IMG/VR virus record: IMGVR_UViG_3300044695_006401
From: a virus
Taxonomy: Duplodnaviria; Caudoviricetes
Direction: 5' to 3' (one strand)
Length of the DNA stretch: 64,000 nt
The position numbers and the translations under genes were made by a program. Under the pieces are notes generated by a model, which was given only the letters and a program-made list of their open reading frames with translations, ran no database searches and was not told where the DNA came from. Below, piece by piece: positions 1-64,000 of this stretch; the first letter of the stretch is position 1; every line of letters starts with the position of its first letter.

Positions 1-1
1 G

Positions 2-3000
2 TTTTATGTTTTTAATCTTGTTAGTATCAATATAATCAGGTGTTGTTCTTTCACCACTTAATACTAAAATTTCAGAGGCATCAGCATTCGGGTCACAAAA
101 ACCTAAAAACGCCTTTTCAAATTCATCTAAAATTTGAGGGTTGAAGGTTCCTATCAATGTTGATATGTTAGGATATAACCCAGGTCCTAATCCGTATGTT
201 ATTCTTTCATCAGGTTGTGGTTTAACTATCGGGTCAAAATAACCAAAATTTGAAAGTCCCCACATACCTCTAACCGAACCATTATACATTGCGGGATTAT
301 TTGAAATGTCTGTTTTCAATTTTTTTGTACCCGTGAAACATTCTAAAACGGTTTGATTGAAAGGGGACCCTCCATTAGATGGTACCGGAATGTATACTTT
401 ATTATTTTTGTCAACCATCGCATTTTTATCAAAAATAAAATACTGATAATAACCATTTACTACAATTGATCGGTCTAAGTTATTCGAGTCTCCACTGTAT
501 GGCATAAAAAATGAAGAATTACTGTTTGTACCTATTCTTAACTTATTTCTATCATAAGCTTCTTCAAATTCCGTGGTAGAATAAGTGTTAAATAAGTTTT
601 CTTTGGTAAAGTACCAATAAAAATCATTTATCAACTTAGGGTAAAATCCTAAATTATATTTTTCAATAAATTGTGTATTTGCTGGTGGTGTTAAAATAGT
701 TTCAAAGGCCTTGAATGTTTGAGTACCCCCTGTATAATTTTTAATAGTATATTGGGTGGACATGTTTCCGAGTGTCGGGTCGTAATAATTTTCATAATCA
801 AAATTTTGCCATACATCATCCAAAATATCAACTGTCTTGTTTGATTCTATCCATGTTTTATACCTATGCCACACAGCACCATATTTCAAAATGTAATGAT
901 AAGGCATCTGATGGATTGCTGAAAATTTACTAAGACTTGTCAATATATCCGTTTTGACATTAGTATTATCCAAAGATTGTATAGTTAATTCTTCATTTAA
1001 AGACGATAAAAATAAATAACCTAAAGCGACATATGGGTTACTTACTCCATTTTTTTCATTATCAATACCTTTCAATAAAGCATTTATAAAATACGGGGTG
1101 TTAACCATAGAGGTAACTTGTTCAGATGTTACCAATCCTGAATAATTAGAATATAATAAATTAAGATCAGTATAATTACTGTATAAATAATCAGGATATT
1201 TAACTGTGAAGTAATTGATAAGATCTATTGAAGTTTTAATTGGGGTTGCACTATTAGGTATTACGAATACCTGTGAATTAAAATTTTTATTTATGTTGTT
1301 TTCGTATGTGTAGTTTAATGTCAATTTGTTTCCTGAAGAATTCTCTTTAAGCCTAGCGACCGTTTTTTTGTCCTCAAAGAAAATAAATGTGTCATCAGTG
1401 TTATAAATAACATTAGGATCATCGGTTTTATATAATCCGTATACATCAAAAAAGTTCAGTTCGTTAGTAGTCGTATCACTCAAATAGTTTTTAAAATTTT
1501 CAACTAATGGTACGCTTGTGTCTAATGTCAAACTTGCACCGTCAATAGTGTCCATACTAAATAGACCATAATCTTTACTTATTAGTGTATTGATGTATTC
1601 CGTAGTAAAATTGTCCCTTTCGTAGTTCCAATATTTTGTAGATGCTCCGTTATTGGAAATTGTTTTCAAATAATCCTCTAAGACAGTTAAATCAAAAGGG
1701 TTGTTTTTTAATTTTTCAAGTAAAAATGGTTTGTTATTTATATTTTTACTTATGTTACTGTACTCAAGGTCTGCAATAAATTTATCTATTTGCGGTCTTT
1801 TGTAGTTACCTCTGAAAAGTTGCGTGTAGTGTGATGTTAAATATGTCCTTTCCCACCATTCATAAAAAAATGAAATTTCACTTGGATCCTCGTATGGGAT
1901 TGTGCTGAACGGAAACTCTAAACTATTAGATGAAGCATAGTCACCCAGTAGTTTTTGATTAACATATGTATACTTTTTACCAACCGGAGCTTTTAGTGTC
2001 CCCGCTTCTAAATATTTTTCAGTAAAGAATACTTCAGGCCAAACCGTTCTGTCAAATGCATTTGTCGTCGGAGCATATGGTGGTGAGCCTAAGTACTGAA
2101 TAACATACTTATCAACACCATCGGTTGTTTTTTCTTTAACAAAGTATGTTGGCCAAGGGTAAACCACATTGTCGGTATTTTGTGATCCCGCATAGTTAAC
2201 TTGATTTTTTGAGTCTATACCAAAGTTGTTACTTGGGGGTAAAACTGTCTGAATTCTTTTTGGGTCATTTCTTTTTTGCCAAGCGTCAAAGTGAGTTTGA
2301 TCCATCAATCTATAGAAAGTGTCTATACCTGCCATAATTATTGCAAATACATTTCTTATTGTTGGTGCAAACCCTAATCCGTCATTCTCATTAATAAGTT
2401 TATTTGCAAGTAAATCAGAAAAATTTTGTTCTATAGATGTTTTCTTGGATTCTAAAGTTGATTTTAGTTTATCAATTTTTGCAAAAAAACTATTCTGAAT
2501 ATAGTTAATATCACCAATCTTTTTTTCCCCATAAGTAAAAAAAGTCGGGCTGTGAGCTGGATCATCTACAATTAATCCAGTATTTAAATCTCTAACTTTA
2601 CCAAAAAGTTCAAACTCTTTGGCTATTTGTGTTTTGTAAGTGTTTAACTCTTGATCGGTAAAATTATTTCTTCCTAATTTTTGTGAAAGACTACTTCTGT
2701 AATCATCTTCGGTCAGGTCTGTGTACCAGAATTTTTTAACAATATCATCTACAGACAAAGAAACAGGAATAGATTGACCTTCAAAAGTAGTATTACCAAT
2801 TTTATATGAACCTTTGTTTTCACCAGTCCCAAAAGATGTGTTATTATTGAGGTCTTTAACTGCCGCGTTAATTTCGGCTTCAATGTCTTTGACAAGTTGG
2901 TTTCTAAAATCAAAGTCAATGTTTCTTTTGTAAGGATAATAAATTTGATTGTTTTTGATGATGTAACTATCGTTATCTAAATAATTTGTAAGAACTTTAT

Positions 3001-4045
3001 TATATACAGTATCAACTAACTCATCAAGTATATTGTTAAAAGTTTGAACATCATTTAAAACAGTAAAGTCACCCTTTTCAATTGATTCTTGTACAGATAA
3101 ATCATAATTCTCCGCTCTCAAAAAAAACTCTTCTATTGTTAGTCTTGGGAAACCCTTTGGGATTAAACCTTTGGATTCGTAAATACCGTACACCTCATCT
3201 AATTTTTGTGCACCTACCGATGTTTGTGTTATTTGGGTATTTACTGTAGCATTTGGCGTGGCACTGTTATTTGTCTGGTCGGTTGTTTGAATATTAGTTG
3301 GAAACATTTTTGGTGCTACGATTCCATAATCCAATAAAGTATCAGCTAGAAGACCTGTTAACTTTCCAATAAACTCCAAACTTATTTGATAGTTTCCAGT
3401 TCCTGAATCAAATGTTGCATTAAAACTCGATAAATTCAATGCGTATCTTATTGCCTTACCATAATACCCTTTGAGTGTTAAATAAAATAGTGGATAAGGC
3501 ATGTTGAAGAACACGGAATAAAGGGATTTTTCACCTTGTTCAAATAAAGTTCTTCCTTGCACATCAATTAATCTCATCGAAACTTTTGGTACACCGATAC
3601 TATTCACCGTCACATTGATTGTTTCAATTCCTAACATTTGAGTGTCTTCATAATTTGAAGTGTCTTTTGTTCCTTTGACATTTCTTACGGCCTGATTTGA
3701 CCCTTCTGCAGTTTTCGCACCTTTACCAGTTAACTGATCAGTATAAGATGTGTCAAAAAACTTTTTACCTTGTGGTTGTAAAAAATTGATGACTAAGCTC
3801 GGGTCGTTAGAACTTGATTTTAAACTAGCAACAGATGTATTAAATATGTCCAATGTTTCTCCAACCGCCAATTTTGTTCTTGGCACAACTTTAGTTTCAA
3901 GGTTAGCATAAATTACTAACTCCTCATGATCGACTAATCGATCTTTGATTACATTATTATCAACAATTTTATTTGGGTCTATTGAAATAATGTTGTCGTA
4001 ATCGGTTTCAATATAAAGTGGTTTTTTTGAAAAGTTATCTGCCAT
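2..4045 (-). CDS. Large virion/baseplate protein (hub-like), >1340 aa, 3'-truncated by the window edge; absent from the ORF track
   Basis: ATG at 4045 (MADNFSKKPLYIETDYDNIISIDPNK...) overlaps the upstream stop. The frame is open at both ends and the track lists no stop-terminated ORF here. It contains GIETINVTVNSIGVPKVSMRLIDVQGRTLF...YPLFYLTLKGYYG and follows the baseplate wedge gene. Confidence 0.6.
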   Translation of the reverse strand, partial: MADNFSKKPLYIETDYDNIISIDPNKIVDNNVIKDRLVDHEELVIYANLETKVVPRTKLAVGETLDIFNTSVASLKSSSNDPSLVINFLQPQGKKFFDTSYTDQLTGKGAKTAEGSNQAVRNVKGTKDTSNYEDTQMLGIETINVTVNSIGVPKVSMRLIDVQGRTLFEQGEKSLYSVFFNMPYPLFYLTLKGYYGKAIRYALNLSSFNATFDSGTGNYQISLEFIGKLTGLLADTLLDYGIVAPKMFPTNIQTTDQTNNSATPNATVNTQITQTSVGAQKLDEVYGIYESKGLIPKGFPRLTIEEFFLRAENYDLSVQESIEKGDFTVLNDVQTFNNILDELVDTVYNKVLTNYLDNDSYIIKNNQIYYPYKRNIDFDFRNQLVKDIEAEINAAVKDLNNNTSFGTGENKGSYKIGNTTFEGQSIPVSLSVDDIVKKFWYTDLTEDDYRSSLSQKLGRNNFTDQELNTYKTQIAKEFELFGKVRDLNTGLIVDDPAHSPTFFTYGEKKIGDINYIQNSFFAKIDKLKSTLESKKTSIEQNFSDLLANKLINENDGLGFAPTIRNVFAIIMAGIDTFYRLMDQTHFDAWQKRNDPKRIQTVLPPSNNFGIDSKNQVNYAGSQNTDNVVYPWPTYFVKEKTTDGVDKYVIQYLGSPPYAPTTNAFDRTVWPEVFFTEKYLEAGTLKAPVGKKYTYVNQKLLGDYASSNSLEFPFSTIPYEDPSEISFFYEWWERTYLTSHYTQLFRGNYKRPQIDKFIADLEYSNISKNINNKPFLLEKLKNNPFDLTVLEDYLKTISNNGASTKYWNYERDNFTTEYINTLISKDYGLFSMDTIDGASLTLDTSVPLVENFKNYLSDTTTNELNFFDVYGLYKTDDPNVIYNTDDTFIFFEDKKTVARLKENSSGNKLTLNYTYENNINKNFNSQVFVIPNSATPIKTSIDLINYFTVKYPDYLYSNYTDLNLLYSNYSGLVTSEQVTSMVNTPYFINALLKGIDNEKNGVSNPYVALGYLFLSSLNEELTIQSLDNTNVKTDILTSLSKFSAIHQMPYHYILKYGAVWHRYKTWIESNKTVDILDDVWQNFDYENYYDPTLGNMSTQYTIKNYTGGTQTFKAFETILTPPANTQFIEKYNLGFYPKLINDFYWYFTKENLFNTYSTTEFEEAYDRNKLRIGTNSNSSFFMPYSGDSNNLDRSIVVNGYYQYFIFDKNAMVDKNNKVYIPVPSNGGSPFNQTVLECFTGTKKLKTDISNNPAMYNGSVRGMWGLSNFGYFDPIVKPQPDERITYGLGPGLYPNISTLIGTFNPQILDEFEKAFLGFCDPNADASEILVLSGERTTPDYIDTNKIKNIK

Positions 4046-4352
4046 AATAAAAAATATGTGTATCTACCGCATTTTTGTAGTCCAAAAGAGCACCTAATAA
4101 TGGATATGGTATAGCTAATATAGTTCCATCAGGTATATTTGTCTCCAATCCACCAAATTCAGGATTAGCCATCAATATTAACCACCCAAAATAAGGTGAT
4201 CCATATTTCTCAAAACTAATCTTATCTAACCTACTTCTATTAGTTCTATAAATGTATTTTTGGTCAGATGGTCTTGTGGGTAATGTCACATAAGGAACAA
4301 CAGTTTGTTGTCCATTAACAAAAAAATTCTGATATCTATTGTAGTATTGCAT
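4035..4352 (-). CDS. LysM/tail-X-like baseplate wedge protein (T4 gp53/P2 gpX-like)
   Basis: RLDKISFEKYGSPYFGWLILMANP...IPDGTILAIP pattern in a baseplate operon. Confidence 0.7.
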   Translation of the reverse strand: MQYYNRYQNFFVNGQQTVVPYVTLPTRPSDQKYIYRTNRSRLDKISFEKYGSPYFGWLILMANPEFGGLETNIPDGTILAIPYPLLGALLDYKNAVDTHIFYYGR

Positions 4353-4353
4353 A

Positions 4354-7300
4354 TTAAACCATTTGTTTTTTCAAGTTAAATAAATTGTCAGTTGAGTCAA
4401 CTGTTGACCACAAGTCGAATAAGTTCTGCTGATTAGCAGGGTTGACCGGGTCTTGTTTAACAAAAGTGAACTTTCTAGTTTTGTTTTTGTTAAAGGTAAT
4501 GTATTTGTTATTAGGGAACTTAGAAATAAAATATTGATTATTGAAGTTTTTAAAATTATCGTCTAATGTCTGTTTTGATTTTTCATACTTACTGAATCTT
4601 CCATTAGGTATTACCGTAGTTTGATTTCCAACTTGAACAGATCCTGACCCTGCATTAATACCTATGTTTGCAAACATAAATGATCTATAATTACTAACAC
4701 TAAGATCTTGAGTTATTGTTGATACAACATCGTCCATAAACTTATTTCTGTCTTGTAAAATTTCTTTTCCAAATATTAAGAAGAATCTAACATCTTGCGG
4801 AACCACAGAATCGATATAAACATCAAAGTTGAAACTGTCATTGTATATTTTAGTAGATCCGCTTGGAATCATTTGATATGTACCATACTTGTCATTCAAT
4901 TCATTAAGATCACTTCCGATTTTTAAAAGATCGTCTTTTAATTCATCATATGTATTAGCGGCGCCAGCACTAGTCGGGTCAACCTCAGTTGTTCCTGATA
5001 TGTCATATATTACTGCACCACCCCTTTTATTTTTATAACCGTCAACCTGACTTAAAACAAAATTGATCTGATCCGAATTTTTGATGAAATTAATTTCTTC
5101 TTGTATTAGTTTAGATGTATTTTTTTCAAGAGATTGTAAGAAAATACTTTTTCTTGAATCGACCATTTCCGTTAATCTTCTTTTAACTTTTCTTGTTGAG
5201 TTATTTGACGCAAAGGATTGGTTAGTGAGTTGTGCTATCAACGGACATAAATCGTTTTCAATATCTAATTTAGCTTGGTCGAAAAGTAAATCAACTTTAC
5301 TTTGGTAGTTCACGGGTTTACCAAATATTTTTACTACTTGTGGTTGTGCTCCCAATAACCAATCAAATTGACCTTCACTATATTTTCTTTCTGCCGTGTA
5401 AAAAATTAATCCACCCCATAAAAGATCGTTTTTAAGATCGGTTAAAGTAGTATTAATATTACTGATATAGTTTTCGGTTGCAGAAATCATGTTATTCATG
5501 TTATCTTTGTAATTGATGTCCCCGATAACCTGTGATGTATTAACATCAAAAGAAGAATTGGTAATAGTACCAATTGTTACCCCACCGTCATTTACCGCAG
5601 GTCTTGTAAGAGGAGGCACTCCGGCTTCATTTTTTATATCTTCAATTAATTGTTTTTCGAATTCAGGATTTAGTTCTTCTGTTTCTGTAGCTCTTTCATC
5701 ATAAACTTCTGTATTAGCATAATAGTTGAAGGATAGAGCATTTTGAAGTTGTGCTACGGGTTCTTTTAGCCCATGTCCTCCAATAAATTTAACATTCATT
5801 GAAATACTCGCAATCATTGGTTGAACTCCAATACCTTCAGGGTTCAAATCGTAAACCGCATTTTCGTAACTAATGTCAAGACTCTCAAAAACAACTTTTG
5901 TATGATAAAAGTCACCTATTCTCAAAATACAAATAGGTGGAGAACCAAAAGCACTATTTGTTACATCATTATAGACTAAAGATGTACCACCTTGTCCTGT
6001 TTCAACTGCAGTTGGTATGGTATCTCCTGGTCTCATACATTGTTGTAAAAATGTCAATCTTGCGTTCAACCCTTCGGGTGTTATTGAGTGGAATATAGGA
6101 TTAAAGTTTTTGATTCTACTTTTGATTCCATCATAAATCATAGGATCTTGTTCACGAATCATTTCAAAATAATCACACTCACTCAAAAGTTTTCTCAATA
6201 ATTTTTTGGTAATTCCTTCTCTTAACTTATTAGTTAAAGTTTGTTTTTTTACTTGTCGTACTACTGGTGAACTTTCTGACTGTGGTTGTGAGTCTGTTAA
6301 TGTATTAATGTCAGCAGCTAATGGATTTGGAATTTCACTGTCTGGTTGTTCTGTAACATCTGTATTTGTACCAACCACCGGTTCTGTTGGTGGTGGTGTT
6401 TGTGATTTTACACCGACTCTAACTCTTCTACACATCATACCCTGAACCGAGTATTTAAGTATTGTTGAGTTACTAAATGGTTTGGAACAGTCAATATCAC
6501 GGTAATCCGTTTCATTAATTTTTTGATTGTCACCATTACTTGAAGTAGAAAATTCAAGTAACTTTTTATCAATCATGTCTTTCATATTTAAATCACCTTC
6601 AGTAAAGTCCGTAATCGTTTTGATTACAGAGTTAGTTCTTCTCTGTGATAATGAATTATTATAGTTAACTGAGCTATTGTTGTTTGAGTTAGCAGATCCA
6701 ATAACATCTAATACTATTTTATTTCCTGAATCACATAGTGTTAATATTTTTGAAAGAAGTTCTTTGAAAGTATCGTATTCTTGTTTAAGGAAGCTGAACA
6801 CCCCCGATATTGAAGTTTTTCTAGTGTCTATGTATTCTGCCAACGAAAAGTTTGCAGGGGCATTTGTAACCGCATTTCCACCATAAAAATATAGTTTATC
6901 TGCGAAGTTATTCCCCCCTCCGTTTATACCGGCAGTACTATAATCTGACTCAGCGTTTATCAATTCAGTATAATATTCTTCATATGAACCACTAGTGTCT
7001 GTCGATCCAGGTTTTGCTTCTTGAAACAATAATTGTATGTCTTGGTATATCTCGGTTTGTAAGTCTTCGGCTATTGTTGTATCAGTTTGTCCAGAACTTT
7101 GTTGTTCTACATTGACACTAGTTTCAATAGTTACTTCAGACTGTATGGTTTCATTTGGAAGTTCTTTAGCTACTTCTTGAAGTGATTCAGTAGATAGGGT
7201 TGAGACTACTTGATAAATGTCGTTCAAACTGAAAGACCCATACTTTTTCAAAAGGTCATAAATATCATACTCAGTACAACCGGCAATAAATGAGTCAATT

Positions 7301-10300
7301 ACTTTTGTAGCAACAGAAGTATTTTGTGACTCTAATTCTCTTTTAACTAAAATATTCATGATCGACGGGTGGTCAACTACAATCTTCCACTTTAGTGACC
7401 CACTTCTTTCCGTACTTTTATATGTGTATATAGGTTCAGGTCTACCTAAAAATGTATTACCCTCCCAATCTGTTCTTGTATTTTCATCAAAAACTAAATC
7501 ATATGGTGGAAACCACATGATTCTACCACCACCTGGACCTATTTCACATCCAGGTAAATCGTCCACAGTATAACCCGGTTTATTAGATGTTCTCCAAGCC
7601 AAATTTTCAATAGAGAACATATATTTTTTTACTCTACCATTTTGTATATTTGTCGAATCAGGTCCTGTCATCGGAGCAATATTCAAGTTATATGTAGAAT
7701 CTAAAACTGAATAAGACGCACCTCTGATATTACCTTTATTGTTTCTTAATTTTCCTTTCTGAAGATTTCTATATGTGTAGTAAGGTCTATCTTTTGTAAA
7801 CAATCTACAATATTCATATCCTTGAACATCCGTCACAGGATTGTCAGGATTAGGTTGAACTGATGTTGGGGTGACATATCTAAAAACTCTTGACCCTTTT
7901 GTCATTTCCATATAACCATCGTTAAAGACTTTGGATACTTGGTTGATTGCATTTCCGACATGTTGTTTTTTGTTTGATGACCTGCTTCCTGCATCAACTA
8001 ACTTTTGTGTAATGTCTAATATTGAACCGTCTGTTAAATTTAAACCAGATGATTTAGATTTATCGAATGTATTTTTTAATAATTCATCTAATCCACTGTT
8101 TGTGGAGTTAACCGCTTGGTTATTAAATCCAACAGGTTGTCCTGGTTTTATATATGTATTATTTGATGTGGTCCATGTAAAGTTCCCAATTAAAGATCCA
8201 CCCCCAATAACGCCCTTTGTGTCTGATGCACCATCAAAGAAGTTTCTTGAGTTGATTCCAAAAAATCGGTTATTAACTTGGTTACCTTCGTATTCTTTAC
8301 CGAGTTCTCCATAGTCAAAAACAGGACCTATACTTGGTTGATCACCCTTACCTAAGGGTAACTCATTTTTAGGACTTACTACATCTCTAACAAAATTTTT
8401 AGTGTTTCCAATATAAAAATTTGGTTTTGGTGCCGACAAGTTTGGGTTCAATAATGATTCAAAATTATAATCGGGTCTGTAAGCATTAAAAAATAATTGA
8501 TCAAACAATAATGATCTTGTTGCTCTTGATGTGTTGGCTAAGAATCTTTCTGATCCTGAATCAATATTGGCCGATAATATTTTATTTGAGAAGTTACTAA
8601 CTAAACTTCCAATACCCCCAATTGGGTTTGCCAATGCCTGACTCAAAAAGTTTCTTTCAGGAAAATCAAAGTATTCACCAGGTATAATCGAGTATGGTGA
8701 GTAAAGTCCAGCGATTCTTGATGTAAAGTTTAAAATGTCACCAACAATTGTTGCGGGTTCAGTAATAGAAAAGTTTTTTTGTATTAAAGGAACATTATTG
8801 GTGGCAACTCCTAAAATATCAAACGGATCTAATGATGGCGTATTTCCTATTCCACCAGACGGAGGTCCTACAGTAGAACTTGTTAAAATAGACCTACCTA
8901 CCGTTTGTTGGTATAATTCAGCAGCAACTCTTGATTTAAACTCTTGTTGAAGTTTTTTTGCGGCAATTTTTGCCAAGTTTGAGTCGTTACTCAAAGAACC
9001 CTCACTACCGTTAGGATTATCACTTGTAAGAATTGCAAAAGGACTATAAGACGAGGCAACAAATGAAAATGTTGTATCACTATTAGCATATGGTCTATTC
9101 AAAGTGTCAGGGAACAATTCATCAATAACTAACGGTTCATAGGTCCCTTCTCCTGTATTATATAGATTTTTAATATAGTTGTATTGAATAGATTGTTCGG
9201 TTGTCTTATTTGGTGCAGATGCCGTAAAGTCATACTCACCCTGATTCGCCTGTGTTTGAAAATTCAAATTAGGATTGATCATGGGTCCAAAACCATTCGG
9301 TTGATCCTCAGGCCCGAAGACATTTGCCAAATAGGATATCAATTGTGATTGTTCAGTAGTAAGGTTCGGAGACGAACCTCCATAACTATATGGGCCTGAA
9401 TTTGGTCGTGTTTGGTTGTTTGTGTTTGGGTTTACTTGACCATTGAACCCTCCGTCAGGTCCAAAAAAGTTAGTCACATATGCATTTGCTCTTGATTGGT
9501 CAGCAGTTATATTTGGTCCATCTGAAACATAATCATAGTCTCCTTGGTTGGATCCGATTACCAATGTCGGGAACAACACTGAGTTACCATAACCATTTTG
9601 TATATTAGTTGGTGAGTATTTGTTCAAGACCCTTAATAGTCCTTCCATTTTATCCCCTTCTAACTCTAACGGACTAAAAATCGCATCAGAAGGTCCATAA
9701 TTTCCCTCGTTAGATTTAGTTTGTTTGTTGACATTAGGGTTTATGGTTTGAGTACTCTGTTGACCCTCAGGACCATATTGGTTAATAACAATTTGTTCTT
9801 CTTTTGATGTTCTACCCTTTTTTTCTAAATCACTTCCTAATGTATCTGAAAAGTCATAGTGACCTTCATTTGGTTTGGATTGTTTGTTAATATTAGGTAC
9901 TACAGTATTTCTACTGTCATTTTGGTCAGGACCATATTGATTTATAACAATAAGTTCAGTTTCTTTCTGTACCCCAAAAGTTTCAAGTAAACTTCCTTCA
10001 GTATTAATATACCCATAAACACCTTTGTTAGATGTTGTATTAAGATTTTTATTTATATCAATTGTATTTCCAAATGAATTTGAAAAGTCTACAGGTCCAT
10101 ATATGTTTTGAACATAAAGTAATTTTTCTGTAGTATCCCCAATAGTTTCTAATTGTGAACCTATAGTGTTTTTGTATCCGTAATTACCTAAATTACTTTG
10201 ATTGTTTTTGTTGATGTTGATTTGAATAGTATCTCCAAATCCGCCAACTGGATTAAATTTATTTTGTTTAATTAATCTTTCTTCCTGAATTTTTTGTTCA

Positions 10301-10470
10301 ACTGTCACATCAGGTAAGTTACTTACCGAGTAATCAACAAGAACAATTTCTGAGGCAACATTTAATATGTCAAATGAAAAAGATCCGTCTACCTTGTATG
10401 GTTCAAGATTACGAACTTGTAATTTTTTTCTGAAGTTTTCAGTCGAATTAAATGATAGTGGGCTATTCAT
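4354..10470 (-). CDS. Giant baseplate/tube-initiator protein (2038 aa): N-terminal ~50-55 aa repeats, tube-like domain interrupted by an OmpA-like domain
   Basis: FLGRPEPIYTY..TERSG and PPICILRIGDFYHTK tube-like motifs; GSAN...YNNSLSQRRTNSV...RRVRV OmpA-like motif; repeated NxYGP...NxGxY units. Confidence 0.6.
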   Translation of the reverse strand: MNSPLSFNSTENFRKKLQVRNLEPYKVDGSFSFDILNVASEIVLVDYSVSNLPDVTVEQKIQEERLIKQNKFNPVGGFGDTIQININKNNQSNLGNYGYKNTIGSQLETIGDTTEKLLYVQNIYGPVDFSNSFGNTIDINKNLNTTSNKGVYGYINTEGSLLETFGVQKETELIVINQYGPDQNDSRNTVVPNINKQSKPNEGHYDFSDTLGSDLEKKGRTSKEEQIVINQYGPEGQQSTQTINPNVNKQTKSNEGNYGPSDAIFSPLELEGDKMEGLLRVLNKYSPTNIQNGYGNSVLFPTLVIGSNQGDYDYVSDGPNITADQSRANAYVTNFFGPDGGFNGQVNPNTNNQTRPNSGPYSYGGSSPNLTTEQSQLISYLANVFGPEDQPNGFGPMINPNLNFQTQANQGEYDFTASAPNKTTEQSIQYNYIKNLYNTGEGTYEPLVIDELFPDTLNRPYANSDTTFSFVASSYSPFAILTSDNPNGSEGSLSNDSNLAKIAAKKLQQEFKSRVAAELYQQTVGRSILTSSTVGPPSGGIGNTPSLDPFDILGVATNNVPLIQKNFSITEPATIVGDILNFTSRIAGLYSPYSIIPGEYFDFPERNFLSQALANPIGGIGSLVSNFSNKILSANIDSGSERFLANTSRATRSLLFDQLFFNAYRPDYNFESLLNPNLSAPKPNFYIGNTKNFVRDVVSPKNELPLGKGDQPSIGPVFDYGELGKEYEGNQVNNRFFGINSRNFFDGASDTKGVIGGGSLIGNFTWTTSNNTYIKPGQPVGFNNQAVNSTNSGLDELLKNTFDKSKSSGLNLTDGSILDITQKLVDAGSRSSNKKQHVGNAINQVSKVFNDGYMEMTKGSRVFRYVTPTSVQPNPDNPVTDVQGYEYCRLFTKDRPYYTYRNLQKGKLRNNKGNIRGASYSVLDSTYNLNIAPMTGPDSTNIQNGRVKKYMFSIENLAWRTSNKPGYTVDDLPGCEIGPGGGRIMWFPPYDLVFDENTRTDWEGNTFLGRPEPIYTYKSTERSGSLKWKIVVDHPSIMNILVKRELESQNTSVATKVIDSFIAGCTEYDIYDLLKKYGSFSLNDIYQVVSTLSTESLQEVAKELPNETIQSEVTIETSVNVEQQSSGQTDTTIAEDLQTEIYQDIQLLFQEAKPGSTDTSGSYEEYYTELINAESDYSTAGINGGGNNFADKLYFYGGNAVTNAPANFSLAEYIDTRKTSISGVFSFLKQEYDTFKELLSKILTLCDSGNKIVLDVIGSANSNNNSSVNYNNSLSQRRTNSVIKTITDFTEGDLNMKDMIDKKLLEFSTSSNGDNQKINETDYRDIDCSKPFSNSTILKYSVQGMMCRRVRVGVKSQTPPPTEPVVGTNTDVTEQPDSEIPNPLAADINTLTDSQPQSESSPVVRQVKKQTLTNKLREGITKKLLRKLLSECDYFEMIREQDPMIYDGIKSRIKNFNPIFHSITPEGLNARLTFLQQCMRPGDTIPTAVETGQGGTSLVYNDVTNSAFGSPPICILRIGDFYHTKVVFESLDISYENAVYDLNPEGIGVQPMIASISMNVKFIGGHGLKEPVAQLQNALSFNYYANTEVYDERATETEELNPEFEKQLIEDIKNEAGVPPLTRPAVNDGGVTIGTITNSSFDVNTSQVIGDINYKDNMNNMISATENYISNINTTLTDLKNDLLWGGLIFYTAERKYSEGQFDWLLGAQPQVVKIFGKPVNYQSKVDLLFDQAKLDIENDLCPLIAQLTNQSFASNNSTRKVKRRLTEMVDSRKSIFLQSLEKNTSKLIQEEINFIKNSDQINFVLSQVDGYKNKRGGAVIYDISGTTEVDPTSAGAANTYDELKDDLLKIGSDLNELNDKYGTYQMIPSGSTKIYNDSFNFDVYIDSVVPQDVRFFLIFGKEILQDRNKFMDDVVSTITQDLSVSNYRSFMFANIGINAGSGSVQVGNQTTVIPNGRFSKYEKSKQTLDDNFKNFNNQYFISKFPNNKYITFNKNKTRKFTFVKQDPVNPANQQNLFDLWSTVDSTDNLFNLKKQMV

Positions 10471-10484
10471 CTATTGTTTTTTAA

Positions 10485-10491
10485 ATAAATA
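10485..10491 (-). promoter_or_regulatory. Late motif TATTTAT (baseplate operon)
   Basis: 14 nt upstream of the ATG. Confidence 0.6.
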
Positions 10492-10506
10492 GATTGAATA
10501 CTAATT

Positions 10507-12438
10507 TTATGATTCAAATCTTGTTTTAGACTTGGACAATAGATTTTTTTGACTGAATATTTCCATCACCTTATTTTTAAGGCTTCTTTGGAATTCTGCG
10601 TCTCTTGTTAGTATTTCGGCTAAAGGTCCGGATGTCAACCCTTTAACATTCAAATCAACGCTTATATTGAAATTATTATCTACCGTTTGTGTAATGTTTT
10701 GTGAAGTTTCTTGTTTTGTAACAATTTGTTGTAGGGGAAGTGTTTTTTCTTCAGGTCCTTTCAAACTTACATTTTTAGAAAGTGTATCTGAAAATGAACT
10801 TGCATTCATATATGTTTCAGTTAAAAGACCTATTTTCTTATCTAAATCGGGTGCAAAAATTGCTTGGTCGTCTTTAATAAAATCAAACATTTCACCCTTA
10901 CCTAAAGATAACATTTTTTTTCCTTCCCCAAAAAAAGCATCCTCCTGTAGGAGGTCTATAGCTTCAACCGCTTTAGGTAAATTAGCACCCTCAGTATCTG
11001 ACCTTGAGGGTTTTTGTCTATCAATTTCGCCTTTAGTATTTGAAATCATAGTTCTTAATTCGGCAGTATTTGTTAAAAGTCCTTTTGGTATGTCTTTAAG
11101 ACCGTTCGCAACATTTTGTGTTCCTTCAAATAACGATTGTTGTCCTTCCTTTATTGTAGTCAATACATTATTTCTCTCAGTTTCAGACAAACTTTTTAAC
11201 ACAACATCCCTAATTATTCTAGCATCCCTTTGCGTTGATTCTTGAACACCTAATGTTTGTTCAGCAAGTTGCCTATCTGAAAGGTCAGCTTTATCTTTAT
11301 AATCTTTTAACGCCTGTTCAAGAGCCGCAGGATTATTTTGAAGGGTTTTGACTAAATCATTAGTTTCGAATCCAGGTATTTTAAGTTCTAATTTACCTCC
11401 TTTTCCTATTTCAGTAAGGGATTTAACCAAGTTCATTGATTCTGGTGAAATTTTAGAATCAAAGCCAGCAGTAATAAGTTTGTTCGATATTGCAGTTTGT
11501 TTTGCAGCCTCTCTACCAATTTGAATGAACTTTTTGTAGTCCCCATTTATCGCTTCAACAGATGCCTTTAACCTATCTCTTTGTAGAGCATCTATCGTTA
11601 TTTCACCTGTTGCGTCATTTACCTTAAATGCTGATTCTGCAAGATTAATAAATGAATCTTGTAGTTTCCCTACATCGTTTCTTCCTGCATTTAAAAGTTG
11701 TGTGAAATTTGTTAAGTCAGAACCAAATCCGCCAATCATACTAAGTGTTTGTGCCATTTCGATAGCCTTTTCAGGGTCCAACAAATTTTCCATAGTTTGT
11801 TCACTAACTATATCCCCCAATTCAACATTCAAAGACTGAGCCTTTGCTGTCATTTGTGTTAGACCATCAACTCCACCTTTAAATGCGTATGAGTCTACTA
11901 ACTGTAAGTTCTTGTTTACATTTTGCAAAAGTTGTGAGGCATCCAATCCTGATTGTCTTGCAATTTTTGCAATCTCGGCCATTTTTTCAGCACTTTTAGT
12001 TTGTGACTTTGTCAACCTCAGAAAAGCACCTTCCATCTTACCTAACTCCTTGGTTGCCAATCCTGTTGTTTTAGAAAGGGCAACCATTTGTTTTGCCACT
12101 TCAAAACTTGGTTGTACTATTTTTCCTGATTCTGTAGCCAATTCGGACATCGCATCTGTTACATCGGTAACACTACCGCCCATTTTTACAACATCTAAAT
12201 ATGAATCAATCAATCGATTTCTAAACTGATCGGTACTCATTACAACACCACTACCAATAGTCTTTTGTAGTTTCAAAGCACTATCGTTCATAGCAGTCAA
12301 GGTTGATATACCATTCTCAAAACCTTGTGTAATTCCCTTTTTGAACGCACTTGTAAGGTTACTAACTATTTCACCATAGGAAGTACCTAACTGATCAAAT
12401 TCACTAAGTGTTGTAGTATCGTCAAAAAATAATAACAT
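10507..12438 (-). CDS. Tape measure-like protein
   Basis: Helical Ala/Gln/Lys-rich 643 aa protein directly downstream of the tail chaperone pair and tube gene. Confidence 0.65.
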   Translation of the reverse strand: MLLFFDDTTTLSEFDQLGTSYGEIVSNLTSAFKKGITQGFENGISTLTAMNDSALKLQKTIGSGVVMSTDQFRNRLIDSYLDVVKMGGSVTDVTDAMSELATESGKIVQPSFEVAKQMVALSKTTGLATKELGKMEGAFLRLTKSQTKSAEKMAEIAKIARQSGLDASQLLQNVNKNLQLVDSYAFKGGVDGLTQMTAKAQSLNVELGDIVSEQTMENLLDPEKAIEMAQTLSMIGGFGSDLTNFTQLLNAGRNDVGKLQDSFINLAESAFKVNDATGEITIDALQRDRLKASVEAINGDYKKFIQIGREAAKQTAISNKLITAGFDSKISPESMNLVKSLTEIGKGGKLELKIPGFETNDLVKTLQNNPAALEQALKDYKDKADLSDRQLAEQTLGVQESTQRDARIIRDVVLKSLSETERNNVLTTIKEGQQSLFEGTQNVANGLKDIPKGLLTNTAELRTMISNTKGEIDRQKPSRSDTEGANLPKAVEAIDLLQEDAFFGEGKKMLSLGKGEMFDFIKDDQAIFAPDLDKKIGLLTETYMNASSFSDTLSKNVSLKGPEEKTLPLQQIVTKQETSQNITQTVDNNFNISVDLNVKGLTSGPLAEILTRDAEFQRSLKNKVMEIFSQKNLLSKSKTRFES

Positions 12439-12453
12439 ATTTTACTTTTTATA

Positions 12454-12460
12454 ATAAATA
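12454..12460 (-). promoter_or_regulatory. Late motif TATTTAT (tape measure)
   Basis: 15 nt upstream of the ATG. Confidence 0.6.
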
Positions 12461-12467
12461 TTAAAAG

Positions 12468-12590
12468 TTAATTTTTATTGAACGACTCGATCAACTTGTC
12501 AACAAAATATCTTCTCTCGAATGTTGGCATGCTCATTATATCACTATAAGTGAAGTTGACATACTTTGCGAGATAGAAAATCTCATCCAT
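12468..12590 (-). CDS. Small tail-chaperone C-terminal ('T'/gp51-like) ORF, 40 aa; absent from the ORF track
   Basis: MDEIFYLAKYVNFTYSDIMSMPTFERRYFVDKLIESFNKN*. The frame stays open upstream across the end of the gp26-like gene. Confidence 0.7.
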   Translation of the reverse strand: MDEIFYLAKYVNFTYSDIMSMPTFERRYFVDKLIESFNKN

Positions 12591-12600
12591 TAAATTTAAT

Positions 12601-13359
12601 TTATGATTCGAAGAAAGGGCGAAAAAACTCAAGCCCGAAGGACAGATTAACTGTTACCTTTTCTCCTGATGGGGCCATTACACTTCTTTTAAGATCTAAT
12701 TTAGGTTCGCACTCTGTGAGGAACTTTCTAAGGAATTTAGAATCGCCAATTGGCATTTGTGTTATAAAAGATGATATTTTATTTCTGTCCGTATCACCAT
12801 TCAACTCAACAATACTTTTTTCTAACCTTCTAGTTACCACAGGAGCAACCATTCCTTGTGGGTATGATTCTGATAATTTGTCTAATTCTTTCTCATCACC
12901 TAAAGTTAACAATTTAACTTTTACATTTTGATTTGTTTTTGGTAATGTGAAACTAAAAAGTCCATCATTATCAGGTTTGTGAATGGGATCAATAATATTT
13001 ATTTCTTCTAATAATAAAGAAATATCAAATGGTTTGTTTGTAGCTGGATCAGTTACTTTTAATTTATACTCAGACCCAAATGAAGTATTTCTTAAAAAAA
13101 TTAGGATTGCCTGCACATCTACATTTAGTAGCTGATTAATGTCAAATCCAGGTTCATAAATTTTAGTTTTCATCAAAAGGGGGATTACCCCATCACTCGA
13201 TAAATTGGGTGACAACAACATGTTTTCATCACTAGCCGTTAAATACCCGACTTTCAATGCTTCCCTTTTAGGTTTATAAAATATTCCTTTAGTTGGTAAC
13301 TTCACCACATCGTGTGGTAAGTTGAAGTCCATTTGTCCATATGATTCGACTGTATTCAT
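12601..13359 (-). CDS. gp26: T4 gp26-like baseplate hub/tail assembly chaperone
   Basis: VVKLPTKGIFY...LTASDENMLLSP...DVQAILIFLRNTSFG and a C-terminal FFRP; located between tube and tape measure. Confidence 0.7.
   Translation of the reverse strand: MNTVESYGQMDFNLPHDVVKLPTKGIFYKPKREALKVGYLTASDENMLLSPNLSSDGVIPLLMKTKIYEPGFDINQLLNVDVQAILIFLRNTSFGSEYKLKVTDPATNKPFDISLLLEEINIIDPIHKPDNDGLFSFTLPKTNQNVKVKLLTLGDEKELDKLSESYPQGMVAPVVTRRLEKSIVELNGDTDRNKISSFITQMPIGDSKFLRKFLTECEPKLDLKRSVMAPSGEKVTVNLSFGLEFFRPFFES
12621..12628 (-). other. Putative programmed +1/-2 frameshift site G-TTT-TTT-C
   Basis: U6 run at the FF codons near the chaperone 3' end; the shift joins the 12468-12590 frame. Confidence 0.5.
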
Positions 13360-13402
13360 AGTTTTTTATTTTAAATATACTTTACATCTATTATATGTAA
13401 AC

Positions 13403-13428
13403 AAAAAACCCACCTTGTGAGTGGGTTT
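13403..13428 (-). terminator. Intrinsic terminator after the tube gene
   Basis: AAACCCAC-TCACAAG-GTGGGTTT followed by a T run. Confidence 0.7.
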
Positions 13429-13451
13429 CGAACATAATAATATTTTTTATT

Positions 13452-13940
13452 TTAGTAAACTAATATACAACGATCAGGTCTTAATGTCGCATCAATAGTC
13501 ATGATGTCAGTCTTATCATAACCTAAGTCACCAAATTTAACATCGGTTAGGAAACAACCTTGTAATATCCACTTTTCAACCGCAACTCCTGTTGGGTCTA
13601 ACATTTCTAAATCGATGTCTTTTTTATACCCCGCAGCGTAACCCATACGACCTGTTACGGACTCAGCGTGTAAACGAACCCACTCCATTAGTGCTTGTGC
13701 AGCTGATGGTCCAATAGGGTCTCTAAACTTAACACTAATAGGTTCCCACTCGAAGTTACCAGCCACATATGTTTTAGTATTTAAAAAGGCGATATCTTTT
13801 GATTCTATTTTTATGCTTGGTCTTGATGTGCTTTCTACATACCAAGAATTGATTCCCAAAGATGTTGGGAAAGTCAATATAAATCGGTTAGCTCTTTTAG
13901 GTTCATACTGAAAGGGCATTTTCATTAACAAATCAGCCAT
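13452..13940 (-). CDS. gp19: Tail tube protein (T4 gp19-like)
   Basis: EPKRANRF...WEPISVKFRDPI...YKKDIDLEMLDPTG..VEKWILQGCF. Confidence 0.85.
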   Translation of the reverse strand: MADLLMKMPFQYEPKRANRFILTFPTSLGINSWYVESTSRPSIKIESKDIAFLNTKTYVAGNFEWEPISVKFRDPIGPSAAQALMEWVRLHAESVTGRMGYAAGYKKDIDLEMLDPTGVAVEKWILQGCFLTDVKFGDLGYDKTDIMTIDATLRPDRCILVY

Positions 13941-13974
13941 TGTTTAAATTTTTGTTTTTTCTTTTATTTTTATT

Positions 13975-13981
13975 ATAAATA
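13975..13981 (-). promoter_or_regulatory. Late motif TATTTAT (tube)
   Basis: Intergenic, upstream of the ATG. Confidence 0.6.
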
Positions 13982-14052
13982 TACCTTGTTTCAAATTTTT
14001 CTATTTACTTCCAAGTATTTTTAAAATATTCTTTAACTAGAAAGTTACTTAA

Positions 14053-14937
14053 TTACTTATTATATTTAACTTTTTCATCTCCTTTTGTTAGATATACGGA
14101 TATAGGAACATCTGGATATTCTTGAGACACTAAATTATCTATTGATTTTACATTACCTTCATCGTCATCTGAAAAACCGATCTGTAATATAATCTCATTA
14201 TTAGCGACACCGTTTTTGAAATAAGCTTTTTTCCCGATCTCATCAGCTAATCCTTGACAGTAACTTATGAACTTTCTCATTGCTATAATTTTTAATTTCT
14301 CAGGATTGGCAGCACTTCCTTGTCCAAAAGTTACGGGTTCATAAACACAAAGGTCCAAATATTCGTCAATTAACTCTTTGTCAGAAAAATTGACATCTAT
14401 TTGTTCGGTCACCATTTCATCTTCTGAGAAAAAATTTCGGTACTTTTTTAAGTTTTCAACTAGTAACTTACTATTGATACCGTTGTGGTTACTAACAATA
14501 AAGTTATACACACCTTCTCTTAAAGCCGAAGGGTTATGCCCTCTGGCCGTGATAATCGCAAATATTGATCCACCGTTTATACATTCAACAAAGTCATTCC
14601 ATGATGGTCCTGGTTTAGCAAGCATTGAGTCAATAACAAACCTTTTGTCACCCATTTCTTTGAAAAATTTAAATGAGTCCTTTGCAAACCCAACAACAGT
14701 AGTTCCCTTATAATAAAAGGGTTCAACTCCAATTTTGTGTCTGTGTTCTGCAAAATCTTCGGTAGACATACCGATTTCATCATCATTTTCGGTCAATACT
14801 ATAATTTGCGTTGGCATATAAACAATATTATCATCCCAATCGAATGCATAATATTTAGTGTCAGGTGTGCCTGTTTCATCAATACCCTCCGACACTATTC
14901 TGTTCAAATAGTTGTAAACATGTTTTTTTACATTCAT
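14053..14937 (-). CDS. HAD-superfamily phosphatase-like protein
   Basis: FDWDDNI (motif I), IITARGH (motif II), GFSDDD (motif IV). Confidence 0.65.
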   Translation of the reverse strand: MNVKKHVYNYLNRIVSEGIDETGTPDTKYYAFDWDDNIVYMPTQIIVLTENDDEIGMSTEDFAEHRHKIGVEPFYYKGTTVVGFAKDSFKFFKEMGDKRFVIDSMLAKPGPSWNDFVECINGGSIFAIITARGHNPSALREGVYNFIVSNHNGINSKLLVENLKKYRNFFSEDEMVTEQIDVNFSDKELIDEYLDLCVYEPVTFGQGSAANPEKLKIIAMRKFISYCQGLADEIGKKAYFKNGVANNEIILQIGFSDDDEGNVKSIDNLVSQEYPDVPISVYLTKGDEKVKYNK

Positions 14938-15074
14938 TATTTTCTAATTTTCTTCAATAATGTGTCCAACTGAGATTCAGTTAAAATAATGTTTTGTTTT
15001 TGTGTAGAAAAAGTTTCAGGACTCATTTTCTTGTCCCCTATACTTTCTTTGATAATTTTTTTCTCTATTTTCAT
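14937..15074 (-). CDS. Small 45 aa late protein; absent from the ORF track
   Basis: MKIEKKIIKESIGDKKMSPETFSTQKQNIILTESQLDTLLKKIRK*, TAATG-coupled to the HAD gene, with TATTTAT upstream. Confidence 0.65.
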   Translation of the reverse strand: MKIEKKIIKESIGDKKMSPETFSTQKQNIILTESQLDTLLKKIRK

Positions 15075-15085
15075 AGTCTTTTAAT

Positions 15086-15092
15086 ATAAATA
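15086..15092 (-). promoter_or_regulatory. Late motif TATTTAT (45 aa ORF + HAD)
   Basis: 11 nt upstream of the ATG. Confidence 0.6.
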
Positions 15093-15098
15093 TAATAA

Positions 15099-15118
15099 GG
15101 GGGATATTTCTATCCCCC
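15099..15118 (-). terminator. Hairpin/terminator after the sheath gene
   Basis: GGGGGATA-GAAA-TATCCCCC, GNRA loop, weak U-tract. Confidence 0.6.
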
Positions 15119-15132
15119 ATTTTTATTTTCTA

Positions 15133-18100
15133 TTATACATCATCAAAAGATGCTCCTGTTGGTGTAATAACAAACTCGATGTCGATGTATTCTAATGCTC
15201 TTGTAGGTTTCAAGAATATTTTACCCGTTAAAGTATTGGAATCCAAATCTTCAGGTGTGTTAGAAACTGTAACTCTAAAGTCAATCAAACCTCGGTCTCT
15301 TCTAATTTGATCCAAAATTGGGTTTACTGAATCCAAGAAATCTTGTCTAACTTTATCATCATTTTGTTCGAACAACAATCTGATTGCCACTGCCGAAATC
15401 AATTTACGAGCTTGAAGTAATAGTCTTCTAACATTAATTCTGTCAAGCGCAGACTCTTTAATTTGTAAAGTTTTATTACCCCAAATTACTGTACCCACAT
15501 CTGAGAAAGTTGCAATTGGGTTAATTCTACCTTTGTAAAGTGTGTCTCTATCTTCTTGTGTAAGTTTTCTTCTTGCTTTGATTGAATTTACCAAACCTCT
15601 TGTATATCCTGCAGATGCGAACCAAGGGAAAGCAATATTATCAGTCAAAGCTAAGTTTCTTACAACTTCAGCCGTTGGTGGTAAATAGATTTGTGTATTG
15701 TTCACAGTATCTCTTGTTAATACCCATGGGTAGTAAGTAGCCGTGTAGTTAGAGTCAATTCCTGTCTCCTCTAAGTTGTCCACAGCTTCTTGTGGGTATA
15801 TTAAACCTTCTGACACATCATTCCATGTTGGTAAGAACATGTTAAAATCAGGAGTAGTACAAATGTAAATTGAGTCTGCTCTATCTGATTCAATTAAATC
15901 AATTGCGTCTTCAACCAAGTTAGAGTTGTTCACATAATCGATACCCGGTGTTGTAAATATATTGATGTTTACCGCTTCAGGATTATTGAAGGTTGTTTGA
16001 CCCCATTTGTAAGCGTAGTAGTCAGTGTTTGCCCAAACCTCTTGGTTAGGTCCTGAAATTTGTTTGAAAGCTCCCCATCCAGTTGCTGTTGGATAAGTTG
16101 TGGATGGAGCTGCACCAAATTTATAACCTGTTTGACCAAGTGCGTATGTATCGGCGTTTGTTCTGTATTCTCTATAGATGTCCCATCCGTCAAAACCACC
16201 CGCAGGATACAATGTAAACTTACGAGTATTCAAACGATAGTATGGGTTGTCTACATCGGTTGGTTCAGAATTAAATGACCCGACACCTACTTCGAATGCC
16301 GTTTCACCAGAAGTGTTAAATCCTGCTGCGATTGTTACCACAGTGGCCCCACTATCCATGTGGAAACCTTTAACTTGGTAGTTCCATTCAGGACCTGTAG
16401 TATCTGTTGCTATGTTCGCAGGTTGTTGTTTACCTTTGTAATCGAAGAAGTCGTAGTCAACTCCGGTGATGTTAGAAATACCTAAGTATGCCTTTCTTGG
16501 GTTTTCACCATTTGAAATTACTGAATTGTCTCCCCCTGAAGTAGATCCGAAAGGTGGGTTATAAATTAAGTCACCAGGTTTCAAATATTTAGTTTTGTAA
16601 ACAATGAATGGAGGTGTTGCATCATCATATAATCTCATGGTGTAACCCTCAAAACCACATGGTAATGCGTCTTCAGGTGCCTCATCACTCATTTCTAACA
16701 TTATATATTTTGAATTCAAGTTATATTCTCCGTTTGATGTACCAATTTTATTAGCAACAAAGTTGTTTTGAGTTGGGTCTAATGAACAGTTTGTAAAACT
16801 TTCAATTACTCTCACATTTTGATCATTATCGTAGAAATCTCTAACAAACACATCAAATGTTCTGTTGTTAAATGACATATTTGCAATTGATATTTTAACT
16901 AATCTGTTTGCCGCATTACCATCAGAAATTAATTTGAATTTAAAAAGTTTGTATACTTTATTACCCCTCAATTCAGAAACAACATATGGTGTCTCAGGAG
17001 TCTGATACTGCTCCATGTAAAACCCGATTGAGTTTGTAGCTAATGATTTAGCACTATTTAATTCAACTAAATTACAATTTAAACCTCTGACATAACCTTG
17101 TCTATAACCATTTAAAAGAAGACTACTATAAACCTCCTCAACAAATAATGGAACTTCTGTTCTGTCTTTTGCAAAATTACTTCTACCGAATACTTTAGAA
17201 ATATATTCCGAATCCGAAGTAAGCATCGACGTTTCAAAACTGAAAGTGTCAGAATCTTTTGTTGTACCGGTAATTAAGAATGTTGCATATGGGTCTGTCG
17301 ACACACCTGAGTATGCACCTGTACAAACCATACTCACATCTGTTGTGCCCGTTACTTGATAAAGTGGTCCGTTTTGTGATGAAGAATAATTGGTAATACC
17401 TCGTGATCTTAATGTTGTAACTACAACATTATCCCATGTTGTGTTTGCGGTTGCAACATAGTTACTATAGAATACAGAAACAGTACCTGAATATGTTCCT
17501 GCCGTTGCACCTGTAGTGATAGTGGCCATTGATGCGCCAAAACCATAACCCGCATAAGTACCTGTCGGTGACGCTGGAGTATAATCAAATAATGCATAGT
17601 ACCAAGCATCGTTTGTGGATGCCGAAACATTTGTAGAAGTAAACAATATACTTGGAACTCCGAAAGTTTCGGTAGATGCTGAGACCGTACCCGAACCGTT
17701 TAATGTAACACCTGTTGTTGAGTTTGCGGTTGATTGACTTACAGAACCCCAGAATTGTGAAGTTGTACCCGTAAGTGGTGATGCCGCTACATAGTATCCG
17801 AGTTGGGTGGAAATGTAGGATTGGAAATCAGCATTTAAAGATGAAGTTCCACCGTCATATTGTGTGTAAGTACTGTAAAAATCAGAACTTAATCCAGCAG
17901 GTACTGATGTGATAGTAATATTAGCACTTGATCCTGTGGTACCTGTAAACTGTACTGTTTGAGGTCCTGTACTAGTTGTTGCCGATAAAGTCGCAGGATC
18001 TATATTACCTATAGTGGTAATAGACCAAGACGGTCCAGCATCATATCCTGATAAACCTAAAACTCTTGTCACAAACAACTGATTTGATTGTTGTAAGTAA

Positions 18101-18348
18101 GATTTAGCGATATATGAAGTTTCATATTTAGGGATTTGTGTGTTAACAAATTTTTCAGGACTAGTACCACCAAAATACACTTGGTACTCATCAAAATTTG
18201 TTATAAAAATTGGTTCGAAAGCTGGACCTTGTAAAGTCTCACCCACCAAACCAAGAGTTGTTACACCCACACTCTGTGCAACAAATGTTAAATCTCTTTC
18301 AGATGTATACACACCAGGAGACACAAATACTTTTGTTGATGAAGCCAT
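15133..18348 (-). CDS. gp18: Tail sheath protein (T4 gp18-like) with a Ser/Thr-rich insertion
   Basis: VFVSPGVYTSERD N-terminus; PWFASAGYTRG, INPIATF, WGNKTLQ, DRINVRRLL C-terminal motifs. Confidence 0.93.
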   Translation of the reverse strand: MASSTKVFVSPGVYTSERDLTFVAQSVGVTTLGLVGETLQGPAFEPIFITNFDEYQVYFGGTSPEKFVNTQIPKYETSYIAKSYLQQSNQLFVTRVLGLSGYDAGPSWSITTIGNIDPATLSATTSTGPQTVQFTGTTGSSANITITSVPAGLSSDFYSTYTQYDGGTSSLNADFQSYISTQLGYYVAASPLTGTTSQFWGSVSQSTANSTTGVTLNGSGTVSASTETFGVPSILFTSTNVSASTNDAWYYALFDYTPASPTGTYAGYGFGASMATITTGATAGTYSGTVSVFYSNYVATANTTWDNVVVTTLRSRGITNYSSSQNGPLYQVTGTTDVSMVCTGAYSGVSTDPYATFLITGTTKDSDTFSFETSMLTSDSEYISKVFGRSNFAKDRTEVPLFVEEVYSSLLLNGYRQGYVRGLNCNLVELNSAKSLATNSIGFYMEQYQTPETPYVVSELRGNKVYKLFKFKLISDGNAANRLVKISIANMSFNNRTFDVFVRDFYDNDQNVRVIESFTNCSLDPTQNNFVANKIGTSNGEYNLNSKYIMLEMSDEAPEDALPCGFEGYTMRLYDDATPPFIVYKTKYLKPGDLIYNPPFGSTSGGDNSVISNGENPRKAYLGISNITGVDYDFFDYKGKQQPANIATDTTGPEWNYQVKGFHMDSGATVVTIAAGFNTSGETAFEVGVGSFNSEPTDVDNPYYRLNTRKFTLYPAGGFDGWDIYREYRTNADTYALGQTGYKFGAAPSTTYPTATGWGAFKQISGPNQEVWANTDYYAYKWGQTTFNNPEAVNINIFTTPGIDYVNNSNLVEDAIDLIESDRADSIYICTTPDFNMFLPTWNDVSEGLIYPQEAVDNLEETGIDSNYTATYYPWVLTRDTVNNTQIYLPPTAEVVRNLALTDNIAFPWFASAGYTRGLVNSIKARRKLTQEDRDTLYKGRINPIATFSDVGTVIWGNKTLQIKESALDRINVRRLLLQARKLISAVAIRLLFEQNDDKVRQDFLDSVNPILDQIRRDRGLIDFRVTVSNTPEDLDSNTLTGKIFLKPTRALEYIDIEFVITPTGASFDDV

Positions 18349-18380
18349 TTTTAGTTATTAATAAATGATTTATTTTATCT

Positions 18381-18387
18381 ATAAATA
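18381..18387 (-). promoter_or_regulatory. Late motif TATTTAT (sheath)
   Basis: GTATTTATAGATA. Confidence 0.6.
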
Positions 18388-18444
18388 CATCATCAAAAAG
18401 TAAAAAACTGACTCTGATTCTATTATTTTAAAGGAAGTATGTAT

Positions 18445-18465
18445 TTTTTCTGCCTTTTTTCTGCC
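18445..18465. repeat. Direct repeat TTTTTCTGCC x2 (11 bp period) between the divergent sheath and RHH genes
   Basis: tttttctgcc-t-tttttctgcc. Confidence 0.6.
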
Positions 18466-18473
18466 TAATAAAA

Positions 18474-18480
18474 TATTTAT
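18474..18480 (+). promoter_or_regulatory. Late motif TATTTAT (RHH)
   Basis: 5 nt upstream of the ATG. Confidence 0.55.
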
Positions 18481-18485
18481 TTCTA

Positions 18486-18635
18486 ATGAAAAAAATCAAA
18501 AACATAAAAATATCAGTAGAAAGTCATGAACTACTAAAAAAGTACTGTGAAAAGAAGGGACTTAAGATATATAAATTTTTGGAAAATCTGATTAAAAAAA
18601 ATTGTGAAGAAGTAAAAGATATATACGGTGAGTAA
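18486..18635 (+). CDS. Small ribbon-helix-helix-like DNA-binding protein, 49 aa; absent from the ORF track
   Basis: MKKIKNIKISVESHELLKKYCEKKGLKIYKFLENLIKKNCEEVKDIYGE*: alternating beta strand followed by two helices. Confidence 0.7.
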   Translation: MKKIKNIKISVESHELLKKYCEKKGLKIYKFLENLIKKNCEEVKDIYGE

Positions 18636-19877
18636 TTATACTAAAGTAACATTAGTATAAATTGTTGCTGACTCAGAGGAATTCAATTTATTTACTTGCA
18701 CATTCAAAGTGTCTCCAGCATTTACTTGAATTGTCTCAATATCATCACCCAAATAATATGTTACAAAATTTCTTGTTACATATACTGAATATCCTGGTGT
18801 ACATGAAGATGAAGTCGTGATAGTTCCCCCAGTAGTATTTGATAATGTGGGTGTAGACCCACCTTGTACACAAACATTTCCTGTATTACCCGGCGAAAGC
18901 GATAATGTAGTTGGTGATCCGTTACAAACAGTGTAACTTAAAGTATTATTAGTTGTGGATGTGTAAAATATTTTATAGCAACTTTCGACATTGTCAGTTC
19001 TTAAGATTCTAATATCTGCATTATATCTGAATACCTCTGTCAATGAAGTATTACCTGTGACAAACAAAAAGTCTAAATTAAAATCTGTGGGATTCGGTGG
19101 TTCAATAACCGCCCTTTTTGATTTTTTTCTTGTATCAAATTCAAAAAGTGAAACTTGTCTTGAAATTGCTGGAGTAACCTCAAACTCTTCTTCATCTATC
19201 AAAATACCCATCATTAGTATTTTATATGTCGATATGTAATATTTTCTTTTTTCTATTTCTTTTACTGATTCATCTGAAACATCCTCCAATGTCATTGGAA
19301 TGTAGTGTCCTTTGATTTGCGTATATGCTTGTTTTGAAGTAAATGTTCTCATCATAATTTTGTTGAAGTCATTTACCTCTCTCATTCTATTACAAAATAT
19401 TCTTACATTATAAGTAATATCTACCGGAATTGGTTGTGGTATTTTATAAACATCCGCACCTTTTCTTTGACCGTCCCAAGTTGGGACACTGTAATAGAAG
19501 AACTGTCTTCTTTCTGGAATATTTGCTCTACCAGCATTATTAGTTCCGTATTTTACTTCAGGCATTCTAACAGTAGATATAAATGGTAATGTTATATTAC
19601 TATCTAAATCCTTAAAGTCCCAAGTTTCTGTAAATTGAATCCAACTTTGGTTTGTAATGATTCTATCTATTGTCGGTACTTTTTTTTCATCAACAACTAA
19701 CTTTAGTTGGTTCTTTACAAAGTCTAACATCCCCCTATCCAAATCGGCATGTAAAACACCCTTTGGTAAATAAGTTCCTTTGTCGGTTATTTCTTCCAAC
19801 AATTCCTGTCTTCGTTCTACCCCAACTTTCTGAGGGACTAAAGGAAGTTTTTTTATAAATTGTTTTGGTAAAGCCAT
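18636..19877 (-). CDS. gp15: Tail terminator/sheath stabiliser (T4 gp15-like) with C-terminal extension
   Basis: PIPVDITYNVRIFC...NDFNKIMMRTF; downstream of the gp14-like gene. Confidence 0.6.
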   Translation of the reverse strand: MALPKQFIKKLPLVPQKVGVERRQELLEEITDKGTYLPKGVLHADLDRGMLDFVKNQLKLVVDEKKVPTIDRIITNQSWIQFTETWDFKDLDSNITLPFISTVRMPEVKYGTNNAGRANIPERRQFFYYSVPTWDGQRKGADVYKIPQPIPVDITYNVRIFCNRMREVNDFNKIMMRTFTSKQAYTQIKGHYIPMTLEDVSDESVKEIEKRKYYISTYKILMMGILIDEEEFEVTPAISRQVSLFEFDTRKKSKRAVIEPPNPTDFNLDFLFVTGNTSLTEVFRYNADIRILRTDNVESCYKIFYTSTTNNTLSYTVCNGSPTTLSLSPGNTGNVCVQGGSTPTLSNTTGGTITTSSSCTPGYSVYVTRNFVTYYLGDDIETIQVNAGDTLNVQVNKLNSSESATIYTNVTLV

Positions 19878-19879
19878 AA

Positions 19880-20395
19880 TTATATTCCTCTAAATTCGTT
19901 ATCCGTAACAGGAGCCGCTTTTATGGTTCTATAAAACGGTTTATATCCTCCGTATGAATGTTTCAAATCAGAAACAACCCTACCATCATCAACAACACTA
20001 TAATACCTAACTCTATTTTCTGTTTCGTAATAACCAATATAATCACCTAAAGAAATTTCCACAGCAAGTTCTACTAATGTTTTTTGGTAAACACTAACTG
20101 TTAGATTACCAGGTTCCGACTGATAAAGTTTTGAAGATCCTAAATCTGAATTAGTAGGAGTATCTATTTTGACATATCCCTTAAATTCAACAGGAGGTAA
20201 AAATTGTATAGCATCTGAAATAGCCTCACCGTAAACATCATCAGTATCGGTTCGTTGTCTATCTACTCGATACAAAACAAGTGTGAAATTCATATCACCT
20301 AATAACCATTCTTCACCCATCGAAAGGTCCAAATCAAAGTCCTGTTCTGAAAAAAACTTATTAAGTCTAGTAATTGGAACTCTATTATCTGCCAT
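19880..20395 (-). CDS. gp14: Neck/head-completion protein (T4 gp14-like)
   Basis: VLYRVD....DDVYGEA...FLPPVEFKGYV. Confidence 0.65.
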   Translation of the reverse strand: MADNRVPITRLNKFFSEQDFDLDLSMGEEWLLGDMNFTLVLYRVDRQRTDTDDVYGEAISDAIQFLPPVEFKGYVKIDTPTNSDLGSSKLYQSEPGNLTVSVYQKTLVELAVEISLGDYIGYYETENRVRYYSVVDDGRVVSDLKHSYGGYKPFYRTIKAAPVTDNEFRGI

Positions 20396-20399
20396 ATCT

Positions 20400-20406
20400 A
20401 TAAATA
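20400..20406 (-). promoter_or_regulatory. Late motif TATTTAT (gp14-gp15)
   Basis: 4 nt upstream of the ATG. Confidence 0.6.
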
Positions 20407-20453
20407 CTTTGATTGATTTTTTAGTTGTTAATACTTATTTTTAATTATTAATT

Positions 20454-22217
20454 ATGGAAGATTTTATTCCTAAAACCCCCGAATCTAAAGCACTCGTCGC
20501 ACTTGAAAGTTATGACGGGTCAAATAACTATATTCTAAATTTGAAACATAAAAAAGAAAATAGTAGATCTTTTACACCAACAAGAAGTCAATCGGATTAC
20601 ATCAACCTTTACAAAAACACAACACCTAAAGTTGCAAAAAAGTGGGTCAAGTTAGATAGTTACTTTGGGAAAAAACTGATGGAGGACAAAATGTACACGA
20701 AAGAACCGTCAGAAATATATGTAGAAAAGTTATTAGTTGAAAAAGACAAAGCTTATCATATTTGGGGTAAAATATTTTCAGGTGAAACTTTACATGATTT
20801 TTGGATGCCAAAATCAGCGCTAATTAAAGACAATGAAGTTAAAAATGTGCTTATTGAATATGATAAATATAATCACAGACCTCCGATGGATCACCAAAAA
20901 GAAGCAATAGAAAAACTTGTTAGAAACAAAAAGTTTATTTTGGCAGATGATATGGGTCTTGGTAAGACTACTGCAACAATTATCGCAGCACTTGAGACGA
21001 GAGCTAAAAAAATATTAATTGTTTGTCCCGCTTCTTTGAAAATAAATTGGCAAAGAGAGATTGAAAACTACTCAGATAGATCTGTTTATATTTCTGAAGG
21101 AAAAAAGTTTTCAGACGAACACGATTTTGTCATCATCAATTATGACATACTTAAAAATTTTCACGACCCAAAAAAGAAAGATGAATCCACAATTTTAAAG
21201 TCTAACTTTGATCTTATTATTATGGACGAGGCTCATATGATCTCTAATCCCCAAGCTCAAAGGACAAAAATAGTTAATGATATAACACAAAAATCAACAA
21301 GGGTGTGGTTATTATCGGGAACCCCAATGACATCCAGACCTATGAATTATTATAATCTTTTAAATCTTGTTGACAGTCCTGTTGCTATGAATTGGATGGC
21401 GTATGCTAAAAGATATTGTAACGGATTCCAATTTAGTGTTGGGAAAAGAAAAGTTTGGAATGTTACGGGAGCCTCAAACTTAGATGAATTAAGAGATAGG
21501 ACACAAACTCACATCCTCAGAAGACTAAAAGAAGATGTTTTAGATTTACCTGAAAAAATTATCACACCTGTCTATTTAAGACTTAAATCAAAAGACTATG
21601 AAGATTTGATGGGTGAGTATTTTGATTGGTATGACAACAATAGTGAAGAATCGTCATCATTAACTTTGCAGTTTGGGAAATTAATGAAAGTGAGAAAAAT
21701 AATTGCAAGTGAGAAAGTAAAAAGCACTATAGAACTTGCTGAGAATATTATAGACCAAGGTAAAAAAGTTATTATTTTTACAAATTTTACAGATACACTA
21801 CAAGAAATTTATAATCACTTTGGTAAGTCTGCAGTCTATTTAGATGGATCTTGTTCGAAACCGCACCGACAAAATTCTGTAGACGAATTTCAAACGAACG
21901 ATAAAATAAAAGTATTTGTTGGTAATTTAAAAGCAGCGGGGGTTGGATTAACTTTAACCTCAGCGGAAGCTGTAATCATGAATGATTTATCTTTTGTACC
22001 TGCAGAACATTCGCAAGCTGAAGATAGATCACATAGAATTGGACAAAAAAATTCAACATCAGTATATTATCCTATTTTTGAAAATACAATTGAGGGTGCA
22101 ATCTACGATATACTAAATAGAAAGAAAAAGATCATTTCTACAGTAATGGGTGATGATATGATGGATGACGCATCCACAATAGAAGAAATGTTAAATATGA
22201 TTTCTAAACAAAGGTGA
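20454..22217 (+). CDS. SNF2-family (HARP/SMARCAL1-like) helicase
   Basis: LADDMGLGKT, DEAH, LSGTP, GVGLTLT, QAEDRSHRIGQ. Confidence 0.9.
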   Translation: MEDFIPKTPESKALVALESYDGSNNYILNLKHKKENSRSFTPTRSQSDYINLYKNTTPKVAKKWVKLDSYFGKKLMEDKMYTKEPSEIYVEKLLVEKDKAYHIWGKIFSGETLHDFWMPKSALIKDNEVKNVLIEYDKYNHRPPMDHQKEAIEKLVRNKKFILADDMGLGKTTATIIAALETRAKKILIVCPASLKINWQREIENYSDRSVYISEGKKFSDEHDFVIINYDILKNFHDPKKKDESTILKSNFDLIIMDEAHMISNPQAQRTKIVNDITQKSTRVWLLSGTPMTSRPMNYYNLLNLVDSPVAMNWMAYAKRYCNGFQFSVGKRKVWNVTGASNLDELRDRTQTHILRRLKEDVLDLPEKIITPVYLRLKSKDYEDLMGEYFDWYDNNSEESSSLTLQFGKLMKVRKIIASEKVKSTIELAENIIDQGKKVIIFTNFTDTLQEIYNHFGKSAVYLDGSCSKPHRQNSVDEFQTNDKIKVFVGNLKAAGVGLTLTSAEAVIMNDLSFVPAEHSQAEDRSHRIGQKNSTSVYYPIFENTIEGAIYDILNRKKKIISTVMGDDMMDDASTIEEMLNMISKQR

Positions 22218-22224
22218 TATTTAT
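22218..22224 (+). promoter_or_regulatory. Late motif TATTTAT (SOD fusion)
   Basis: 4 nt upstream of the ATG at 22229. Confidence 0.6.
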
Positions 22225-22228
22225 ACAT

Positions 22229-23314
22229 ATGAATGTTGAAATATCATATAAAGGAATCACGCCAAAAGTAGATCAAGAATTATTAATCAAAAGATTTATT
22301 ACTTATCTTAAAAAAGAATATCCCCTTAAAGGTGATGTTAAAATAATTTTCACAAACAAAAGATTCGGTACTATGACCACGGGGTCGAGAACCGATAGTA
22401 GTGTTCTAAAAGTGTTAGTTAAAGACAGATTAAATCGTGATATTTTAAGAACATTGTCTCATGAGTGGCAACACGAATACCAAAGAACCGTTTTAAAAAG
22501 AAAAAAGGGAAAAGACATTGGTGGTGAAAACGAAGATGATGCTAATGCGATTTCAGGTAAAGATGTTAAAAACTTCGAAAAAAGTAACAAAAAATTAGAA
22601 GACATTATCTATACAAAGTTTGAAAAAAAAATAAATGAGATAGAAAATAAGTTGGAAATAGTTTCATTTAATAATGAAAAAATTATAAGTGAAATTAAAC
22701 ACATTAGTATCGATAAATTACCATACGATTTTGATTCGTTAGGAAAATTCATAGATACTGAAACTATGAAAACTCATTATAACAAACACTATAAAGGGTA
22801 TGTTGAAAAATTAAATTTAGAATTAGATAAGATTTCAGGTAAAGATTTAGATTTAGAAGAAATAATACTCAAAATTTCAAAATTTAATACAAAAGTTAGA
22901 AATAATGGTGGTGGGGCTTTTAATCACGCTCTTTTTTGGAAAATGCTTTCACCCAAAAAACAAGAATTAATAGATCCTATTAAAACTAAAATTGACAAAC
23001 ACTTTGGGTCTTTTGAAAAATTTAAAGAAAAATTTGAATCAGAAGCCAAAAGTAGATTTGGTTCAGGATGGGTTTGGTTGGTTTTAACCAAAACAAATGG
23101 TCTTAAAATTGTCACTACAGCAAACCAAGATAACCCATTAATGGATATTGAAAAAAACGGGGGGTATCCACTATTAGGATTAGATTTATGGGAACACGCA
23201 TATTACCTCAAGTACAAAAATGAAAGAGACAAATATATTAGTAATTTTTGGAAAGTTGTAAATTGGGGGTTCGTAAATGATCTCTACACCACACAAACCA
23301 AAAGGAAATTTTAA
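22229..23314 (+). CDS. sodA: HExxH metallopeptidase-like domain fused to Fe/Mn superoxide dismutase (Mn-type signature)
   Basis: N-terminal SHEWQHE...ENEDDANA; SOD ligands HYNKHY, NNGGGAFNH, NQD, DLWEHAYY. Start moved to the ATG at 22229, after TATTTAT. Confidence 0.85.
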   Translation: MNVEISYKGITPKVDQELLIKRFITYLKKEYPLKGDVKIIFTNKRFGTMTTGSRTDSSVLKVLVKDRLNRDILRTLSHEWQHEYQRTVLKRKKGKDIGGENEDDANAISGKDVKNFEKSNKKLEDIIYTKFEKKINEIENKLEIVSFNNEKIISEIKHISIDKLPYDFDSLGKFIDTETMKTHYNKHYKGYVEKLNLELDKISGKDLDLEEIILKISKFNTKVRNNGGGAFNHALFWKMLSPKKQELIDPIKTKIDKHFGSFEKFKEKFESEAKSRFGSGWVWLVLTKTNGLKIVTTANQDNPLMDIEKNGGYPLLGLDLWEHAYYLKYKNERDKYISNFWKVVNWGFVNDLYTTQTKRKF

Positions 23315-23333
23315 TGTCTTTTTATTTATAAGA

Positions 23334-23340
23334 TATTTAT
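23334..23340 (+). promoter_or_regulatory. Late motif TATTTAT (gp13)
   Basis: 15 nt upstream of the ATG. Confidence 0.6.
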
Positions 23341-23355
23341 ATAGAAAATATTCTT

Positions 23356-24474
23356 ATGTCCACAGCAATAATTACAGAACCAGAAAGAAGTAAACTTTAC
23401 AAAAGAATTAAAAATCTTTTGGGGGCACCATTGCGTTCAGTCGAACTCGAAGATGAAATGTTGGACTCACTTTTAGAATTATCAGTACAAGATTACGCAC
23501 AACATGTTAATGATTGGTTGATTGAAAGTCAGTGGTCCTCACTTTACGGAATGAACTTAGATGAACAATCGCTAACGAGAGCCTTTACAACAAGATCATT
23601 AGATTGGGAAACTCAATATACATACGCTTATTCTAAAATCGTGGGTCTCCAAGCTGGTGGTGATTGGGTATTGAAAAAAGACTATATTGAGTTAGTACCT
23701 CACCAACAGATATATGAAATACCGGCAGGTAGAGAAGTAAATGAATTACTTTGGTTTTCAAGATCAGAATTAGACGCAGCTTACTTTGATCCATTCATGG
23801 GTGGATTTGGTGGATTCGGTGGTATTGGATTGGGTGGGGGAGCTGGATTTTCTCAAATGGGTACGACAGGTAATTATTTTATTACACCTGCCTTTGACAT
23901 CCTTTTGAGAATGTCGGACATCAATATTAAAAGAAGAATAATTACAGGTGAACTTACATATCGAATTACAGCATTACCTGAAGGTAAAAAGGCATTACAT
24001 TTAATGAATGTACCTGGTGGAAAATTTGACTTTGGGAATATTAATTTCCAAAAATATAGAGTATGGTATTGGTACTACGATACATTTGATAGGGATGGTT
24101 GTTTAGCAGCAAATAAGGATGTTGTAAAACTTCCTTCAGATGTTCCTATCGATGAAATGAGATGGGACGAATTGAACTCACCGGCACAAACTTGGGTAAG
24201 AAGATGGTTTACAGCGTATTGTAAAGAAACATTGGCAAGAGTAAGAGGAAAATATAGTGGAAACTTAAAAACACCAGATTCAGAACTTACACTAGAATAT
24301 CAGAGTTTACAAACAGAAGCAAAAGATGAAAAAGCTATGTTATGGGAAGAATTAAAAACTCGTTTAGAAAGACTAAGACCGGAAAAACAATGGGAAATTA
24401 AAGGGTTACAGGCTGAAAATATGAACAAAACCCTTAAGTTTAGACCATTTACAAGTCCATATACCGTCATATAA
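23356..24474 (+). CDS. gp13: Neck protein (T4 gp13-like)
   Basis: IKNLLGAPLRSVELEDEMLD...WVRRWFTAYCKETLARVRGKYSG. Confidence 0.75.
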   Translation: MSTAIITEPERSKLYKRIKNLLGAPLRSVELEDEMLDSLLELSVQDYAQHVNDWLIESQWSSLYGMNLDEQSLTRAFTTRSLDWETQYTYAYSKIVGLQAGGDWVLKKDYIELVPHQQIYEIPAGREVNELLWFSRSELDAAYFDPFMGGFGGFGGIGLGGGAGFSQMGTTGNYFITPAFDILLRMSDINIKRRIITGELTYRITALPEGKKALHLMNVPGGKFDFGNINFQKYRVWYWYYDTFDRDGCLAANKDVVKLPSDVPIDEMRWDELNSPAQTWVRRWFTAYCKETLARVRGKYSGNLKTPDSELTLEYQSLQTEAKDEKAMLWEELKTRLERLRPEKQWEIKGLQAENMNKTLKFRPFTSPYTVI

Positions 24475-24481
24475 TTAAAAT

Positions 24482-24814
24482 ATGCCAGTTTTTAGATCCA
24501 TACCTTCATTAAGAATTATTAATGGAAATCAAATTGAGACATCGGACTCCGCAGTAGTAATTAGTCAAGACTATACTACAAATGGTGAATATGTGATTGT
24601 TTATAAAGGTGAAGAAAATCACGAATTATATTTAAATCATAACAACACTGACCATGTAGTTGTTAAATCATTAACCAAAGTTTTAGTAAAAACTGAAAGT
24701 TTAATTGATGAAGAGTTTAATGAAGTGGAACTTGATAAAGGGTCATGTGTTGAATTTAAATATATAAATGGTTTTTGGTATATACTTTCATCTGACGGTT
24801 TAAAAAATTCCTAA
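24482..24814 (+). CDS. Hypothetical beta-rich late protein
   Basis: 110 aa ORF coupled to gp13. Confidence 0.6.
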   Translation: MPVFRSIPSLRIINGNQIETSDSAVVISQDYTTNGEYVIVYKGEENHELYLNHNNTDHVVVKSLTKVLVKTESLIDEEFNEVELDKGSCVEFKYINGFWYILSSDGLKNS

Positions 24815-27639
24815 TCAAACGATAACGACATAAGATCACCGTCCACATCAAACTCATAGAATTCTTCTTGGTCAATTTTTTTGTTTTGTTTCACATATTC
24901 CTCCATCATAACTCTATTTTTTTCAACCCACTCTACATCAACTAAATTTAAAGTGTCATCAATATACATGTAATACGGATCTATCCCAACATTTTTCCAA
25001 AATGTTAATTCCATGTCTGACAGTGATAAAACTTCCTCTAATGTATCTTGGTGCGCTTCTTTCATTGGGTAGCCTCTCACAAGTTCTGTTTGTGTCTTTG
25101 TGAATATAGGTCTGTCCTTAGGGTCCTCAATTAAAATATCTTCTCTGATTTCAGGTTTGTATACAACCAATAGTGGTTCAATCCTTTTATTAAACGCCGC
25201 CATATATCTTGCAATGTTATACTCACCTAATAAATCGGGGTTCCTTTCTATTTCTTTTTCATCAATCAAATAACAATTTAAAACTAATTCGTCTTTTTTC
25301 TTTTGAACATCTCCGTGTGATTTCTTTTCACCGTTATTAACATAAAAAATTGTATCACCAAGACCAGGGTTCTTACCCTCCTTAATCAAAAGTTCCATGT
25401 GAGCTTGACGAGACATCATGTTACCTGCCTTTGTGGTTTTTGTGATGTGAACTTTATAATCATCAATAGACTGTTTAACACGAGCCTTATTTGCGATTTT
25501 AGCCAAAGGAATTTGTCGGTTATACAACTTATCCACATACTCGTAATAGAAATCTAAAAACTCACCGCCCTTACCATCTAATAACATTCGAAGACCTTTA
25601 TCCAAGAACTCAGCAACATATGTTTGAAGTTTTTTAGACTTAATTGTATTACCCGTAAGTTTTACTTTTCCTTTATCGGTAAGAAGTGCGTAGTTTTTAC
25701 GAGCAACATTAATTGTAGATGGCCAAACACCGTCAATATCCAATCCCATTTCACCCCTCAAAAACAAATCATTGTATTCCGCAACATCCGCTTCAGCGCC
25801 GACATATTCTTTTCCTTCTTTAACCAATCCGTTAAGACCTTTACCTATGTATTTGTATTCATCACGGTCTGACGGAGTTTCAAAGTTCACACCATCCGTG
25901 TCCATTACAAGTGGAACATAACCTCGTTTCATAAAAAACATAATCATCTGACGAAGATATTGTCTACCTGTACAAGTAATCTGTTCACCCATATCAATAT
26001 CCCCCCACGGAAACACTTGTGGTGCTGATAATGAACCAAAGAAAGCGTTGATGAAGATTTTAATTGGTAACTGCTTTCTATCATATGAAATTGCAAGTTT
26101 TGGGTCTATTGTTTTAAATTCACTTGCCAAGTTCTTGTATTTGATACGAGTATCACGGAAATACTTTAACATACTCTTCATCGCACCTGTAACATCACAA
26201 GCGGGAAAGACATCATGAACCAACTGAATAGATGGGTATAGTGAAGAGTAGTCAAGTTTTAATACATTTTTAGAGAACCCAACTTGTACCAAACGAGAAA
26301 GACCTCCCGTAAACTTTCTTTTTTCCAATTTTCTTGGTAATGCTAAGTTATGTTTATAAGACCATGAGGACATAATCATTTTCCATAATGTTGCAGTTCC
26401 CATTGTTGAAAGTCTTTCATATGTTGTTGGTACAAGTTTAGAAAGTAGGAAGTTTGCTTGGTTAAACTGCTCGTCAACAATCATAGTTTCATAAAGGTCA
26501 TCGTCCAAGTAATCTTCAATAATCTTTGATCCGGTAATTAAATGATAAACATCATCTCGTCTTTTACATATCTCATCTATTTTAGAATCAAACCCAACTT
26601 TTTTGTATGCCCCATTTTCTTTGTTCATCCAAAACTCTTCGTTATCGAAATAGATTTTACCAATTTTATCCCCCTCAACATAAACACGATTAGGTTTTTC
26701 AGCCTCAATAAACTTAGTAATATACTTCAAAGACCAACTCTTGATATCTGAATTGATTGCTTGTGCTCTACGAACGGCATGTGCAATATCCACAATGTTA
26801 TATCCCCACATCTGAGTTTGGACATAAGGTTCCATTTCATTTGCTAACTTCAAGATACCATCTTTTTGTTTCAGAGTATAATCGGGGTGTAAGGTTTTAC
26901 AGATTTTTTTGATATTAAGTTTTAATATCTCGGCTCTTTTTAAAATAAATGGGAAGTCAAAGAAGGCTGAGTTATAACCACCAACCAAAGAAGGTTTTAG
27001 TTCATCAATAGTTTTAAAGAAATCGACAATCATTTGTCTTTCCTCATCTTCATTTTGTGCTGATAATAATTTCAAGAAACCACGATTGTCTTTCATCCCA
27101 ATCAAGAATATTTTACTTGTTTTGGGGTCAAGTCCTGTGGTCTCGATATCGAATACAAACCTGTGGATTTCATCGTATTCTTCGAAACCTTTAAAAAGTC
27201 GTTTGTTTTTTTGAATTAGGTATTGTTCTACGGGTGATAGGATTTGTATACTGTCCGTGTTATCTCTACCCCATGGATCTAATCCACCACCCTTAAAAAA
27301 GTTTACGAGGTTTGAATATGACTTTGTTGTCTTTACGATATACTTTAATCCATTTTCGAGTCTTTCGTCTCCATGAGTGTCTAATTTTTCAATAATAATT
27401 CCATTTTCACTCATTGCTCTTTTTTGAGAATGTTTATCACTTTTATAAAAGTTTTTACCTTTTAAATCACCGACCCATGCAAACGGAATAAATGTATCAG
27501 GGCGTAATAATTTACCTTTAATTGGGTCTTGAATTACTTTATAAATTTTTGATGTTTTGTAATCGTACTCGAGTGAAACGATATATTTTTCTTCGTCTTC
27601 GCCTAATAAAAAGCGTTCAATTTCTTCTTGTGGAACCAT
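24811..27639 (-). CDS. polB: Family B DNA polymerase
   Basis: FDIETTG (ExoI), YNSAFFD (ExoII), LDYSSLYPSI, KIFINAFFG, MDTDG. Likely ATG at 27639 rather than GTG 27675. Confidence 0.95.
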   Translation of the reverse strand: MVPQEEIERFLLGEDEEKYIVSLEYDYKTSKIYKVIQDPIKGKLLRPDTFIPFAWVGDLKGKNFYKSDKHSQKRAMSENGIIIEKLDTHGDERLENGLKYIVKTTKSYSNLVNFFKGGGLDPWGRDNTDSIQILSPVEQYLIQKNKRLFKGFEEYDEIHRFVFDIETTGLDPKTSKIFLIGMKDNRGFLKLLSAQNEDEERQMIVDFFKTIDELKPSLVGGYNSAFFDFPFILKRAEILKLNIKKICKTLHPDYTLKQKDGILKLANEMEPYVQTQMWGYNIVDIAHAVRRAQAINSDIKSWSLKYITKFIEAEKPNRVYVEGDKIGKIYFDNEEFWMNKENGAYKKVGFDSKIDEICKRRDDVYHLITGSKIIEDYLDDDLYETMIVDEQFNQANFLLSKLVPTTYERLSTMGTATLWKMIMSSWSYKHNLALPRKLEKRKFTGGLSRLVQVGFSKNVLKLDYSSLYPSIQLVHDVFPACDVTGAMKSMLKYFRDTRIKYKNLASEFKTIDPKLAISYDRKQLPIKIFINAFFGSLSAPQVFPWGDIDMGEQITCTGRQYLRQMIMFFMKRGYVPLVMDTDGVNFETPSDRDEYKYIGKGLNGLVKEGKEYVGAEADVAEYNDLFLRGEMGLDIDGVWPSTINVARKNYALLTDKGKVKLTGNTIKSKKLQTYVAEFLDKGLRMLLDGKGGEFLDFYYEYVDKLYNRQIPLAKIANKARVKQSIDDYKVHITKTTKAGNMMSRQAHMELLIKEGKNPGLGDTIFYVNNGEKKSHGDVQKKKDELVLNCYLIDEKEIERNPDLLGEYNIARYMAAFNKRIEPLLVVYKPEIREDILIEDPKDRPIFTKTQTELVRGYPMKEAHQDTLEEVLSLSDMELTFWKNVGIDPYYMYIDDTLNLVDVEWVEKNRVMMEEYVKQNKKIDQEEFYEFDVDGDLMSLSFD

Positions 27640-27675
27640 AATTTTTATATTTAAGTTTGGCGTATTAGCTGTCAC

Positions 27676-27735
27676 ATGAGTGTAACATTTACCTTTGTCT
27701 AAAATATAAGTGTAAAATTTACCCTTGTCAAATAA
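27676..27735. repeat. Imperfect 30 bp tandem repeat overlapping the polymerase promoter
   Basis: atgagtgtaacatttacctttgtctaaaat / ataagtgtaaaatttacccttgtcaaataa, 24/30 identical. Confidence 0.75.
27703..27731 (-). promoter_or_regulatory. Sigma70-like promoter of DNA polymerase
   Basis: TTGACA-N17-TATATT. Confidence 0.7.
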
Positions 27736-28081
27736 TATTGATGTAAAGATTTTCTCTTATTGGTACTATCAATTCTCCATTATCTAAGGTTATGGAAAAT
27801 TCACCTTTGTATCTACCTGGTCTATTGGTGTCCTTAGTTTTCCATTTGTAATAAATGTAATATTCTTGAGTTGATTCTGCAGATGTTTTATCTTTTTCCA
27901 CTAAATACGCGGGTTGCATTGATATTTTTTCGGCCCCGTTACTTTCTAAAGTCATTGAAAATCTAATATTCGCATTATCTAAAATTGAATAAAATTCTTT
28001 GTATGCGTCAGTTCTTCCATCGAATACGACATCCATTTTTAGAATTGGTAATGTTGAGTTTTGATTTATAAAAAATTCCAT
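27728..28081 (-). CDS. BppU-like Ig-fold virion protein
   Basis: FFINQNSTLPIL...YKWKTKDTNRPGRYKGEFSI. Confidence 0.55.
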   Translation of the reverse strand: MEFFINQNSTLPILKMDVVFDGRTDAYKEFYSILDNANIRFSMTLESNGAEKISMQPAYLVEKDKTSAESTQEYYIYYKWKTKDTNRPGRYKGEFSITLDNGELIVPIRENLYINII

Positions 28082-28094
28082 ATATTATATTAAA

Positions 28095-30392
28095 TTAACA
28101 AGGTGGATTTAATGGTACATATTCAGTAACTATGCCGCTAGCATTTATTACAACCCAATATAATTGATAAAGGCCATACGCAATTACACCATTGTTACTT
28201 ACTATATAATTACCCTCACCAAACGGACTACTAGAATCATAAAACCCACCAACAAATGAACCAACAGATAGGGGGCCTGTGATAGTTCCTATCATTCCGG
28301 CATACGAATTATTATTACATACTATTACTTGGGCTGCTTGAGCGTTTGCAACATAAATAAATGAGTTCCATGGTGTATTATCATTATCTGACATTCTGTA
28401 ACTTGCCCAAAAAGTTGGTTGAATATTAAGCGTAGGGGTTGGTGTTGGGGTAGGAGTCATTGTTGGTGTTGGTGTCGGTGTAGGGGTCGCTCCTGGTGTT
28501 GGTGTCGGTGTAGATGGATTCAAACAGTTAGGACACCAATAATTGAAAAGTTGATATTGTTGTTCTAATATTCTAAAGTTATGTTGTATAGAAGGAGATT
28601 GTAAAGGTTCGGTATACATTCTAAATTGTGAAATACCTCCCATAAATGATCCACCAAAAGTTTGTTCTACTAAAATGTTTGTCGATAACGCACTAAAAGT
28701 TGTTGCAGAAAGTATGTTATTGGGAAATAGTTCCGGATCCTGTTGATAAGGTCCGTATGGTAAAGTTGAAGATGAAAATATTAAATGGTCGTGTAATCCT
28801 TGAGACCCTCCCCCAAATGAAATATTAAATGGTACTCCAATTTGTTTTTCCTTTTCGGTGTTTAATTCTCTTGGTATTATCTCTTCAAAATTTTCAATAA
28901 CCAAAAATAGATATCCGTTAGCATAAATTTTAAGTCTTCCCATTCGGTACCATGCATCATCGAACCATTTGTGATCAAATTTAACTTGGTAAACTTTATT
29001 TTCTTTCGTATCACCTGAATGTGTTTCTGGAGGCATTATCAAGTTATAAGTTGTTCCATTTATACTTGATTGGTATGTTTCAACCCTAACATCATTCAAT
29101 CCACCTAAGTTCAATAGGTCACAATCCTCAATTGCTGTATATCGTTCAAAAACGGCACTTACCATAACCCATCGGTCCTGAGTAATTGCTGTACATACAT
29201 AATCACAGACATCATAAATAGGTTCTGTGCAAACTTCAGTAATTGTGTATCCCGTTTGAAAAGTTACACCAGTTGTTTCACATGTTCCTGTAGTCACACA
29301 GTCTCCCGTGATTTTAATGTATTTAACACATATTCTTGGGTTTGCGGGACAACCACTGAACCTCAATGAAAGTCCGTTGGATACCACATCAAACATAGGA
29401 TCTAAAGGTGGTACGGGAAGTTGTTCAGTACAAGCCCCACACCCACACCCAATGTTATGGTACGCAGTTGTTGCACTTTTTGGGTAAATGTAGTGACATT
29501 CAGAATTAGTGACTCCTGTATCGGAACACGAGCAAGTTTTCATTTCAGTTAACCCTGATGTAAATGTTCTAGTATACCCCGAATCAGATTCTGGACTACC
29601 TGAAGCAAAATGATAATATTTATTTTCCGCTCTTGTGCCAAAATGAAAAAAAGTTCCAGCATTCCCACTGTAGATTCCATTCAAATAAGTTTGTCCTGTG
29701 GTAATGGAATATGCCTCATTATTTCTTGGTCTTAATAACATTTCTACCGTCCATCCTTGATTTACCCTTTCTGGGAAAACTTCATAATCAAATCCAAAAA
29801 GTTTATAAAATCCTTGGTAGAATCCACCGTACAAATCTTGGTAATATCCCACAAAGTTACTGTATCTAGATACTATGTTATAAATTGTATTTTTAGGTCT
29901 ACCTGAAAATACTTGATTTGGTGAAGATGTATACCCTGTCACAGGATGCATTTTGAATCTTCTATCGTAGTAATGTGGGTGAAACTTGTAATCATTTCTG
30001 ATACCCATCGAGTAATACAAAGTCTCTCCTGACATCTCAGTAAACAATCCATTATCTGTTGCGACCAAACCAACATCACATACCCCTGTAAACGCAGAAA
30101 AACAATTTATATCAACACCGTTTGGGTTGTAATAATTTTTAGATAATAAGGTATTACCTGAAAGATATTGACCAAAATTTATAATTAGTTGGCTACTACA
30201 ATCAGACTTAGAAAGGTCAATATTGATTGGCAATCTATTACCATCATTTTCACCAATCAATAGGTTTGAAAATACCGCCTCCTCATTATAGTTCCTTTCA
30301 TCCGACGCTAGTGTAAGGTCAAAATACTGACCAAAGTTCAAAACTGATCTATACCTTGGGTAATAATATGAATTAAGATTCTGAGTTGGCAT
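28095..30392 (-). CDS. Virion structural protein (LamG/lectin-like, Cys-rich, Pro-Thr linker)
   Basis: GWTVEMLLRP, WVMVSAVF, FMGGISQFRMYTEPL; (PT)n linker; late motif upstream. Confidence 0.55.
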   Translation of the reverse strand: MPTQNLNSYYYPRYRSVLNFGQYFDLTLASDERNYNEEAVFSNLLIGENDGNRLPINIDLSKSDCSSQLIINFGQYLSGNTLLSKNYYNPNGVDINCFSAFTGVCDVGLVATDNGLFTEMSGETLYYSMGIRNDYKFHPHYYDRRFKMHPVTGYTSSPNQVFSGRPKNTIYNIVSRYSNFVGYYQDLYGGFYQGFYKLFGFDYEVFPERVNQGWTVEMLLRPRNNEAYSITTGQTYLNGIYSGNAGTFFHFGTRAENKYYHFASGSPESDSGYTRTFTSGLTEMKTCSCSDTGVTNSECHYIYPKSATTAYHNIGCGCGACTEQLPVPPLDPMFDVVSNGLSLRFSGCPANPRICVKYIKITGDCVTTGTCETTGVTFQTGYTITEVCTEPIYDVCDYVCTAITQDRWVMVSAVFERYTAIEDCDLLNLGGLNDVRVETYQSSINGTTYNLIMPPETHSGDTKENKVYQVKFDHKWFDDAWYRMGRLKIYANGYLFLVIENFEEIIPRELNTEKEKQIGVPFNISFGGGSQGLHDHLIFSSSTLPYGPYQQDPELFPNNILSATTFSALSTNILVEQTFGGSFMGGISQFRMYTEPLQSPSIQHNFRILEQQYQLFNYWCPNCLNPSTPTPTPGATPTPTPTPTMTPTPTPTPTLNIQPTFWASYRMSDNDNTPWNSFIYVANAQAAQVIVCNNNSYAGMIGTITGPLSVGSFVGGFYDSSSPFGEGNYIVSNNGVIAYGLYQLYWVVINASGIVTEYVPLNPPC
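28431..28517 (-). repeat. Pro-Thr coding repeat linker
   Basis: PSTPTPTPGATPTPTPTPTMTPTPTPTPT. Confidence 0.85.
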
Positions 30393-30403
30393 ACTTTTTT
30401 ATG

Positions 30404-30429
30404 ATAAATACTTTAACTGAAGTATTTAT
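30404..30429. promoter_or_regulatory. Back-to-back divergent late motifs
   Basis: ATAAATA 30404-30410 (minus strand) and TATTTAT 30423-30429 (plus strand). Confidence 0.65.
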
Positions 30430-30443
30430 AGGTAAAAGCTGCA

Positions 30444-31196
30444 ATGAAAAGTTATAAATACTCAACAAAAGAAAGAGCCGAGAGAGTTGCAAAAACTTTA
30501 GGGTGCTCAGGCTTTCATTATCATAACGAAGATGGTGAGAGAAAATATATGCCTTGTAAAAGTCATGACATATTCAAATCTAAGGTTGAGAAAGAAGATT
30601 CTAAGGAGGAAGAAGTTACCGAATTAATCGATGCGGATGGAACTTGGTTATCGTCAAGTATTCCTATTTTGGATCCTGCAAGTACAGGAGTCGGTACAAA
30701 AACAACTGACCAAATAGTGCCAGCAGCTAGAAACCCAAGAGATCCACTTTTGAGGGGGTGGTATGGTTACTATGGTGAAGGTCATGTAAAAGAAGAAGAT
30801 ATGTCGAAAGCCTTTGGTTATAAAAAAACCAAGTTTATGGACGCTAAGGAAACTGAAAAGTATTTTGAAAAAGAATTAGGTTTAGACAAAGATGCTGCAA
30901 CACAAAGAACATTAGACCAAGGAAAAGAAAAAGGTAGAGACAAAAAAGCACCTAAGAAAATATCCAAGTTAAAAAATTTCATAGATAGACTTATTCTTAA
31001 AGAAAAAGAAATTGATGAATCAAAAGACATTATAGAAGACACATTAGTAAACAAATCAAATGACGATGATTTGAAAAATAAAAGCAAGGAAATTAACCAT
31101 TTGCTTTTGAGGAATATTAAATCTTTGAAGAGAGTCGCTAAGGATAATAACATAAGTGTAAAAGAGTTAATTGAACTAATTAAAAATGAACAGTAA
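30444..31196 (+). CDS. Hypothetical late protein (candidate head-associated)
   Basis: N-terminal GCSGFHYH...YMPC module; charged; TATTTAT upstream. Confidence 0.6.
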   Translation: MKSYKYSTKERAERVAKTLGCSGFHYHNEDGERKYMPCKSHDIFKSKVEKEDSKEEEVTELIDADGTWLSSSIPILDPASTGVGTKTTDQIVPAARNPRDPLLRGWYGYYGEGHVKEEDMSKAFGYKKTKFMDAKETEKYFEKELGLDKDAATQRTLDQGKEKGRDKKAPKKISKLKNFIDRLILKEKEIDESKDIIEDTLVNKSNDDDLKNKSKEINHLLLRNIKSLKRVAKDNNISVKELIELIKNEQ

Positions 31197-31635
31197 CTTA
31201 TATAATAAAACTGCAAAATTGCCAGACACTTTAATCAAACACTTAAAGGTTTGTTTTGATTCTGTGTCTGCCGATTCAAATACAGAAGGTTATAATAGAA
31301 ACCAAGAGTTTCAAAAAAGTAAAGTTGCAACATACCAACAAATAAAAAGAATTAAAAATTGGTTTGATTCTTATAGTGGTGATAAAAAAGACGCTCCATT
31401 CATATTGAATGGGGGTGATCGAATGAAAACTTGGTGTGACGAAGTTTTAAGAGTGTGGCGAGATGGTGATAATTCAGCAAAAAAAATTAAGTCTGATGCT
31501 GGTATGGCCAATCAATACCTTGATTCACACGAAAAGAATTCTTTTAATCTTAACGATAAACACGGATCAACATCCGACGAATTGAAGGTTGAAAATCAAA
31601 TCAGACGAATAAATAAACTAATAAAGGGATTTTAA
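31186..31635 (+). CDS. Hypothetical late protein
   Basis: 149 aa coupled ORF; YQQIKRIKNWF...LNGGDRMKTW helical module. Confidence 0.6.
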   Translation: MNSNLYNKTAKLPDTLIKHLKVCFDSVSADSNTEGYNRNQEFQKSKVATYQQIKRIKNWFDSYSGDKKDAPFILNGGDRMKTWCDEVLRVWRDGDNSAKKIKSDAGMANQYLDSHEKNSFNLNDKHGSTSDELKVENQIRRINKLIKGF

Positions 31636-31638
31636 AAA

Positions 31639-31932
31639 ATGGCAGTACAATCAGATAAATTAGATTTCAGTCAACCTAGCAATGCAATGTCATCAGTTGC
31701 TGACGAACAAAGAAGAAAATTGTTTGCAAGAAATGACTTCAACACTGAAGATCAATATTCTCCAGTCCATCCTGATGCGTTAGCAAACGGAGATAAAATT
31801 GGTAGAGGTACTGGTGTAGAATTAGATATATACAACCAAAATATTGGTACGAGTACCGATGTCGCAGAAAGAAAAGATGACATAAAGGTTAATAAATATA
31901 ATTCTTTCAACCCATACTACATTGTTCAATGA
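31639..31932 (+). CDS. Hypothetical late protein
   Basis: 97 aa coupled ORF. Confidence 0.6.
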   Translation: MAVQSDKLDFSQPSNAMSSVADEQRRKLFARNDFNTEDQYSPVHPDALANGDKIGRGTGVELDIYNQNIGTSTDVAERKDDIKVNKYNSFNPYYIVQ

Positions 31933-32330
31933 AACTTCTAAATAACCTTAAGGGTCTAATAACAGAAATTGCTGCGATCAGTGATATTACTGATGCGGTA
32001 AAAAATAAGAAAGTTATTACAATATATTATAATGGTAAAGATAACGGAGGTAAGGGTTATCGCACCATAGAACCCGTATGTTTAGGTTTTAGTAAAAAAA
32101 ACAATTTAGTTTTAAGGGCTTGGGAAAGAGAAGGTTCTTCATACTCAGCAAACAATGAAGGTAATATTTTACCAGGATGGAGGTTGTTCAGAGTAGATAA
32201 AATATTTACATTTAAGCCTACAATGGATAATTTTACTGAAGTTAGACCTTTATATAACCCTAATGGTGATAGGTCTATGATACAAGTTTTGGTTAACGCA
32301 AAATTTAATAACGAAGAAAATATAGCATAG
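31929..32330 (+). CDS. Stand-alone WYL-domain protein
   Basis: VITIYY...RTIEPVCLG...LRAW...WRLFRVDKI; no HTH domain. Confidence 0.8.
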   Translation: MKLLNNLKGLITEIAAISDITDAVKNKKVITIYYNGKDNGGKGYRTIEPVCLGFSKKNNLVLRAWEREGSSYSANNEGNILPGWRLFRVDKIFTFKPTMDNFTEVRPLYNPNGDRSMIQVLVNAKFNNEENIA

Positions 32331-32331
32331 T

Positions 32332-32955
32332 ATGTCAGATTTAATGCAGAAATTAGCAATGTCAAAAAAAATAATGGATGCTCATAGTAATATCCAAAGG
32401 GGTAACGCGACCCCATCAACCCCAATGGTAGAGAACTTCCAAACTCCACAAGCGTCTTACAATATCCCTCAAGAGTTTGCCAGTGAAATATCAACACCAC
32501 AAAGGTCAAGTTTTGATCCATCACAACCTATCGAGGAGAGTAGAATTAAAAATTCAAAATTACCAGACGAAATAAAAAAATTAATGATCGAACAACCAAT
32601 TGTTCAACCTAGTTCTATGAATGGTGGATCAGTAATTAGTGATGATGTCATTGAGGGAGCACAAAGGCTGATGAATTTAAACAGAAGTTCATCAGATCAA
32701 CAACCTCAGTCAGTTAAGAATTTAACAACCAATCCACAACAACAACCATCACCATCTAATTTCAATATGAATGAAATGAAATCTATGATTAGGGATGTTG
32801 TTAGAGATACCGTAAAAGATGTTGTCCAAGAAGAATTACGACAATCAGGTATGTTAGTTGAGTCAACAACTAACTCAAATGATACCATACAATTCAAAGT
32901 AGGAAATCACCTTTTTATTGGTAGGGTCACGAAAGTTAAGAAATTAGTACAATAA
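32332..32955 (+). CDS. Hypothetical Pro/Gln/Ser-rich late protein
   Basis: 207 aa; IRDVVRDTVKDVVQEEL...MLVES. Confidence 0.6.
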   Translation: MSDLMQKLAMSKKIMDAHSNIQRGNATPSTPMVENFQTPQASYNIPQEFASEISTPQRSSFDPSQPIEESRIKNSKLPDEIKKLMIEQPIVQPSSMNGGSVISDDVIEGAQRLMNLNRSSSDQQPQSVKNLTTNPQQQPSPSNFNMNEMKSMIRDVVRDTVKDVVQEELRQSGMLVESTTNSNDTIQFKVGNHLFIGRVTKVKKLVQ

Positions 32956-32960
32956 TAAAT

Positions 32961-32987
32961 AATCCACCTCACAAGGGTGGATTTTTT
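32961..32987 (+). terminator. Intrinsic terminator
   Basis: AATCCACC-TCACAAG-GGTGGATT-TTTT. Confidence 0.75.
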
Positions 32988-33013
32988 GATTTATAATACC
33001 TACTTTTTACTTA
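32986..33013 (+). promoter_or_regulatory. Possible sigma70-like promoter of the glycan operon
   Basis: TTGATT-N16-TACTTA in AT-rich context. Confidence 0.35.
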
Positions 33014-33027
33014 AAATAATTTCATTT

Positions 33028-34236
33028 ATGAGTAAAATTAAGGTATTGGTATTACCATCAGATAAGACAGGTGTTGGTAAATTTAGAAGTGTGGATCCAC
33101 ATGTATGTCTACAAAATAATCATTCAGATGAATTTCATGTTGATATTGATTACGAACCTAAAGTAAATGATCTAAATTATTGGAAACAATACGATATAGT
33201 TCATTTTCATAGAACAATAGGTCACGACTATGATAATTCTGTGAACCTCATACAAAAGTTAAATTTATTGGGTATTGTTACTATTGCCGATATTGACGAT
33301 TATTGGTTACCAACAAAAGAACATCCAGTTCACCAATTAGTTATCGAAAATAAGTTGCACCAAAAAATTATGAACAACTTAAAAGTTGCTCAACATGTGA
33401 CAACAACAACTTCTGTTTTTGCCGCAGAAATTAGCAAGTTAAATAAAAATGTTTATGTGCTACCTAACGCAATTAACCCAAAAGAACCACAATTCCAACA
33501 CGAAACAAAACCTTGTGACAAACTTAGATTTGGTTGGTTAGGTGGGTCATCTCACTTACACGATTTGAAATTACTTGACGGAACTATTAGTAAACTAAAA
33601 CCTCAACAAGATAAATTTGAAATGTATCTTTGTGGGTTTGATATCAGAGGGACAGTTACAGAAATTAACCAACAAACTAAAGAACAAAAACAAAGACCTA
33701 TTAGACCTGAAGAAACTGTTTGGGCTCGGTACGAAGAAATTTTTACAAACAACTATCAGTTTGTTGACCCTACCCACAAAGACTTCCTAATGAAATTTGA
33801 AGATAAACCATATGATGAAGAATCTTTTTATCATAGAGTATGGACTAAACCTGTCACTAGTTATGCTTCTAATTACAGATTATTCGATGTATCGTTAGCA
33901 CCAATTAAAAATCACATTTTTAACAGAGTTAAATCACAATTAAAGGTAATTGAGGCGGGTTTTTACAAAAAGGCAATTATCGCATCTAACATTGGTCCTT
34001 ATAGTATTGATTTAAAACATGCATTGAAGAATGGTGAATTTACAGATGGTAATGCGTTATTGGTTGATGAAGTTAGAAATCATAGTGATTGGCAAAAATA
34101 TATGAAGAAACTAATAGATAACCCTAATTGGGCTTATGATTTAGGTCAAAAATTATATGAGACCGTAAAGGACACATACGATCTTAATAAAGTGACAAGA
34201 GACAGAGCTGAACTATATAAAACACTTGTAAAATGA
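33028..34236 (+). CDS. GT-B (GT4-like) glycosyltransferase
   Basis: DIDDYW, FGWLGGSSH, KSQLKVIEAG...IASNIGPY; likely start 33028. Confidence 0.8.
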   Translation: MSKIKVLVLPSDKTGVGKFRSVDPHVCLQNNHSDEFHVDIDYEPKVNDLNYWKQYDIVHFHRTIGHDYDNSVNLIQKLNLLGIVTIADIDDYWLPTKEHPVHQLVIENKLHQKIMNNLKVAQHVTTTTSVFAAEISKLNKNVYVLPNAINPKEPQFQHETKPCDKLRFGWLGGSSHLHDLKLLDGTISKLKPQQDKFEMYLCGFDIRGTVTEINQQTKEQKQRPIRPEETVWARYEEIFTNNYQFVDPTHKDFLMKFEDKPYDEESFYHRVWTKPVTSYASNYRLFDVSLAPIKNHIFNRVKSQLKVIEAGFYKKAIIASNIGPYSIDLKHALKNGEFTDGNALLVDEVRNHSDWQKYMKKLIDNPNWAYDLGQKLYETVKDTYDLNKVTRDRAELYKTLVK

Positions 34237-34958
34237 TAAATGTACCTTTAACCAAAATTTTATTTTTAGATATTGAAACTGTTGGTGGTTGCCCTGATTA
34301 CCAATCATGTATAAAAACCAATCCTACTGTCGCACATCAGTTTGACAAATACTTTGATTGGTTTTTAAAAAGATTTCCCGAAGACAAAGAATTCGGAGAG
34401 GGTAGGACCACAGAGGAACACATGGATATAGTATTTAAAAAACGAGCGGCTCTTGTTCCTGAGTTCGCAAAAATAGTTTGTGTTTCTATGGCATTTGTTT
34501 TAGACAATGGTGAAGTAAAAAAACAAACTTTTTCAGGTGATGATGAACAGAAACTTTTATCTGAGGTTAGAAACTTGTTAAATAGAACCCACAAATTAGA
34601 TTTCTATCTTTGTGGTCATAACCTAAAGAACTTTGATATCCCAATGTTGGCAAAAAGAATGATCATAAATGGTTTGGAGCCATCTAAAATTCTTCCTTCA
34701 TACGACACTAAACCGTGGGAAGTCAAAGCAATTGATACTAAAGAAGTATGGCAATATGGTGCTTACACAGCAATTGGATCACTAGATTTAATGTGCGCGT
34801 GTTTAGATATCCCAACACCTAAAGATGGACCTGTGAATGGTGGGATGGTTCACGAGGCATATTGGAGCAATAACATGTTAAATGAAATATCAGAATATTG
34901 TGAAAAGGATGTTGATGTTTTAATTGAAGCAATAATGAAATTAAAATCTTTAAAATAA
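34233..34958 (+). CDS. Stand-alone PolB-like 3'-5' exonuclease (DEDDy)
   Basis: LFLDIETV, GHNLKNFDIP, YCEKDV. Confidence 0.85.
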   Translation: MINVPLTKILFLDIETVGGCPDYQSCIKTNPTVAHQFDKYFDWFLKRFPEDKEFGEGRTTEEHMDIVFKKRAALVPEFAKIVCVSMAFVLDNGEVKKQTFSGDDEQKLLSEVRNLLNRTHKLDFYLCGHNLKNFDIPMLAKRMIINGLEPSKILPSYDTKPWEVKAIDTKEVWQYGAYTAIGSLDLMCACLDIPTPKDGPVNGGMVHEAYWSNNMLNEISEYCEKDVDVLIEAIMKLKSLK

Positions 34959-34959
34959 A

Positions 34960-35562
34960 ATGTTTGATAATATTAAAAATTTAAGAGAGAGTGTTAAGAT
35001 AATGAAAGAGTTGCAAGGAAAATTCAATGGAATTGATATGAGCAGCCCTGAACAAATGTTATCATCAATGGGTGTTAGTGAAGACGATTTAAATTCGTAT
35101 TTTGAAGATTCCTTAACAAAAAAAGTTAATTTAAAATATACTAACAGTACCGACAACAAAGATCCTGAATATGCTTATGAATCTGATTCGGGATTTGATT
35201 TAAGAGCTTCTCAAGAAATTGAGATACAACCATTAGGTAGAAATCTAATACCGACGGGAATAAGATTTGACATCCCTGATGGTTACGAAATACAAGTAAG
35301 GTCTAAAAGTGGTTTAGCCCTTAATCAAGGATTAATGGTTTTAAACTCACCAGGAACTGTAGACAGTGGTTACCAAGGAGAAGTTAAGGTTATTATTTTT
35401 AACACAACAAACGAAGTGGTAAAAATAGAAAAAGGTCAAAAAGTCGCACAAGCAGTTTTCTGTCCGGTAGTAAATGGTAAGTGGGTTAATTTAACGAAAA
35501 TTTCTGAGATTGGAAAAAAAGACAGAAATGATAATGGGTTTGGGTCAACAGGTTTAAAATGA
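34960..35562 (+). CDS. dut: dUTPase
   Basis: DSGFDLRA, RSKSGLA, GTVDSGYQGE, KVAQAV, RNDNGFGSTG. Confidence 0.95.
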   Translation: MFDNIKNLRESVKIMKELQGKFNGIDMSSPEQMLSSMGVSEDDLNSYFEDSLTKKVNLKYTNSTDNKDPEYAYESDSGFDLRASQEIEIQPLGRNLIPTGIRFDIPDGYEIQVRSKSGLALNQGLMVLNSPGTVDSGYQGEVKVIIFNTTNEVVKIEKGQKVAQAVFCPVVNGKWVNLTKISEIGKKDRNDNGFGSTGLK

Positions 35563-36650
35563 TTACTATAGGATTTTCAACGAGAAAGATTAATGATGGT
35601 TTTATTGAACTATTAAAAAAATCATGTGGAGTACCAAATCCGCAGATTATACCAATTGAAAATGAAGGTAAGTATTCACTACCTGAAGCATATAATATGA
35701 TATTGGAACAATCGACAAATGATATCGTCGTATTGTGTCATGATGACATTTATTTTGATAGTAAAAATTGGGGTACAAAAATTATTAAACATTTTAAAAG
35801 AAATACTGACTATGGTATTTTAGGTCTTGCCGGGTCAACTCAACTACCCTCATCTGCTAAATGGTGGGAAGACTTTTCTAAAATGAAAGGTATTGTTAAT
35901 CACGAACACGGAGGAAAAAAATGGGAGTCAAAATACTCAGAGAGTTTAGGGAATCAAATTGAAAATGTGGTTTTGGTGGACGGACTTTTAATCGCATTAA
36001 ATAAAAAAAATATCAAAGAAAAATTTAACGAGAACATAAAAGGGTTTCACTTTTATGATGTTGATTTTTCATTTAGAAATTTCATTAGAGGTGTTAAAAT
36101 TGGAGTTATGTATGATGTAAGAGTAACTCACAAATCAATCGGAGCAACAAATGACCAATGGGAACAAAACAGAATTATTTTTGCAGAAAATAATAAAGAA
36201 AATCTTCCGTTGAAAGTTAAAATGGATTTAGATAAAAATTCAAGGTTAAAGGTTCTAATTTATACTAAAAACTATGAGTCGTCAAAACCCCTACTTGATA
36301 TTTTAAACCAAACAAAATATAATGTTAGTTTCTGTGGTATCTTGGACCAAAAAACAATTAATCATTTCAAAGGGAAATCAATTAATTTATACCCAATAAC
36401 CGAACCAAATGGTTTTAAAATCGGTGACGGTAAATGGGGGTCAAACACACCTAATGGTTTTGTTCTTGCTGAACCTAATAAGTTATATAAAATAAAAGAA
36501 ATATACTATGACATTATACATGTTTTTGACGATGTGTCTAAAAAAGAAGCCACTAACTTGTACCCGTTATGTAATGTTATGTACAGAGAGTCAAAATTTG
36601 AAAATGTTGGAGATTTAATAAATTGTTACAATAAAATAATAAATGGTTAA
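35559..36650 (+). CDS. GT2-like glycosyltransferase
   Basis: AYNMIL...VLCHDDI, VDGLLI, FHFYDVDFS. Confidence 0.75.
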   Translation: MITIGFSTRKINDGFIELLKKSCGVPNPQIIPIENEGKYSLPEAYNMILEQSTNDIVVLCHDDIYFDSKNWGTKIIKHFKRNTDYGILGLAGSTQLPSSAKWWEDFSKMKGIVNHEHGGKKWESKYSESLGNQIENVVLVDGLLIALNKKNIKEKFNENIKGFHFYDVDFSFRNFIRGVKIGVMYDVRVTHKSIGATNDQWEQNRIIFAENNKENLPLKVKMDLDKNSRLKVLIYTKNYESSKPLLDILNQTKYNVSFCGILDQKTINHFKGKSINLYPITEPNGFKIGDGKWGSNTPNGFVLAEPNKLYKIKEIYYDIIHVFDDVSKKEATNLYPLCNVMYRESKFENVGDLINCYNKIING

Positions 36651-37434
36651 AATAATTTCAGGATGGAGTGACCGAGGTGGATCAACTTTCGCATTTATCA
36701 ACTTAACTAATAAACTTAATGAAAGCGGTATAGATACAACCTTTTATGGTCCACACCCTTGGCATTTAGATAAATGCAAATCAGGACTTTTAGATGAAAA
36801 ATTTAGATTATACGAAAATGATATTGTAATAACTCATTTTTTAAATTTAGGTGATAGACCAAATGTAAAAAAGATTATTTTATCATGTCACGAAAAAAAT
36901 TTATTTGAGGTTGGTAAAATTAAAAAGTATTGGGATACGGTTGTATTTGTAAATAATAAACAGAGAGAATATCATAATCAGTACAATGGTCCTTTTGAAA
37001 TAATACCAAACATAAAAGAAGTTTTGGAAAAAAAAGAAAAGGATGAATCTGTAAAAAATGTTGCGGGTATTGTGGGATCTATAGATGAGAACAAACAAAC
37101 CCATGTCTCAATCGAGAGAGCAATTGAAGATGGTATGGAGAAAATATATTTGTTTGGAAATATTAGTGACCAAAATTATTATGAAAAAAAAGTAAAACCT
37201 CTTATCGATAATGATAAGGTTGTTGAATATGGTTTTGTTTCGGATAAACAAAAAATTTACGACATGATCAATTATGCTTACCTTTCTTCAAAAAGTGAAG
37301 TTGCATCACTTGTTAAAGATGAATGCGAATCCACTGGAACAATTTTTAAAGGAAACTTCGCAACAAACAACGATTCAGAGTCAATTACTAATTCTGAAAT
37401 CATAGAAAAATGGATAAAATTATTAATGAACTAA
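36643..37434 (+). CDS. GT-B glycosyltransferase-like protein
   Basis: RGGSTFAFINL, IVGSIDENKQ, YLSSKSE. Confidence 0.65.
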   Translation: MVKIISGWSDRGGSTFAFINLTNKLNESGIDTTFYGPHPWHLDKCKSGLLDEKFRLYENDIVITHFLNLGDRPNVKKIILSCHEKNLFEVGKIKKYWDTVVFVNNKQREYHNQYNGPFEIIPNIKEVLEKKEKDESVKNVAGIVGSIDENKQTHVSIERAIEDGMEKIYLFGNISDQNYYEKKVKPLIDNDKVVEYGFVSDKQKIYDMINYAYLSSKSEVASLVKDECESTGTIFKGNFATNNDSESITNSEIIEKWIKLLMN

Positions 37435-37438
37435 ACTT

Positions 37439-38152
37439 ATGGTAATTGTAACTACTTTATTTAATGCTGAAAATTATATTGAAAGGTGTATTGGTTCGAT
37501 TATGGGTCAAACACATACAGATTTTAAATGTTATATAACAGATGACATCTCTACAGACAACAGTGTCTCTAAAGTTGAAAACATGATTAAAGGTGACGAT
37601 AGATTCCTTTTAATTAAAAATGAAAAAAAGATGTATCAGCCAGGAAACTACGACCAAGTAATTAGAAACAACCCAAACATTCAAGACAACGAAATAATTG
37701 TAGAAGTAGACGGAGATGATTGGTTACCTGATTCAAAAGCCTTGGAAAGAATATATAATGTTTACTCAAACCCAAATGTGTGGATAGCTAATGGAAGTTT
37801 TAAATACTCTACAGGTCAACCCGGTTTTTCTTCAAAACAAACAAATTTTGATAATCTTAGGAATGTAAGATTTACTGCATCTCATATCAGAACTTGGAGA
37901 GCTTTCCTATGGAGAAAAATTGATCAATCTGATCTGAAAGATGAGAATGGTGAATTTTGGAAAGTTACAGGTGATTTATCTTTTATGTACCCGATGCTTG
38001 AAATGTCCGGAGAAAATAGATATAGATTCATGACTGATGTAAATTATGTATATAACGAACAAAATCCCATAAATGATCATAAAGTCGATCTTAAGTTGGT
38101 AAACGAAATTGCCGATAAAATTAGAAATATGAAACCATATAAATTGTTATGA
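37439..38152 (+). CDS. GT2 glycosyltransferase
   Basis: FNAENYIERCIGSI, ITDDISTD, EVDGDDWL. Confidence 0.85.
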   Translation: MVIVTTLFNAENYIERCIGSIMGQTHTDFKCYITDDISTDNSVSKVENMIKGDDRFLLIKNEKKMYQPGNYDQVIRNNPNIQDNEIIVEVDGDDWLPDSKALERIYNVYSNPNVWIANGSFKYSTGQPGFSSKQTNFDNLRNVRFTASHIRTWRAFLWRKIDQSDLKDENGEFWKVTGDLSFMYPMLEMSGENRYRFMTDVNYVYNEQNPINDHKVDLKLVNEIADKIRNMKPYKLL

Positions 38153-38844
38153 GTCCTTTATTTTCAATTTGTATACCCACATGGGAGCAAAATGGTTTTG
38201 GGGGGGTTTATTTGTCTAAATTGCTCGACACAATTAAAACTCAAACACTCCAAGACTTTGAAGTTGTGATTTCGGACCACAGTACAACTAACCTAATACA
38301 GGATGTGGTTAAAAAGTACTCTTCTGATATTAATATAGTTTATGTCACTAACCAAGAAAAAATTGGTAATAGCCCATCCAACACCAACAACTCAATCAAA
38401 CATTCAAAAGGGAAAATTATTAAGGTGATGTTCCAAGACGATTTTTTATTTAACAATAAATCATTAGAAATGATCTCTTCTAAATTCGAAGATAATGTAA
38501 TGTGGGTTGTCAATGGGTGTAATCACACAGATTCTAATAACAGTAAGTATTGGAATTACATGGTCCCAAGTTGGAATGACTCAATATATAGAGGGATAAA
38601 CACAATAAGTTCCCCGTCCGTTTTGTCTTTTAGAAAAGATTCTAACATTCTTTTTGATGATAATCTAGTGATGCTCATGGATTGTGAGATTTATTATAAT
38701 TTTTACACTAAATACGGATTACCCGCAATAATACCCGAAACTCTTATTACGAATAGATTACATGAAAATCAAATTAGTTCCAACTATAGGTTAGACATTA
38801 ATGATGAGATAAACTATGTCATAAAAAAATATAATATCATATAA
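38149..38844 (+). CDS. GT2 glycosyltransferase
   Basis: FSICIPTW, VISDHST, MFQDDFL, MDCE. Confidence 0.85.
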   Translation: MSPLFSICIPTWEQNGFGGVYLSKLLDTIKTQTLQDFEVVISDHSTTNLIQDVVKKYSSDINIVYVTNQEKIGNSPSNTNNSIKHSKGKIIKVMFQDDFLFNNKSLEMISSKFEDNVMWVVNGCNHTDSNNSKYWNYMVPSWNDSIYRGINTISSPSVLSFRKDSNILFDDNLVMLMDCEIYYNFYTKYGLPAIIPETLITNRLHENQISSNYRLDINDEINYVIKKYNII

Positions 38845-39626
38845 TGAATATTATTAGTACAAATTTAATGGGGGGATTAGGTAACTGTCTATTTCAAATC
38901 GCAGCGGCATATGCAACATCTTTAAGGGATTCTAAAAAGTTTATCTGTCCAAAAGTTGTATCTCACGGATCACATAAACCAATAAACAATTATTTTAATA
39001 ATATTTTTAGCAGAATAGAATTTGGGTCAATACCCTCAGATATTCAGTTATACCATGAACCCCGTTTTCATTATAATGAAATACCTAATGCACATAACAA
39101 CATCATGTTATACGGATATTTCCAATCTGAAAAATATTTTAATGTTTATAGGAATGAGATTTTAAATTTGTTCTCAGCTACCAATGAAATTGAAAATAAG
39201 TTAACTACAAAATATTTCCACTTACTCCAAAAAAAAACTTGCTCAATTCACATAAGGAGGGGGGATTATGTGAGGTTGAGCGATTCCCACACGGTACAAC
39301 CAATTGACTATTATGAAAAAGCAACTAATATTATTGGTGAGGGTTGTGAGTATTTGATATTTTCAGATGATATAGAATGGTGTAAAGAAAATTTTAGTTT
39401 CCTTAAAAATACCCATTTCATAGAAGGGGACACTGATTTTGAAAATCTATATTTAATGTCAATGTGTTATCATAACATAATTGCAAATTCAACATTCAGT
39501 TGGTGGGGAGCGTGGTTAAATAAAAATGAAGATAAAAAAGTTATATGTCCATCCGATTGGTTTGGACCAATAAATAAACATTTACAAACCAAGGACATTT
39601 ATCCCACAAAATGGATTGTAATATAA
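38844..39626 (+). CDS. GT11 alpha-1,2-fucosyl/colitosyl-transferase-like
   Basis: GGLGNCLFQ, GYFQSEKYF, HIRRGDY, ANSTFSWWGAWL. Confidence 0.9.
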   Translation: MNIISTNLMGGLGNCLFQIAAAYATSLRDSKKFICPKVVSHGSHKPINNYFNNIFSRIEFGSIPSDIQLYHEPRFHYNEIPNAHNNIMLYGYFQSEKYFNVYRNEILNLFSATNEIENKLTTKYFHLLQKKTCSIHIRRGDYVRLSDSHTVQPIDYYEKATNIIGEGCEYLIFSDDIEWCKENFSFLKNTHFIEGDTDFENLYLMSMCYHNIIANSTFSWWGAWLNKNEDKKVICPSDWFGPINKHLQTKDIYPTKWIVI

Positions 39627-39638
39627 AAATTTTTTAAA

Positions 39639-40538
39639 ATGAAAGTATGTGTAGTAGGTGGTGCAGGATTTATTGGTCACCATATCGTAAAAAAGTTTTT
39701 AAGTTTAGGTCATCAAGTATTGGTAATTGATGACTTGAGCACGGGTAAATTAGAAAATATCCCAAATAACTGTGAATTTATAAAATCCGATGTTTCAGAA
39801 ATTGATATGGAAACTTTAGTCAATTATTTGGAAGGTGTTGATTTGGTGTACCACACTGCAGCCAAAGCAAGGGTACAACCTTCGATTGTAGACCCAATTT
39901 CTTTTAATAGGGCGAATGTAGATTCAACATTGAGAATTTTAGTTGCGTCACATAGGTCAAAAGTAAAACGAGTTATTTATTCAGCATCAAGTAGTGTCTA
40001 TGGTGATACTAACATATTCCCAACACCTGAAACTGCAAACCCCAACCCAATGAGTCCTTATGGATTACAAAAATTTATTGGAGAGCAATACTGTAAACTT
40101 TTTTCCGAAGTCTACAATTTAGATACGGTATCTCTTAGATATTTCAATGTTTATGGTGAAGGTATGTTAGATGAAGGGGCTTATTGTACTGTGATTGGTA
40201 TCTTTGCTAATCAATATAAACAATCTAAACATTTAACAATAACCAACGATGGTGAGCAAAAAAGAGACTTTACATATGTTGGGGATGTTGTCGAAGCAAA
40301 TTATTTAGCCGGAGTATATGAAGAATCTTTCAACGGTGATGTATTTAATGTCGGTAACGGTGACAATTATAGTATTAACGAAATTGCAGATTTATTTGAA
40401 TCAGAAAAAGTTTACAATGAACAAAGGTTAGAACCTTATATCACTTTGGCAGACAACAGTAAAATTAAAAACAAGTTGGGGTGGATTCCTAAAGGTAATG
40501 TAATATCTTGGGTGAAAAAATATAAAAAAACTTTATGA
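39639..40538 (+). CDS. NAD-dependent nucleotide-sugar epimerase/dehydratase
   Basis: GGAGFIG, SASSSVYG, YGLQK, LRYFNVYG. Confidence 0.9.
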   Translation: MKVCVVGGAGFIGHHIVKKFLSLGHQVLVIDDLSTGKLENIPNNCEFIKSDVSEIDMETLVNYLEGVDLVYHTAAKARVQPSIVDPISFNRANVDSTLRILVASHRSKVKRVIYSASSSVYGDTNIFPTPETANPNPMSPYGLQKFIGEQYCKLFSEVYNLDTVSLRYFNVYGEGMLDEGAYCTVIGIFANQYKQSKHLTITNDGEQKRDFTYVGDVVEANYLAGVYEESFNGDVFNVGNGDNYSINEIADLFESEKVYNEQRLEPYITLADNSKIKNKLGWIPKGNVISWVKKYKKTL

Positions 40539-41206
40539 AAATAGCAGTTATAACATCACATATAGGATTACCTAACCCATTGAGGGATCCTGAAATCGAG
40601 TTTGATGGGGTTGATTATTTTGCATTTGTTGACAGGCAACACGACTGCAAGATATGGAAACAAATTCCTCACATTGATTTTTCTTTAGATGAAGAATATA
40701 AGTCGAGGAGAAATGCTAAAATATATAAGGTACTGCCTAATCTTTTTTTTCCTAACTATGATTATTGGTTTTGGATGGATACCACTCACGACCTTATCAT
40801 GGATCCCTCTGAAGTTATAAAAAATTACATGGGAGATTCAGAAATAGGTCTTTGGGTCCACACATCTAGAAATTGTGCTTATCAAGAAGGAGAAGAAATA
40901 AAAAGACTTAAATATGATCATATTAATTTAGTCGACAATCAACTAAATTACTATAGATCTCAAGGGTTCCCCGAAAATTACGGATTGTTTGAATTACCTG
41001 TAAGTATTAGAAAAAATACTCATAATGTACAAAAATTAAATTTGAGATGGTGGGATCAAATTTCTAGATATTCATCAAGAGATCAGATAAGTATGCCATT
41101 TGTTATTTGGAAAACAGGTGTTGACATTAAAATTTTACCGGGGTTTTCTAATGGTGGGTTAGGAAAAAATCCGATAATGCCTCAAGTAAGAATCAAAGGT
41201 CAATAA
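40535..41206 (+). CDS. DUF616/TOD1-MUCI70-like glycosyltransferase
   Basis: RNAKIYKVLP, FWMD, HTSRNCAYQE, RDQISMPF. Confidence 0.7.
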   Translation: MKIAVITSHIGLPNPLRDPEIEFDGVDYFAFVDRQHDCKIWKQIPHIDFSLDEEYKSRRNAKIYKVLPNLFFPNYDYWFWMDTTHDLIMDPSEVIKNYMGDSEIGLWVHTSRNCAYQEGEEIKRLKYDHINLVDNQLNYYRSQGFPENYGLFELPVSIRKNTHNVQKLNLRWWDQISRYSSRDQISMPFVIWKTGVDIKILPGFSNGGLGKNPIMPQVRIKGQ

Positions 41207-41208
41207 AT

Positions 41209-42534
41209 ATGTGTAGTTTTATTTTCACAAACAAAGAAATCTCAGATGTAGATTATGTTAATTTCTTTAATAAGTTTAGAGGTCCTGACAATACAAATGT
41301 TTTTGTTAAAAACGGATATTCATTTCTACACAACTTATTGAGTATAACCGGAGAATTTAAAACACAGCCATTTGTACAAGACAACATAATTTGTCTTTAT
41401 AATGGTGAAATATATAACTATAAAGAATTTGGTGATTACAATTCAGATGGGGAATGTCTAATACCTCTATACATTAAAGACGGATACAACTTCATAAAAA
41501 AACTAGATGGAGAATTTGCTATAACTTTAGTAGATTTCAATAAAAACATAGTAATAATATCAACAGATACATTTAAAACTAAACCAATTTTTTATTCTTT
41601 AACTGACGGTATCGCAACATCATCATATAGTGACCCTTTAAAAAAATTAGGATACACAAACATCTTAAAGATGGATCCAAACACAACTTTGATTGTCGAC
41701 CTAAAAACAAGGACTCCATTGGAAAAAAGATTAGTTCATAATTTTGATGTGTCGAACCAAAACAAAGATACTTTTGAGGATTGGGTTAGTGCGTTTGAGA
41801 AATCAATTAAAAAAAGAACTAACGGAATTAGAGAAAAAATATTTATAGGTCTTAGTGGTGGTTATGATAGTGGGGCTATTTGTTGTGAATTACTAAACCA
41901 AAATGTAAAATTCAAATCATATACCGTAATCGGCACAGAAAACTCAAATATTCTTAATCAGAGATTTTCATTACTAAATAATAATGAGCAACAATCTCTA
42001 ACTAAAAACACTGATGAGATCAATGTTGCATACAATTATATAAAAAATAATACAGAAACATTTAAATTTGTTACCTATTCAAACTCAAGTGATTACAACG
42101 AATATTGGTTATCTTTAATTGATGATAATGGTGCAAAACATTTATCACATGTTTGTAGTAACGCAATTAAAGATGGAAAAAAAATTCTATTGTCTGGACA
42201 AGGTGCTGATGAAATTTTTTCAGATTATGGTTTTGGTGGTATTAAGAAATATAACCACAGTAATTTTGGTGGACTTTTTCCTGAAGATTTAAAAAGCGTT
42301 TTTCCTTGGCCAAGTTTTTTTAATAGTTCGATGGAATCTTATTTGGCGAAAGAAGAGTATGTTGCTGGTTCATATGGAATTGAATCAAGGTACCCCTTTT
42401 TAGACTTAGAGGTTGTGCAAGAATTTCTTTGGTTGAAACCTGAATTAAAGAATTCACATTATAAGTCAGTTCTTTATTATTATTTAAAAAAATATAACTT
42501 TCCATTTACGGAAAATGAAAAAATAGGATTCTAA
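41209..42534 (+). CDS. asnB: Asparagine-synthetase-like glutamine amidotransferase
   Basis: N-terminal Cys2, RGPD, YNGEIYN, LSGGYDS, SGQGADE, RYPFLD. Confidence 0.85.
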   Translation: MCSFIFTNKEISDVDYVNFFNKFRGPDNTNVFVKNGYSFLHNLLSITGEFKTQPFVQDNIICLYNGEIYNYKEFGDYNSDGECLIPLYIKDGYNFIKKLDGEFAITLVDFNKNIVIISTDTFKTKPIFYSLTDGIATSSYSDPLKKLGYTNILKMDPNTTLIVDLKTRTPLEKRLVHNFDVSNQNKDTFEDWVSAFEKSIKKRTNGIREKIFIGLSGGYDSGAICCELLNQNVKFKSYTVIGTENSNILNQRFSLLNNNEQQSLTKNTDEINVAYNYIKNNTETFKFVTYSNSSDYNEYWLSLIDDNGAKHLSHVCSNAIKDGKKILLSGQGADEIFSDYGFGGIKKYNHSNFGGLFPEDLKSVFPWPSFFNSSMESYLAKEEYVAGSYGIESRYPFLDLEVVQEFLWLKPELKNSHYKSVLYYYLKKYNFPFTENEKIGF

Positions 42535-43178
42535 TGAAAATTAAAACTGTCGATATTTGCATTACAACCTACAATAGAAATGATAGGTTAATAGAGACCT
42601 TAGATATATTATCCAAACAAACCAACACGGATTTTAATCTAATAGTTAACGATGACGGAAATAAAACAATTATAAACCCCAACGACCATCCGATCATTAC
42701 AAAATATATTTGGAACAAAGATGATGGGTACCATAGAGTCGCCAGATTCAATGAATCGGTTTCTTTATGTGTTTCTCCGTTCATAATTTTATTAGACGAC
42801 GATTGTATTCCTGTGGATAGTAATTTTGTACAATCTCATGTTGATGTATTGAATACATCTGATGTTTGTAAGGGAAAAATTAGATTTCCAAATGGTGATT
42901 TAGCATCCGGATGGTTTAGTACCGCAAATTTAGGTATTAGAAAAAAGGTTATTGACGAAATCGGTCTCTTTGATAATAATTTTGATGGTCACTATGGTCA
43001 TGAAGATCAGGATTTAGGTAATAGACTCAATAAGGAGAACTATGTATCTTTTGATGGGTCAAATGGTACTATGGTTAATCATGGTACTGAGATGTACGCC
43101 AATGGGGATAGATCAGACAGTATTGTGGGACATAACACAAGATATTTTATATCAAAATGGGGGTACGACCCTAGATAG
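42534..43178 (+). CDS. GT2 glycosyltransferase
   Basis: ITTYNR, VNDDG, LLDDDC, GHEDQD. Confidence 0.85.
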   Translation: MKIKTVDICITTYNRNDRLIETLDILSKQTNTDFNLIVNDDGNKTIINPNDHPIITKYIWNKDDGYHRVARFNESVSLCVSPFIILLDDDCIPVDSNFVQSHVDVLNTSDVCKGKIRFPNGDLASGWFSTANLGIRKKVIDEIGLFDNNFDGHYGHEDQDLGNRLNKENYVSFDGSNGTMVNHGTEMYANGDRSDSIVGHNTRYFISKWGYDPR

Positions 43179-43187
43179 TTTTTTATA

Positions 43188-44018
43188 ATGAGTAATCTGA
43201 TATTTTATTGTTCGGGAGGTTTGGGTAATAGGTTAAGCCCGTTTTTAAACATAAAAAACATTTTTGATTATAATATTAAGTTGGTTTGGCCAAAAACCAT
43301 GAGATTAATGTGTGATTTTCAAGATATTTTTGAAAATAAAAATATCGGGTCACTTAGTTTTACCGAATTAGATAATTTAGTTGATGTTGAAAATTTTCAT
43401 GGTAGTGAGGGTGGATTAATTGCGTCAGAATATGAATTCAAAATTAACTCCATAGACTCTCTTTTGAATATGAGTAAAAGAAGTTTTCCTAAACCCGTAC
43501 ATTTATTTAATATTAATAATCTCAGTCACCAAAACACTATTGTTTTTTTTAACGATCTTATTGGTCATGTCGATAAAGAAACCGTCAAAGAAAATTTTTT
43601 TAAGTTAAAACCTAAAAAAGAAATAATTGATAAAATAAATGATTTACAAAGTTATTTAGAAATAAATAAAGACACAGTAGGAATCCACGCAAGAGGTACA
43701 GATTTCATAAATGAAAAACTTGAATCGTACTTTCCTATAATAGATGAAGAACTAAGAAATGGTAATAATATATTTTTTTGTTCCGACGACCCCGATTGGG
43801 AAAAAAATATAATTGTAAAATACCCAATGATCAAAGTGAGACCCCAAAAAAATAATGTTTACAAATCTGATATTAATTCAAACTATTCTTGTAATGTTGT
43901 AACACCTTTAGACGCTACTATTGACGCATACATAGATATGGTATTACTGTCAAAAAGTAACTTTAAACATTTCAACCCTAAAAGTTCGTTCGCAAGGTTA
44001 GTAAACATAATTCAATAA
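43188..44018 (+). CDS. Fucosyltransferase-fold (NodZ/GT23-like) transferase
   Basis: GGLGNRL, GIHARGTD, FFCSDD, DMVLLSK. Confidence 0.7.
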   Translation: MSNLIFYCSGGLGNRLSPFLNIKNIFDYNIKLVWPKTMRLMCDFQDIFENKNIGSLSFTELDNLVDVENFHGSEGGLIASEYEFKINSIDSLLNMSKRSFPKPVHLFNINNLSHQNTIVFFNDLIGHVDKETVKENFFKLKPKKEIIDKINDLQSYLEINKDTVGIHARGTDFINEKLESYFPIIDEELRNGNNIFFCSDDPDWEKNIIVKYPMIKVRPQKNNVYKSDINSNYSCNVVTPLDATIDAYIDMVLLSKSNFKHFNPKSSFARLVNIIQ

Positions 44019-44040
44019 CTCTAAGTCAAATAGATAATAC

Positions 44041-44069
44041 TTGTGTTTATTTTATGGGGTTTATATGTT
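44041..44069 (+). promoter_or_regulatory. Possible internal sigma70-like promoter before the colitose cassette
   Basis: TTGTGT-N17-TATGTT in the only sizeable gap (81 bp) of the island. Confidence 0.35.
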
Positions 44070-44099
44070 ATTTTGAAATAAAAAAATATACAGTAAAAT

Positions 44100-44864
44100 A
44101 TGAAATGTTTGACAATTAGTAGAGGTGAAGACGGGTTCGGATCGCAACTATTTAGTATAATATCAGGTTTAGCATACTGCGACAAACACAAAATACCGTA
44201 TAAACACTCCCCTATTCAAAACATAAAACTACTTAGTTCAAAAAATTTTCTTAACGAAGATTTAATTAGATCTAATGAGTTTGTATTTTCTATTATTAAT
44301 AATATTGATATTTCTAAAACTGAGGATTTAGATTGTACGGTTAAACCATTCTGTCATGATTTAATTTATAATGAAGGTTCTGAAAATTATTTTACAGAAA
44401 ACTTTTTAGAAAAAATTAAATCCTCACATACCTTTAACTTTGGAGGGGACCAAACCCGTACTATATCGATACACATCAGGCGTGGTGAAGATATTTTTGA
44501 GGAAGACAAACCTTATAGATGGATAGAAAGTGAAACATATCAAAAGTTGATAGAATTTATTTTGGAAAAAGAATCTGATTGCAAAATAAAAATCTTCAGC
44601 TGGGGTGAGTCGGGAATCCAATTGAGTGACCCAAGAATTGAGTATTATACTTCTGATTCGGGTGGAAAATTTATGGGTGACTTTATAAAGATGGTGACTT
44701 CTGATATATTAATAGTGGGGTCAAGTACTTTTAGTATTTCTGCGGGATTTCTAAACAAGAACATGGTTTTATCACATACTAAATTAATGAAATTAAATAA
44801 TACCCCCATACCAAGAATATGGGAAAATAACTTCAATACATATTTTAACGGTATTGATATATAA
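44100..44864 (+). CDS. Fucosyltransferase-fold transferase
   Basis: DGFGSQL, IHIRRGED, SDILIVGSSTFS. Confidence 0.65.
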   Translation: MKCLTISRGEDGFGSQLFSIISGLAYCDKHKIPYKHSPIQNIKLLSSKNFLNEDLIRSNEFVFSIINNIDISKTEDLDCTVKPFCHDLIYNEGSENYFTENFLEKIKSSHTFNFGGDQTRTISIHIRRGEDIFEEDKPYRWIESETYQKLIEFILEKESDCKIKIFSWGESGIQLSDPRIEYYTSDSGGKFMGDFIKMVTSDILIVGSSTFSISAGFLNKNMVLSHTKLMKLNNTPIPRIWENNFNTYFNGIDI

Positions 44865-44883
44865 ACTTAATAAAAAACAAAAA

Positions 44884-45810
44884 ATGGGTAGGATATTAAT
44901 TACAGGGTCTAATGGGTTAGTTGGTTCGGCATTAAGAAAACAACTAGGTGACGATCATGTGTACCATACAAAAGAAGAGGTGGATCTTTTAGACTATAAA
45001 AAAACTCATGATTATTTTTCTTATCATGTAAAACATAGTAATGTGGATACAATAATTCATTGTGCCGCAAAAGTCGGAGGTGTTCAAGCAAACCTATCCG
45101 ATAATAAAGGATTTTTTATAGATAATTTCGTAATAAACAATAATGTGATGGAGACTTCATTTAGAAATGAAGTTCCCAACTTTGTGAATTTACTTTCGAC
45201 TTGTATATTTCCTGAGAAAAACATAGAGTTTCCAATGAAACCTCAGGATGTTGACAAGGGTAAACCTCATCCATCAAACGAAGGTTATGCTTACGCTAAA
45301 AGATTAGCAGGATACGAAACAAACACTATTAAAAAGGTTCTTAAATCTAATTGGGTTTCAGTTGTACCTACGAATGTATACGGAATACACGATAACTTCA
45401 ACTTATTTGGTGGACATATGATTCCAGCTATGATCCATAGAGCGTATGAATCAAAAAAAAATAAAGAAAAAATGATAATATGGGGCGATGGTTCACAATT
45501 AAGACAAGTAATTCATTCTGATGATTTAGCAAAATTAATTTTATGGTCATTAGATAATTGGAAAAGTGACTATCCCTTTATGGCGGTAAATCCGAATGAG
45601 CACTCAGTTTTGGAAATATCTAATTTAATTTGTGAAAACTTCAATATTTCGAAAGATGATATACTGTTTGATAACACAAAACCGACGGGTCAATTGAGGA
45701 AACCTGCAATTTCGGACGCACCTTCGAATTTTGAATTTACGACATTATCGGATGGAATTAAAACAACAATAGATTGGTTTATTCAAAACTACGATAAATT
45801 AAGAAAATAA
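44884..45810 (+). CDS. colC: GDP-4-keto-6-deoxyhexose epimerase/reductase (Fcl/ColC family)
   Basis: GSNGLVG, HCAAKVGG, LSTCIFP, YAYAK, PTNVYG; likely start 44884. Confidence 0.8.
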   Translation: MGRILITGSNGLVGSALRKQLGDDHVYHTKEEVDLLDYKKTHDYFSYHVKHSNVDTIIHCAAKVGGVQANLSDNKGFFIDNFVINNNVMETSFRNEVPNFVNLLSTCIFPEKNIEFPMKPQDVDKGKPHPSNEGYAYAKRLAGYETNTIKKVLKSNWVSVVPTNVYGIHDNFNLFGGHMIPAMIHRAYESKKNKEKMIIWGDGSQLRQVIHSDDLAKLILWSLDNWKSDYPFMAVNPNEHSVLEISNLICENFNISKDDILFDNTKPTGQLRKPAISDAPSNFEFTTLSDGIKTTIDWFIQNYDKLRK

Positions 45811-45816
45811 GACATT

Positions 45817-46971
45817 ATGAGTATAAAATTAGTAAGTGACACTATCAATAAAGAAGATATAAATTCTTTAATTGAGTGGTTAGGACAAGACGAGATTCCG
45901 AGACTAACAAAAGGAGATCTAACTTGGGAATTAGAATCTAAATGGGCGAAAAAAATAGGAACCAAATATTCGGTTTATCTTAATTCAGGTTCCTCCGCAA
46001 TTCTTTTAGCGTTAGCGGCTTTACAACACACCAACAAATTAAAAAATAATAAAGTAATTGTACCAGGGTTAAGTTGGGCAACCGATGTTAGTTCACCTAT
46101 GATATTAGGTATGGAACCAATTTTATGTGATTGTAATCTTGAGGATCTTTCTTGTGATTTAGATCACTTGGAAAAATTGTTTATTCAACATAACCCATCT
46201 ACATTCATTTTAGTCTCACCATTAGGTTTAGTTCCTGATATGAAAAAAGTTCTTGACCTATGTGAGAAATACAATGTGATCCTACTGGAGGATGTATGCG
46301 AGAGCATGGGATCAAAGTATAATGAAAAATACCTCGGGTCTTTTGGCTTTGCATCATTTTTTTCGATGTATTTTGGACATCATTTAAGTACAATAGAGGG
46401 TGGGTTTATTAATACGGACGACGAAGATTTTTATTATTCATTATTGATGATGAGAAGTCATGGTTGGGATAGAGACCTACCAAAAAGAATCCAAAATAAA
46501 TTACGAAACGAAAATAAAATTAGCGAATTTGATTCACTATATACATTTTATTTACCAGGATTTAATCTAAGATCAACGGATCTACAAGCGTTTATTGGGT
46601 TAAGAGCAATAGATAAATTAGATGACTATACTGAAAAAAGGAACAAAAATTTTCAATTGTATAAATCTTCAATAAATGTCAACCAACTGAATATAACAGA
46701 TAGACCAACAGACTTTATTTCTAATTTTGCATATCCCATTGTAAATAAAAATAGATTAAAAATCATCGAAAAACTTATTAAGGATAATATTGAAGTTAGG
46801 CCTTTAATTGCTGGTGATATGTCAAAAAAACCTATGTGGATTAAAAATTATGGTGAGGTTAATTTACCTAATTGTCAATTGATCAATGAGTATGGGTTTT
46901 ATATACCAAACCATCAGGATCTAACATCAGAACAAATAAATTTAATTTCAAACATAGTAAATAATGAGTAA
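45817..46971 (+). CDS. colD: GDP-4-keto-6-deoxy-D-mannose 3-dehydratase (ColD-like PLP enzyme)
   Basis: NSGSSA, EDVCESMG, SMYFGHHLSTIEGG (His at the Schiff-base Lys position), RSHGWDRDLP. Confidence 0.8.
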   Translation: MSIKLVSDTINKEDINSLIEWLGQDEIPRLTKGDLTWELESKWAKKIGTKYSVYLNSGSSAILLALAALQHTNKLKNNKVIVPGLSWATDVSSPMILGMEPILCDCNLEDLSCDLDHLEKLFIQHNPSTFILVSPLGLVPDMKKVLDLCEKYNVILLEDVCESMGSKYNEKYLGSFGFASFFSMYFGHHLSTIEGGFINTDDEDFYYSLLMMRSHGWDRDLPKRIQNKLRNENKISEFDSLYTFYLPGFNLRSTDLQAFIGLRAIDKLDDYTEKRNKNFQLYKSSINVNQLNITDRPTDFISNFAYPIVNKNRLKIIEKLIKDNIEVRPLIAGDMSKKPMWIKNYGEVNLPNCQLINEYGFYIPNHQDLTSEQINLISNIVNNE

Positions 46972-47944
46972 AAAGATTGCATTAATAACAGGTATAAATG
47001 GTCAGGACGGATCTTACTTATCTGAGTTATTATTAGAAAAAGGATATGAAGTGCATGGCACATTAAAAAGAAACTCTGTTTCTGAAAATCAAACTTCTCG
47101 TTTGGATAATGTATTTGACAAATTAATATTGCATTACGCAGACTTAACGGATTTATCATCACTAATAAGAGTTATTAGTGAAATTAAACCCGATGAGGTT
47201 TATAATTTAGCAGCACAATCGCATGTTAGAATTTCTTTCGATCAACCGATATACACTGCAAATGTTACGGGGTTAGGTACTCTGAATATTTTAGAAGCGG
47301 TTAAACTTGTAAATCCTGAAATTAAAATTTATCAAGCATCTTCATCCGAGATGTTCGGTAATTCAATAGATAAGGATGGACTTCAAAGAGAAACAACACC
47401 GATGAATCCAGTTTCACCTTATGGTTGTGCCAAAGTATTCTCATATAATATTTGTAGAAATTATAGAAACGCATATAACATGAAAATATGGAATGGTATT
47501 TTATTTAACCATGAGTCACCAAGAAGAGGTACAAATTTTGTAACAAATAAAGTGGTTAAGGCGGCAGTTAGAATCAGTTTAGGTCTACAAGAAAAATTAC
47601 ACATAGGTAATTTAGAAGCATCCAGAGATTGGGGTCATGCTAAAGATTATGTTGAAGCTATGTGGTTAATGTTACAATCGGACAACCCTAATGATTATGT
47701 GTGTGCGACAGGAGTTTCACACACGGTAAAAGATTTATGTGAGTATACCTTTAGTACTTTAGGTTTAGAATATAAAGATTATGTTGTTATTGACGAGAAA
47801 CACTTTAGGCCCGAAGAACTTGAAAATCTTAAGGGGGACTCTTCAAAATTAACAAATGATTTAGGTTGGAAACCAAAATACACTTTTGAATCTATGTTAG
47901 ATGAAATGATTGAGTATTGGTTAAACTACTATAAAAACAAATAA
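46964..47944 (+). CDS. gmd: GDP-mannose 4,6-dehydratase
   Basis: TGINGQDGSYL, LAAQSHV, QASSSEMFG, PYGCAK, FNHESPRR, RDWGHA. Confidence 0.95.
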   Translation: MSKKIALITGINGQDGSYLSELLLEKGYEVHGTLKRNSVSENQTSRLDNVFDKLILHYADLTDLSSLIRVISEIKPDEVYNLAAQSHVRISFDQPIYTANVTGLGTLNILEAVKLVNPEIKIYQASSSEMFGNSIDKDGLQRETTPMNPVSPYGCAKVFSYNICRNYRNAYNMKIWNGILFNHESPRRGTNFVTNKVVKAAVRISLGLQEKLHIGNLEASRDWGHAKDYVEAMWLMLQSDNPNDYVCATGVSHTVKDLCEYTFSTLGLEYKDYVVIDEKHFRPEELENLKGDSSKLTNDLGWKPKYTFESMLDEMIEYWLNYYKNK

Positions 47945-47951
47945 TAAATAA

Positions 47952-48692
47952 ATGACAAGAAAAAGAACAATCCAAACACCTGAGGAATCATTAATTCCAA
48001 AAACTATATCAAAAAAAGATTTTATTAATTCAGTCATTAAAAGAAAACAAAAAAATAAATTTTTATCAGATAACCAAAAAGAGTATTACGATATCTTAAT
48101 TAATAACCAAATCACCATATGTTCAGGACCTGCAGGTGTTGGTAAAAGCTATATTTCCATGAGGGCGGCAGTTGACTTACTTATGGACCCAAATAACTCT
48201 TATGAAAAGATAATCATTGTAAGACCCGCAGTTGAAGCTGAGGAAAAATTAGGTTCTCTACCTGGAAACTTAGAAGAAAAGTTAGACCCGTACATTTTTC
48301 CATCCTACTATCTACTTAATAAGATCATAGGAAAAGAGGCTAGAGAAAAATTAAAAGAATCTGAAATTATTGAGGTATTCGCTTTAGCATATATGAGGGG
48401 AATGAATATCGATAACTCGATTTTAATTTTTGAAGAGGCCCAAAACGCAACACCTAATCAAATGAAACTACTATTGACAAGAATCGGGTTTAATAGTAAA
48501 TTTTTTATATCGGGAGATTTAGAACAGACTGATAGGTATAAAGATAAAAAACAATCCGGATTGTACGACGCATTACAACGATTTCAAAATATTAACGATG
48601 TCGGCGTGTATGATTTCAGAAACGCTAAAAATGTGAGAAATCCACTTATTAGTAAAATATTAGAAAAATATGACGAAGAGAGTAGGAATTGA
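47952..48692 (+). CDS. phoH: PhoH-family ATPase
   Basis: GPAGVGKS, RPAVE, AYMRG, EEAQN, GDLEQ. Confidence 0.93.
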   Translation: MTRKRTIQTPEESLIPKTISKKDFINSVIKRKQKNKFLSDNQKEYYDILINNQITICSGPAGVGKSYISMRAAVDLLMDPNNSYEKIIIVRPAVEAEEKLGSLPGNLEEKLDPYIFPSYYLLNKIIGKEAREKLKESEIIEVFALAYMRGMNIDNSILIFEEAQNATPNQMKLLLTRIGFNSKFFISGDLEQTDRYKDKKQSGLYDALQRFQNINDVGVYDFRNAKNVRNPLISKILEKYDEESRN

Positions 48693-49329
48693 GGTTAACG
48701 GTGTATTAAGAGATACTTTAGGAAAGTTTACGCAACTGTATGAGAAACATTTTATAGAGGAGCAAGACTCAGAATCATTAGGTAAAACTTTTGATTTGGA
48801 CATGTCCGGTAACACTTTTGAACATAATGAAGAAAATGAATTTAAGTATGAAATATTATCAGATGTAACCAGTCTAAATTTAATGGACCATTTTAAATTT
48901 AAAAATAACGATGAACTTTATAGTTTCATGTATGAAGATTTTGTAATGCAAATATTTGGTCACGCCGGATCATCAGAAACATTTACTTTTAATGAGTTAA
49001 ATAATCTTTATCTTGACCACCGTGATTCATGTGATGTGATCATAATCTCAGATGAAATAGGGAGGTCTAAACCAGCGACATTATTTTTTTTATCAAAATT
49101 CGGGTCATTAGTTGAATCGGTAATATTCTATTCCATGTCAACCAAAAACAGATTGTGGGATAATGTCGATGTGTTACTGACATCAAATCCTGAAAATATA
49201 ACAAATGCTCCGTCAGATAAAATAGTTGTAAAATATATTACAGAATATAATAAATCAGTTAAGTGTAACTACGAGATTTCGTCTTTAGGTGAATTTGACG
49301 AATTACTAAAAAAATTAAAATTATGTTAG
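48670..49329 (+). CDS. 5'(3')-nucleotidase (NT5C)-like HAD-fold protein with a degenerate motif I
   Basis: RVGIEVNGVLRD (ExN in place of DxD). Confidence 0.5.
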   Translation: MTKRVGIEVNGVLRDTLGKFTQLYEKHFIEEQDSESLGKTFDLDMSGNTFEHNEENEFKYEILSDVTSLNLMDHFKFKNNDELYSFMYEDFVMQIFGHAGSSETFTFNELNNLYLDHRDSCDVIIISDEIGRSKPATLFFLSKFGSLVESVIFYSMSTKNRLWDNVDVLLTSNPENITNAPSDKIVVKYITEYNKSVKCNYEISSLGEFDELLKKLKLC

Positions 49330-49631
49330 ATTTTTTAGGAGAAAAATACTATATAGACATTGATGAATTAGAACATCAAGTTAGTATGACTAAATCCAAA
49401 ATACCTTTACCTAAAAAAGGTAAAAAAGAGACTGAAGAAAAATCAGAGGAACCTGAACAACAAATAAGTGTTACAAGATACGACACATTCAAATTTTTAA
49501 TTGAGGTCGTTTTGACTGAAAGAGAGGAAATGGATGAGAATTTAGGTATTCATAGTGCTAAAAATTTATCTTTACCATTTAAATTTGCATTTAATACATT
49601 ATTAATGAATAAAATAATAAAACATTTATAA
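49323..49631 (+). CDS. Hypothetical protein
   Basis: 102 aa coupled ORF. Confidence 0.6.
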   Translation: MLDFLGEKYYIDIDELEHQVSMTKSKIPLPKKGKKETEEKSEEPEQQISVTRYDTFKFLIEVVLTEREEMDENLGIHSAKNLSLPFKFAFNTLLMNKIIKHL

Positions 49632-49634
49632 AAC

Positions 49635-50699
49635 ATGGAATTAGAAAAAATACAAAAGGTTGAGGGTTCGATTGAGAACCTTAAATCAAGAAAATCGAGA
49701 ATCTACTTTATGGTGCAAGACACCAAAGGAAATCCAAAGGCATCTGTTAGATATATTTACGACATAGCACTAACTTTATTAAAAAATGGATTCAACCCTA
49801 CAATTATTCACGAAACTACAGATTATACAGGTGTATCAGAATGGTTAGATGAAGAATACATGAAAATTCCACATCTTCCGATAGACGGTCAAAACTTAGC
49901 AATTTCACCTGAAGATTTTATTGTTATACCTGAACTATACTCACATGTGATGGAACAAATAAAAAATTTCCCATGTGCTAAAATTGTTTTGTGTCAAGCA
50001 TATGACTATATGTTAGAGACATTATCGCCAGGTACGACATGGTCCCAATACGGGTTTACTAAATGTATCACAACATCAGATTTCCAAAAAAAATACATTT
50101 CAGAAATTATGAGATCAGGTAGTTTTGATGTATTAAATGTAAATATTCCTTCAGTTTTCAAGAAAAAAGAAAGACCGTCAAAACCAATTATCGCAATCCA
50201 CACCAGAGAACCAAGAGACACTGCAAAAATAATAAAAAGTTTTTACCTTAAATATCCACAATTTAGATGGATCACATTTAGAGATATGAGAGGAATAAAA
50301 CAAGATGATTTCGCAACCTTTTTACAAGAATCGTATCTTTCCATTTGGGTTGATAATGAAAGTGGGTTTGGTACATTCCCTTTAGAGTCTATGATTTCAG
50401 GAACCCCTGTAATTGGAAAAATCCCTAATTTAAAACCTACATGGATGACTGAAGAAAACGGGTTATGGGTTAATAATTACAATGAGATTATTGATGTTGT
50501 TGCAAACTTTACTCAAAATTGGTTAGAGGATAATATATCAGAAACTCTTCATGTTAATATGTCATTAACAGGAGAAGAATACCAAGACCAAGATAAATTC
50601 GAATCATCTGTTGTTGAATTATTTGATGGGTATTTAAAAACCAGATCTCAAATCTTTGAAGAACAATTAGAAAAAATAAAAGTATCAGAAAATAATTAA
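49635..50699 (+). CDS. GT-B glycosyltransferase-like protein
   Basis: VIPELY, ESGFGTFPLESMISGTPVIG. Confidence 0.7.
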   Translation: MELEKIQKVEGSIENLKSRKSRIYFMVQDTKGNPKASVRYIYDIALTLLKNGFNPTIIHETTDYTGVSEWLDEEYMKIPHLPIDGQNLAISPEDFIVIPELYSHVMEQIKNFPCAKIVLCQAYDYMLETLSPGTTWSQYGFTKCITTSDFQKKYISEIMRSGSFDVLNVNIPSVFKKKERPSKPIIAIHTREPRDTAKIIKSFYLKYPQFRWITFRDMRGIKQDDFATFLQESYLSIWVDNESGFGTFPLESMISGTPVIGKIPNLKPTWMTEENGLWVNNYNEIIDVVANFTQNWLEDNISETLHVNMSLTGEEYQDQDKFESSVVELFDGYLKTRSQIFEEQLEKIKVSENN

Positions 50700-50701
50700 T
50701 T

Positions 50702-51514
50702 ATGGAAAAAAATAAATTTGATGTTTCGGTAATCTTACCAGTAAATACATCTATGACAAAAGATTTTGAAGACTTATTCAGTAAGTCAGTTAAATCAGTA
50801 GAAAACCAAATTATTGGTATAACTGAATTAATCGTAGTACACTCAACCGAAGAAAAATTAAAGTCGTTTTTACAATCATATGATTTTAATGGTATTAATG
50901 TAAAATTAGTAGAGAACAATGGTTCATTTGATTTTGCATCTCAGGTAAATTTAGGAGTTAATGAATCGAACGGTGAATGGGTTTCTATTTTAGAGTTTGA
51001 TGATGAGTATTCCTCAATATGGTTTAAAAGTGTAGATAGATATGTAAAATCATATGGTAATGAGGTTGATGCGTATCTTCCGTTGGTTATTGATATTGAC
51101 GATAAAGGGGTGTTCGCAGGGTTTACTAATGAAGCAACTTTCGCAGTAAGCATGAATTCGGAAATGGGAATCCTTAGTAACGACTTATTAATGACATACC
51201 AAAACTTCCAATCAAGTGGTATGGTTATAAGAAAAAATACTTTTAATGAAAATGGTGGTTTCAAACCTTCAATTAAGTTAACTTTTGTATATGAGTTCCT
51301 TTTAAGATTGACATACAACTCAGCTAAAATAATGACAATTCCAAGAATTGGTTACAAACATATGAACATGAGAGAAGGGTCTATTTTTTGGAATTACAAA
51401 TATGGTCAACCTAGTCTGACTGAGAACGAAATTAAATTTTGGTTAGAGTCGGCAAAGAAAGAACATTTTTTCACTTCTGATAGAGAAATAAAATATGTAT
51501 CAGAAACGGTTTAA
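50702..51514 (+). CDS. GT2 glycosyltransferase
   Basis: VSVILPV, VNLGV, ILEFDDEY, YEFLLRL. Confidence 0.8.
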   Translation: MEKNKFDVSVILPVNTSMTKDFEDLFSKSVKSVENQIIGITELIVVHSTEEKLKSFLQSYDFNGINVKLVENNGSFDFASQVNLGVNESNGEWVSILEFDDEYSSIWFKSVDRYVKSYGNEVDAYLPLVIDIDDKGVFAGFTNEATFAVSMNSEMGILSNDLLMTYQNFQSSGMVIRKNTFNENGGFKPSIKLTFVYEFLLRLTYNSAKIMTIPRIGYKHMNMREGSIFWNYKYGQPSLTENEIKFWLESAKKEHFFTSDREIKYVSETV

Positions 51515-52257
51515 TGTCATTAGGTGTTGAATCAATCAATCCACAAGACGAAAAGCAAAAGACGAAAGCAAAAAATAAAAATTATTTTGATGTTCGTGAA
51601 GAAGAAGCGGTTAAAAATTATATAGTTGCCGAAACTTACGAGGAAAAAGAAAAAATATATAATACATACCTTCGTGAACCACTCGACAAAATGATCGAGT
51701 CTATTATACGAAGGTATAAATTATATAGAAAAGACATGGATTATAATGATGTACATAGTGATACTCATTCATTTTTAATGACCAAAGTGGATAAATTCAA
51801 ACCCGCTAAAAATAAAAAAGCATATTCATATTTTGGTACGATTTGTAAAAATTATCTAATGGGCCAAATTTTAAAAGACCAAAAAGAAACCAATCGTAAA
51901 ATTTCATATGAAGACATTTCCTCAACTTTAGAAAATAGACCCGATATGGTTTATTACATGGAGTTTGAAAAAATAGACGCCGAAAAAATTATAGCGATCT
52001 TTTTAAAAGACCTCAAATTATATGTATCAACAAATGTTGATAATGAGAACGAACTAAAATTAGGGTACGCTCTAATAGAGCTTTTTGATAATTATGGGAA
52101 TATTTTTATTGGTAATGATAACAATAAATTTAATAAAAATATAGTGTTGCTGTCGTTAAGAGAAATGACAAATTTGAACACAAAAGAGATTAGAATTTAC
52201 TTGAAAAAATTCAAAGTTTTATACTTAGAGACACTGAAAAAGATTCATAATGAATAA
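51514..52257 (+). CDS. gp55: Phage sigma factor (T4 gp55-like late sigma)
   Basis: NYF at the N-terminus; DKFKPAKNKKAYSYFGTICKNYL resembles the gp55/sigma region 2 FDP.K..N.FAYFT. Confidence 0.65.
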   Translation: MSLGVESINPQDEKQKTKAKNKNYFDVREEEAVKNYIVAETYEEKEKIYNTYLREPLDKMIESIIRRYKLYRKDMDYNDVHSDTHSFLMTKVDKFKPAKNKKAYSYFGTICKNYLMGQILKDQKETNRKISYEDISSTLENRPDMVYYMEFEKIDAEKIIAIFLKDLKLYVSTNVDNENELKLGYALIELFDNYGNIFIGNDNNKFNKNIVLLSLREMTNLNTKEIRIYLKKFKVLYLETLKKIHNE

Positions 52258-52269
52258 TTAAGTTAATAA

Positions 52270-52276
52270 TATTTAT
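52270..52276 (+). promoter_or_regulatory. Late motif TATTTAT (spike operon)
   Basis: 4 nt upstream of the ATG. Confidence 0.6.
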
Positions 52277-52280
52277 TATT

Positions 52281-52646
52281 ATGAACAGACAAAGAAAAAA
52301 AGAAATACTACTCAACAAAGACTCCGTTTTGGGGTTAATGCAAGAAATCTATAACGAATTAGTTGAGCAAAGATCTACAGCGATAAGAATACAAAATAAA
52401 ATGTTAGGTCTTTTGAAAGACGCCGAAGACATGACAGTAATTGGACCGGTTATCAAAGAACAACAAAAAATAATTAATGATACCATAGAAAAGAAATTGT
52501 CTTTGTCAAAATTACAATCATCTATATGGGAAAAGTCAAACAATAGTAAAGAAGATTCATTCACATTATCAGACATGGATGAAGACACTTTACAAACTCT
52601 TATATCAAAAGATGTAAGTAAAGATTCTGATAAGTACAAACTTTAA
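52281..52646 (+). CDS. Hypothetical helical late protein
   Basis: 121 aa coiled-coil; TATTTAT 4 nt upstream. Confidence 0.6.
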   Translation: MNRQRKKEILLNKDSVLGLMQEIYNELVEQRSTAIRIQNKMLGLLKDAEDMTVIGPVIKEQQKIINDTIEKKLSLSKLQSSIWEKSNNSKEDSFTLSDMDEDTLQTLISKDVSKDSDKYKL

Positions 52647-52648
52647 TA

Positions 52649-54595
52649 ATGGGCATAGACAACAGTAAAGATAAGGAAAAGATTAATGATAAGATAAACG
52701 CTTATAAAACTGTCGCTGCCGAAAAAAAAAGAAAAAGGGATCAAAAGAGATTAGCCAATATCAAAGAAAGGGAAGACAAGAAGACTAAAAGAACTCAGGC
52801 AGTAAACGAAGCAAAAGATAAAGTTAAAGATACTGTCGATAATTTATCTAATGTACTTCAAGACCTATTCGAAATATTCAAAGAGGTACTACCTAGTTCT
52901 CAAAATATCAATAACAGGTTGGGGTCCTTAGGCGTTTTAGGGGAGGTTTTTTTACAGGCCGCAGAAAACACAAAATCAAGAATGGTAGAAATTCTAGTTG
53001 AAGAAATGTTATCGACTTTAGGGTGTTCTGAAAACCAAACATTTGATGCATATATTAATGTACCAATTTATATTGAGGTTAAATCTGTAGACTTATTTAA
53101 AATATTAAAAAAAGACCCTACAGACCCTATAGTAAAGTTTTCTTATGAAAAGGAAGCAACTCAAAATGGTACAATACCATATTCTATGAATTTGGAACTA
53201 TACAAAAGGTTGCAGTCCTCGACCAGCTTTCAACAAGATTATGGTAATGGGTTTATTGGATCTTCTGGACAACAACTTTTTGATATACAATATGTGACAT
53301 CTTATGTAACAAACCAGCAAACAATAACTGGAGATTTTTTCAAAATTACACTTCTACAACAAACAAATACTAAAACAGTAAGTAATTTCTTATTTGATTA
53401 TTTCACAAGTATTGAAATTTTTAATTTAGATACCTTAAGTTCAAATATATTGAACTACTTACTTGGGTGTTTCAATATCGAATCCCCTAATGAAGAAGTG
53501 ACCGACTTAGAAACATTCATTTCATTCTTGTTACGGATTATGGGAATATGTACCGACCCATCTAAAAAGATAGATGTTTCCGGTACTGCAAAAATTCCTG
53601 AATTAGATAATATAAATGAAGATTTTTTTGAAGTTAGTAATTTACAAAGAAGGAATATTGAAAATCGTGTTAATTTAATCACTTCAGGTCTTATAGAATT
53701 TGAAAGTTGTGATTCAGTTCTCTTACCTGTAAACCAACAGGCAGCCATTAACATATTAAATGATATTGTATCGTTTAATGATGTACCGGACAAAATTAAC
53801 GGGTTACTTAACGGTTTAGGTGATATTGCAAATGATAATAATTGGCAGGGGTTTAATATACCAACATTGAACATTAATGCAGAAATGCTTACAAAATTGA
53901 TTTTAAATTTACCACACATACTGTTTCAAACAATTTTATCACCAAAAGTAATGTTAGGATTTTTAATTATGGTCAAATCTATACTTTATGGTTTTGATAC
54001 TGCTGTGAATAATTTAGTTGAATTTATTAAAAAATACTCGAAATTAGTAGTTAACACAATGAGAAGAATCTTTTCAATATTTGTTGAGGAGTTATTTGCA
54101 ATTATTAAAAAAGAAATTAAAAAACTTGTTGAGTCACTTTTATTGGATATTATAAATGAAGCCAAGGACAAACAAATCGCGATGTATTCAACAATCGTTT
54201 ATGTAATATTACAACTCGCACAAGCGGTAATTGATTTCAGAAATTGTAAAAGTATTTTAGATGAAATACTTAAACTATTAAATTTAGGTTTGTCACAATT
54301 AAATTTGGGTCTACCCATGTTCGCATTAGCGGCATCCAAGTTACTTGGAGGTGTGTCCGACACACGAGCTTACGCAAATGCGATTGAGAATTTACAAAAG
54401 GCAGGTATACCCACAGACGATAATGGCGACGGAACACCAAATCTAATGAATCAAATGTTAGAGGGGTTAGTAAAAGGTATGAATAAGGAACAAACTGAGA
54501 ATGGAAAAACTGAAATTTATATTCCACCATTAACTGTAGTATCTCTAGGTGCAGGTACTACAAAACCAGCAAAAGGATATGGAAAGTCATACTAA
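52649..54595 (+). CDS. Hypothetical late/structural protein
   Basis: 648 aa, in an operon with the spike gene. Confidence 0.55.
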   Translation: MGIDNSKDKEKINDKINAYKTVAAEKKRKRDQKRLANIKEREDKKTKRTQAVNEAKDKVKDTVDNLSNVLQDLFEIFKEVLPSSQNINNRLGSLGVLGEVFLQAAENTKSRMVEILVEEMLSTLGCSENQTFDAYINVPIYIEVKSVDLFKILKKDPTDPIVKFSYEKEATQNGTIPYSMNLELYKRLQSSTSFQQDYGNGFIGSSGQQLFDIQYVTSYVTNQQTITGDFFKITLLQQTNTKTVSNFLFDYFTSIEIFNLDTLSSNILNYLLGCFNIESPNEEVTDLETFISFLLRIMGICTDPSKKIDVSGTAKIPELDNINEDFFEVSNLQRRNIENRVNLITSGLIEFESCDSVLLPVNQQAAINILNDIVSFNDVPDKINGLLNGLGDIANDNNWQGFNIPTLNINAEMLTKLILNLPHILFQTILSPKVMLGFLIMVKSILYGFDTAVNNLVEFIKKYSKLVVNTMRRIFSIFVEELFAIIKKEIKKLVESLLLDIINEAKDKQIAMYSTIVYVILQLAQAVIDFRNCKSILDEILKLLNLGLSQLNLGLPMFALAASKLLGGVSDTRAYANAIENLQKAGIPTDDNGDGTPNLMNQMLEGLVKGMNKEQTENGKTEIYIPPLTVVSLGAGTTKPAKGYGKSY

Positions 54596-54800
54596 AAAAG
54601 ATTCTGACAAAATATTAGAAATTCTGATGGATTATAAAAATTCATCAAATAAAGATTTAGAATTTGCCTTAGATTTTATTGCAAAAGATTTTTATAAAAC
54701 AAGAGATTTAATTGTGAAACTAACAAAACATTTAGATTCTTCTGAAAACAGTTATAATAAATTAAAAGAAGAGTACAAAAAAAGAATGAATAATGTCTAA
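54579..54800 (+). CDS. Small coiled-coil protein
   Basis: MESHTKKDSDK...; likely ATG at 54579. Confidence 0.55.
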   Translation: MESHTKKDSDKILEILMDYKNSSNKDLEFALDFIAKDFYKTRDLIVKLTKHLDSSENSYNKLKEEYKKRMNNV

Positions 54801-56382
54801 CGAAAATTTCAAACCAACAACAGATAGTTACCAATACGAGATGACTCGTAATTTTTACTGGGGAGAAGTTTTACCTGGTGGAACAAACGACCCATTGATG
54901 TTAGGTAGAATACGAGTTTCTGCTCTCGATGAAACTTATGACCAAAGAATAAAGGCTGCGAAAAACTTTGATCCAGATGGTTTATCCGATATTAACGGTC
55001 CTTGGTCAAAAGAAGATCCTTTCATTTATTTACCGTTTTTACCATTTTTTATCAATCAAATACCACAAGAAAATGAGAGAGTTATGTTATTCTTTTTTGA
55101 TAGGAGAAGAAGGACGGGTAGAAATAAATTTTACATGGTTGCCACTTACTCATCTCCACTTACTATCGGTTATGAAAATAGTAAATCATCAAGAACTCAT
55201 TTAGATGATGGGTATGCTAATTCACAACAAAGTATTCCCCCTATTAAAAATCCTGACGGTACTTACAAAAATCCCGAACAAAATAGTGGTATTTTCGCAG
55301 AACCAATAGATATTTCAATACAGGGTAGAGACACATCAGATATTATTTTAAAAAAGAATGACTTACTTTTAAGATCCGGCAAACATTTACCATTCGAAAA
55401 AGGACAGATTCCCGCATTAAATAATAAAAGGGCTTTTATTCAAATGTCTAAGTTTGATAAAAAAATAACTTTTGGTGAAGAGCAAAGATTACAAAGAATA
55501 AATCAAAGAACCGAATATATTAAATTTATTGTTGAGTATTATTGTATAACTCCAAATGTTGCACCGAATATTGATGTATTCACTGGTGGTGTTTACATAT
55601 ACCAAATACCTGAAGACATAAAACCTTACGAACTTAAAGTGGGTGTTTTTGATGTAGGCACAAACTATACAGGAACCACTAATTTAATTTATAGTAGACA
55701 GATTATCGCACAATCCATGGATAATTTTGCACTTACTGTAAATCAAGTGGTAAAAGATTTCAAAGATAGTCCACAAACACTAACAAGTGTAAAAGATGGT
55801 GATCAGTTTGTTTTTTATTATAGACCTGATTTTGCAATACGAGAAACTGTAAGCAACTTCACGGGAAATATTGATGTTATGTCAATAACAAATATGTCAA
55901 CACTTATGTCAAAAGTTTATGCTTCTGCATCTGATGTTATTACAGGATATGGTTTAGTTATTAATAAAGATCTTGATAAAGACTTACCAACTGAGGTGAT
56001 TAACGAAAACCAAAGAGAAGTTACAGTAGAAAATATAAATTATACTACCAATCTTATAGGTGCCGATAGTTTATATTTACTTTCACACGACACAAAAATT
56101 CCAGGAAAAGACAAGGTAAATTTAGAAAATACTCTTTACGGTATAGGTCCTGAATTAGTATCTAATAACATTGACCCCAACACATCCTCCATGGTGAGGG
56201 GTGACGAGCTCATGGATTTATTACAATTAATTGTAAAGTTTTTAGTTACCCATGACCACCCATACCCAATGTTACCCCCAACACCTGTTAGTAAAGCTTC
56301 AGGTATACAAGTTAATCAAGTCTTAACTAAATTAGAAGAAGCATACGAGAAAGTTTTAAATAAAAAAATTCGAATTAATTAA
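54793..56382 (+). CDS. Baseplate central spike (gp5/VgrG-type OB-fold)
   Basis: WGEV...DPLMLGRIRV...IPQENERVMLFF; C-terminal GDELMDLL...THDHP. Confidence 0.7.
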   Translation: MSNENFKPTTDSYQYEMTRNFYWGEVLPGGTNDPLMLGRIRVSALDETYDQRIKAAKNFDPDGLSDINGPWSKEDPFIYLPFLPFFINQIPQENERVMLFFFDRRRRTGRNKFYMVATYSSPLTIGYENSKSSRTHLDDGYANSQQSIPPIKNPDGTYKNPEQNSGIFAEPIDISIQGRDTSDIILKKNDLLLRSGKHLPFEKGQIPALNNKRAFIQMSKFDKKITFGEEQRLQRINQRTEYIKFIVEYYCITPNVAPNIDVFTGGVYIYQIPEDIKPYELKVGVFDVGTNYTGTTNLIYSRQIIAQSMDNFALTVNQVVKDFKDSPQTLTSVKDGDQFVFYYRPDFAIRETVSNFTGNIDVMSITNMSTLMSKVYASASDVITGYGLVINKDLDKDLPTEVINENQREVTVENINYTTNLIGADSLYLLSHDTKIPGKDKVNLENTLYGIGPELVSNNIDPNTSSMVRGDELMDLLQLIVKFLVTHDHPYPMLPPTPVSKASGIQVNQVLTKLEEAYEKVLNKKIRIN

Positions 56383-56383
56383 G

Positions 56384-56390
56384 TATTTAT
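56384..56390 (+). promoter_or_regulatory. Late motif TATTTAT
   Basis: GTATTTATAGATA, same context as at the sheath gene. Confidence 0.6.
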
Positions 56391-56403
56391 AGATAAAAGT
56401 AAA

Positions 56404-57882
56404 ATGTCTATATATAAGTCTTATTTTAGTAAATCTAATACTCTAATATATAATTCATACACCAATACGGCAAGAAATCCGATTGTTGAATTATTCTATG
56501 GTAGAGTGGATAATCTTAGTGTGCCGGTTGGTTATAGTAGATACATTTTTGATATCGATCTTACTAATTTGACTAATCATATTCAATCATCGGTAATTTC
56601 TACGGGTTGTACTTCCGCAATGACACATACATTAAAAATGACAAATACTTCATTTTTTGATAATGAGTTATTAAATAGTAAAACATCACAAGGAAGAAGA
56701 AGGGCCACATCATTTGATTTAGTTTTATTTAGAATACCTAAATATTCAGGAACTACCGGTGTTCCACAACAATGGGACAGTGGTGTTGGTTATGATTACT
56801 ATGATTTTGGGGTGACGGATTTAAATGATAGACCTTTTTCTGATAGACCGTCCAATTGGTTTCAGACAACCACACTTTCAGGATGGTCATACAATGGAAT
56901 CTATAATAATACTAATTCATTAACAGGTACAACAGGTTTAAATTTCTCAGGTCTCACTATAGTAGACAGACAACATTTTGAATTTGGAAATGAAAACATT
57001 GAGTTTGATATGACTCAAGAAATCAATGGTATTATTCATGGTACAATTACAGGCACTACAGGTTGGGGTATTGCATTTTATCCGCAATTAGAAAATATCA
57101 CAGGATTAACTGAAAACTATTCTGTTGGGTTTTTCTCCCCTCATACACAAACATTTTATGAACCATATTTAGAGACTTCTTATGATGATTTAATTATCGA
57201 CCAACGAAACCAATTCTATTCAGGTAATAATAATGATCTATTTTTATATGTTTATGAAAATGGTAACTACATTAACTTAGACCAAGACCCACTTGTAAAC
57301 ATCATAGATGGTGCTGGTGAACCTGTAAGTGGTTTCACAGGACTTTCTACCTGTTTAGTAACGAAAGGTGTTTACAAGGTAACTATTTCAGGGTTAACGG
57401 CGAATACAGTTCCGTGTGTGTTCTACGATGTGTGGAGTGGATTAAGTGTGAACAATGTTGAAATCCCTGATGTCGAAAATGAATTTATTCTTTTGAAGAA
57501 ATATGGTAATATCAAAATAGGAACTACCACTGAAACCCCTAAGTTATATGGGTTCTCTTTTGATGGGATTAAACAAAACGAAAAGGTTTTAAACACGGAT
57601 GTTAGAAAAGTAAATATAACCATCAAGAAGGCTTACACATCGAACCAACCATTAGATAACATAGAAGCATATTACAGAATATATGTAAGAGAGGGAGCAA
57701 ACACTGAGGTTCAGGTTCAAGATTGGACAAGAATAAACCAAACAACAGATGGTTACTATTTCATGTTTGATACAACCGATAAGATACCTAATGAATATTT
57801 TGTGGATATAAAAGTAAATTCTGATAGAAATATCGATACATATAAAAGGGAACTTCAGTTCCAAATTGTAAATAAAAAATAA
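56404..57882 (+). CDS. Virion structural beta-sandwich protein
   Basis: Late motif upstream; many [ST]G.[ST] motifs; Ig-like C-terminus. Confidence 0.55.
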   Translation: MSIYKSYFSKSNTLIYNSYTNTARNPIVELFYGRVDNLSVPVGYSRYIFDIDLTNLTNHIQSSVISTGCTSAMTHTLKMTNTSFFDNELLNSKTSQGRRRATSFDLVLFRIPKYSGTTGVPQQWDSGVGYDYYDFGVTDLNDRPFSDRPSNWFQTTTLSGWSYNGIYNNTNSLTGTTGLNFSGLTIVDRQHFEFGNENIEFDMTQEINGIIHGTITGTTGWGIAFYPQLENITGLTENYSVGFFSPHTQTFYEPYLETSYDDLIIDQRNQFYSGNNNDLFLYVYENGNYINLDQDPLVNIIDGAGEPVSGFTGLSTCLVTKGVYKVTISGLTANTVPCVFYDVWSGLSVNNVEIPDVENEFILLKKYGNIKIGTTTETPKLYGFSFDGIKQNEKVLNTDVRKVNITIKKAYTSNQPLDNIEAYYRIYVREGANTEVQVQDWTRINQTTDGYYFMFDTTDKIPNEYFVDIKVNSDRNIDTYKRELQFQIVNKK

Positions 57883-57884
57883 TT

Positions 57885-58352
57885 ATGGGCAACATAGAAA
57901 GAATAATAAGAAAAGTATTAAATGAAGATCATAGAATGAACAATTCAAGATACATGTTTTTTTCTAATTTACAACAGATGAGAAGACAATGTGATCTATT
58001 GTTAGATTTAGACCCAAACATGGTGGAGAGTATTTTAGAAAATGGTCACGATTGGGCCCAAGATCATATCGCAGAGGCTAAAAACAACATGGATCAAGTT
58101 TTTGATTTTTTGATGAATGAATCAAAAAAAGATGGTATGGAACTTTCTATGAATATCGATGACGAGGATATGATGATGATTGAGGGTAGAAAAAAAACAG
58201 GGACTAAACTTTGTGCAAGAGGTAAGTCGGCAGCTAAAGCAAAATATGATGTGTATCCTTCAGCTTATGCCAATGGGTACGCAATACAAGTATGTAAAGG
58301 AAAAATAAAAGGACTTGATGGTCAAAAAAGATGTTCAGGAACTTATTGTTAA
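57885..58352 (+). CDS. Hypothetical late protein (YPSAYANG module)
   Basis: IRKVLNE leader; basic Cys-containing C-terminus. Confidence 0.6.
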   Translation: MGNIERIIRKVLNEDHRMNNSRYMFFSNLQQMRRQCDLLLDLDPNMVESILENGHDWAQDHIAEAKNNMDQVFDFLMNESKKDGMELSMNIDDEDMMMIEGRKKTGTKLCARGKSAAKAKYDVYPSAYANGYAIQVCKGKIKGLDGQKRCSGTYC

Positions 58353-59074
58353 AGTGAACTTAAAATATTTTTAATAATTTTTTCTAAGGACTCATTTTGG
58401 GTCCTTTTGTTTTTTGGTTTGTATGATGTCATAATTGGTTTTTGACCTTTACCTGTTTGGGTGTCTTTTTTCTCGGCCTTTCTTTTTTGTTGGCAAGCGG
58501 CCTTTTTAGCCGAATCACTCATTTTACCAGCAACACCAGCTGCCCTACACTTAGGATAAGCACCTTTAGATGTGTCAGGTCTTCCACATGGTGGGTGTTT
58601 ACCATCTACTTTTCTACATATGTTAACCCATGGTCCTTTTGGTTGTTTTGATCCTTTAGGTTTTTTCTTTGTTCCAAACCAAACCGCCAAATCTTCATTT
58701 AAATTAATTTTATCTAATTCCACCCATTCTTTAATCGGTACTATATTTGTATTTTTTCCAGGAAACCGATTTATTGGGTTACCTTCGGTATCACTAAAAG
58801 TTGATTGGGGGTTATTTTTAATATAGTTATAGATTTTTTTTGCAATTTTTTCTTTCTTACCTATTTGTTTTTTACTTCTTTCCATTTTTCCATCATATGA
58901 ATCATATTCTAAATCAGGACTTTTATAGTCCGAAACATTTTCGGTAAACGGACCTAAATCTTTCTTTTTAAAATATCTAATTCCTGATTGTAAACGACCG
59001 ACATAACTTCCTCTTGACCCTGTATTTGTTGAGGTAACTTCGTTTAATAAAAAAAACTTTTCTTGTTGGTTCAT
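58349..59074 (-). CDS. Hypothetical basic Cys-containing late protein
   Basis: LLNE and NLNE sites; WVNIC..PPCGR..YPKCR. Confidence 0.6.
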   Translation of the reverse strand: MNQQEKFFLLNEVTSTNTGSRGSYVGRLQSGIRYFKKKDLGPFTENVSDYKSPDLEYDSYDGKMERSKKQIGKKEKIAKKIYNYIKNNPQSTFSDTEGNPINRFPGKNTNIVPIKEWVELDKINLNEDLAVWFGTKKKPKGSKQPKGPWVNICRKVDGKHPPCGRPDTSKGAYPKCRAAGVAGKMSDSAKKAACQQKRKAEKKDTQTGKGQKPIMTSYKPKNKRTQNESLEKIIKNILSSL

Positions 59075-59078
59075 AACA

Positions 59079-59085
59079 ATAAATA
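59079..59085 (-). promoter_or_regulatory. Late motif TATTTAT
   Basis: 4 nt upstream of the ATG. Confidence 0.6.
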
Positions 59086-59095
59086 TCTTTAAAAT

Positions 59096-59124
59096 AAAAA
59101 AGGTCAGATTTCTCTGACCTTTTT
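59096..59124 (-). terminator. Terminator after the major capsid gene (bidirectional-looking)
   Basis: AGGTCAGA-GAAA-TCTGACCT flanked by A and T runs. Confidence 0.8.
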
Positions 59125-59144
59125 CTTATTCATTATTTAATTGA

Positions 59145-60971
59145 TTATCTCAATTCTCTTAAGTCAAATGTTCTAACTCCATCAACTGTGATTCTACCAT
59201 AGAAACGGTTGTTAACCATTTTCTTAGCGTATCTTGTCATGATACCTTTGATTGGTGTAAAGTTGAATGGGTTATACATTGTAGGTGTTAATTGTAGAGG
59301 TACATACGGTGCGTAAACATAACCAGTGTCTAACAATGATGTTCCTTTGTGACCCAACAATACTGTGTTTGGTGGGAAGTAAGGATCACGGTAAACTTGG
59401 TAACGACCAGCTAATGTACCAACTCTTTCAATACCCATGTTGTATTGATCTTGCTCCGGTGAAGCGTTAGATACATGGAAGTATTCTAAGTCATCAAAAA
59501 TAGCTGAAATTTCAGAAGAAACTACGATCCAGTTAGCTCCACCTCTCAAAGTAGATTTGTGGATTTGTGCCGAAATTTGGTTAATCGCAGTGATTAATGT
59601 TTGGTTCCAGTCTTTTTGAGTGTACTGAGTTAATGGATTTGCAGTAGTACCTCTTTTCCATCCGTTGTAATCCCAACGAAGTGTCCAAGCTGCGCCTTTT
59701 CTCAAATCACGAAGAATTTCACGATCAATTTCTGCCGCCACTTGCTCAGATAATAAAGCTGTTAATTCAGCTTCAGCATCGATATTGTGGAATGCAGATA
59801 CATCTTGAGCTAATTCAGGAGACCATTGTGCTCTTAGTTTTCTTTCTGTAACAGATACAGTAACTGACTCAAGGTCAAAAGATACTTCACCGATCTCATC
59901 TTCGAATTCCAATTCTTTGTATCTTCTGAATGTACATGTAAACGCAGCTCCTGCAGTGGCAAGACCAGTAATTGGTAAAGTGAACCCTGAATATCCGTCA
60001 ATTGAACCTGTACCGATAGTTGCAGGAACTTGTAGATCCAACTCTAAATAGATGATACCATCTTGTGAACAAAGGTTATCATAAGAACCTCCGTTACCTG
60101 TAGATGACCAAGTTGTATTTGCTTGTGTACCATATTGTACAATACCTTTACCATATTTTTGAGTAACAACTCTGAAAAGAATATCACTAGTACCTAAACC
60201 TGAGAAACCATTAACACCCGCTTGTACAGCATTTACTTGTAAGTCAGATAAGAATGCTTCATTATCCATTTCCTGACCATCAGGTCCAATTAATTTACCA
60301 GCACCCGCATTAGAGAAACCTGATAAACCGATTAATACTTTTCTGTACTCACCTGCTGAATAACCAGAAGACACTAAATTGTAACCATTCCAAACTACAG
60401 TGCCAACAGCACTTGAAGTAATTGCCGTATAAGCTCCTTTTGAATAGTCAAATAAACCTGCAGGATCTAATCCTGGCTCATTTCCTTCATAGAATAAGTC
60501 ATACAAGTTAGTACCACCGTATGTACTAGTTGATCCGTAACCTTGTCCTTGAGTTGCAGTAGCATCACCTACTAAAGTAGCGGGTGAACCAAGTGGTGGA
60601 AAGTGTTGTATTTGGTTATTAGCTGCCGCTTGGTAACCTTGGATTTTAGGTACAAAGTAGAACAATTTACCGATAGGTAAGTTCATTGCTTGTACAGATA
60701 CTAAATCATTAGCTAACAATTTAGAGAATACGCGTCTTACGATAGGGAAAACTACAGTTTCGAATGAACCTGAGCTATCAGTTGAAGCCGCTTCGTTAAT
60801 AAGGTGAGATGCTTGGTTCTCATATAATTGAGCCATGTTCTCTTTAATGTGTCCTTTAAGACCATCTAGGAATCCTAATTTATCCCATTTGTTAATTGTA
60901 TCTTCTTTGATAACTTTAAGGTGTTTCAACCCGATGTTACCAACAAGACCTGATTCTAATAATGCTCCCAT
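59145..60971 (-). CDS. gp23: Major capsid protein (T4 gp23-like)
   Basis: LVSVQAMNLPIGKLFY, RKLRAQWSPELAQD, AEAEL..LSEQVAAEIDREI, YAPYVPL, GIMTRYA. Confidence 0.95.
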   Translation of the reverse strand: MGALLESGLVGNIGLKHLKVIKEDTINKWDKLGFLDGLKGHIKENMAQLYENQASHLINEAASTDSSGSFETVVFPIVRRVFSKLLANDLVSVQAMNLPIGKLFYFVPKIQGYQAAANNQIQHFPPLGSPATLVGDATATQGQGYGSTSTYGGTNLYDLFYEGNEPGLDPAGLFDYSKGAYTAITSSAVGTVVWNGYNLVSSGYSAGEYRKVLIGLSGFSNAGAGKLIGPDGQEMDNEAFLSDLQVNAVQAGVNGFSGLGTSDILFRVVTQKYGKGIVQYGTQANTTWSSTGNGGSYDNLCSQDGIIYLELDLQVPATIGTGSIDGYSGFTLPITGLATAGAAFTCTFRRYKELEFEDEIGEVSFDLESVTVSVTERKLRAQWSPELAQDVSAFHNIDAEAELTALLSEQVAAEIDREILRDLRKGAAWTLRWDYNGWKRGTTANPLTQYTQKDWNQTLITAINQISAQIHKSTLRGGANWIVVSSEISAIFDDLEYFHVSNASPEQDQYNMGIERVGTLAGRYQVYRDPYFPPNTVLLGHKGTSLLDTGYVYAPYVPLQLTPTMYNPFNFTPIKGIMTRYAKKMVNNRFYGRITVDGVRTFDLRELR

Positions 60972-61002
60972 TTTATTTTTTTTTAATTTAGAGTTTATTT
61001 AT

Positions 61003-62544
61003 TTATTTAATTTTTGACATCAAATCTCTCATTCTCATGAATTGAGGATTCTCATAAGTTTTACTTTCAATTAAGTTTGTTGATGATCCGTTAGCTGGTG
61101 TTCTATTAACTTTTGTCTGAACTGACTCAGTTACCATCTCACCACCTTTACCATCTAATTCATTTTTAATTGACTTGTAAAGTGTTTTAGATTCCTTGAT
61201 AGATTCTACATTATCAAATCTTCTTAGAATATTTATTTTTTCTTGTTTTGTAGTGGAATGTTCAGTGAACAATCTTGTAGCATATGCCAAGTTTGAATTG
61301 AATACTGCAACTTCATTTAACTTAGATCTAAAGAAATTCAAAGCTTTTTTGTATTCTTCGTTTTTCTCTTTAATTAAATCAAGTTCTCTTTCTACAGATT
61401 CTTTTCTTAACTGACTTGGTGCTGCCACTCTGTCTCTTTCAGCTCTTCTTCTATATGTCATAGTTCTTGACGCTTCAGTTGTTTCAGGTTCCATCATACC
61501 TCCAGTAGCTTCAATATCTACCAAATCAACATCTTCTTCCATATCCCAACCTTCGAATGCCTCTTCAGTTTCGGTTTCAGTAACTCCATGTTTAATTTTA
61601 GGATATTTAAATTTACTTGCTTTACCCATTCCAACACCTTTTGTGCCTTGTGGTTGGTCTTCTTTGAACCCTTTGTTATTAACTGAAGTTTTAGCCATTC
61701 CTGTTCCTACTTTACCCATTCCCATTCCTACTGCTTTAAATGCTTCTACTACTGAGTGAAGATCTTCTTCATCGATTTCATAAATGGATTCTTCTTCAAC
61801 ATTTGAAAAATCATCTTGTCCGAATTGTACATTATCCAAGTCAACCATATAGTCTCCTTCTTCCATGTACATTTCTTCCATGTGATAATCACCTTCTTCA
61901 AATTCTTGTTCTTCCATGTGATAATCACCTTCTTCAAATTCTTGTTCTTCCATGTGATAATCACCTTCTTCCATTTCAATTTCGTAGATAACACTTTCTT
62001 CTAAATCCAACATTGGTTCTTCTGTATTATCGTCCATGTCTCCAGTTTGAATCAAATACTCATCTTCATCATCGATCAAGTGAATATAATCATCATCCTT
62101 CTTAACTATAATTCCATCTTCATCACCCATAGCTTTGAAAACTTTCAAAACTTCGTCAGGTGATGCCGAAGTCATGTCAAGTGGAGGCATTTCCATTTCA
62201 TTATCACCTTCTTCTTCACCATCTTCGGAATCCATACCAAAGACATATTCTGATTCAGGTTCTCCCCCCTCGTCTTCAACATCAATTACAGCCTCTTCTT
62301 CTTCGTCATCTGCAGTCGCAACTACAGGTTCTTCCATTTCAGGCTCTTCTTGTTCGTTTAGGGGTTTTTTTGTTTGTTTTGAATCTACTAAAGACTCTCT
62401 AACTAATTCGCTGATTTCTTGTTTCATTGTAGAAGCAAGTATTCCTTTTGCATTTTCACTGATAGCATTTTCAACAGCCTTAATTTGTAATAAGGTTTGT
62501 TCAACTATCGATCCTGTTTTTTCTGTACTCATTATTTTAAGCAA
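61003..62544 (-). CDS. Prohead core/scaffold protein (T4 gp22-like)
   Basis: Very acidic with a coiled-coil C-terminus; lies between protease and MCP. Confidence 0.75.
   Translation of the reverse strand: MLKIMSTEKTGSIVEQTLLQIKAVENAISENAKGILASTMKQEISELVRESLVDSKQTKKPLNEQEEPEMEEPVVATADDEEEEAVIDVEDEGGEPESEYVFGMDSEDGEEEGDNEMEMPPLDMTSASPDEVLKVFKAMGDEDGIIVKKDDDYIHLIDDEDEYLIQTGDMDDNTEEPMLDLEESVIYEIEMEEGDYHMEEQEFEEGDYHMEEQEFEEGDYHMEEMYMEEGDYMVDLDNVQFGQDDFSNVEEESIYEIDEEDLHSVVEAFKAVGMGMGKVGTGMAKTSVNNKGFKEDQPQGTKGVGMGKASKFKYPKIKHGVTETETEEAFEGWDMEEDVDLVDIEATGGMMEPETTEASRTMTYRRRAERDRVAAPSQLRKESVERELDLIKEKNEEYKKALNFFRSKLNEVAVFNSNLAYATRLFTEHSTTKQEKINILRRFDNVESIKESKTLYKSIKNELDGKGGEMVTESVQTKVNRTPANGSSTNLIESKTYENPQFMRMRDLMSKIK
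61873..61971 (-). repeat. Perfect 36 nt tandem repeat (2.75 copies) encoding EEGDYHMEE(QEF)
   Basis: ttcttccatgtgataatcaccttcttcaaattcttg at 61873 and 61909, partial at 61945. Confidence 0.9.
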
Positions 62545-62567
62545 TGCGTTACGCGTTTATTTTACAG

Positions 62568-62574
62568 ATAAATA
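62568..62574 (-). promoter_or_regulatory. Late motif TATTTAT (scaffold-MCP); second copy at 62631-62637
   Basis: 23 nt upstream of the ATG. Confidence 0.6.
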
Positions 62575-62638
62575 TATCCTTATTATAAAAAAATCATTAT
62601 ATTAAGGTTTTCAGATAAAAAAAAATAGATATAAATAA

Positions 62639-62663
62639 AAAGGGACACCTGTTGGCGTCCCTT
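62639..62663 (-). terminator. Intrinsic terminator
   Basis: AAGGGACGCC-AACA-GGTGTCCCTT-TTT. Confidence 0.75.
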
Positions 62664-62688
62664 AAATTTTTGTAGTAATAATTAATAA

Positions 62689-62898
62689 TTATTCAATAAC
62701 TTCATCAATTTTTGATTCAACTATTGCCGTAATTCTCCAATCCATTGTATATGATTCATATACTTTAGTAACTTTTGCCTCAACATCAGTTGGTGAATAT
62801 CCTTTTACTAATTTTTCTTCTCTAATTTTTTTAATCTTTCCTGTGTTCTCATCAGGCATGTCTGTTGTAATTTTTGCAATAAAATATTTTTCTTCCAT
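62689..62898 (-). CDS. Small hypothetical protein
   Basis: 69 aa, coupled to the protease gene. Confidence 0.65.
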   Translation of the reverse strand: MEEKYFIAKITTDMPDENTGKIKKIREEKLVKGYSPTDVEAKVTKVYESYTMDWRITAIVESKIDEVIE

Positions 62899-62909
62899 AA
62901 TGTGTTTTT

Positions 62910-63617
62910 TTATTTTAAATAATCGGTCAATCTTTTCATTAAGTCAACAGATTTCTCTAAACCACTACCTGAAAAATTACTTTTATCATGTTCGGCAAGT
63001 TTTTCTTCATACTTTGGTCGGTCTTCCTTGTTTAAGTAAAGGTAAGCTCCTGGCGTTGACGGTGAAGAAACAAGATCAAAACAAATTAATTCAAAATCAT
63101 CCTGTACTTCATTTTGCTCACCTTTTTTTACCAAAGAACCAACACCACGAGAAGATACACCCATAGTAACACCCTGTCTCATCATGTTTGCTGCAACATC
63201 TCCTTTGGATGACACTATACCTCTTTCGTGAAAACCTGGAGTGGTTAATAATTTAATCTTACCCATTAAAACATTGTTTTCCCACCATATGTCAGTAATA
63301 AGATGTGATACTCTATCTAAGTCAATTAATGAAGACTCAGGATGGTTTAATTCAGAAATCGACATCCCTTTATTAATAAGTTCTTTATACTTATCAGCCT
63401 CTCTTCTTAATATGTTTTCAGGATAAACCCTACCGTTTCTGTTAGGTACTCCGTGTTTTTGTAATGTCGCATAGAACACAAAAGGTTTTGAGTGTTCTAA
63501 CTGTCCGTAAGATTCTTTTATTATATCGGTATTTCTCTCATCATTTGGATTGATGAATCCAGCATCCCATTCTACAAGTATTCCTTTACCACTATCATTC
63601 GGTCCTAAAATTTTCAT
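62910..63617 (-). CDS. gp21: Prohead protease (T4 gp21-like)
   Basis: NRNGRVYP, ELNHP, VSH, GVSSRGVGS, FDLVSSPSTPGA. Confidence 0.92.
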   Translation of the reverse strand: MKILGPNDSGKGILVEWDAGFINPNDERNTDIIKESYGQLEHSKPFVFYATLQKHGVPNRNGRVYPENILRREADKYKELINKGMSISELNHPESSLIDLDRVSHLITDIWWENNVLMGKIKLLTTPGFHERGIVSSKGDVAANMMRQGVTMGVSSRGVGSLVKKGEQNEVQDDFELICFDLVSSPSTPGAYLYLNKEDRPKYEEKLAEHDKSNFSGSGLEKSVDLMKRLTDYLK

Positions 63618-63629
63618 AATCTATTTTTA

Positions 63630-63640
63630 ATAAATAAATA
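63630..63640 (-). promoter_or_regulatory. Late motif TATTTAT, two overlapping copies (protease)
   Basis: TATTTATTTAT upstream of the ATG. Confidence 0.55.
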
Positions 63641-64000
63641 TTAGGAAATAACCATTTCTGGATTTTTTGTTTTATTAAGTGTAAAAAACTTACAATTTTT
63701 TAAATCGTCAGTGTATATTGCAGTTAATAGTGTTTTGATTTTATTTCTTAAAATAAGTGATTTGAATTCTACAAATTTATTATGAATGAAAAGTGTAATC
63801 TCTAAATTTAAAAAACTCTTTTTACCTTTTTGTATCCCACTTGTTCTCAAGTCTAAGTCGACTATTTGTTTCTTTTCGAAGAATGTGAAGTCTAATACTT
63901 CTAATAATGTGTGTTGTATTTGTCTTTTAATATGACCTGTTATTTTTTCCCAATTATCATAATCATCTGATGGTTGGATCCATGTCTGTAGTACTATGTA
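63641..64000 (-). CDS. Hypothetical protein, 5'-truncated by the window edge
   Basis: Open frame YIVLQTWIQPSDD...IVDLDLRTSGIQKGKKSFLNLE...EMVIS*. Confidence 0.65.
   Translation of the reverse strand, partial: YIVLQTWIQPSDDYDNWEKITGHIKRQIQHTLLEVLDFTFFEKKQIVDLDLRTSGIQKGKKSFLNLEITLFIHNKFVEFKSLILRNKIKTLLTAIYTDDLKNCKFFTLNKTKNPEMVIS

Follow-up and report, generated by a model that had tools for sequence, protein, structure and literature searches.

Organization of the glycosyltransferase run

The window analysed here is a stretch of 64,000 nucleotides from a 57%-complete genome fragment of a giant, uncultured lake-water phage. The phage appears to be a freshwater jumbo phage, distantly related to T4, whose lineage is known from sequence alone, without an isolate. 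Its capsid is closest to those of RM378, Flavobacterium immuto phages, and Mel-JY01, and it probably infects a bacterium of the Bacteroidota. The run at 33028-51514 (~18 kb) is a single plus-strand series of genes that overlap or are spaced by less than 13 nt, with a sole wider gap of 81 nt at 44019-44099. It encodes 12 glycosyltransferase-like proteins, namely five GT2, one GT11, one TOD1/DUF616, two weaker fucosyltransferase-like, and three GT-B proteins, together with Gmd, ColD, an Fcl/ColC-like enzyme, a GalE/TviC-like epimerase, and an AsnB-like amidotransferase. The preliminary description had named the same genes, and Pfam for most of the transferases, fold comparison for the three GT-B proteins, and Pfam/NCBIfam for the remainder bear it out. 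The features are:

32961-32983, + strand: intrinsic-terminator-like hairpin with a T run, just 5' of the first glycosyltransferase
33028-34236, + strand: GTB1, core GT4-type GT-B transferase, virus-specific (AF2 pLDDT 91; Foldseek GT4 matches)
34233-34958, + strand: PolB-type 3'-5' exonuclease, conserved, non-glycan (Pfam PF10108, 3.4e-12; synteny)
34960-35562, + strand: dUTPase, conserved, non-glycan (Pfam PF00692, 8.8e-26; synteny)
35559-36650, + strand: GT2a, core GT-A transferase, Glyco_tranf_2_5 (Pfam PF13712, 2.4e-28)
36643-37434, + strand: compact GT4-like GT-B transferase, variable (Atlas model, TM 0.83-0.86 to GT4 families)
37439-38152, + strand: GT2b, semi-variable (Pfam PF00535, 1.1e-16; 13/29 loci)
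38149-38844, + strand: GT2c, semi-variable (Pfam PF00535, 3e-10; 17/29 loci)
38844-39626, + strand: GT11, core α-1,2-fucosyltransferase-family enzyme (Pfam, 2.2e-30)
start 39639, + strand: GalE/TviC-like epimerase, strain-specific insert (NCBIfam)
start 40535, + strand: TOD1_MUCI70/DUF616 protein, strain-specific insert (Pfam, 8.8e-18)
start 41209, + strand: AsnB-like amidotransferase, strain-specific insert (NCBIfam)
start 42534, + strand: GT2d, strain-specific insert (Pfam GT2, 5.6e-9)
start 43188, + strand: NodZ-like protein, strain-specific insert (below threshold, 4.8e-4)
start 44100, + strand: GT11-like protein, strain-specific insert (Pfam GT11 marginal, 24.0 bits versus cut-off 23.9)
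44854-45810, + strand: Fcl/ColC-like enzyme (Pfam/NCBIfam comparison; 23/29 loci)
45817-46971, + strand: ColD 3-dehydratase (best match E. coli ColD, 193 bits; 22/29 loci)
46964-47944, + strand: Gmd (above NCBIfam cut-off; 27/29 loci)
47952-48692, + strand: PhoH, conserved, non-glycan (Pfam, 1.6e-63; synteny)
48670-49329, + strand: NT5C-like HAD nucleotidase, conserved, non-glycan (Atlas NT5C; synteny)
49323-49631, + strand: unknown 102-residue protein, conserved, non-glycan (synteny)
49635-50699, + strand: GTB2, core GT4 transferase of the Actinobacillus Agt/AmGGT family (AF2 pLDDT 90.6; fold and profile)
50702-51514, + strand: GT2e, core GT-A transferase, right end of the run (Pfam GT2, 7.6e-7)
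51514-52257, + strand: sigma-like protein (weak Sigma70_r2, E 0.006; synteny in ~27 loci)

The hairpin sets the run apart from the upstream u250-WYL-u207 genes. The sigma-like gene adjoins the 3' end of the run and belongs to the conserved block, outside the glycan machinery. The earlier characterization of the run as a glycan assembly line needs a qualification: the series is broken by the exonuclease, dUTPase, PhoH, NT5C-like, and 102-residue protein genes. Likewise, the run lies among virion genes at the scale of the 64-kb window, with sheath, tube, and baseplate genes at 12.6-18.3 kb and capsid genes at 59.1-61.0 kb, but the genes directly next to it serve replication and nucleotide metabolism or are sigma-like, and the structural module is located elsewhere.

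Conserved frame and variable slot

The ends of the run are common to the whole phage lineage, while its middle varies between individual phages. Of 80 related viral contigs, about 45 keep the block in synteny, and this comparison separates a frame of core transferases from a hypervariable slot. The lineage-wide transferases are GTB1, GT2a, GT11, GTB2, and GT2e. GTB1 retains 50-85% identity across 30 related loci, GT2e retains 52-64% in most syntenic loci, and GT2a, present in 28/29 loci, marks the left edge of the slot. In metagenomes, GTB1 forms at least 8000 clusters at 90% identity, on contigs of up to 301 kb; in cellular genome bins it occurs on only seven MAG contigs, which have inconsistent taxonomy and are mis-binned. 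Relatives of GT11 are found on more than 587 viral contigs. The nearest Atlas clusters of the compact GT-B protein and GT2a are 91-100% viral (100% for GT2a). Judged by these distributions, the core transferases are a property of the phage lineage and not recent loans from hosts.

Counted over 29 loci, 82 families occupy the slot. Singletons make up 33 of these, and the families represented include GT10, GT25, O-methyltransferases, aminotransferases, and an acetyltransferase. The family of the compact GT-B protein is present in one of the 29 loci. The insert at 39639-44864, in the order epimerase, TOD1/DUF616, AsnB-like, GT2d, NodZ-like, and GT11-like, is shared only with loci L026 and L039 and partly with L062. 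When contig depth is summed in four lake metagenomes, the flanks exceed the slot several-fold. An acceptor carried along by the phage would fit this combination of a constant core and changing decoration. The run belongs with the already known phage "LPS/glycan islands".

Glycosyltransferases and sugar-nucleotide enzymes

The three GT-B proteins have no Pfam match, and the fold of each was confirmed by structure comparison. The true start of GTB1 is the ATG at 33028, since its homologs have stops upstream. Foldseek matches of GTB1 include GlgM, MshA, PglA, and BshA. The chlorovirus GT4 structure 3oy2 also appears among its fold matches. The closest solved relative of GTB2 and its best Foldseek match is AmGGT (8xsg, TM 0.70/0.73); the relationship to Agt/AmGGT is detected by profile (E 3.6e-23) and single sequence (E 7e-11), at an identity of ~20%. 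Agt and AmGGT are soluble, processive glucosyltransferases that lengthen glycopeptide or oligosaccharide acceptors, and AmGGT accepts free oligosaccharides but not glycopeptides (PMC12159676).

The core GT11 enzyme is likely a fucosyl- or colitosyltransferase and shares an HIRRG motif with the GT11-like protein at 44100. The NodZ-like protein has GGLGN and H-x-R-x-x-D motifs. Of the 12 transferases, ten have an acidic pI (4.9-6.65), the exceptions being GT2a (8.8) and GTB1 (7.7), whereas four E. coli lipid-carrier transferases, a small control from another phylum, are basic (8.3-9.3).

Gmd is predicted to convert host GDP-mannose to GDP-4-keto-6-deoxymannose, from which ColD and the ColC/Fcl-like reductase would produce GDP-L-colitose and possibly GDP-L-fucose (cassette 44854-47944). 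A His-His pair of the ColD homolog aligns with the His-His stretch of E. coli ColD, which presumably holds the histidine that stands in for the catalytic lysine. No manB or manC was seen in the run. The epimerase and amidotransferase together indicate a second sugar, probably of the uronamide type.

Membrane and export machinery

No ORF of the run has a transmembrane segment, as had been described, or a signal-peptide-like N-terminus; the same method flags E. coli Wzx and Wzy. Genes for Wzx, a Wzy/WaaL-type ligase, WecA, WbaP/PglC, or an ABC transporter were not found in the record. Because the record is 57% complete, it cannot by itself support their absence from the genome, and the comparison was extended to five relatives, of which one is 100% complete; these genes were not found there either. 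The preliminary description had concluded from these absences that the acceptor is cytoplasmic. That step is weak: four E. coli O-antigen and colanic-acid glycosyltransferases that act on undecaprenyl-linked acceptors also lack transmembrane segments, so their absence is uninformative about the acceptor, and a host initiating transferase, flippase, or MsbA could serve in place of phage export genes.

Other glycan cassettes and candidate acceptors

Elsewhere in the genome, a cassette with a GT60 polypeptide-GlcNAc-transferase (PF11397, 2.7e-68) lies between (Thr-Pro)n fibre proteins that lack a signal peptide; its flanking proteins are Thr/Pro-rich, collagen-like, and of the SprB-repeat type. 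Another cassette encodes GT9, a GT1-GT9-methyltransferase fusion, a prolyl-hydroxylase-like 2OG-Fe(II) oxygenase, and a UGM-like flavoprotein. The whole 57% fragment contains at least 18 transferase-like genes. (Thr-Pro)n linkers occur in seven proteins of the genome, and a signal peptide in none of the seven. The following protein is a candidate glycan acceptor by its sequence features:

28095-30392, - strand: conserved 765-residue protein without a signal peptide, (Thr-Pro)n linker at residues 615-669

Its gene lies 2.6 kb upstream of the run, divergent from the intervening u250 gene group, and is a conserved neighbour in relatives. The run itself contains no known protein-initiating transferase. 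Of five relatives that retain the run, three lack GT60, the complete one among them, and GT60 is thus not a general initiator. The GT60 homolog of phage XacN1 is ORF334 (46% identity), and at least two virion glycoproteins of XacN1 have been reported (PMC5852040).

Proposed virion glycosylation and alternative readings

We propose, with a probability of about 45%, that the run assembles glycans in the cytoplasm, independently of a lipid carrier, and modifies the phage's own virion proteins with them. The five core transferases would assemble a conserved core oligosaccharide sugar by sugar, and those of the slot would add decorations particular to each phage, with 6-deoxy- or 3,6-dideoxy-hexose caps among them. 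The acceptor would be a phage-made virion protein in the cytoplasm, with the signal-less (Thr-Pro)n-linker fibre proteins as candidates, on which GT60 could place the first sugar. The particle would then carry a variable glycan coat, a "phage serotype", shielding or tuning its surface.

From sequence, a virion protein is most likely the acceptor, with host-surface remodelling as the alternative; the acceptor named in the preliminary description thus stands, on evidence other than the argument first given for it. The virion reading is favoured because the parts of the run are all soluble and phosphoglycosyltransferase and export genes were not found in the record or in five relatives, because the core transferases are virus-specific and lineage-conserved around a hypervariable slot in a syntenic block, because GTB2 is homologous to soluble enzymes extending protein-linked or free glycans, and because most of the transferases are acidic. 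The GT60 and GT9/oxygenase cassettes, the signal-less (Thr-Pro)n proteins, and the glycoproteins of XacN1, which carries a GT60 homolog, point the same way. Against it stand the location of the run in a replication and nucleotide-metabolism region, interleaved with exonuclease, dUTPase, PhoH, and nucleotidase genes, the lack of a protein-initiating transferase in the run, and the patchy presence of GT60. Moreover, transferases working peripherally on the host's undecaprenyl-linked glycans or lipid A-core would look identical in sequence.

Such enzymes could instead modify undecaprenyl-PP glycans or lipid A-core at the inner membrane face, and host Wzx, ABC transporter, or MsbA with Lpt would export the altered glycan, changing the surface of the infected cell, with superinfection exclusion, fewer progeny lost on debris, or grazer evasion as possible effects. 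We regard this remodelling of the host envelope as rather unlikely. Homologous "LPS/cell-wall" clusters in T4-like cyanophages are currently interpreted in this way (PMC12801897), and cyanophage GT11 enzymes are 34-37% identical to that of the run. It is compatible with the missing transmembrane segments and export genes, given the E. coli transferases, and gmd, colD, GT2, GT4, GT11, GT25, and AsnB-like genes are the content of O-antigen loci; GT2a and GTB1 are also not acidic. However, a virus-specific core kept down to 50% GTB1 identity is hard to fit to acceptors that vary between host strains, the other ten transferases are acidic, an initiating transferase or ligase is absent even from the complete relative, and the genome clearly invests in protein-directed glycosylation.

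Glycosylation of modified phage bases as protection against restriction is improbable. Some or all of the transferases would be involved, above all GTB1, beside the exonuclease and dUTPase, and GTB2 and GT2e, beside PhoH and the nucleotidase; nucleotide-metabolism genes surround and interleave the run, and the T4 DNA glucosyltransferases are GT-B enzymes. Distant GTB1 homologs are present in phi92-like coliphages, in which glycosylated DNA is not known, and this counts against a DNA acceptor. Phage transferases do load mono- to trisaccharides onto 5hmC, but the same study reports no GDP-sugar or fucose (bioRxiv 10.1101/2023.12.21.572611), and no DNA glycan described so far comes close to 12 transferases with a 3,6-dideoxyhexose pathway. 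Thymidylate-synthase-family genes occur in two relatives; a thymidylate-synthase/hydroxymethylase homolog was not found in the record, G001, or G002. Identical assemblies of the phage DNA from lake-water metagenomes, at least 20 runs of unrecorded library type, argue weakly in the same direction. We give equally little weight to a soluble non-virion product, such as a free or carrier-bound oligosaccharide or glycosylated host cytoplasmic proteins or small molecules, that might act as a decoy against lectins or glycan-binding defence, or serve host takeover. The preference of AmGGT for free oligosaccharides (PMC12159676) and the small-molecule transferases MshA, BshA, and GlgM among the fold neighbours of GTB1 would fit it, but it lacks precedent, and the hypervariable slot implies selection through outside recognition, which a cytoplasmic product would not face.

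Comparison with known systems

The T4-like cyanomyoviruses P-SSM2, S-SCSM1, and S-SCSM2R carry "LPS"/cell-wall synthesis and modification clusters (PMC12801897). Like the run, these belong to aquatic T4-like phages and comprise large soluble GT2, GT4, GT11, GT10, and GT25 arrays with gmd and epimerases near phoH, without an exporter. S-SCSM2R has 13 transferases, called "the highest number" (PMC12801897), versus the at least 18 of this phage. The run differs in phage lineage and Bacteroidota-like host, in the five virus-specific core transferases framing a swappable slot, in the ColD colitose branch, and in the separate protein-directed GT60 and GT9 cassettes of the same genome.

Chlorovirus PBCV-1, whose capsid glycosylation is cited in PMC5852040, encodes its own GDP-mannose dehydratase, fucose synthesis, and soluble virus-specific transferases, and glycosylates its capsid protein Vp54 in the cytoplasm, sequentially, without a lipid carrier or exporter, building a conserved core with strain-specific, partly methylated decorations. 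The run resembles it in virus-encoded GDP-sugar genes and several soluble virus-specific transferases, but PBCV-1 is a eukaryotic virus in which acceptor and glycans are proven, whereas for the run both are proposed. Cytoplasmic hydroxyproline glycosylation of Skp1 in Dictyostelium and Toxoplasma employs P4H1, Gnt1 (GT60), PgtA (GT2 and α-1,2-fucosyltransferase), and AgtA. The phage genome has a corresponding soluble set of prolyl-hydroxylase-like 2OG-Fe(II) oxygenase, GT60, GT2, α-1,2-fucosyltransferase-family enzyme, and GDP-fucose-type pathway, but in three loci, with GT11 instead of GT74 and (Thr-Pro)n fibre linkers as candidate acceptors. Colitose O-antigen clusters of the E. coli O55/O111 type share gmd-colD-colC, GT11-type, GT2/GT4, conserved flanks, and a variable middle with the run, which, in contrast to Wzx/Wzy pathways, lacks an initiating phosphoglycosyltransferase, flippase, polymerase, ligase, and chain-length regulator. 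Mycobacteriophages are known for only a few transferases, next to structural genes, and are not known to encode a sugar-nucleotide pathway, whereas the run has 12 and its own GDP-sugar pathway away from the structural module. Cytoplasmic N-glycosylation by Actinobacillus NGT/Agt is linked to the run through GTB2, by sequence and fold (PMC12159676).

As summarized in PMC12619734, mycobacteriophages encode transferases that attach glycans to their capsid and tail-tube proteins within the cytoplasm, with the glycans serving as a shield (Freeman et al. 2023). The same paper describes "moraphages", aquatic Bacteroidota jumbo phages of 200-307 kb from freshwater with Flavobacteriia-like hosts, a capsid near that of a Rhodothermus phage, and four core orthologous groups of glycosyltransferases, and gives neither a cluster architecture nor an acceptor proposal (PMC12619734). 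By description, the phage studied here resembles them as a freshwater jumbo phage with a Bacteroidota-type host and core glycosyltransferases.

Enzymes of the glycan gene run

The glycan gene run at window positions 33028-51514 is borne out by Pfam, NCBIfam and fold evidence, and combines clustered glycosyltransferases with dedicated sugar-nucleotide genes, as O-antigen and capsule loci do. Nine transferase-like genes match Pfam families at or near threshold: five GT2, one GT11, one TOD1/DUF616 and two weaker ones. The gene starting at 44100 encodes a further, marginal GT11 and that at 43188 a NodZ-like protein below threshold; both proteins contain the fucosyltransferase GGLGN and H-x-R-R/x-x-D motifs. 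Since PDB sequence searches with these two proteins gave no match, their assignment as putative fucosyltransferases comes only from weak Pfam scores and the motifs. The three GT-B proteins have no Pfam match, yet are confirmed by fold, two by AlphaFold models (pLDDT 91 and 90.6) and Foldseek, and that at 36643-37434 by its Atlas model.

The Gmd protein scores 424.7 bits against the NCBIfam equivalog TIGR01472 (cut-off 415) and is a GDP-mannose 4,6-dehydratase. The DegT-family protein is a ColD-type PLP 3-dehydratase, in which His replaces the catalytic Lys. Its best PDB match is E. coli ColD (2gms, 193 bits), ahead of E1 (111) and perosamine synthase (96), and its His-His aligns to the His-His stretch of E. 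coli ColD. Gmd and ColD are both enzymes of the GDP-L-colitose pathway, in which ColC acts as the epimerase/reductase of GDP-4-keto-3,6-dideoxymannose. The gene at 44854, which adjoins colD, encodes an Fcl/ColC-like protein that scores 191 bits against the Fcl family, under the 500-bit equivalog cut-off.

The run is interrupted by genes for an exonuclease, dUTPase, PhoH, an NT5C-like nucleotidase and one small gene of no assigned family. The preliminary description had located it among virion genes; its direct neighbors are replication-type and sigma-like genes instead. PHROGs and Pfam searches of the downstream genes at 52281-58352 and the large ORFs at 2-12438 gave almost no matches, and virion genes beside the run were therefore not confirmed.

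Relationships of the core transferases

The first GT-B transferase of the run, GTB1, forms at least 8000 clusters at 90% identity, on contigs of up to 301 kb. A survey of 185,579 species genomes recovered it from only seven MAG contigs. Their taxonomy is inconsistent, and they evidently represent mis-binned phage. The nearest Atlas clusters of the GT2 transferase GT2a and of the protein at 36643 are 91-100% viral. The genome survey of GTB1 and these viral clusters led us to reject a recent host origin of the core transferases.

The only significant solved relative of GTB2, the GT-B transferase near the end of the run, is the soluble GT4 glucosyltransferase AmGGT (profile E 3.6e-23 over 295 positions; Foldseek TM 0.70/0.73, rmsd 3.8). 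The homology to Agt/AmGGT enzymes extends over the whole enzyme in both sequence and fold. The single-sequence alignment begins at AmGGT residue 110, and the residue pairs that define the acceptor of AmGGT (glycopeptide or oligosaccharide) are 15-16 and 78-79. AmGGT is homologous to the Actinobacillus Agt enzymes, cytoplasmic extenders of protein-linked glucose (PMC12159676). The isoelectric points of ten of the twelve run transferases are 4.9-6.65, and those of four E. coli lipid-carrier transferases, a small control, are 8.3-9.3; acidic pI is a weak indicator of the acceptor.

Conserved frame and variable slot

Relatives of the GT11 protein are encoded by over 587 viral contigs. Of 80 loci fetched, about 45 share the gene order of the run. 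On the left are an opposite-strand 765-aa protein, five small genes, GTB1, exonuclease, dUTPase and GT2a. The middle is formed by a variable stretch that always contains GT11, followed by ColC-like, ColD and Gmd genes. On the right are PhoH, the nucleotidase-like gene, the small gene, GTB2, the GT2 transferase GT2e and the sigma-like gene. The content of the slot between the dUTPase and PhoH genes differs among loci: across 29 of them it contains 364 ORFs of 82 families, of which six are near-universal and 33 are singletons. GT10 is present in the slots of 24 of these 29 loci and absent from that of this phage. Slots of relatives also encode GT25, FkbM and CmcI-type O-methyltransferases, a hexapeptide acyltransferase, further DegT enzymes and a GT7C-like enzyme. 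The insert of this phage at window positions 39639-44864 recurs in two or three other loci only.

The same architecture is visible in four lake metagenome runs (X11, X13, X19 and X20), in which contigs with at least 85% likeness to window positions 32500-52300 were compared. Their summed depth is 5-15 times higher on core genes (GTB1, exonuclease, Gmd, PhoH and the sigma-like gene) than at 36.5-46.4 kb, so many related phages that share the frame and not the slot co-occur in these lakes. Contigs of this genotype itself differ from the slot at few or no positions.

A close relative on a 270-kb JGI contig (L082), with a GTB1 82% identical to that of this phage, has a different slot, composed of a 488-aa GT2a, an FkbM methyltransferase, a GT25-like protein, GT11, GT10 and GT2. 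It also has an LCIB_C_CA (carbonic-anhydrase-like) gene near its polymerase. Upstream of the run, window positions 30444-32955 (+) encode a DUF3721 protein, three proteins without an assigned family and a WYL-domain protein. About 30 relatives have this five-gene group in synteny, and a strong terminator (32961-32983) marks its end.

Membrane segments and export genes

A hydropathy scan, in which E. coli Wzx and Wzy were flagged as controls, detected neither a transmembrane segment nor a signal-peptide-like N-terminus in any ORF of the run; its enzymes are soluble. Export and initiation genes were searched for in the record of this phage and in those of five relatives (G001-G005, 64-100% complete), and only noise was found. 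Neither of the initiating phosphoglycosyltransferase families, WecA (PF00953) and WbaP/PglC (PF02397), has a match in the six records, one of them 100% complete; the same searches were positive in 10-13 of 14 control genomes. The flippase Wzx (PF01943) and the polymerase/ligase Wzy_C (PF04932) are likewise without a match, apart from a single 12-bit noise hit, and the Wzt ATPase search (ABC_tran) gave just P-loop-level hits of less than 20 bits per stretch. No multi-transmembrane candidate for a Wzm permease is present in the record of this phage. Since the relatives also lack export genes, the absence is real for the lineage and not an artifact of a fragmentary record.

The only multi-transmembrane ORF of the whole record, at genome positions 144390-145640 (L001:4390-5640), matches no polysaccharide family and was rejected as a Wzy or flippase. 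The 416-aa protein, which matches no family at all, has four N-terminal hydrophobic segments followed by a Pro-rich or coiled region and may function in lysis or membrane remodeling.

Further glycan cassettes and Thr-Pro proteins

Two more groups of modification genes are present in the record outside the run (genome coordinates):

125472-129656 (L086:5773-9957), outside the window: five-gene GT60 cassette encoding GT60, DUF3431, two unassigned proteins and HtrL/YibB
1209-9863 (L085): second modification cassette encoding DUF6445, two GT2, a UGM-like flavoprotein, a 2OG-Fe(II) oxygenase, a transferase fusion and GT9

The first protein of the GT60 cassette belongs to the GT60 polypeptide GlcNAc-transferase family (PF11397, 2.7e-68, 231.5 bits against a cut-off of 21). 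This family is otherwise mostly eukaryotic, and was found in none of 14 control prokaryote genomes. The cassette is flanked by Thr/Pro-rich proteins, with collagen-like and SprB-repeat proteins nearby. The two closest relatives also encode a PF11397 protein; three others that keep the run, G002, G004 and the complete G005, lack one. GT60 was therefore rejected as a general initiator for the run. Within the run itself, no protein-directed initiating transferase was recognized; the GT60 gene is 33 kb away among fiber genes. ORF334 of the Xanthomonas jumbo phage XacN1 is a GT60 homolog with 46% identity, and at least two glycoproteins have been reported from the virion of that phage (PMC5852040).

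In the second cassette, the oxygenase is of prolyl-hydroxylase type, the 978-aa fusion joins GT1, GT9 and an FkbM methyltransferase, the GT9 protein is separate, and a LamG protein adjoins. Seven proteins of the record contain (Thr-Pro)n linkers of 20-90 residues, and none of the seven has a signal peptide. One of them is the 765-aa protein at window positions 28095-30392 (-), 2.6 kb upstream of the run, past the five small genes, and its place is conserved in relatives; another is encoded at genome positions 124291-125427. With the run and the two cassettes, the record encodes at least 18 transferase-like proteins, whereas the 13 transferases of a marine phage were called a possible record (PMC12801897).

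Acceptor of the glycan

We hypothesize that enzymes of the run glycosylate phage-made virion proteins sequentially in the cytoplasm, building a conserved core that receives phage-specific decorations with colitose or fucose caps, and give this reading a probability of roughly 0.45. The missing transmembrane segments and export genes had been taken in the preliminary description to imply a cytoplasmic acceptor. The absence holds, but the inference is not compelling as stated, because four glycosyltransferases from the E. coli O84/colanic-acid region, which act on undecaprenyl-linked acceptors, also lack transmembrane segments, and a phage could borrow initiation and export from its host. Remodeling of the host envelope through host carriers and exporters is a serious rival, if a less likely one. 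Glycosylation of DNA by the run transferases is hinted at solely by the nucleotide-metabolism neighbors; the number and kind of the enzymes and the lack of a conserved hydroxymethylase make it highly improbable. The thymidylate-synthase family (PF00303), to which a hydroxymethylase supplying the modified base could belong, has members in G003 and G004 but none in G001, G002 or the record of this phage (57% complete). We give equally little credence to a soluble product that is not part of the virion, which would be unprecedented.

Within the virion-protein reading, we speculate that the run, the GT60 locus and the GT9/oxygenase locus are linked, and that this abundant freshwater jumbo-phage lineage carries a mucin-like particle glycocalyx made wholly in the bacterial cytoplasm by a eukaryote-like logic, a proposal less likely than not. 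The prolyl-hydroxylase-like oxygenase and GT60 would initiate on the (Thr-Pro)n fiber linkers, GT2 and GT4 enzymes would extend stepwise, and fucose or colitose would cap the chains. Exchange of cassettes at the dut-to-phoH slot could then generate phage serotypes under diversifying selection, a viral-side mirror of bacterial O-antigen diversity.

Islands of similar kind are present in cyanomyoviruses (PMC12801897), and transferases are listed among the core genes of moraphages (PMC12619734). The novel features of this phage are its frame-and-slot architecture, now quantified, the virus-specific core transferases, an Agt-family member in the run, and GT60 and prolyl-hydroxylase-like cassettes in the same genome, beside Thr-Pro fiber proteins. 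To our knowledge, glycan islands of large aquatic phages have been annotated as 'LPS genes' for twenty years and their acceptor was never tested. The system is sharply defined: five virus-specific transferases are fixed, the slot for decorations is swappable, the deoxy-sugar supply is its own, and the same genome encodes, beside Thr-Pro fiber proteins, a transferase family that is unmistakably protein-directed. Glycans on the virion would give the particles strain-specific sugar coats, and these would matter for adsorption, aggregation and grazing, for immune or lectin recognition, and for how much carbon viral particles contain. If the host surface is modified instead, the phage would be a tractable model for a long-standing cyanophage hypothesis. 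Under either reading, the enzymes are a predicted source of soluble, carrier-independent fucosyl- and colitosyltransferases.

Promoters

Sigma-70-like sites are not enriched in the sequence (101 found, 112 expected). The 10-mer CTATAAATAC, similar to the core of the T4 late promoter, is over-represented (4 found, 0.19 expected by chance), and is not positioned ahead of recognized structural genes:

18379, +, CTATAAATAC
20398, +, CTATAAATAC
30422, -, CTATAAATAC
56383, -, CTATAAATAC

These window sites are mostly intergenic. The motif TATAAATA precedes only six genes of the record and was rejected as a late-promoter marker, as no recognized structural gene is among them. The promoter analysis gave no timing for the run.

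Lineage, host and occurrence

The window corresponds to positions 28456-92455, read on the reverse strand, of one linear 166,385-bp IMG/VR virus record. CheckV estimates the record as 57% complete, which implies a full genome of probably about 290 kb. Landmark genes of the window are:

12.6-18.3 kb: sheath, tube and baseplate genes
24811-27675: family-B polymerase
59145-60971, -: major capsid protein, Gp23 family, 608 aa (Pfam, tblastn)

The best tblastn matches of the capsid protein are an uncultured huge phage, Microcystis phage Mel-JY01, Flavobacterium immuto phages and Rhodothermus phage RM378. When the 19-kb run was compared by megablast with 50,697 phage records, no match was returned, so none of the sequenced isolates is closely related. 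The lineage resembles the moraphages (PMC12619734). SprB-repeat fiber proteins, a Flavobacteriaceae-binned relative and the low GC content (32.5% in the window) point to a Bacteroidota host. As the abundance of GTB1 clusters also indicates, the lineage is very common in lakes: near letter-for-letter copies of the stretch occur in at least 20 lake-water metagenome runs. None of the RNA runs in the metagenome run search contains it.

The Gp23 domain match of the capsid protein covers mainly residues 347-593, and its tblastn relatives align in two pieces with about 55% coverage, which suggests a putative large lineage-specific insertion or N-terminal region. The protein encoded at window positions 22214-23314 (+) contains an Fe/Mn superoxide dismutase domain (residues 166-355) preceded by an unexplained N-terminal extension of about 160 residues.

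Follow-up and report, generated by a model that had tools for sequence, protein, structure and literature searches.

Colitose is an O-antigen sugar found in a few Gram-negative pathogens. The colitose pathway of Escherichia coli O55 and O111, Salmonella O35, Yersinia pseudotuberculosis and Vibrio cholerae O139 consists of Gmd, ColD (WbdK) and ColC (WbdJ), and E. coli O55 additionally encodes the GT11 colitosyltransferase WbgN. The CDP-3,6-dideoxyhexose pathway of E1 (RfbH/AscC) and E3 likewise proceeds by PMP-dependent deoxygenation at C3 with an enzyme that has His in place of Lys. E1- and SpnQ-type enzymes need an Fe-S cluster and an E3-type partner, whereas ColD works without Fe-S (PMC8987622).

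Here we describe a cassette of a large lake-water phage that clusters, like the enterobacterial and Vibrio colitose loci, the same three enzyme families in one run, with a GT11-fold transferase alongside as in E. coli O55. It lies at 44100-47944 of the window, by which we mean the whole stretch of 64,000 nucleotides that was analysed. As in the E. coli pathway, a His188 dehydratase without Fe-S is combined with a reductase carrying Ser/Tyr/Lys and Cys/His residues; it differs in that the ColD is 32% identical, the reductase belongs to another clade of the Fcl family and Gmd is shorter (326 aa vs 372 aa). Unlike the bacterial colitose loci, the carrier is a lytic-type large phage, and manB/manC, wzx, wzy and lipid-carrier genes were not found alongside the cassette. 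An earlier note on this DNA had proposed that the phage makes colitose via Gmd, ColD and ColC. All in-silico tests proposed in that note support this reading with colitose as the probable product, and we put the probability that the cassette diverts host GDP-mannose to GDP-L-colitose (GDP-3,6-dideoxy-L-xylo-hexose) at about 0.7. In the literature searched, we found no report of colitose synthesis by a virus.

Organization of the cassette

The cassette is composed of four intact, co-oriented and tightly packed genes in the order GT11-fold transferase, Fcl-family epimerase/reductase, His-type PLP/PMP 3-dehydratase and Gmd. These and the relevant upstream features are:

38844-39626, + strand: GT11 glycosyltransferase, 260 aa, third candidate transferase (Pfam GT11, 106.4 bits)
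43188-44018, + strand: NodZ/FUT8/O-FucT-like glycosyltransferase, 276 aa, second candidate transferase for a GDP-6-deoxy-L-hexose
44019-44099, no strand: 81-bp intergenic gap upstream of the cassette, with TTGTGT-N17-TATGTT
44100-44864, + strand: GT11-fold glycosyltransferase, 254 aa, candidate colitosyl/fucosyl-transferase (Pfam GT11, motifs, fold)
44884-45810, + strand: Fcl-family NADPH epimerase/reductase, 308 aa, putative GDP-L-colitose synthase, ColC-like (Pfam, NCBIfam, PDB, catalytic residues, clade)
45817-46971, + strand: ColD-type PLP/PMP-dependent sugar 3-dehydratase, 384 aa (Pfam DegT, PDB, His188, AF2/Foldseek)
46964-47944, + strand: GDP-mannose 4,6-dehydratase Gmd, 326 aa (TIGR01472, Pfam GDP_Man_Dehyd, catalytic residues)

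The PLP enzyme is flanked by gmd and, upstream, by the Fcl-family reductase, just as the earlier note had it; 6 nt separate the reductase stop from the ColD start, and the last 8 nt of the ColD gene are shared with gmd. The block was also correctly said to follow the only large gap, as all other intergenic gaps within 32977-54595 are of 23 bp or less. The promoter-like string described in this gap is present at 44041-44069. A sigma-70 promoter at this site was rejected, since the string matches 7 of 12 consensus positions and does not reach the threshold of the scan, and since the gap itself is not conserved, being missing in two relatives (L007 and L032). The sigma-70 scan returned 37 sites vs 39.5 in shuffles, i.e. 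no enrichment, and as a promoter the string carries no statistical weight.

Gmd passed the NCBIfam equivalog TIGR01472 (424.7 bits vs a cut-off of 415), matched Pfam GDP_Man_Dehyd with 414.1 bits and is 47% identical to Gmd of E. coli O111, with the catalytic residues S127-x-E129, Y153 and K157 (S/T-x-E and YxxxK) in place. As the other SDR of the island, at 39639, is GalE/WbgU-like, Gmd is its sole 4,6-dehydratase. A mannose-1-phosphate guanylyltransferase was searched for in the 166-kb record (~57% complete) and was not found, and we assume that GDP-mannose is supplied by the host. Twenty sequencing runs are on record as holding the cassette, all of lake-water DNA and none of RNA. When the cassette was compared by megablast with the phages of GenBank, in a set from which the window's near records were left out, no match was obtained, nor was there one by tblastn with the ORF at 54793-56382. 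Relatives of the cassette were sought through protein searches rather than nucleotide matching, and the homology of its proteins is much too strong to be due to chance (E 9e-56 to ColD and 2.6e-127 to the Gmd model).

The dehydratase

All three motifs quoted earlier for the dehydratase were found in the product of 45817-46971, namely SMYFGHHLSTIEGG (containing His188), EDVCESMG and RSHGWDRDLP. In the alignment, His188 (codon CAT, 46378-46380) falls on His188 of E. coli ColD, the very residue replaced in the mutant chains H188N and H188K, and on the catalytic Schiff-base Lys of the perosamine synthase of E. coli O157 (NKT vs GHH). The His is therefore on the catalytic position, as had been supposed, and it is shared by 118 of the 121 sequences of an alignment made of the 116 nearest 50%-cluster representatives and references. 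Position 187 is Gly in the window vs Ser in ColD. The family-conserved residues W87, T89, C161, R213, H215, F244 and R275 are common to the window and E. coli ColD and different in perosamine synthase.

Sequence search of the PDB placed ColD (2gms, E 8.9e-56, 192.9 bits) ahead of E1 (111.2 bits) and perosamine synthetase (96.5 bits), and the Pfam DegT match scored 187.9 bits. With the AF2 model (pLDDT 97.5), Foldseek ranks 1-12 were all ColD chains (TM 0.87-0.89). The product is a ColD-type His 3-dehydratase whose nearest solved relative, by sequence and by fold, is E. coli ColD, which stands on a long basal branch of the tree.

Aminotransferases followed slightly below ColD in the fold search (TM 0.84-0.86) and homologues are labelled 'aminotransferase' in public records, so that this protein of DegT/aminotransferase fold might be read as an aminotransferase or an inactive relic, with GDP-perosamine-like amino sugars or GDP-fucose only as the output. 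We consider this highly improbable, as His replaces the Schiff-base Lys in the window and throughout nearly all of the alignment, which is mostly of nearest family representatives; GDP-perosamine synthase identity was rejected on this residue. Besides, ColD had no transaminase activity under conditions where SpnQ had it (review PMC8987622), and PDB entry 3gr9 (H188K/S187N) documents a ColD converted into an aminotransferase. The gene is intact and shows 62-95% conservation across many phage genomes, as would not be expected of a relic.

E1-type identity was rejected as well. RfbH of NCBIfam is the best model match of the dehydratase, yet it scores 171.6 bits vs a cut-off of 423. As only one of the six Cys (104, 106, 113, 149, 161, 353) comes after His188, the protein has no E1-like C-x-C-x7-C cluster and no group of four Cys near the cofactor region, in agreement with the absence of the Cys cluster claimed earlier. 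Apart from the [2Fe-2S] motif, the phage also differs from the E1/E3 pathway in having neither an E3 reductase nor a CDP-glucose 4,6-dehydratase, the other SDR of the island being GalE-like.

The reductase

The most likely start of the reductase is the ATG at 44884, which gives the length of its homologues (308 aa), with the TTG at 44854 as the alternative. It matched Pfam Epimerase (132.9 bits) and, below the cut-off of 500, NCBIfam Fcl (190.7 bits), and its top PDB matches were GDP-L-fucose synthases (191 bits). Residues S105, C107, Y135, K139 and H178 correspond to S107, C109, Y136, K140 and H179 of E. coli Fcl, all five being kept, and the same pattern is common to the window reductase, E. 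coli Fcl and E. coli ColC. With the E. coli O111 homologue WbdJ representing characterised ColC, the window reductase is 31% identical to E. coli Fcl (150 bits) and 30% to ColC (112 bits). In the ML tree, E. coli ColC falls on a long branch within the canonical Fcl clade and the window reductase in a separate clade; grouping E. coli ColC with the phage reductase clade was not rejected by the AU test (p 0.22).

The window reductase falls in a clade of 12 rows (support 100) that is coupled to ColD: a ColD-type gene adjoins the reductase in 11 rows and lies ~2 kb away in the remaining one. The sister of this clade is viral, with 28 rows that lie next to Gmd and for the most part have no ColD gene. 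Two reductase clades fill the cassette slot, and both are ColD-adjacent throughout. Two unrelated reductase types exchange beside the same ColD clade (in the window, L007, L032 and L134), which points to a shared function. We infer that the reductase is a GDP-L-colitose synthase, ColC-like in function, whose sequence does not establish orthology with characterised ColC. Two columns separate the ColD-coupled from the Gmd-only reductases, Fcl L102 to F and E210 to Q, and they are leads only, because E. coli ColC has Val at Fcl 102 and keeps Glu at Fcl 210.

The Phe and Gln at these columns in the ColD-adjacent clades hint at altered substrate handling, and the window clade is separate from canonical Fcl and, in the ML tree, also from E. 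coli ColC. As stereochemistry is not readable from sequence, the GDP-3,6-dideoxyhexose made might not be that of L-colitose but, for instance, a D-configured one formed by C4 reduction without C5 epimerisation, or one arising through the opposite facial selectivity. Such a product is in our view unlikely, since the window and both phage reductase types retain the Cys/His epimerisation pair of Fcl, and the neighbouring GT10, GT11 and NodZ-like families use GDP-beta-L-fucose-like donors.

Linkage and distribution among phages

Through the dehydratase we found 36 IMG/VR loci, in 35 of which Gmd follows directly or within ~0.8 kb and in 32 of which a reductase precedes the dehydratase. In the phage lineage of the window, ColD-Gmd forms a fixed core beside phoH, and the reductase and transferases are exchanged. 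The view of the block as a swappable module needs to be narrowed, in this lineage, to the reductase and transferases.

The functions of the cassette are also present in the cultured cyanophages S-CAM7 (KU686212.1) and ACG-2014f, T4-like aquatic phages in which Gmd, an Fcl-type reductase, a His-type dehydratase and GT11 occur together. Their dehydratase has FSFYFGHHMTTVEGG and is ~30% identical to that of the window. They differ in having gmd first, in their host Synechococcus and in their reductase, a canonical Fcl with 48% identity to E. coli Fcl and 28% to the window's. The annotation of these genomes reads 'putative CDP-4-keto-6-deoxy-D-glucose-3-dehydrase' or 'aminotransferase' and names no colitose pathway. 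Judging from sequence, many aquatic phages, cultured cyanophages among them, carry the cassette without its having been recognised, its underlying chemistry being already known.

About 52 of 80 related viral loci have Gmd and an Fcl-type reductase without the 3-dehydratase and should therefore stop at fucose; their Gmd is 72-83% identical to that of the window and the sister-clade reductase 37-43%, and their reductases keep Glu at E. coli Fcl 210, in contrast to the Gln of the ColD-adjacent clades. These common pairs would fit a division of labour in which Gmd and the reductase make GDP-L-fucose while the dehydratase acts on a CDP-, dTDP- or UDP-4-keto-6-deoxyhexose of the host. Close homologues of the dehydratase are publicly named 'CDP-6-deoxy-D-xylo-4-hexulose-3-dehydrase', and many cellular His-type members of the family adjoin a different SDR (23-35% identical to Gmd) with no Gmd within 6 kb, so homology alone does not fix GDP as the nucleotide. 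GDP is suggested by gene context, i.e. by the adjacency to Gmd: the dehydratase gene overlaps gmd and lies between gmd and the reductase in nearly all phage relatives. A non-GDP substrate is quite improbable on these grounds, and also because the Fe-S motif and E3-type partner that E1/SpnQ-type enzymes require are missing, the island has no other 4,6-dehydratase, and the ColD-adjacent reductase clades are separate from the Gmd-only viral clade.

Candidate transferases

The three fucosyltransferase-fold enzymes that had been counted in the island are real, being the GT11 at 38844, the NodZ/FUT8-like protein at 43188 and the GT11-like protein at 44100. The last of these matched Pfam GT11 (PF01531) marginally, with 24.0 bits vs a cut-off of 23.9, and has the HxRRGD-type motif HIRRGE (residue 125) and SSTFS (208) in common with the firm GT11 of the window. 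The best AFDB-Swiss-Prot match of its AF2 model (pLDDT 93.2) was the alpha-1,2-colitosyltransferase WbgN of E. coli O55 (Q8VQ46, E 3.4e-8, TM 0.56), followed by alpha-1,2-fucosyltransferases (FUT1/FUT2), and its best PDB matches were NodZ, FUT1, FUT8 and POFUT1. WbgN and related enzymes take both GDP-colitose and GDP-fucose (PMC12723683, PMC11987014), and either may be the donor here. The protein at 43188 scored below the cut-off with Pfam NodZ (19.5 bits), and its nearest Atlas clusters (features 0.96; structure TM 0.63-0.78) carry NodZ, FUT8_N_cat or O-FucT. Homologues of the 38844 GT11 with 37-56% identity occur near the cassette in many related loci, and the gene directly upstream of the reductase in relatives is repeatedly of a GT10 or GT11 fucosyltransferase family. 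The glycosyltransferase array of the island is soluble, with zero predicted membrane segments.

Proposed pathway

From the gene identities, catalytic residues, folds and conserved linkage observed here, we propose that Gmd would oxidise and dehydrate GDP-mannose to GDP-4-keto-6-deoxymannose. The PMP form of the His188 enzyme would then make a Schiff base at C4 and remove the C3 hydroxyl to give GDP-4-keto-3,6-dideoxymannose, with PMP restored from glutamate and with neither an Fe-S cluster nor an E3 reductase required. The Fcl-family enzyme would epimerise C5 by the acid-base pair Cys107/His178 and reduce C4 with NADPH by Ser105/Tyr135/Lys139. The L-sugar would be passed on by the GT11-fold enzyme encoded upstream, and perhaps also by the NodZ-like enzyme and the GT11 further upstream, to an acceptor that the other soluble glycosyltransferases of the island would build. 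Some GDP-L-fucose may arise too, given that the dehydratase competes for its intermediate with a complete Fcl-type reductase.

Biological significance

Tentatively, and with less than even odds, we suggest that colitose and/or fucose is placed by soluble glycosyltransferases onto structural proteins of the phage and not onto host LPS, that widespread lake and marine phages may have a virion glycan capped by a 3,6-dideoxy sugar, and that the ColD-adjacent reductases with Gln for Fcl Glu210 could have evolved separately from enterobacterial ColC as dedicated colitose synthases. If the colitose reading is true, freshwater T4-like phages, huge phages and marine cyanophages would commonly carry a 3,6-dideoxyhexose pathway as a mobile accessory module, and the labels 'aminotransferase' and 'CDP-...-3-dehydrase', as well as the fucose-pathway label, would be wrong in public annotation. 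Glycans of the virion or of the infected-cell surface may then bear rare sugars that affect adsorption, superinfection, grazing and lectin recognition. These cassettes would be natural experiments on which Fcl-type enzymes can serve as colitose synthases, and the cultured S-CAM7 would offer a tractable system for testing colitose synthesis by a phage and its effects.

The virus and its glycan gene run

The window belongs to a 166-kb IMG/VR virus record with an estimated completeness of about 57%, a GC content of about 31% and an even composition throughout the region. Its major head protein shares 42-46% identity with the counterparts from Flavobacterium phage immuto, Microcystis phage Mel-JY01 and an uncultured huge phage, which places the source virus, as judged from sequence, among the large T4-like aquatic phages. 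T4-like relatives cover only about 55% of this head protein, in two pieces, pointing to a sizeable insertion or extension. A single densely packed gene run occupies 32977-54595 on the plus strand and includes all but the last of the genes listed here:

44100-44864, plus strand, GT11-like transferase, 254 aa, intact gene
44884-45810, plus strand, Fcl-family reductase, 308 aa, intact gene
45817-46971, plus strand, ColD-type dehydratase, 384 aa, intact gene
46964-47944, plus strand, Gmd, 326 aa, intact gene
from 47952, plus strand, phoH, directly after gmd
59145-60971, minus strand, major head protein, 608 aa, aligning with related T4-like head proteins

Starting the reductase instead at TTG 44854 would lengthen it by 10 codons; the homologues listed range from 306 to 318 aa, and nearly all have 308. 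Near-identical cassette DNA was present in 20 lake-water metagenome runs from 20 studies, against no RNA run on record carrying it, and the promoter proposed upstream of the cassette found no support. Elsewhere in the island, 39639-42534 encodes a GalE/WbgU-like 4-epimerase, a TOD1/MUCI70-like glycosyltransferase and an AsnB-like glutamine amidotransferase, a block kept as a unit in the related viral loci L007 and L032 whose product may be an amidated uronic-acid or similar residue.

The dehydratase is of the ColD type

The 384-aa product scores as a DegT-family PLP enzyme (187.9 bits) and contains all three motifs quoted in the earlier note. Its best matches among solved structures were four E. 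coli ColD sequences (E 8.9e-56, 192.9 bits), compared with 111 bits for E1 and 96 bits for perosamine synthetase. The first His of its GHH motif occupies the column of ColD His188, as had been proposed. The alignment leaves no ambiguity, since wild type and the H188N and H188K mutant chains differ at precisely this column. By coincidence the residue is number 188 in the phage protein as well (codon 46378-46380). With E. coli O111 (ColC, ColD) and E. coli O157 (Per, Fcl) as reference O-antigen genes, the catalytic Lys of the O157 perosamine synthase (Per) fell in the same column as the phage His188. Across 121 aligned sequences, comprising the 116 nearest 50%-identity cluster representatives and the references, His stood there in 118, and W87, T89, C161, R213, H215, F244 and R275 are conserved in the family, common to E. 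coli ColD and different in Per. The protein has six Cys without the four-Cys arrangement of the E1 and SpnQ [2Fe-2S] cluster, in agreement with the earlier reading. The twelve best PDB matches of its AlphaFold model (pLDDT 97.5) were all ColD chains (TM 0.87-0.89), with aminotransferases close behind, as expected within one fold family.

The dehydratase family is broad: at E up to 1e-30 it comprises 567 clusters of 50% identity. Many cellular members adjoin a non-Gmd SDR with no Gmd nearby, several such clades stand close to the phage clades in the ColD tree, and the phage enzyme is only 32% identical to E. coli ColD, which sits on a long branch. The proposed GDP specificity of the phage enzyme therefore rests on the invariable coupling to Gmd and not on homology to E. 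coli ColD. The 326-aa Gmd itself scored above the curated equivalog cut-off (424.7 against 415 bits), and since the only other SDR of the island, at 39639, is GalE/WbgU-like, Gmd is the sole 4,6-dehydratase available. No ManC-type gene was found in the 166-kb record, so the host presumably supplies the GDP-mannose.

Assignment of the reductase

The best solved relatives of the reductase were GDP-L-fucose synthases (191 bits), and its score of 190.7 fell far short of the Fcl equivalog cut-off of 500. At E. coli Fcl positions S107, C109, Y136, K140 and H179 it retains Ser, Cys, Tyr, Lys and His, so epimerisation plus reduction would be expected. E. coli ColC keeps the same five residues, and pairwise scores for the phage enzyme did not favour E. 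coli ColC over E. coli Fcl.

For the trees, Fcl-family sequences were labelled by their gene neighbours. The dehydratase served as seed for 36 viral loci and Gmd for 80, and a dehydratase alignment brought in 80 bacterial and archaeal loci. The window reductase fell in a 12-row clade with support 100 (type A); 11 of its members directly adjoin a ColD-type gene, and for the remaining one such a gene is about 2 kb away. A second clade, type B, supplies the reductase of most phage relatives. It has 27 rows at support 100, shares about 30% identity with type A and takes in two Acidobacteria; 23 of its members are adjacent to ColD, and the other 4 have a ColD gene within about 2 kb. Type C, the sister clade of type A, comprises 28 viral rows whose genes adjoin a Gmd 72-83% identical to that of the window, mostly with no ColD within 5 kb; these are presumably genuine fucose synthases. 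Two alignment columns set the ColD-adjacent clades apart from type C and canonical Fcl. Fcl E210 is replaced by Gln in all three ColD-adjacent clades (A, B and a Nitrospira group; Q208 in the window), and L102 by Phe in the two phage ones (F100 in the window), while the Gmd-only viral clade and canonical Fcl retain Leu and Glu. In E. coli ColC the L102 column holds Val and the E210 column Glu. This enzyme formed a long branch within the canonical Fcl clade, and moving it to the phage clade was not rejected by the AU test (p 0.22). The proposal that the reductase works as ColC draws on its linkage to ColD; membership of the characterised ColC lineage is possible.

Conservation and exchange of the cassette

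The best 120 matches of the dehydratase among 5.8 billion proteins were 77-95% identical, the largest contig measuring 301 kb. Related viral loci nearly always keep the order reductase, ColD, Gmd, phoH, with varying glycosyltransferases upstream; the gene immediately 5' of the reductase is often GT10 or GT11, both fucosyltransferase families. The window ColD and Gmd are closest to the type-B-carrying loci L001, L003 and L004 (79-86% and 78-88% identity), and its type-A reductase is closest (70%) to those of L041, L165 and L174, loci with a ColD of only 50-54% identity. The ColD tree scatters the window and loci L007, L032 and L134 through a clade otherwise paired with type B, so the reductase has been exchanged on more than one occasion next to the same ColD, which argues that types A and B serve the same step. 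In the mosaic cassette of the window the junction lies at or near the 6-nt spacer 45811-45816. A related cassette in L044-L046 runs Fringe-like GT, two unknown ORFs, GT11, type-A reductase, ColD and Gmd. The phage backbone around it is a different one, which has ThaI-like, SprT-like, PG_binding and holin genes but lacks phoH. The swappable module of the earlier note is accordingly borne out for the reductase, the transferases and the cassette between backbones; ColD-Gmd is a fixed core in this lineage.

Other gene arrangements were also seen among the related loci. A 3-dehydroquinate-synthase-like gene lies directly upstream of the reductase in L024 (6120-7127), two tandem Gmd paralogues (58-60% identical) surround a type-C reductase in L160-L164 and L176, and L004, L005, L028 and L034 have, at about 3840-4866 in the same glycan island, a further DegT-family gene that is only distantly related (23-26% identical).

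Candidate transferases

The 44100 protein reached Pfam GT11 only at threshold (24.0 against 23.9) and has HIRRGE and SSTFS motifs in common with the firm GT11 at 38844. Its model (pLDDT 93.2) matched the fucosyltransferases NodZ, FUT1, FUT8 and POFUT1 in the PDB and, in AFDB-Swiss-Prot, first the E. coli alpha-1,2-colitosyltransferase Q8VQ46 (E 3.4e-8) and then alpha-1,2-fucosyltransferases. The 43188 protein resembles NodZ/FUT8/O-FucT clusters. WbgN, which uses GDP-colitose, also accepts GDP-fucose, and both sugars were transferred by enzymes annotated for one or the other (PMC12723683, PMC11987014); the donor is therefore not readable from the transferase family. A crude hydropathy scan found no membrane segments in the island proteins of 34960-52646, and no wzx/wzy-like gene was found in the island.

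Relation to known systems

The chemistry predicted for the phage cassette is that of the enterobacterial colitose pathway (PMC8987622). We found no paper on a virus-encoded colitose or 3-dehydrase pathway, the literature matches concerning O-antigens, receptors and lectins, in a search that covered only a minority of subscription papers. GenBank already holds the gene set in the cultured Synechococcus phage S-CAM7 (KU686212.1, 162097-165951; 4082-7936 of locus L206) as the consecutive genes Gmd, "GDP-L-fucose synthetase", "putative CDP-4-keto-6-deoxy-D-glucose-3-dehydrase" and GT11, a fucose/CDP-dehydrase annotation of the pathway. In S-CAM7 and ACG-2014f, the latter with about 50 GenBank records carrying a dehydratase homologue, the reductase is of the canonical Fcl type and the ColD-like gene of the His type (FSFYFGHHMTTVEGG), the S-CAM7 dehydratase carrying FGHH. 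A canonical-Fcl-type reductase also adjoins a ColD homologue in the uncultured huge phage LR756502.1. An adenylylsulfate kinase lies two genes downstream of the S-CAM7 cassette.

The gene block of the earlier note is confirmed, with its His188 and missing Fe-S motif, and its reading as a colitose cassette is supported. It is a known kind of pathway and not a new kind of system. What this analysis adds is the phylogeny of the reductase, the exchange of reductase types and the cyanophage case. The best explanation of the cassette's product is GDP-L-colitose, possibly with GDP-L-fucose, at a probability of about 0.7.
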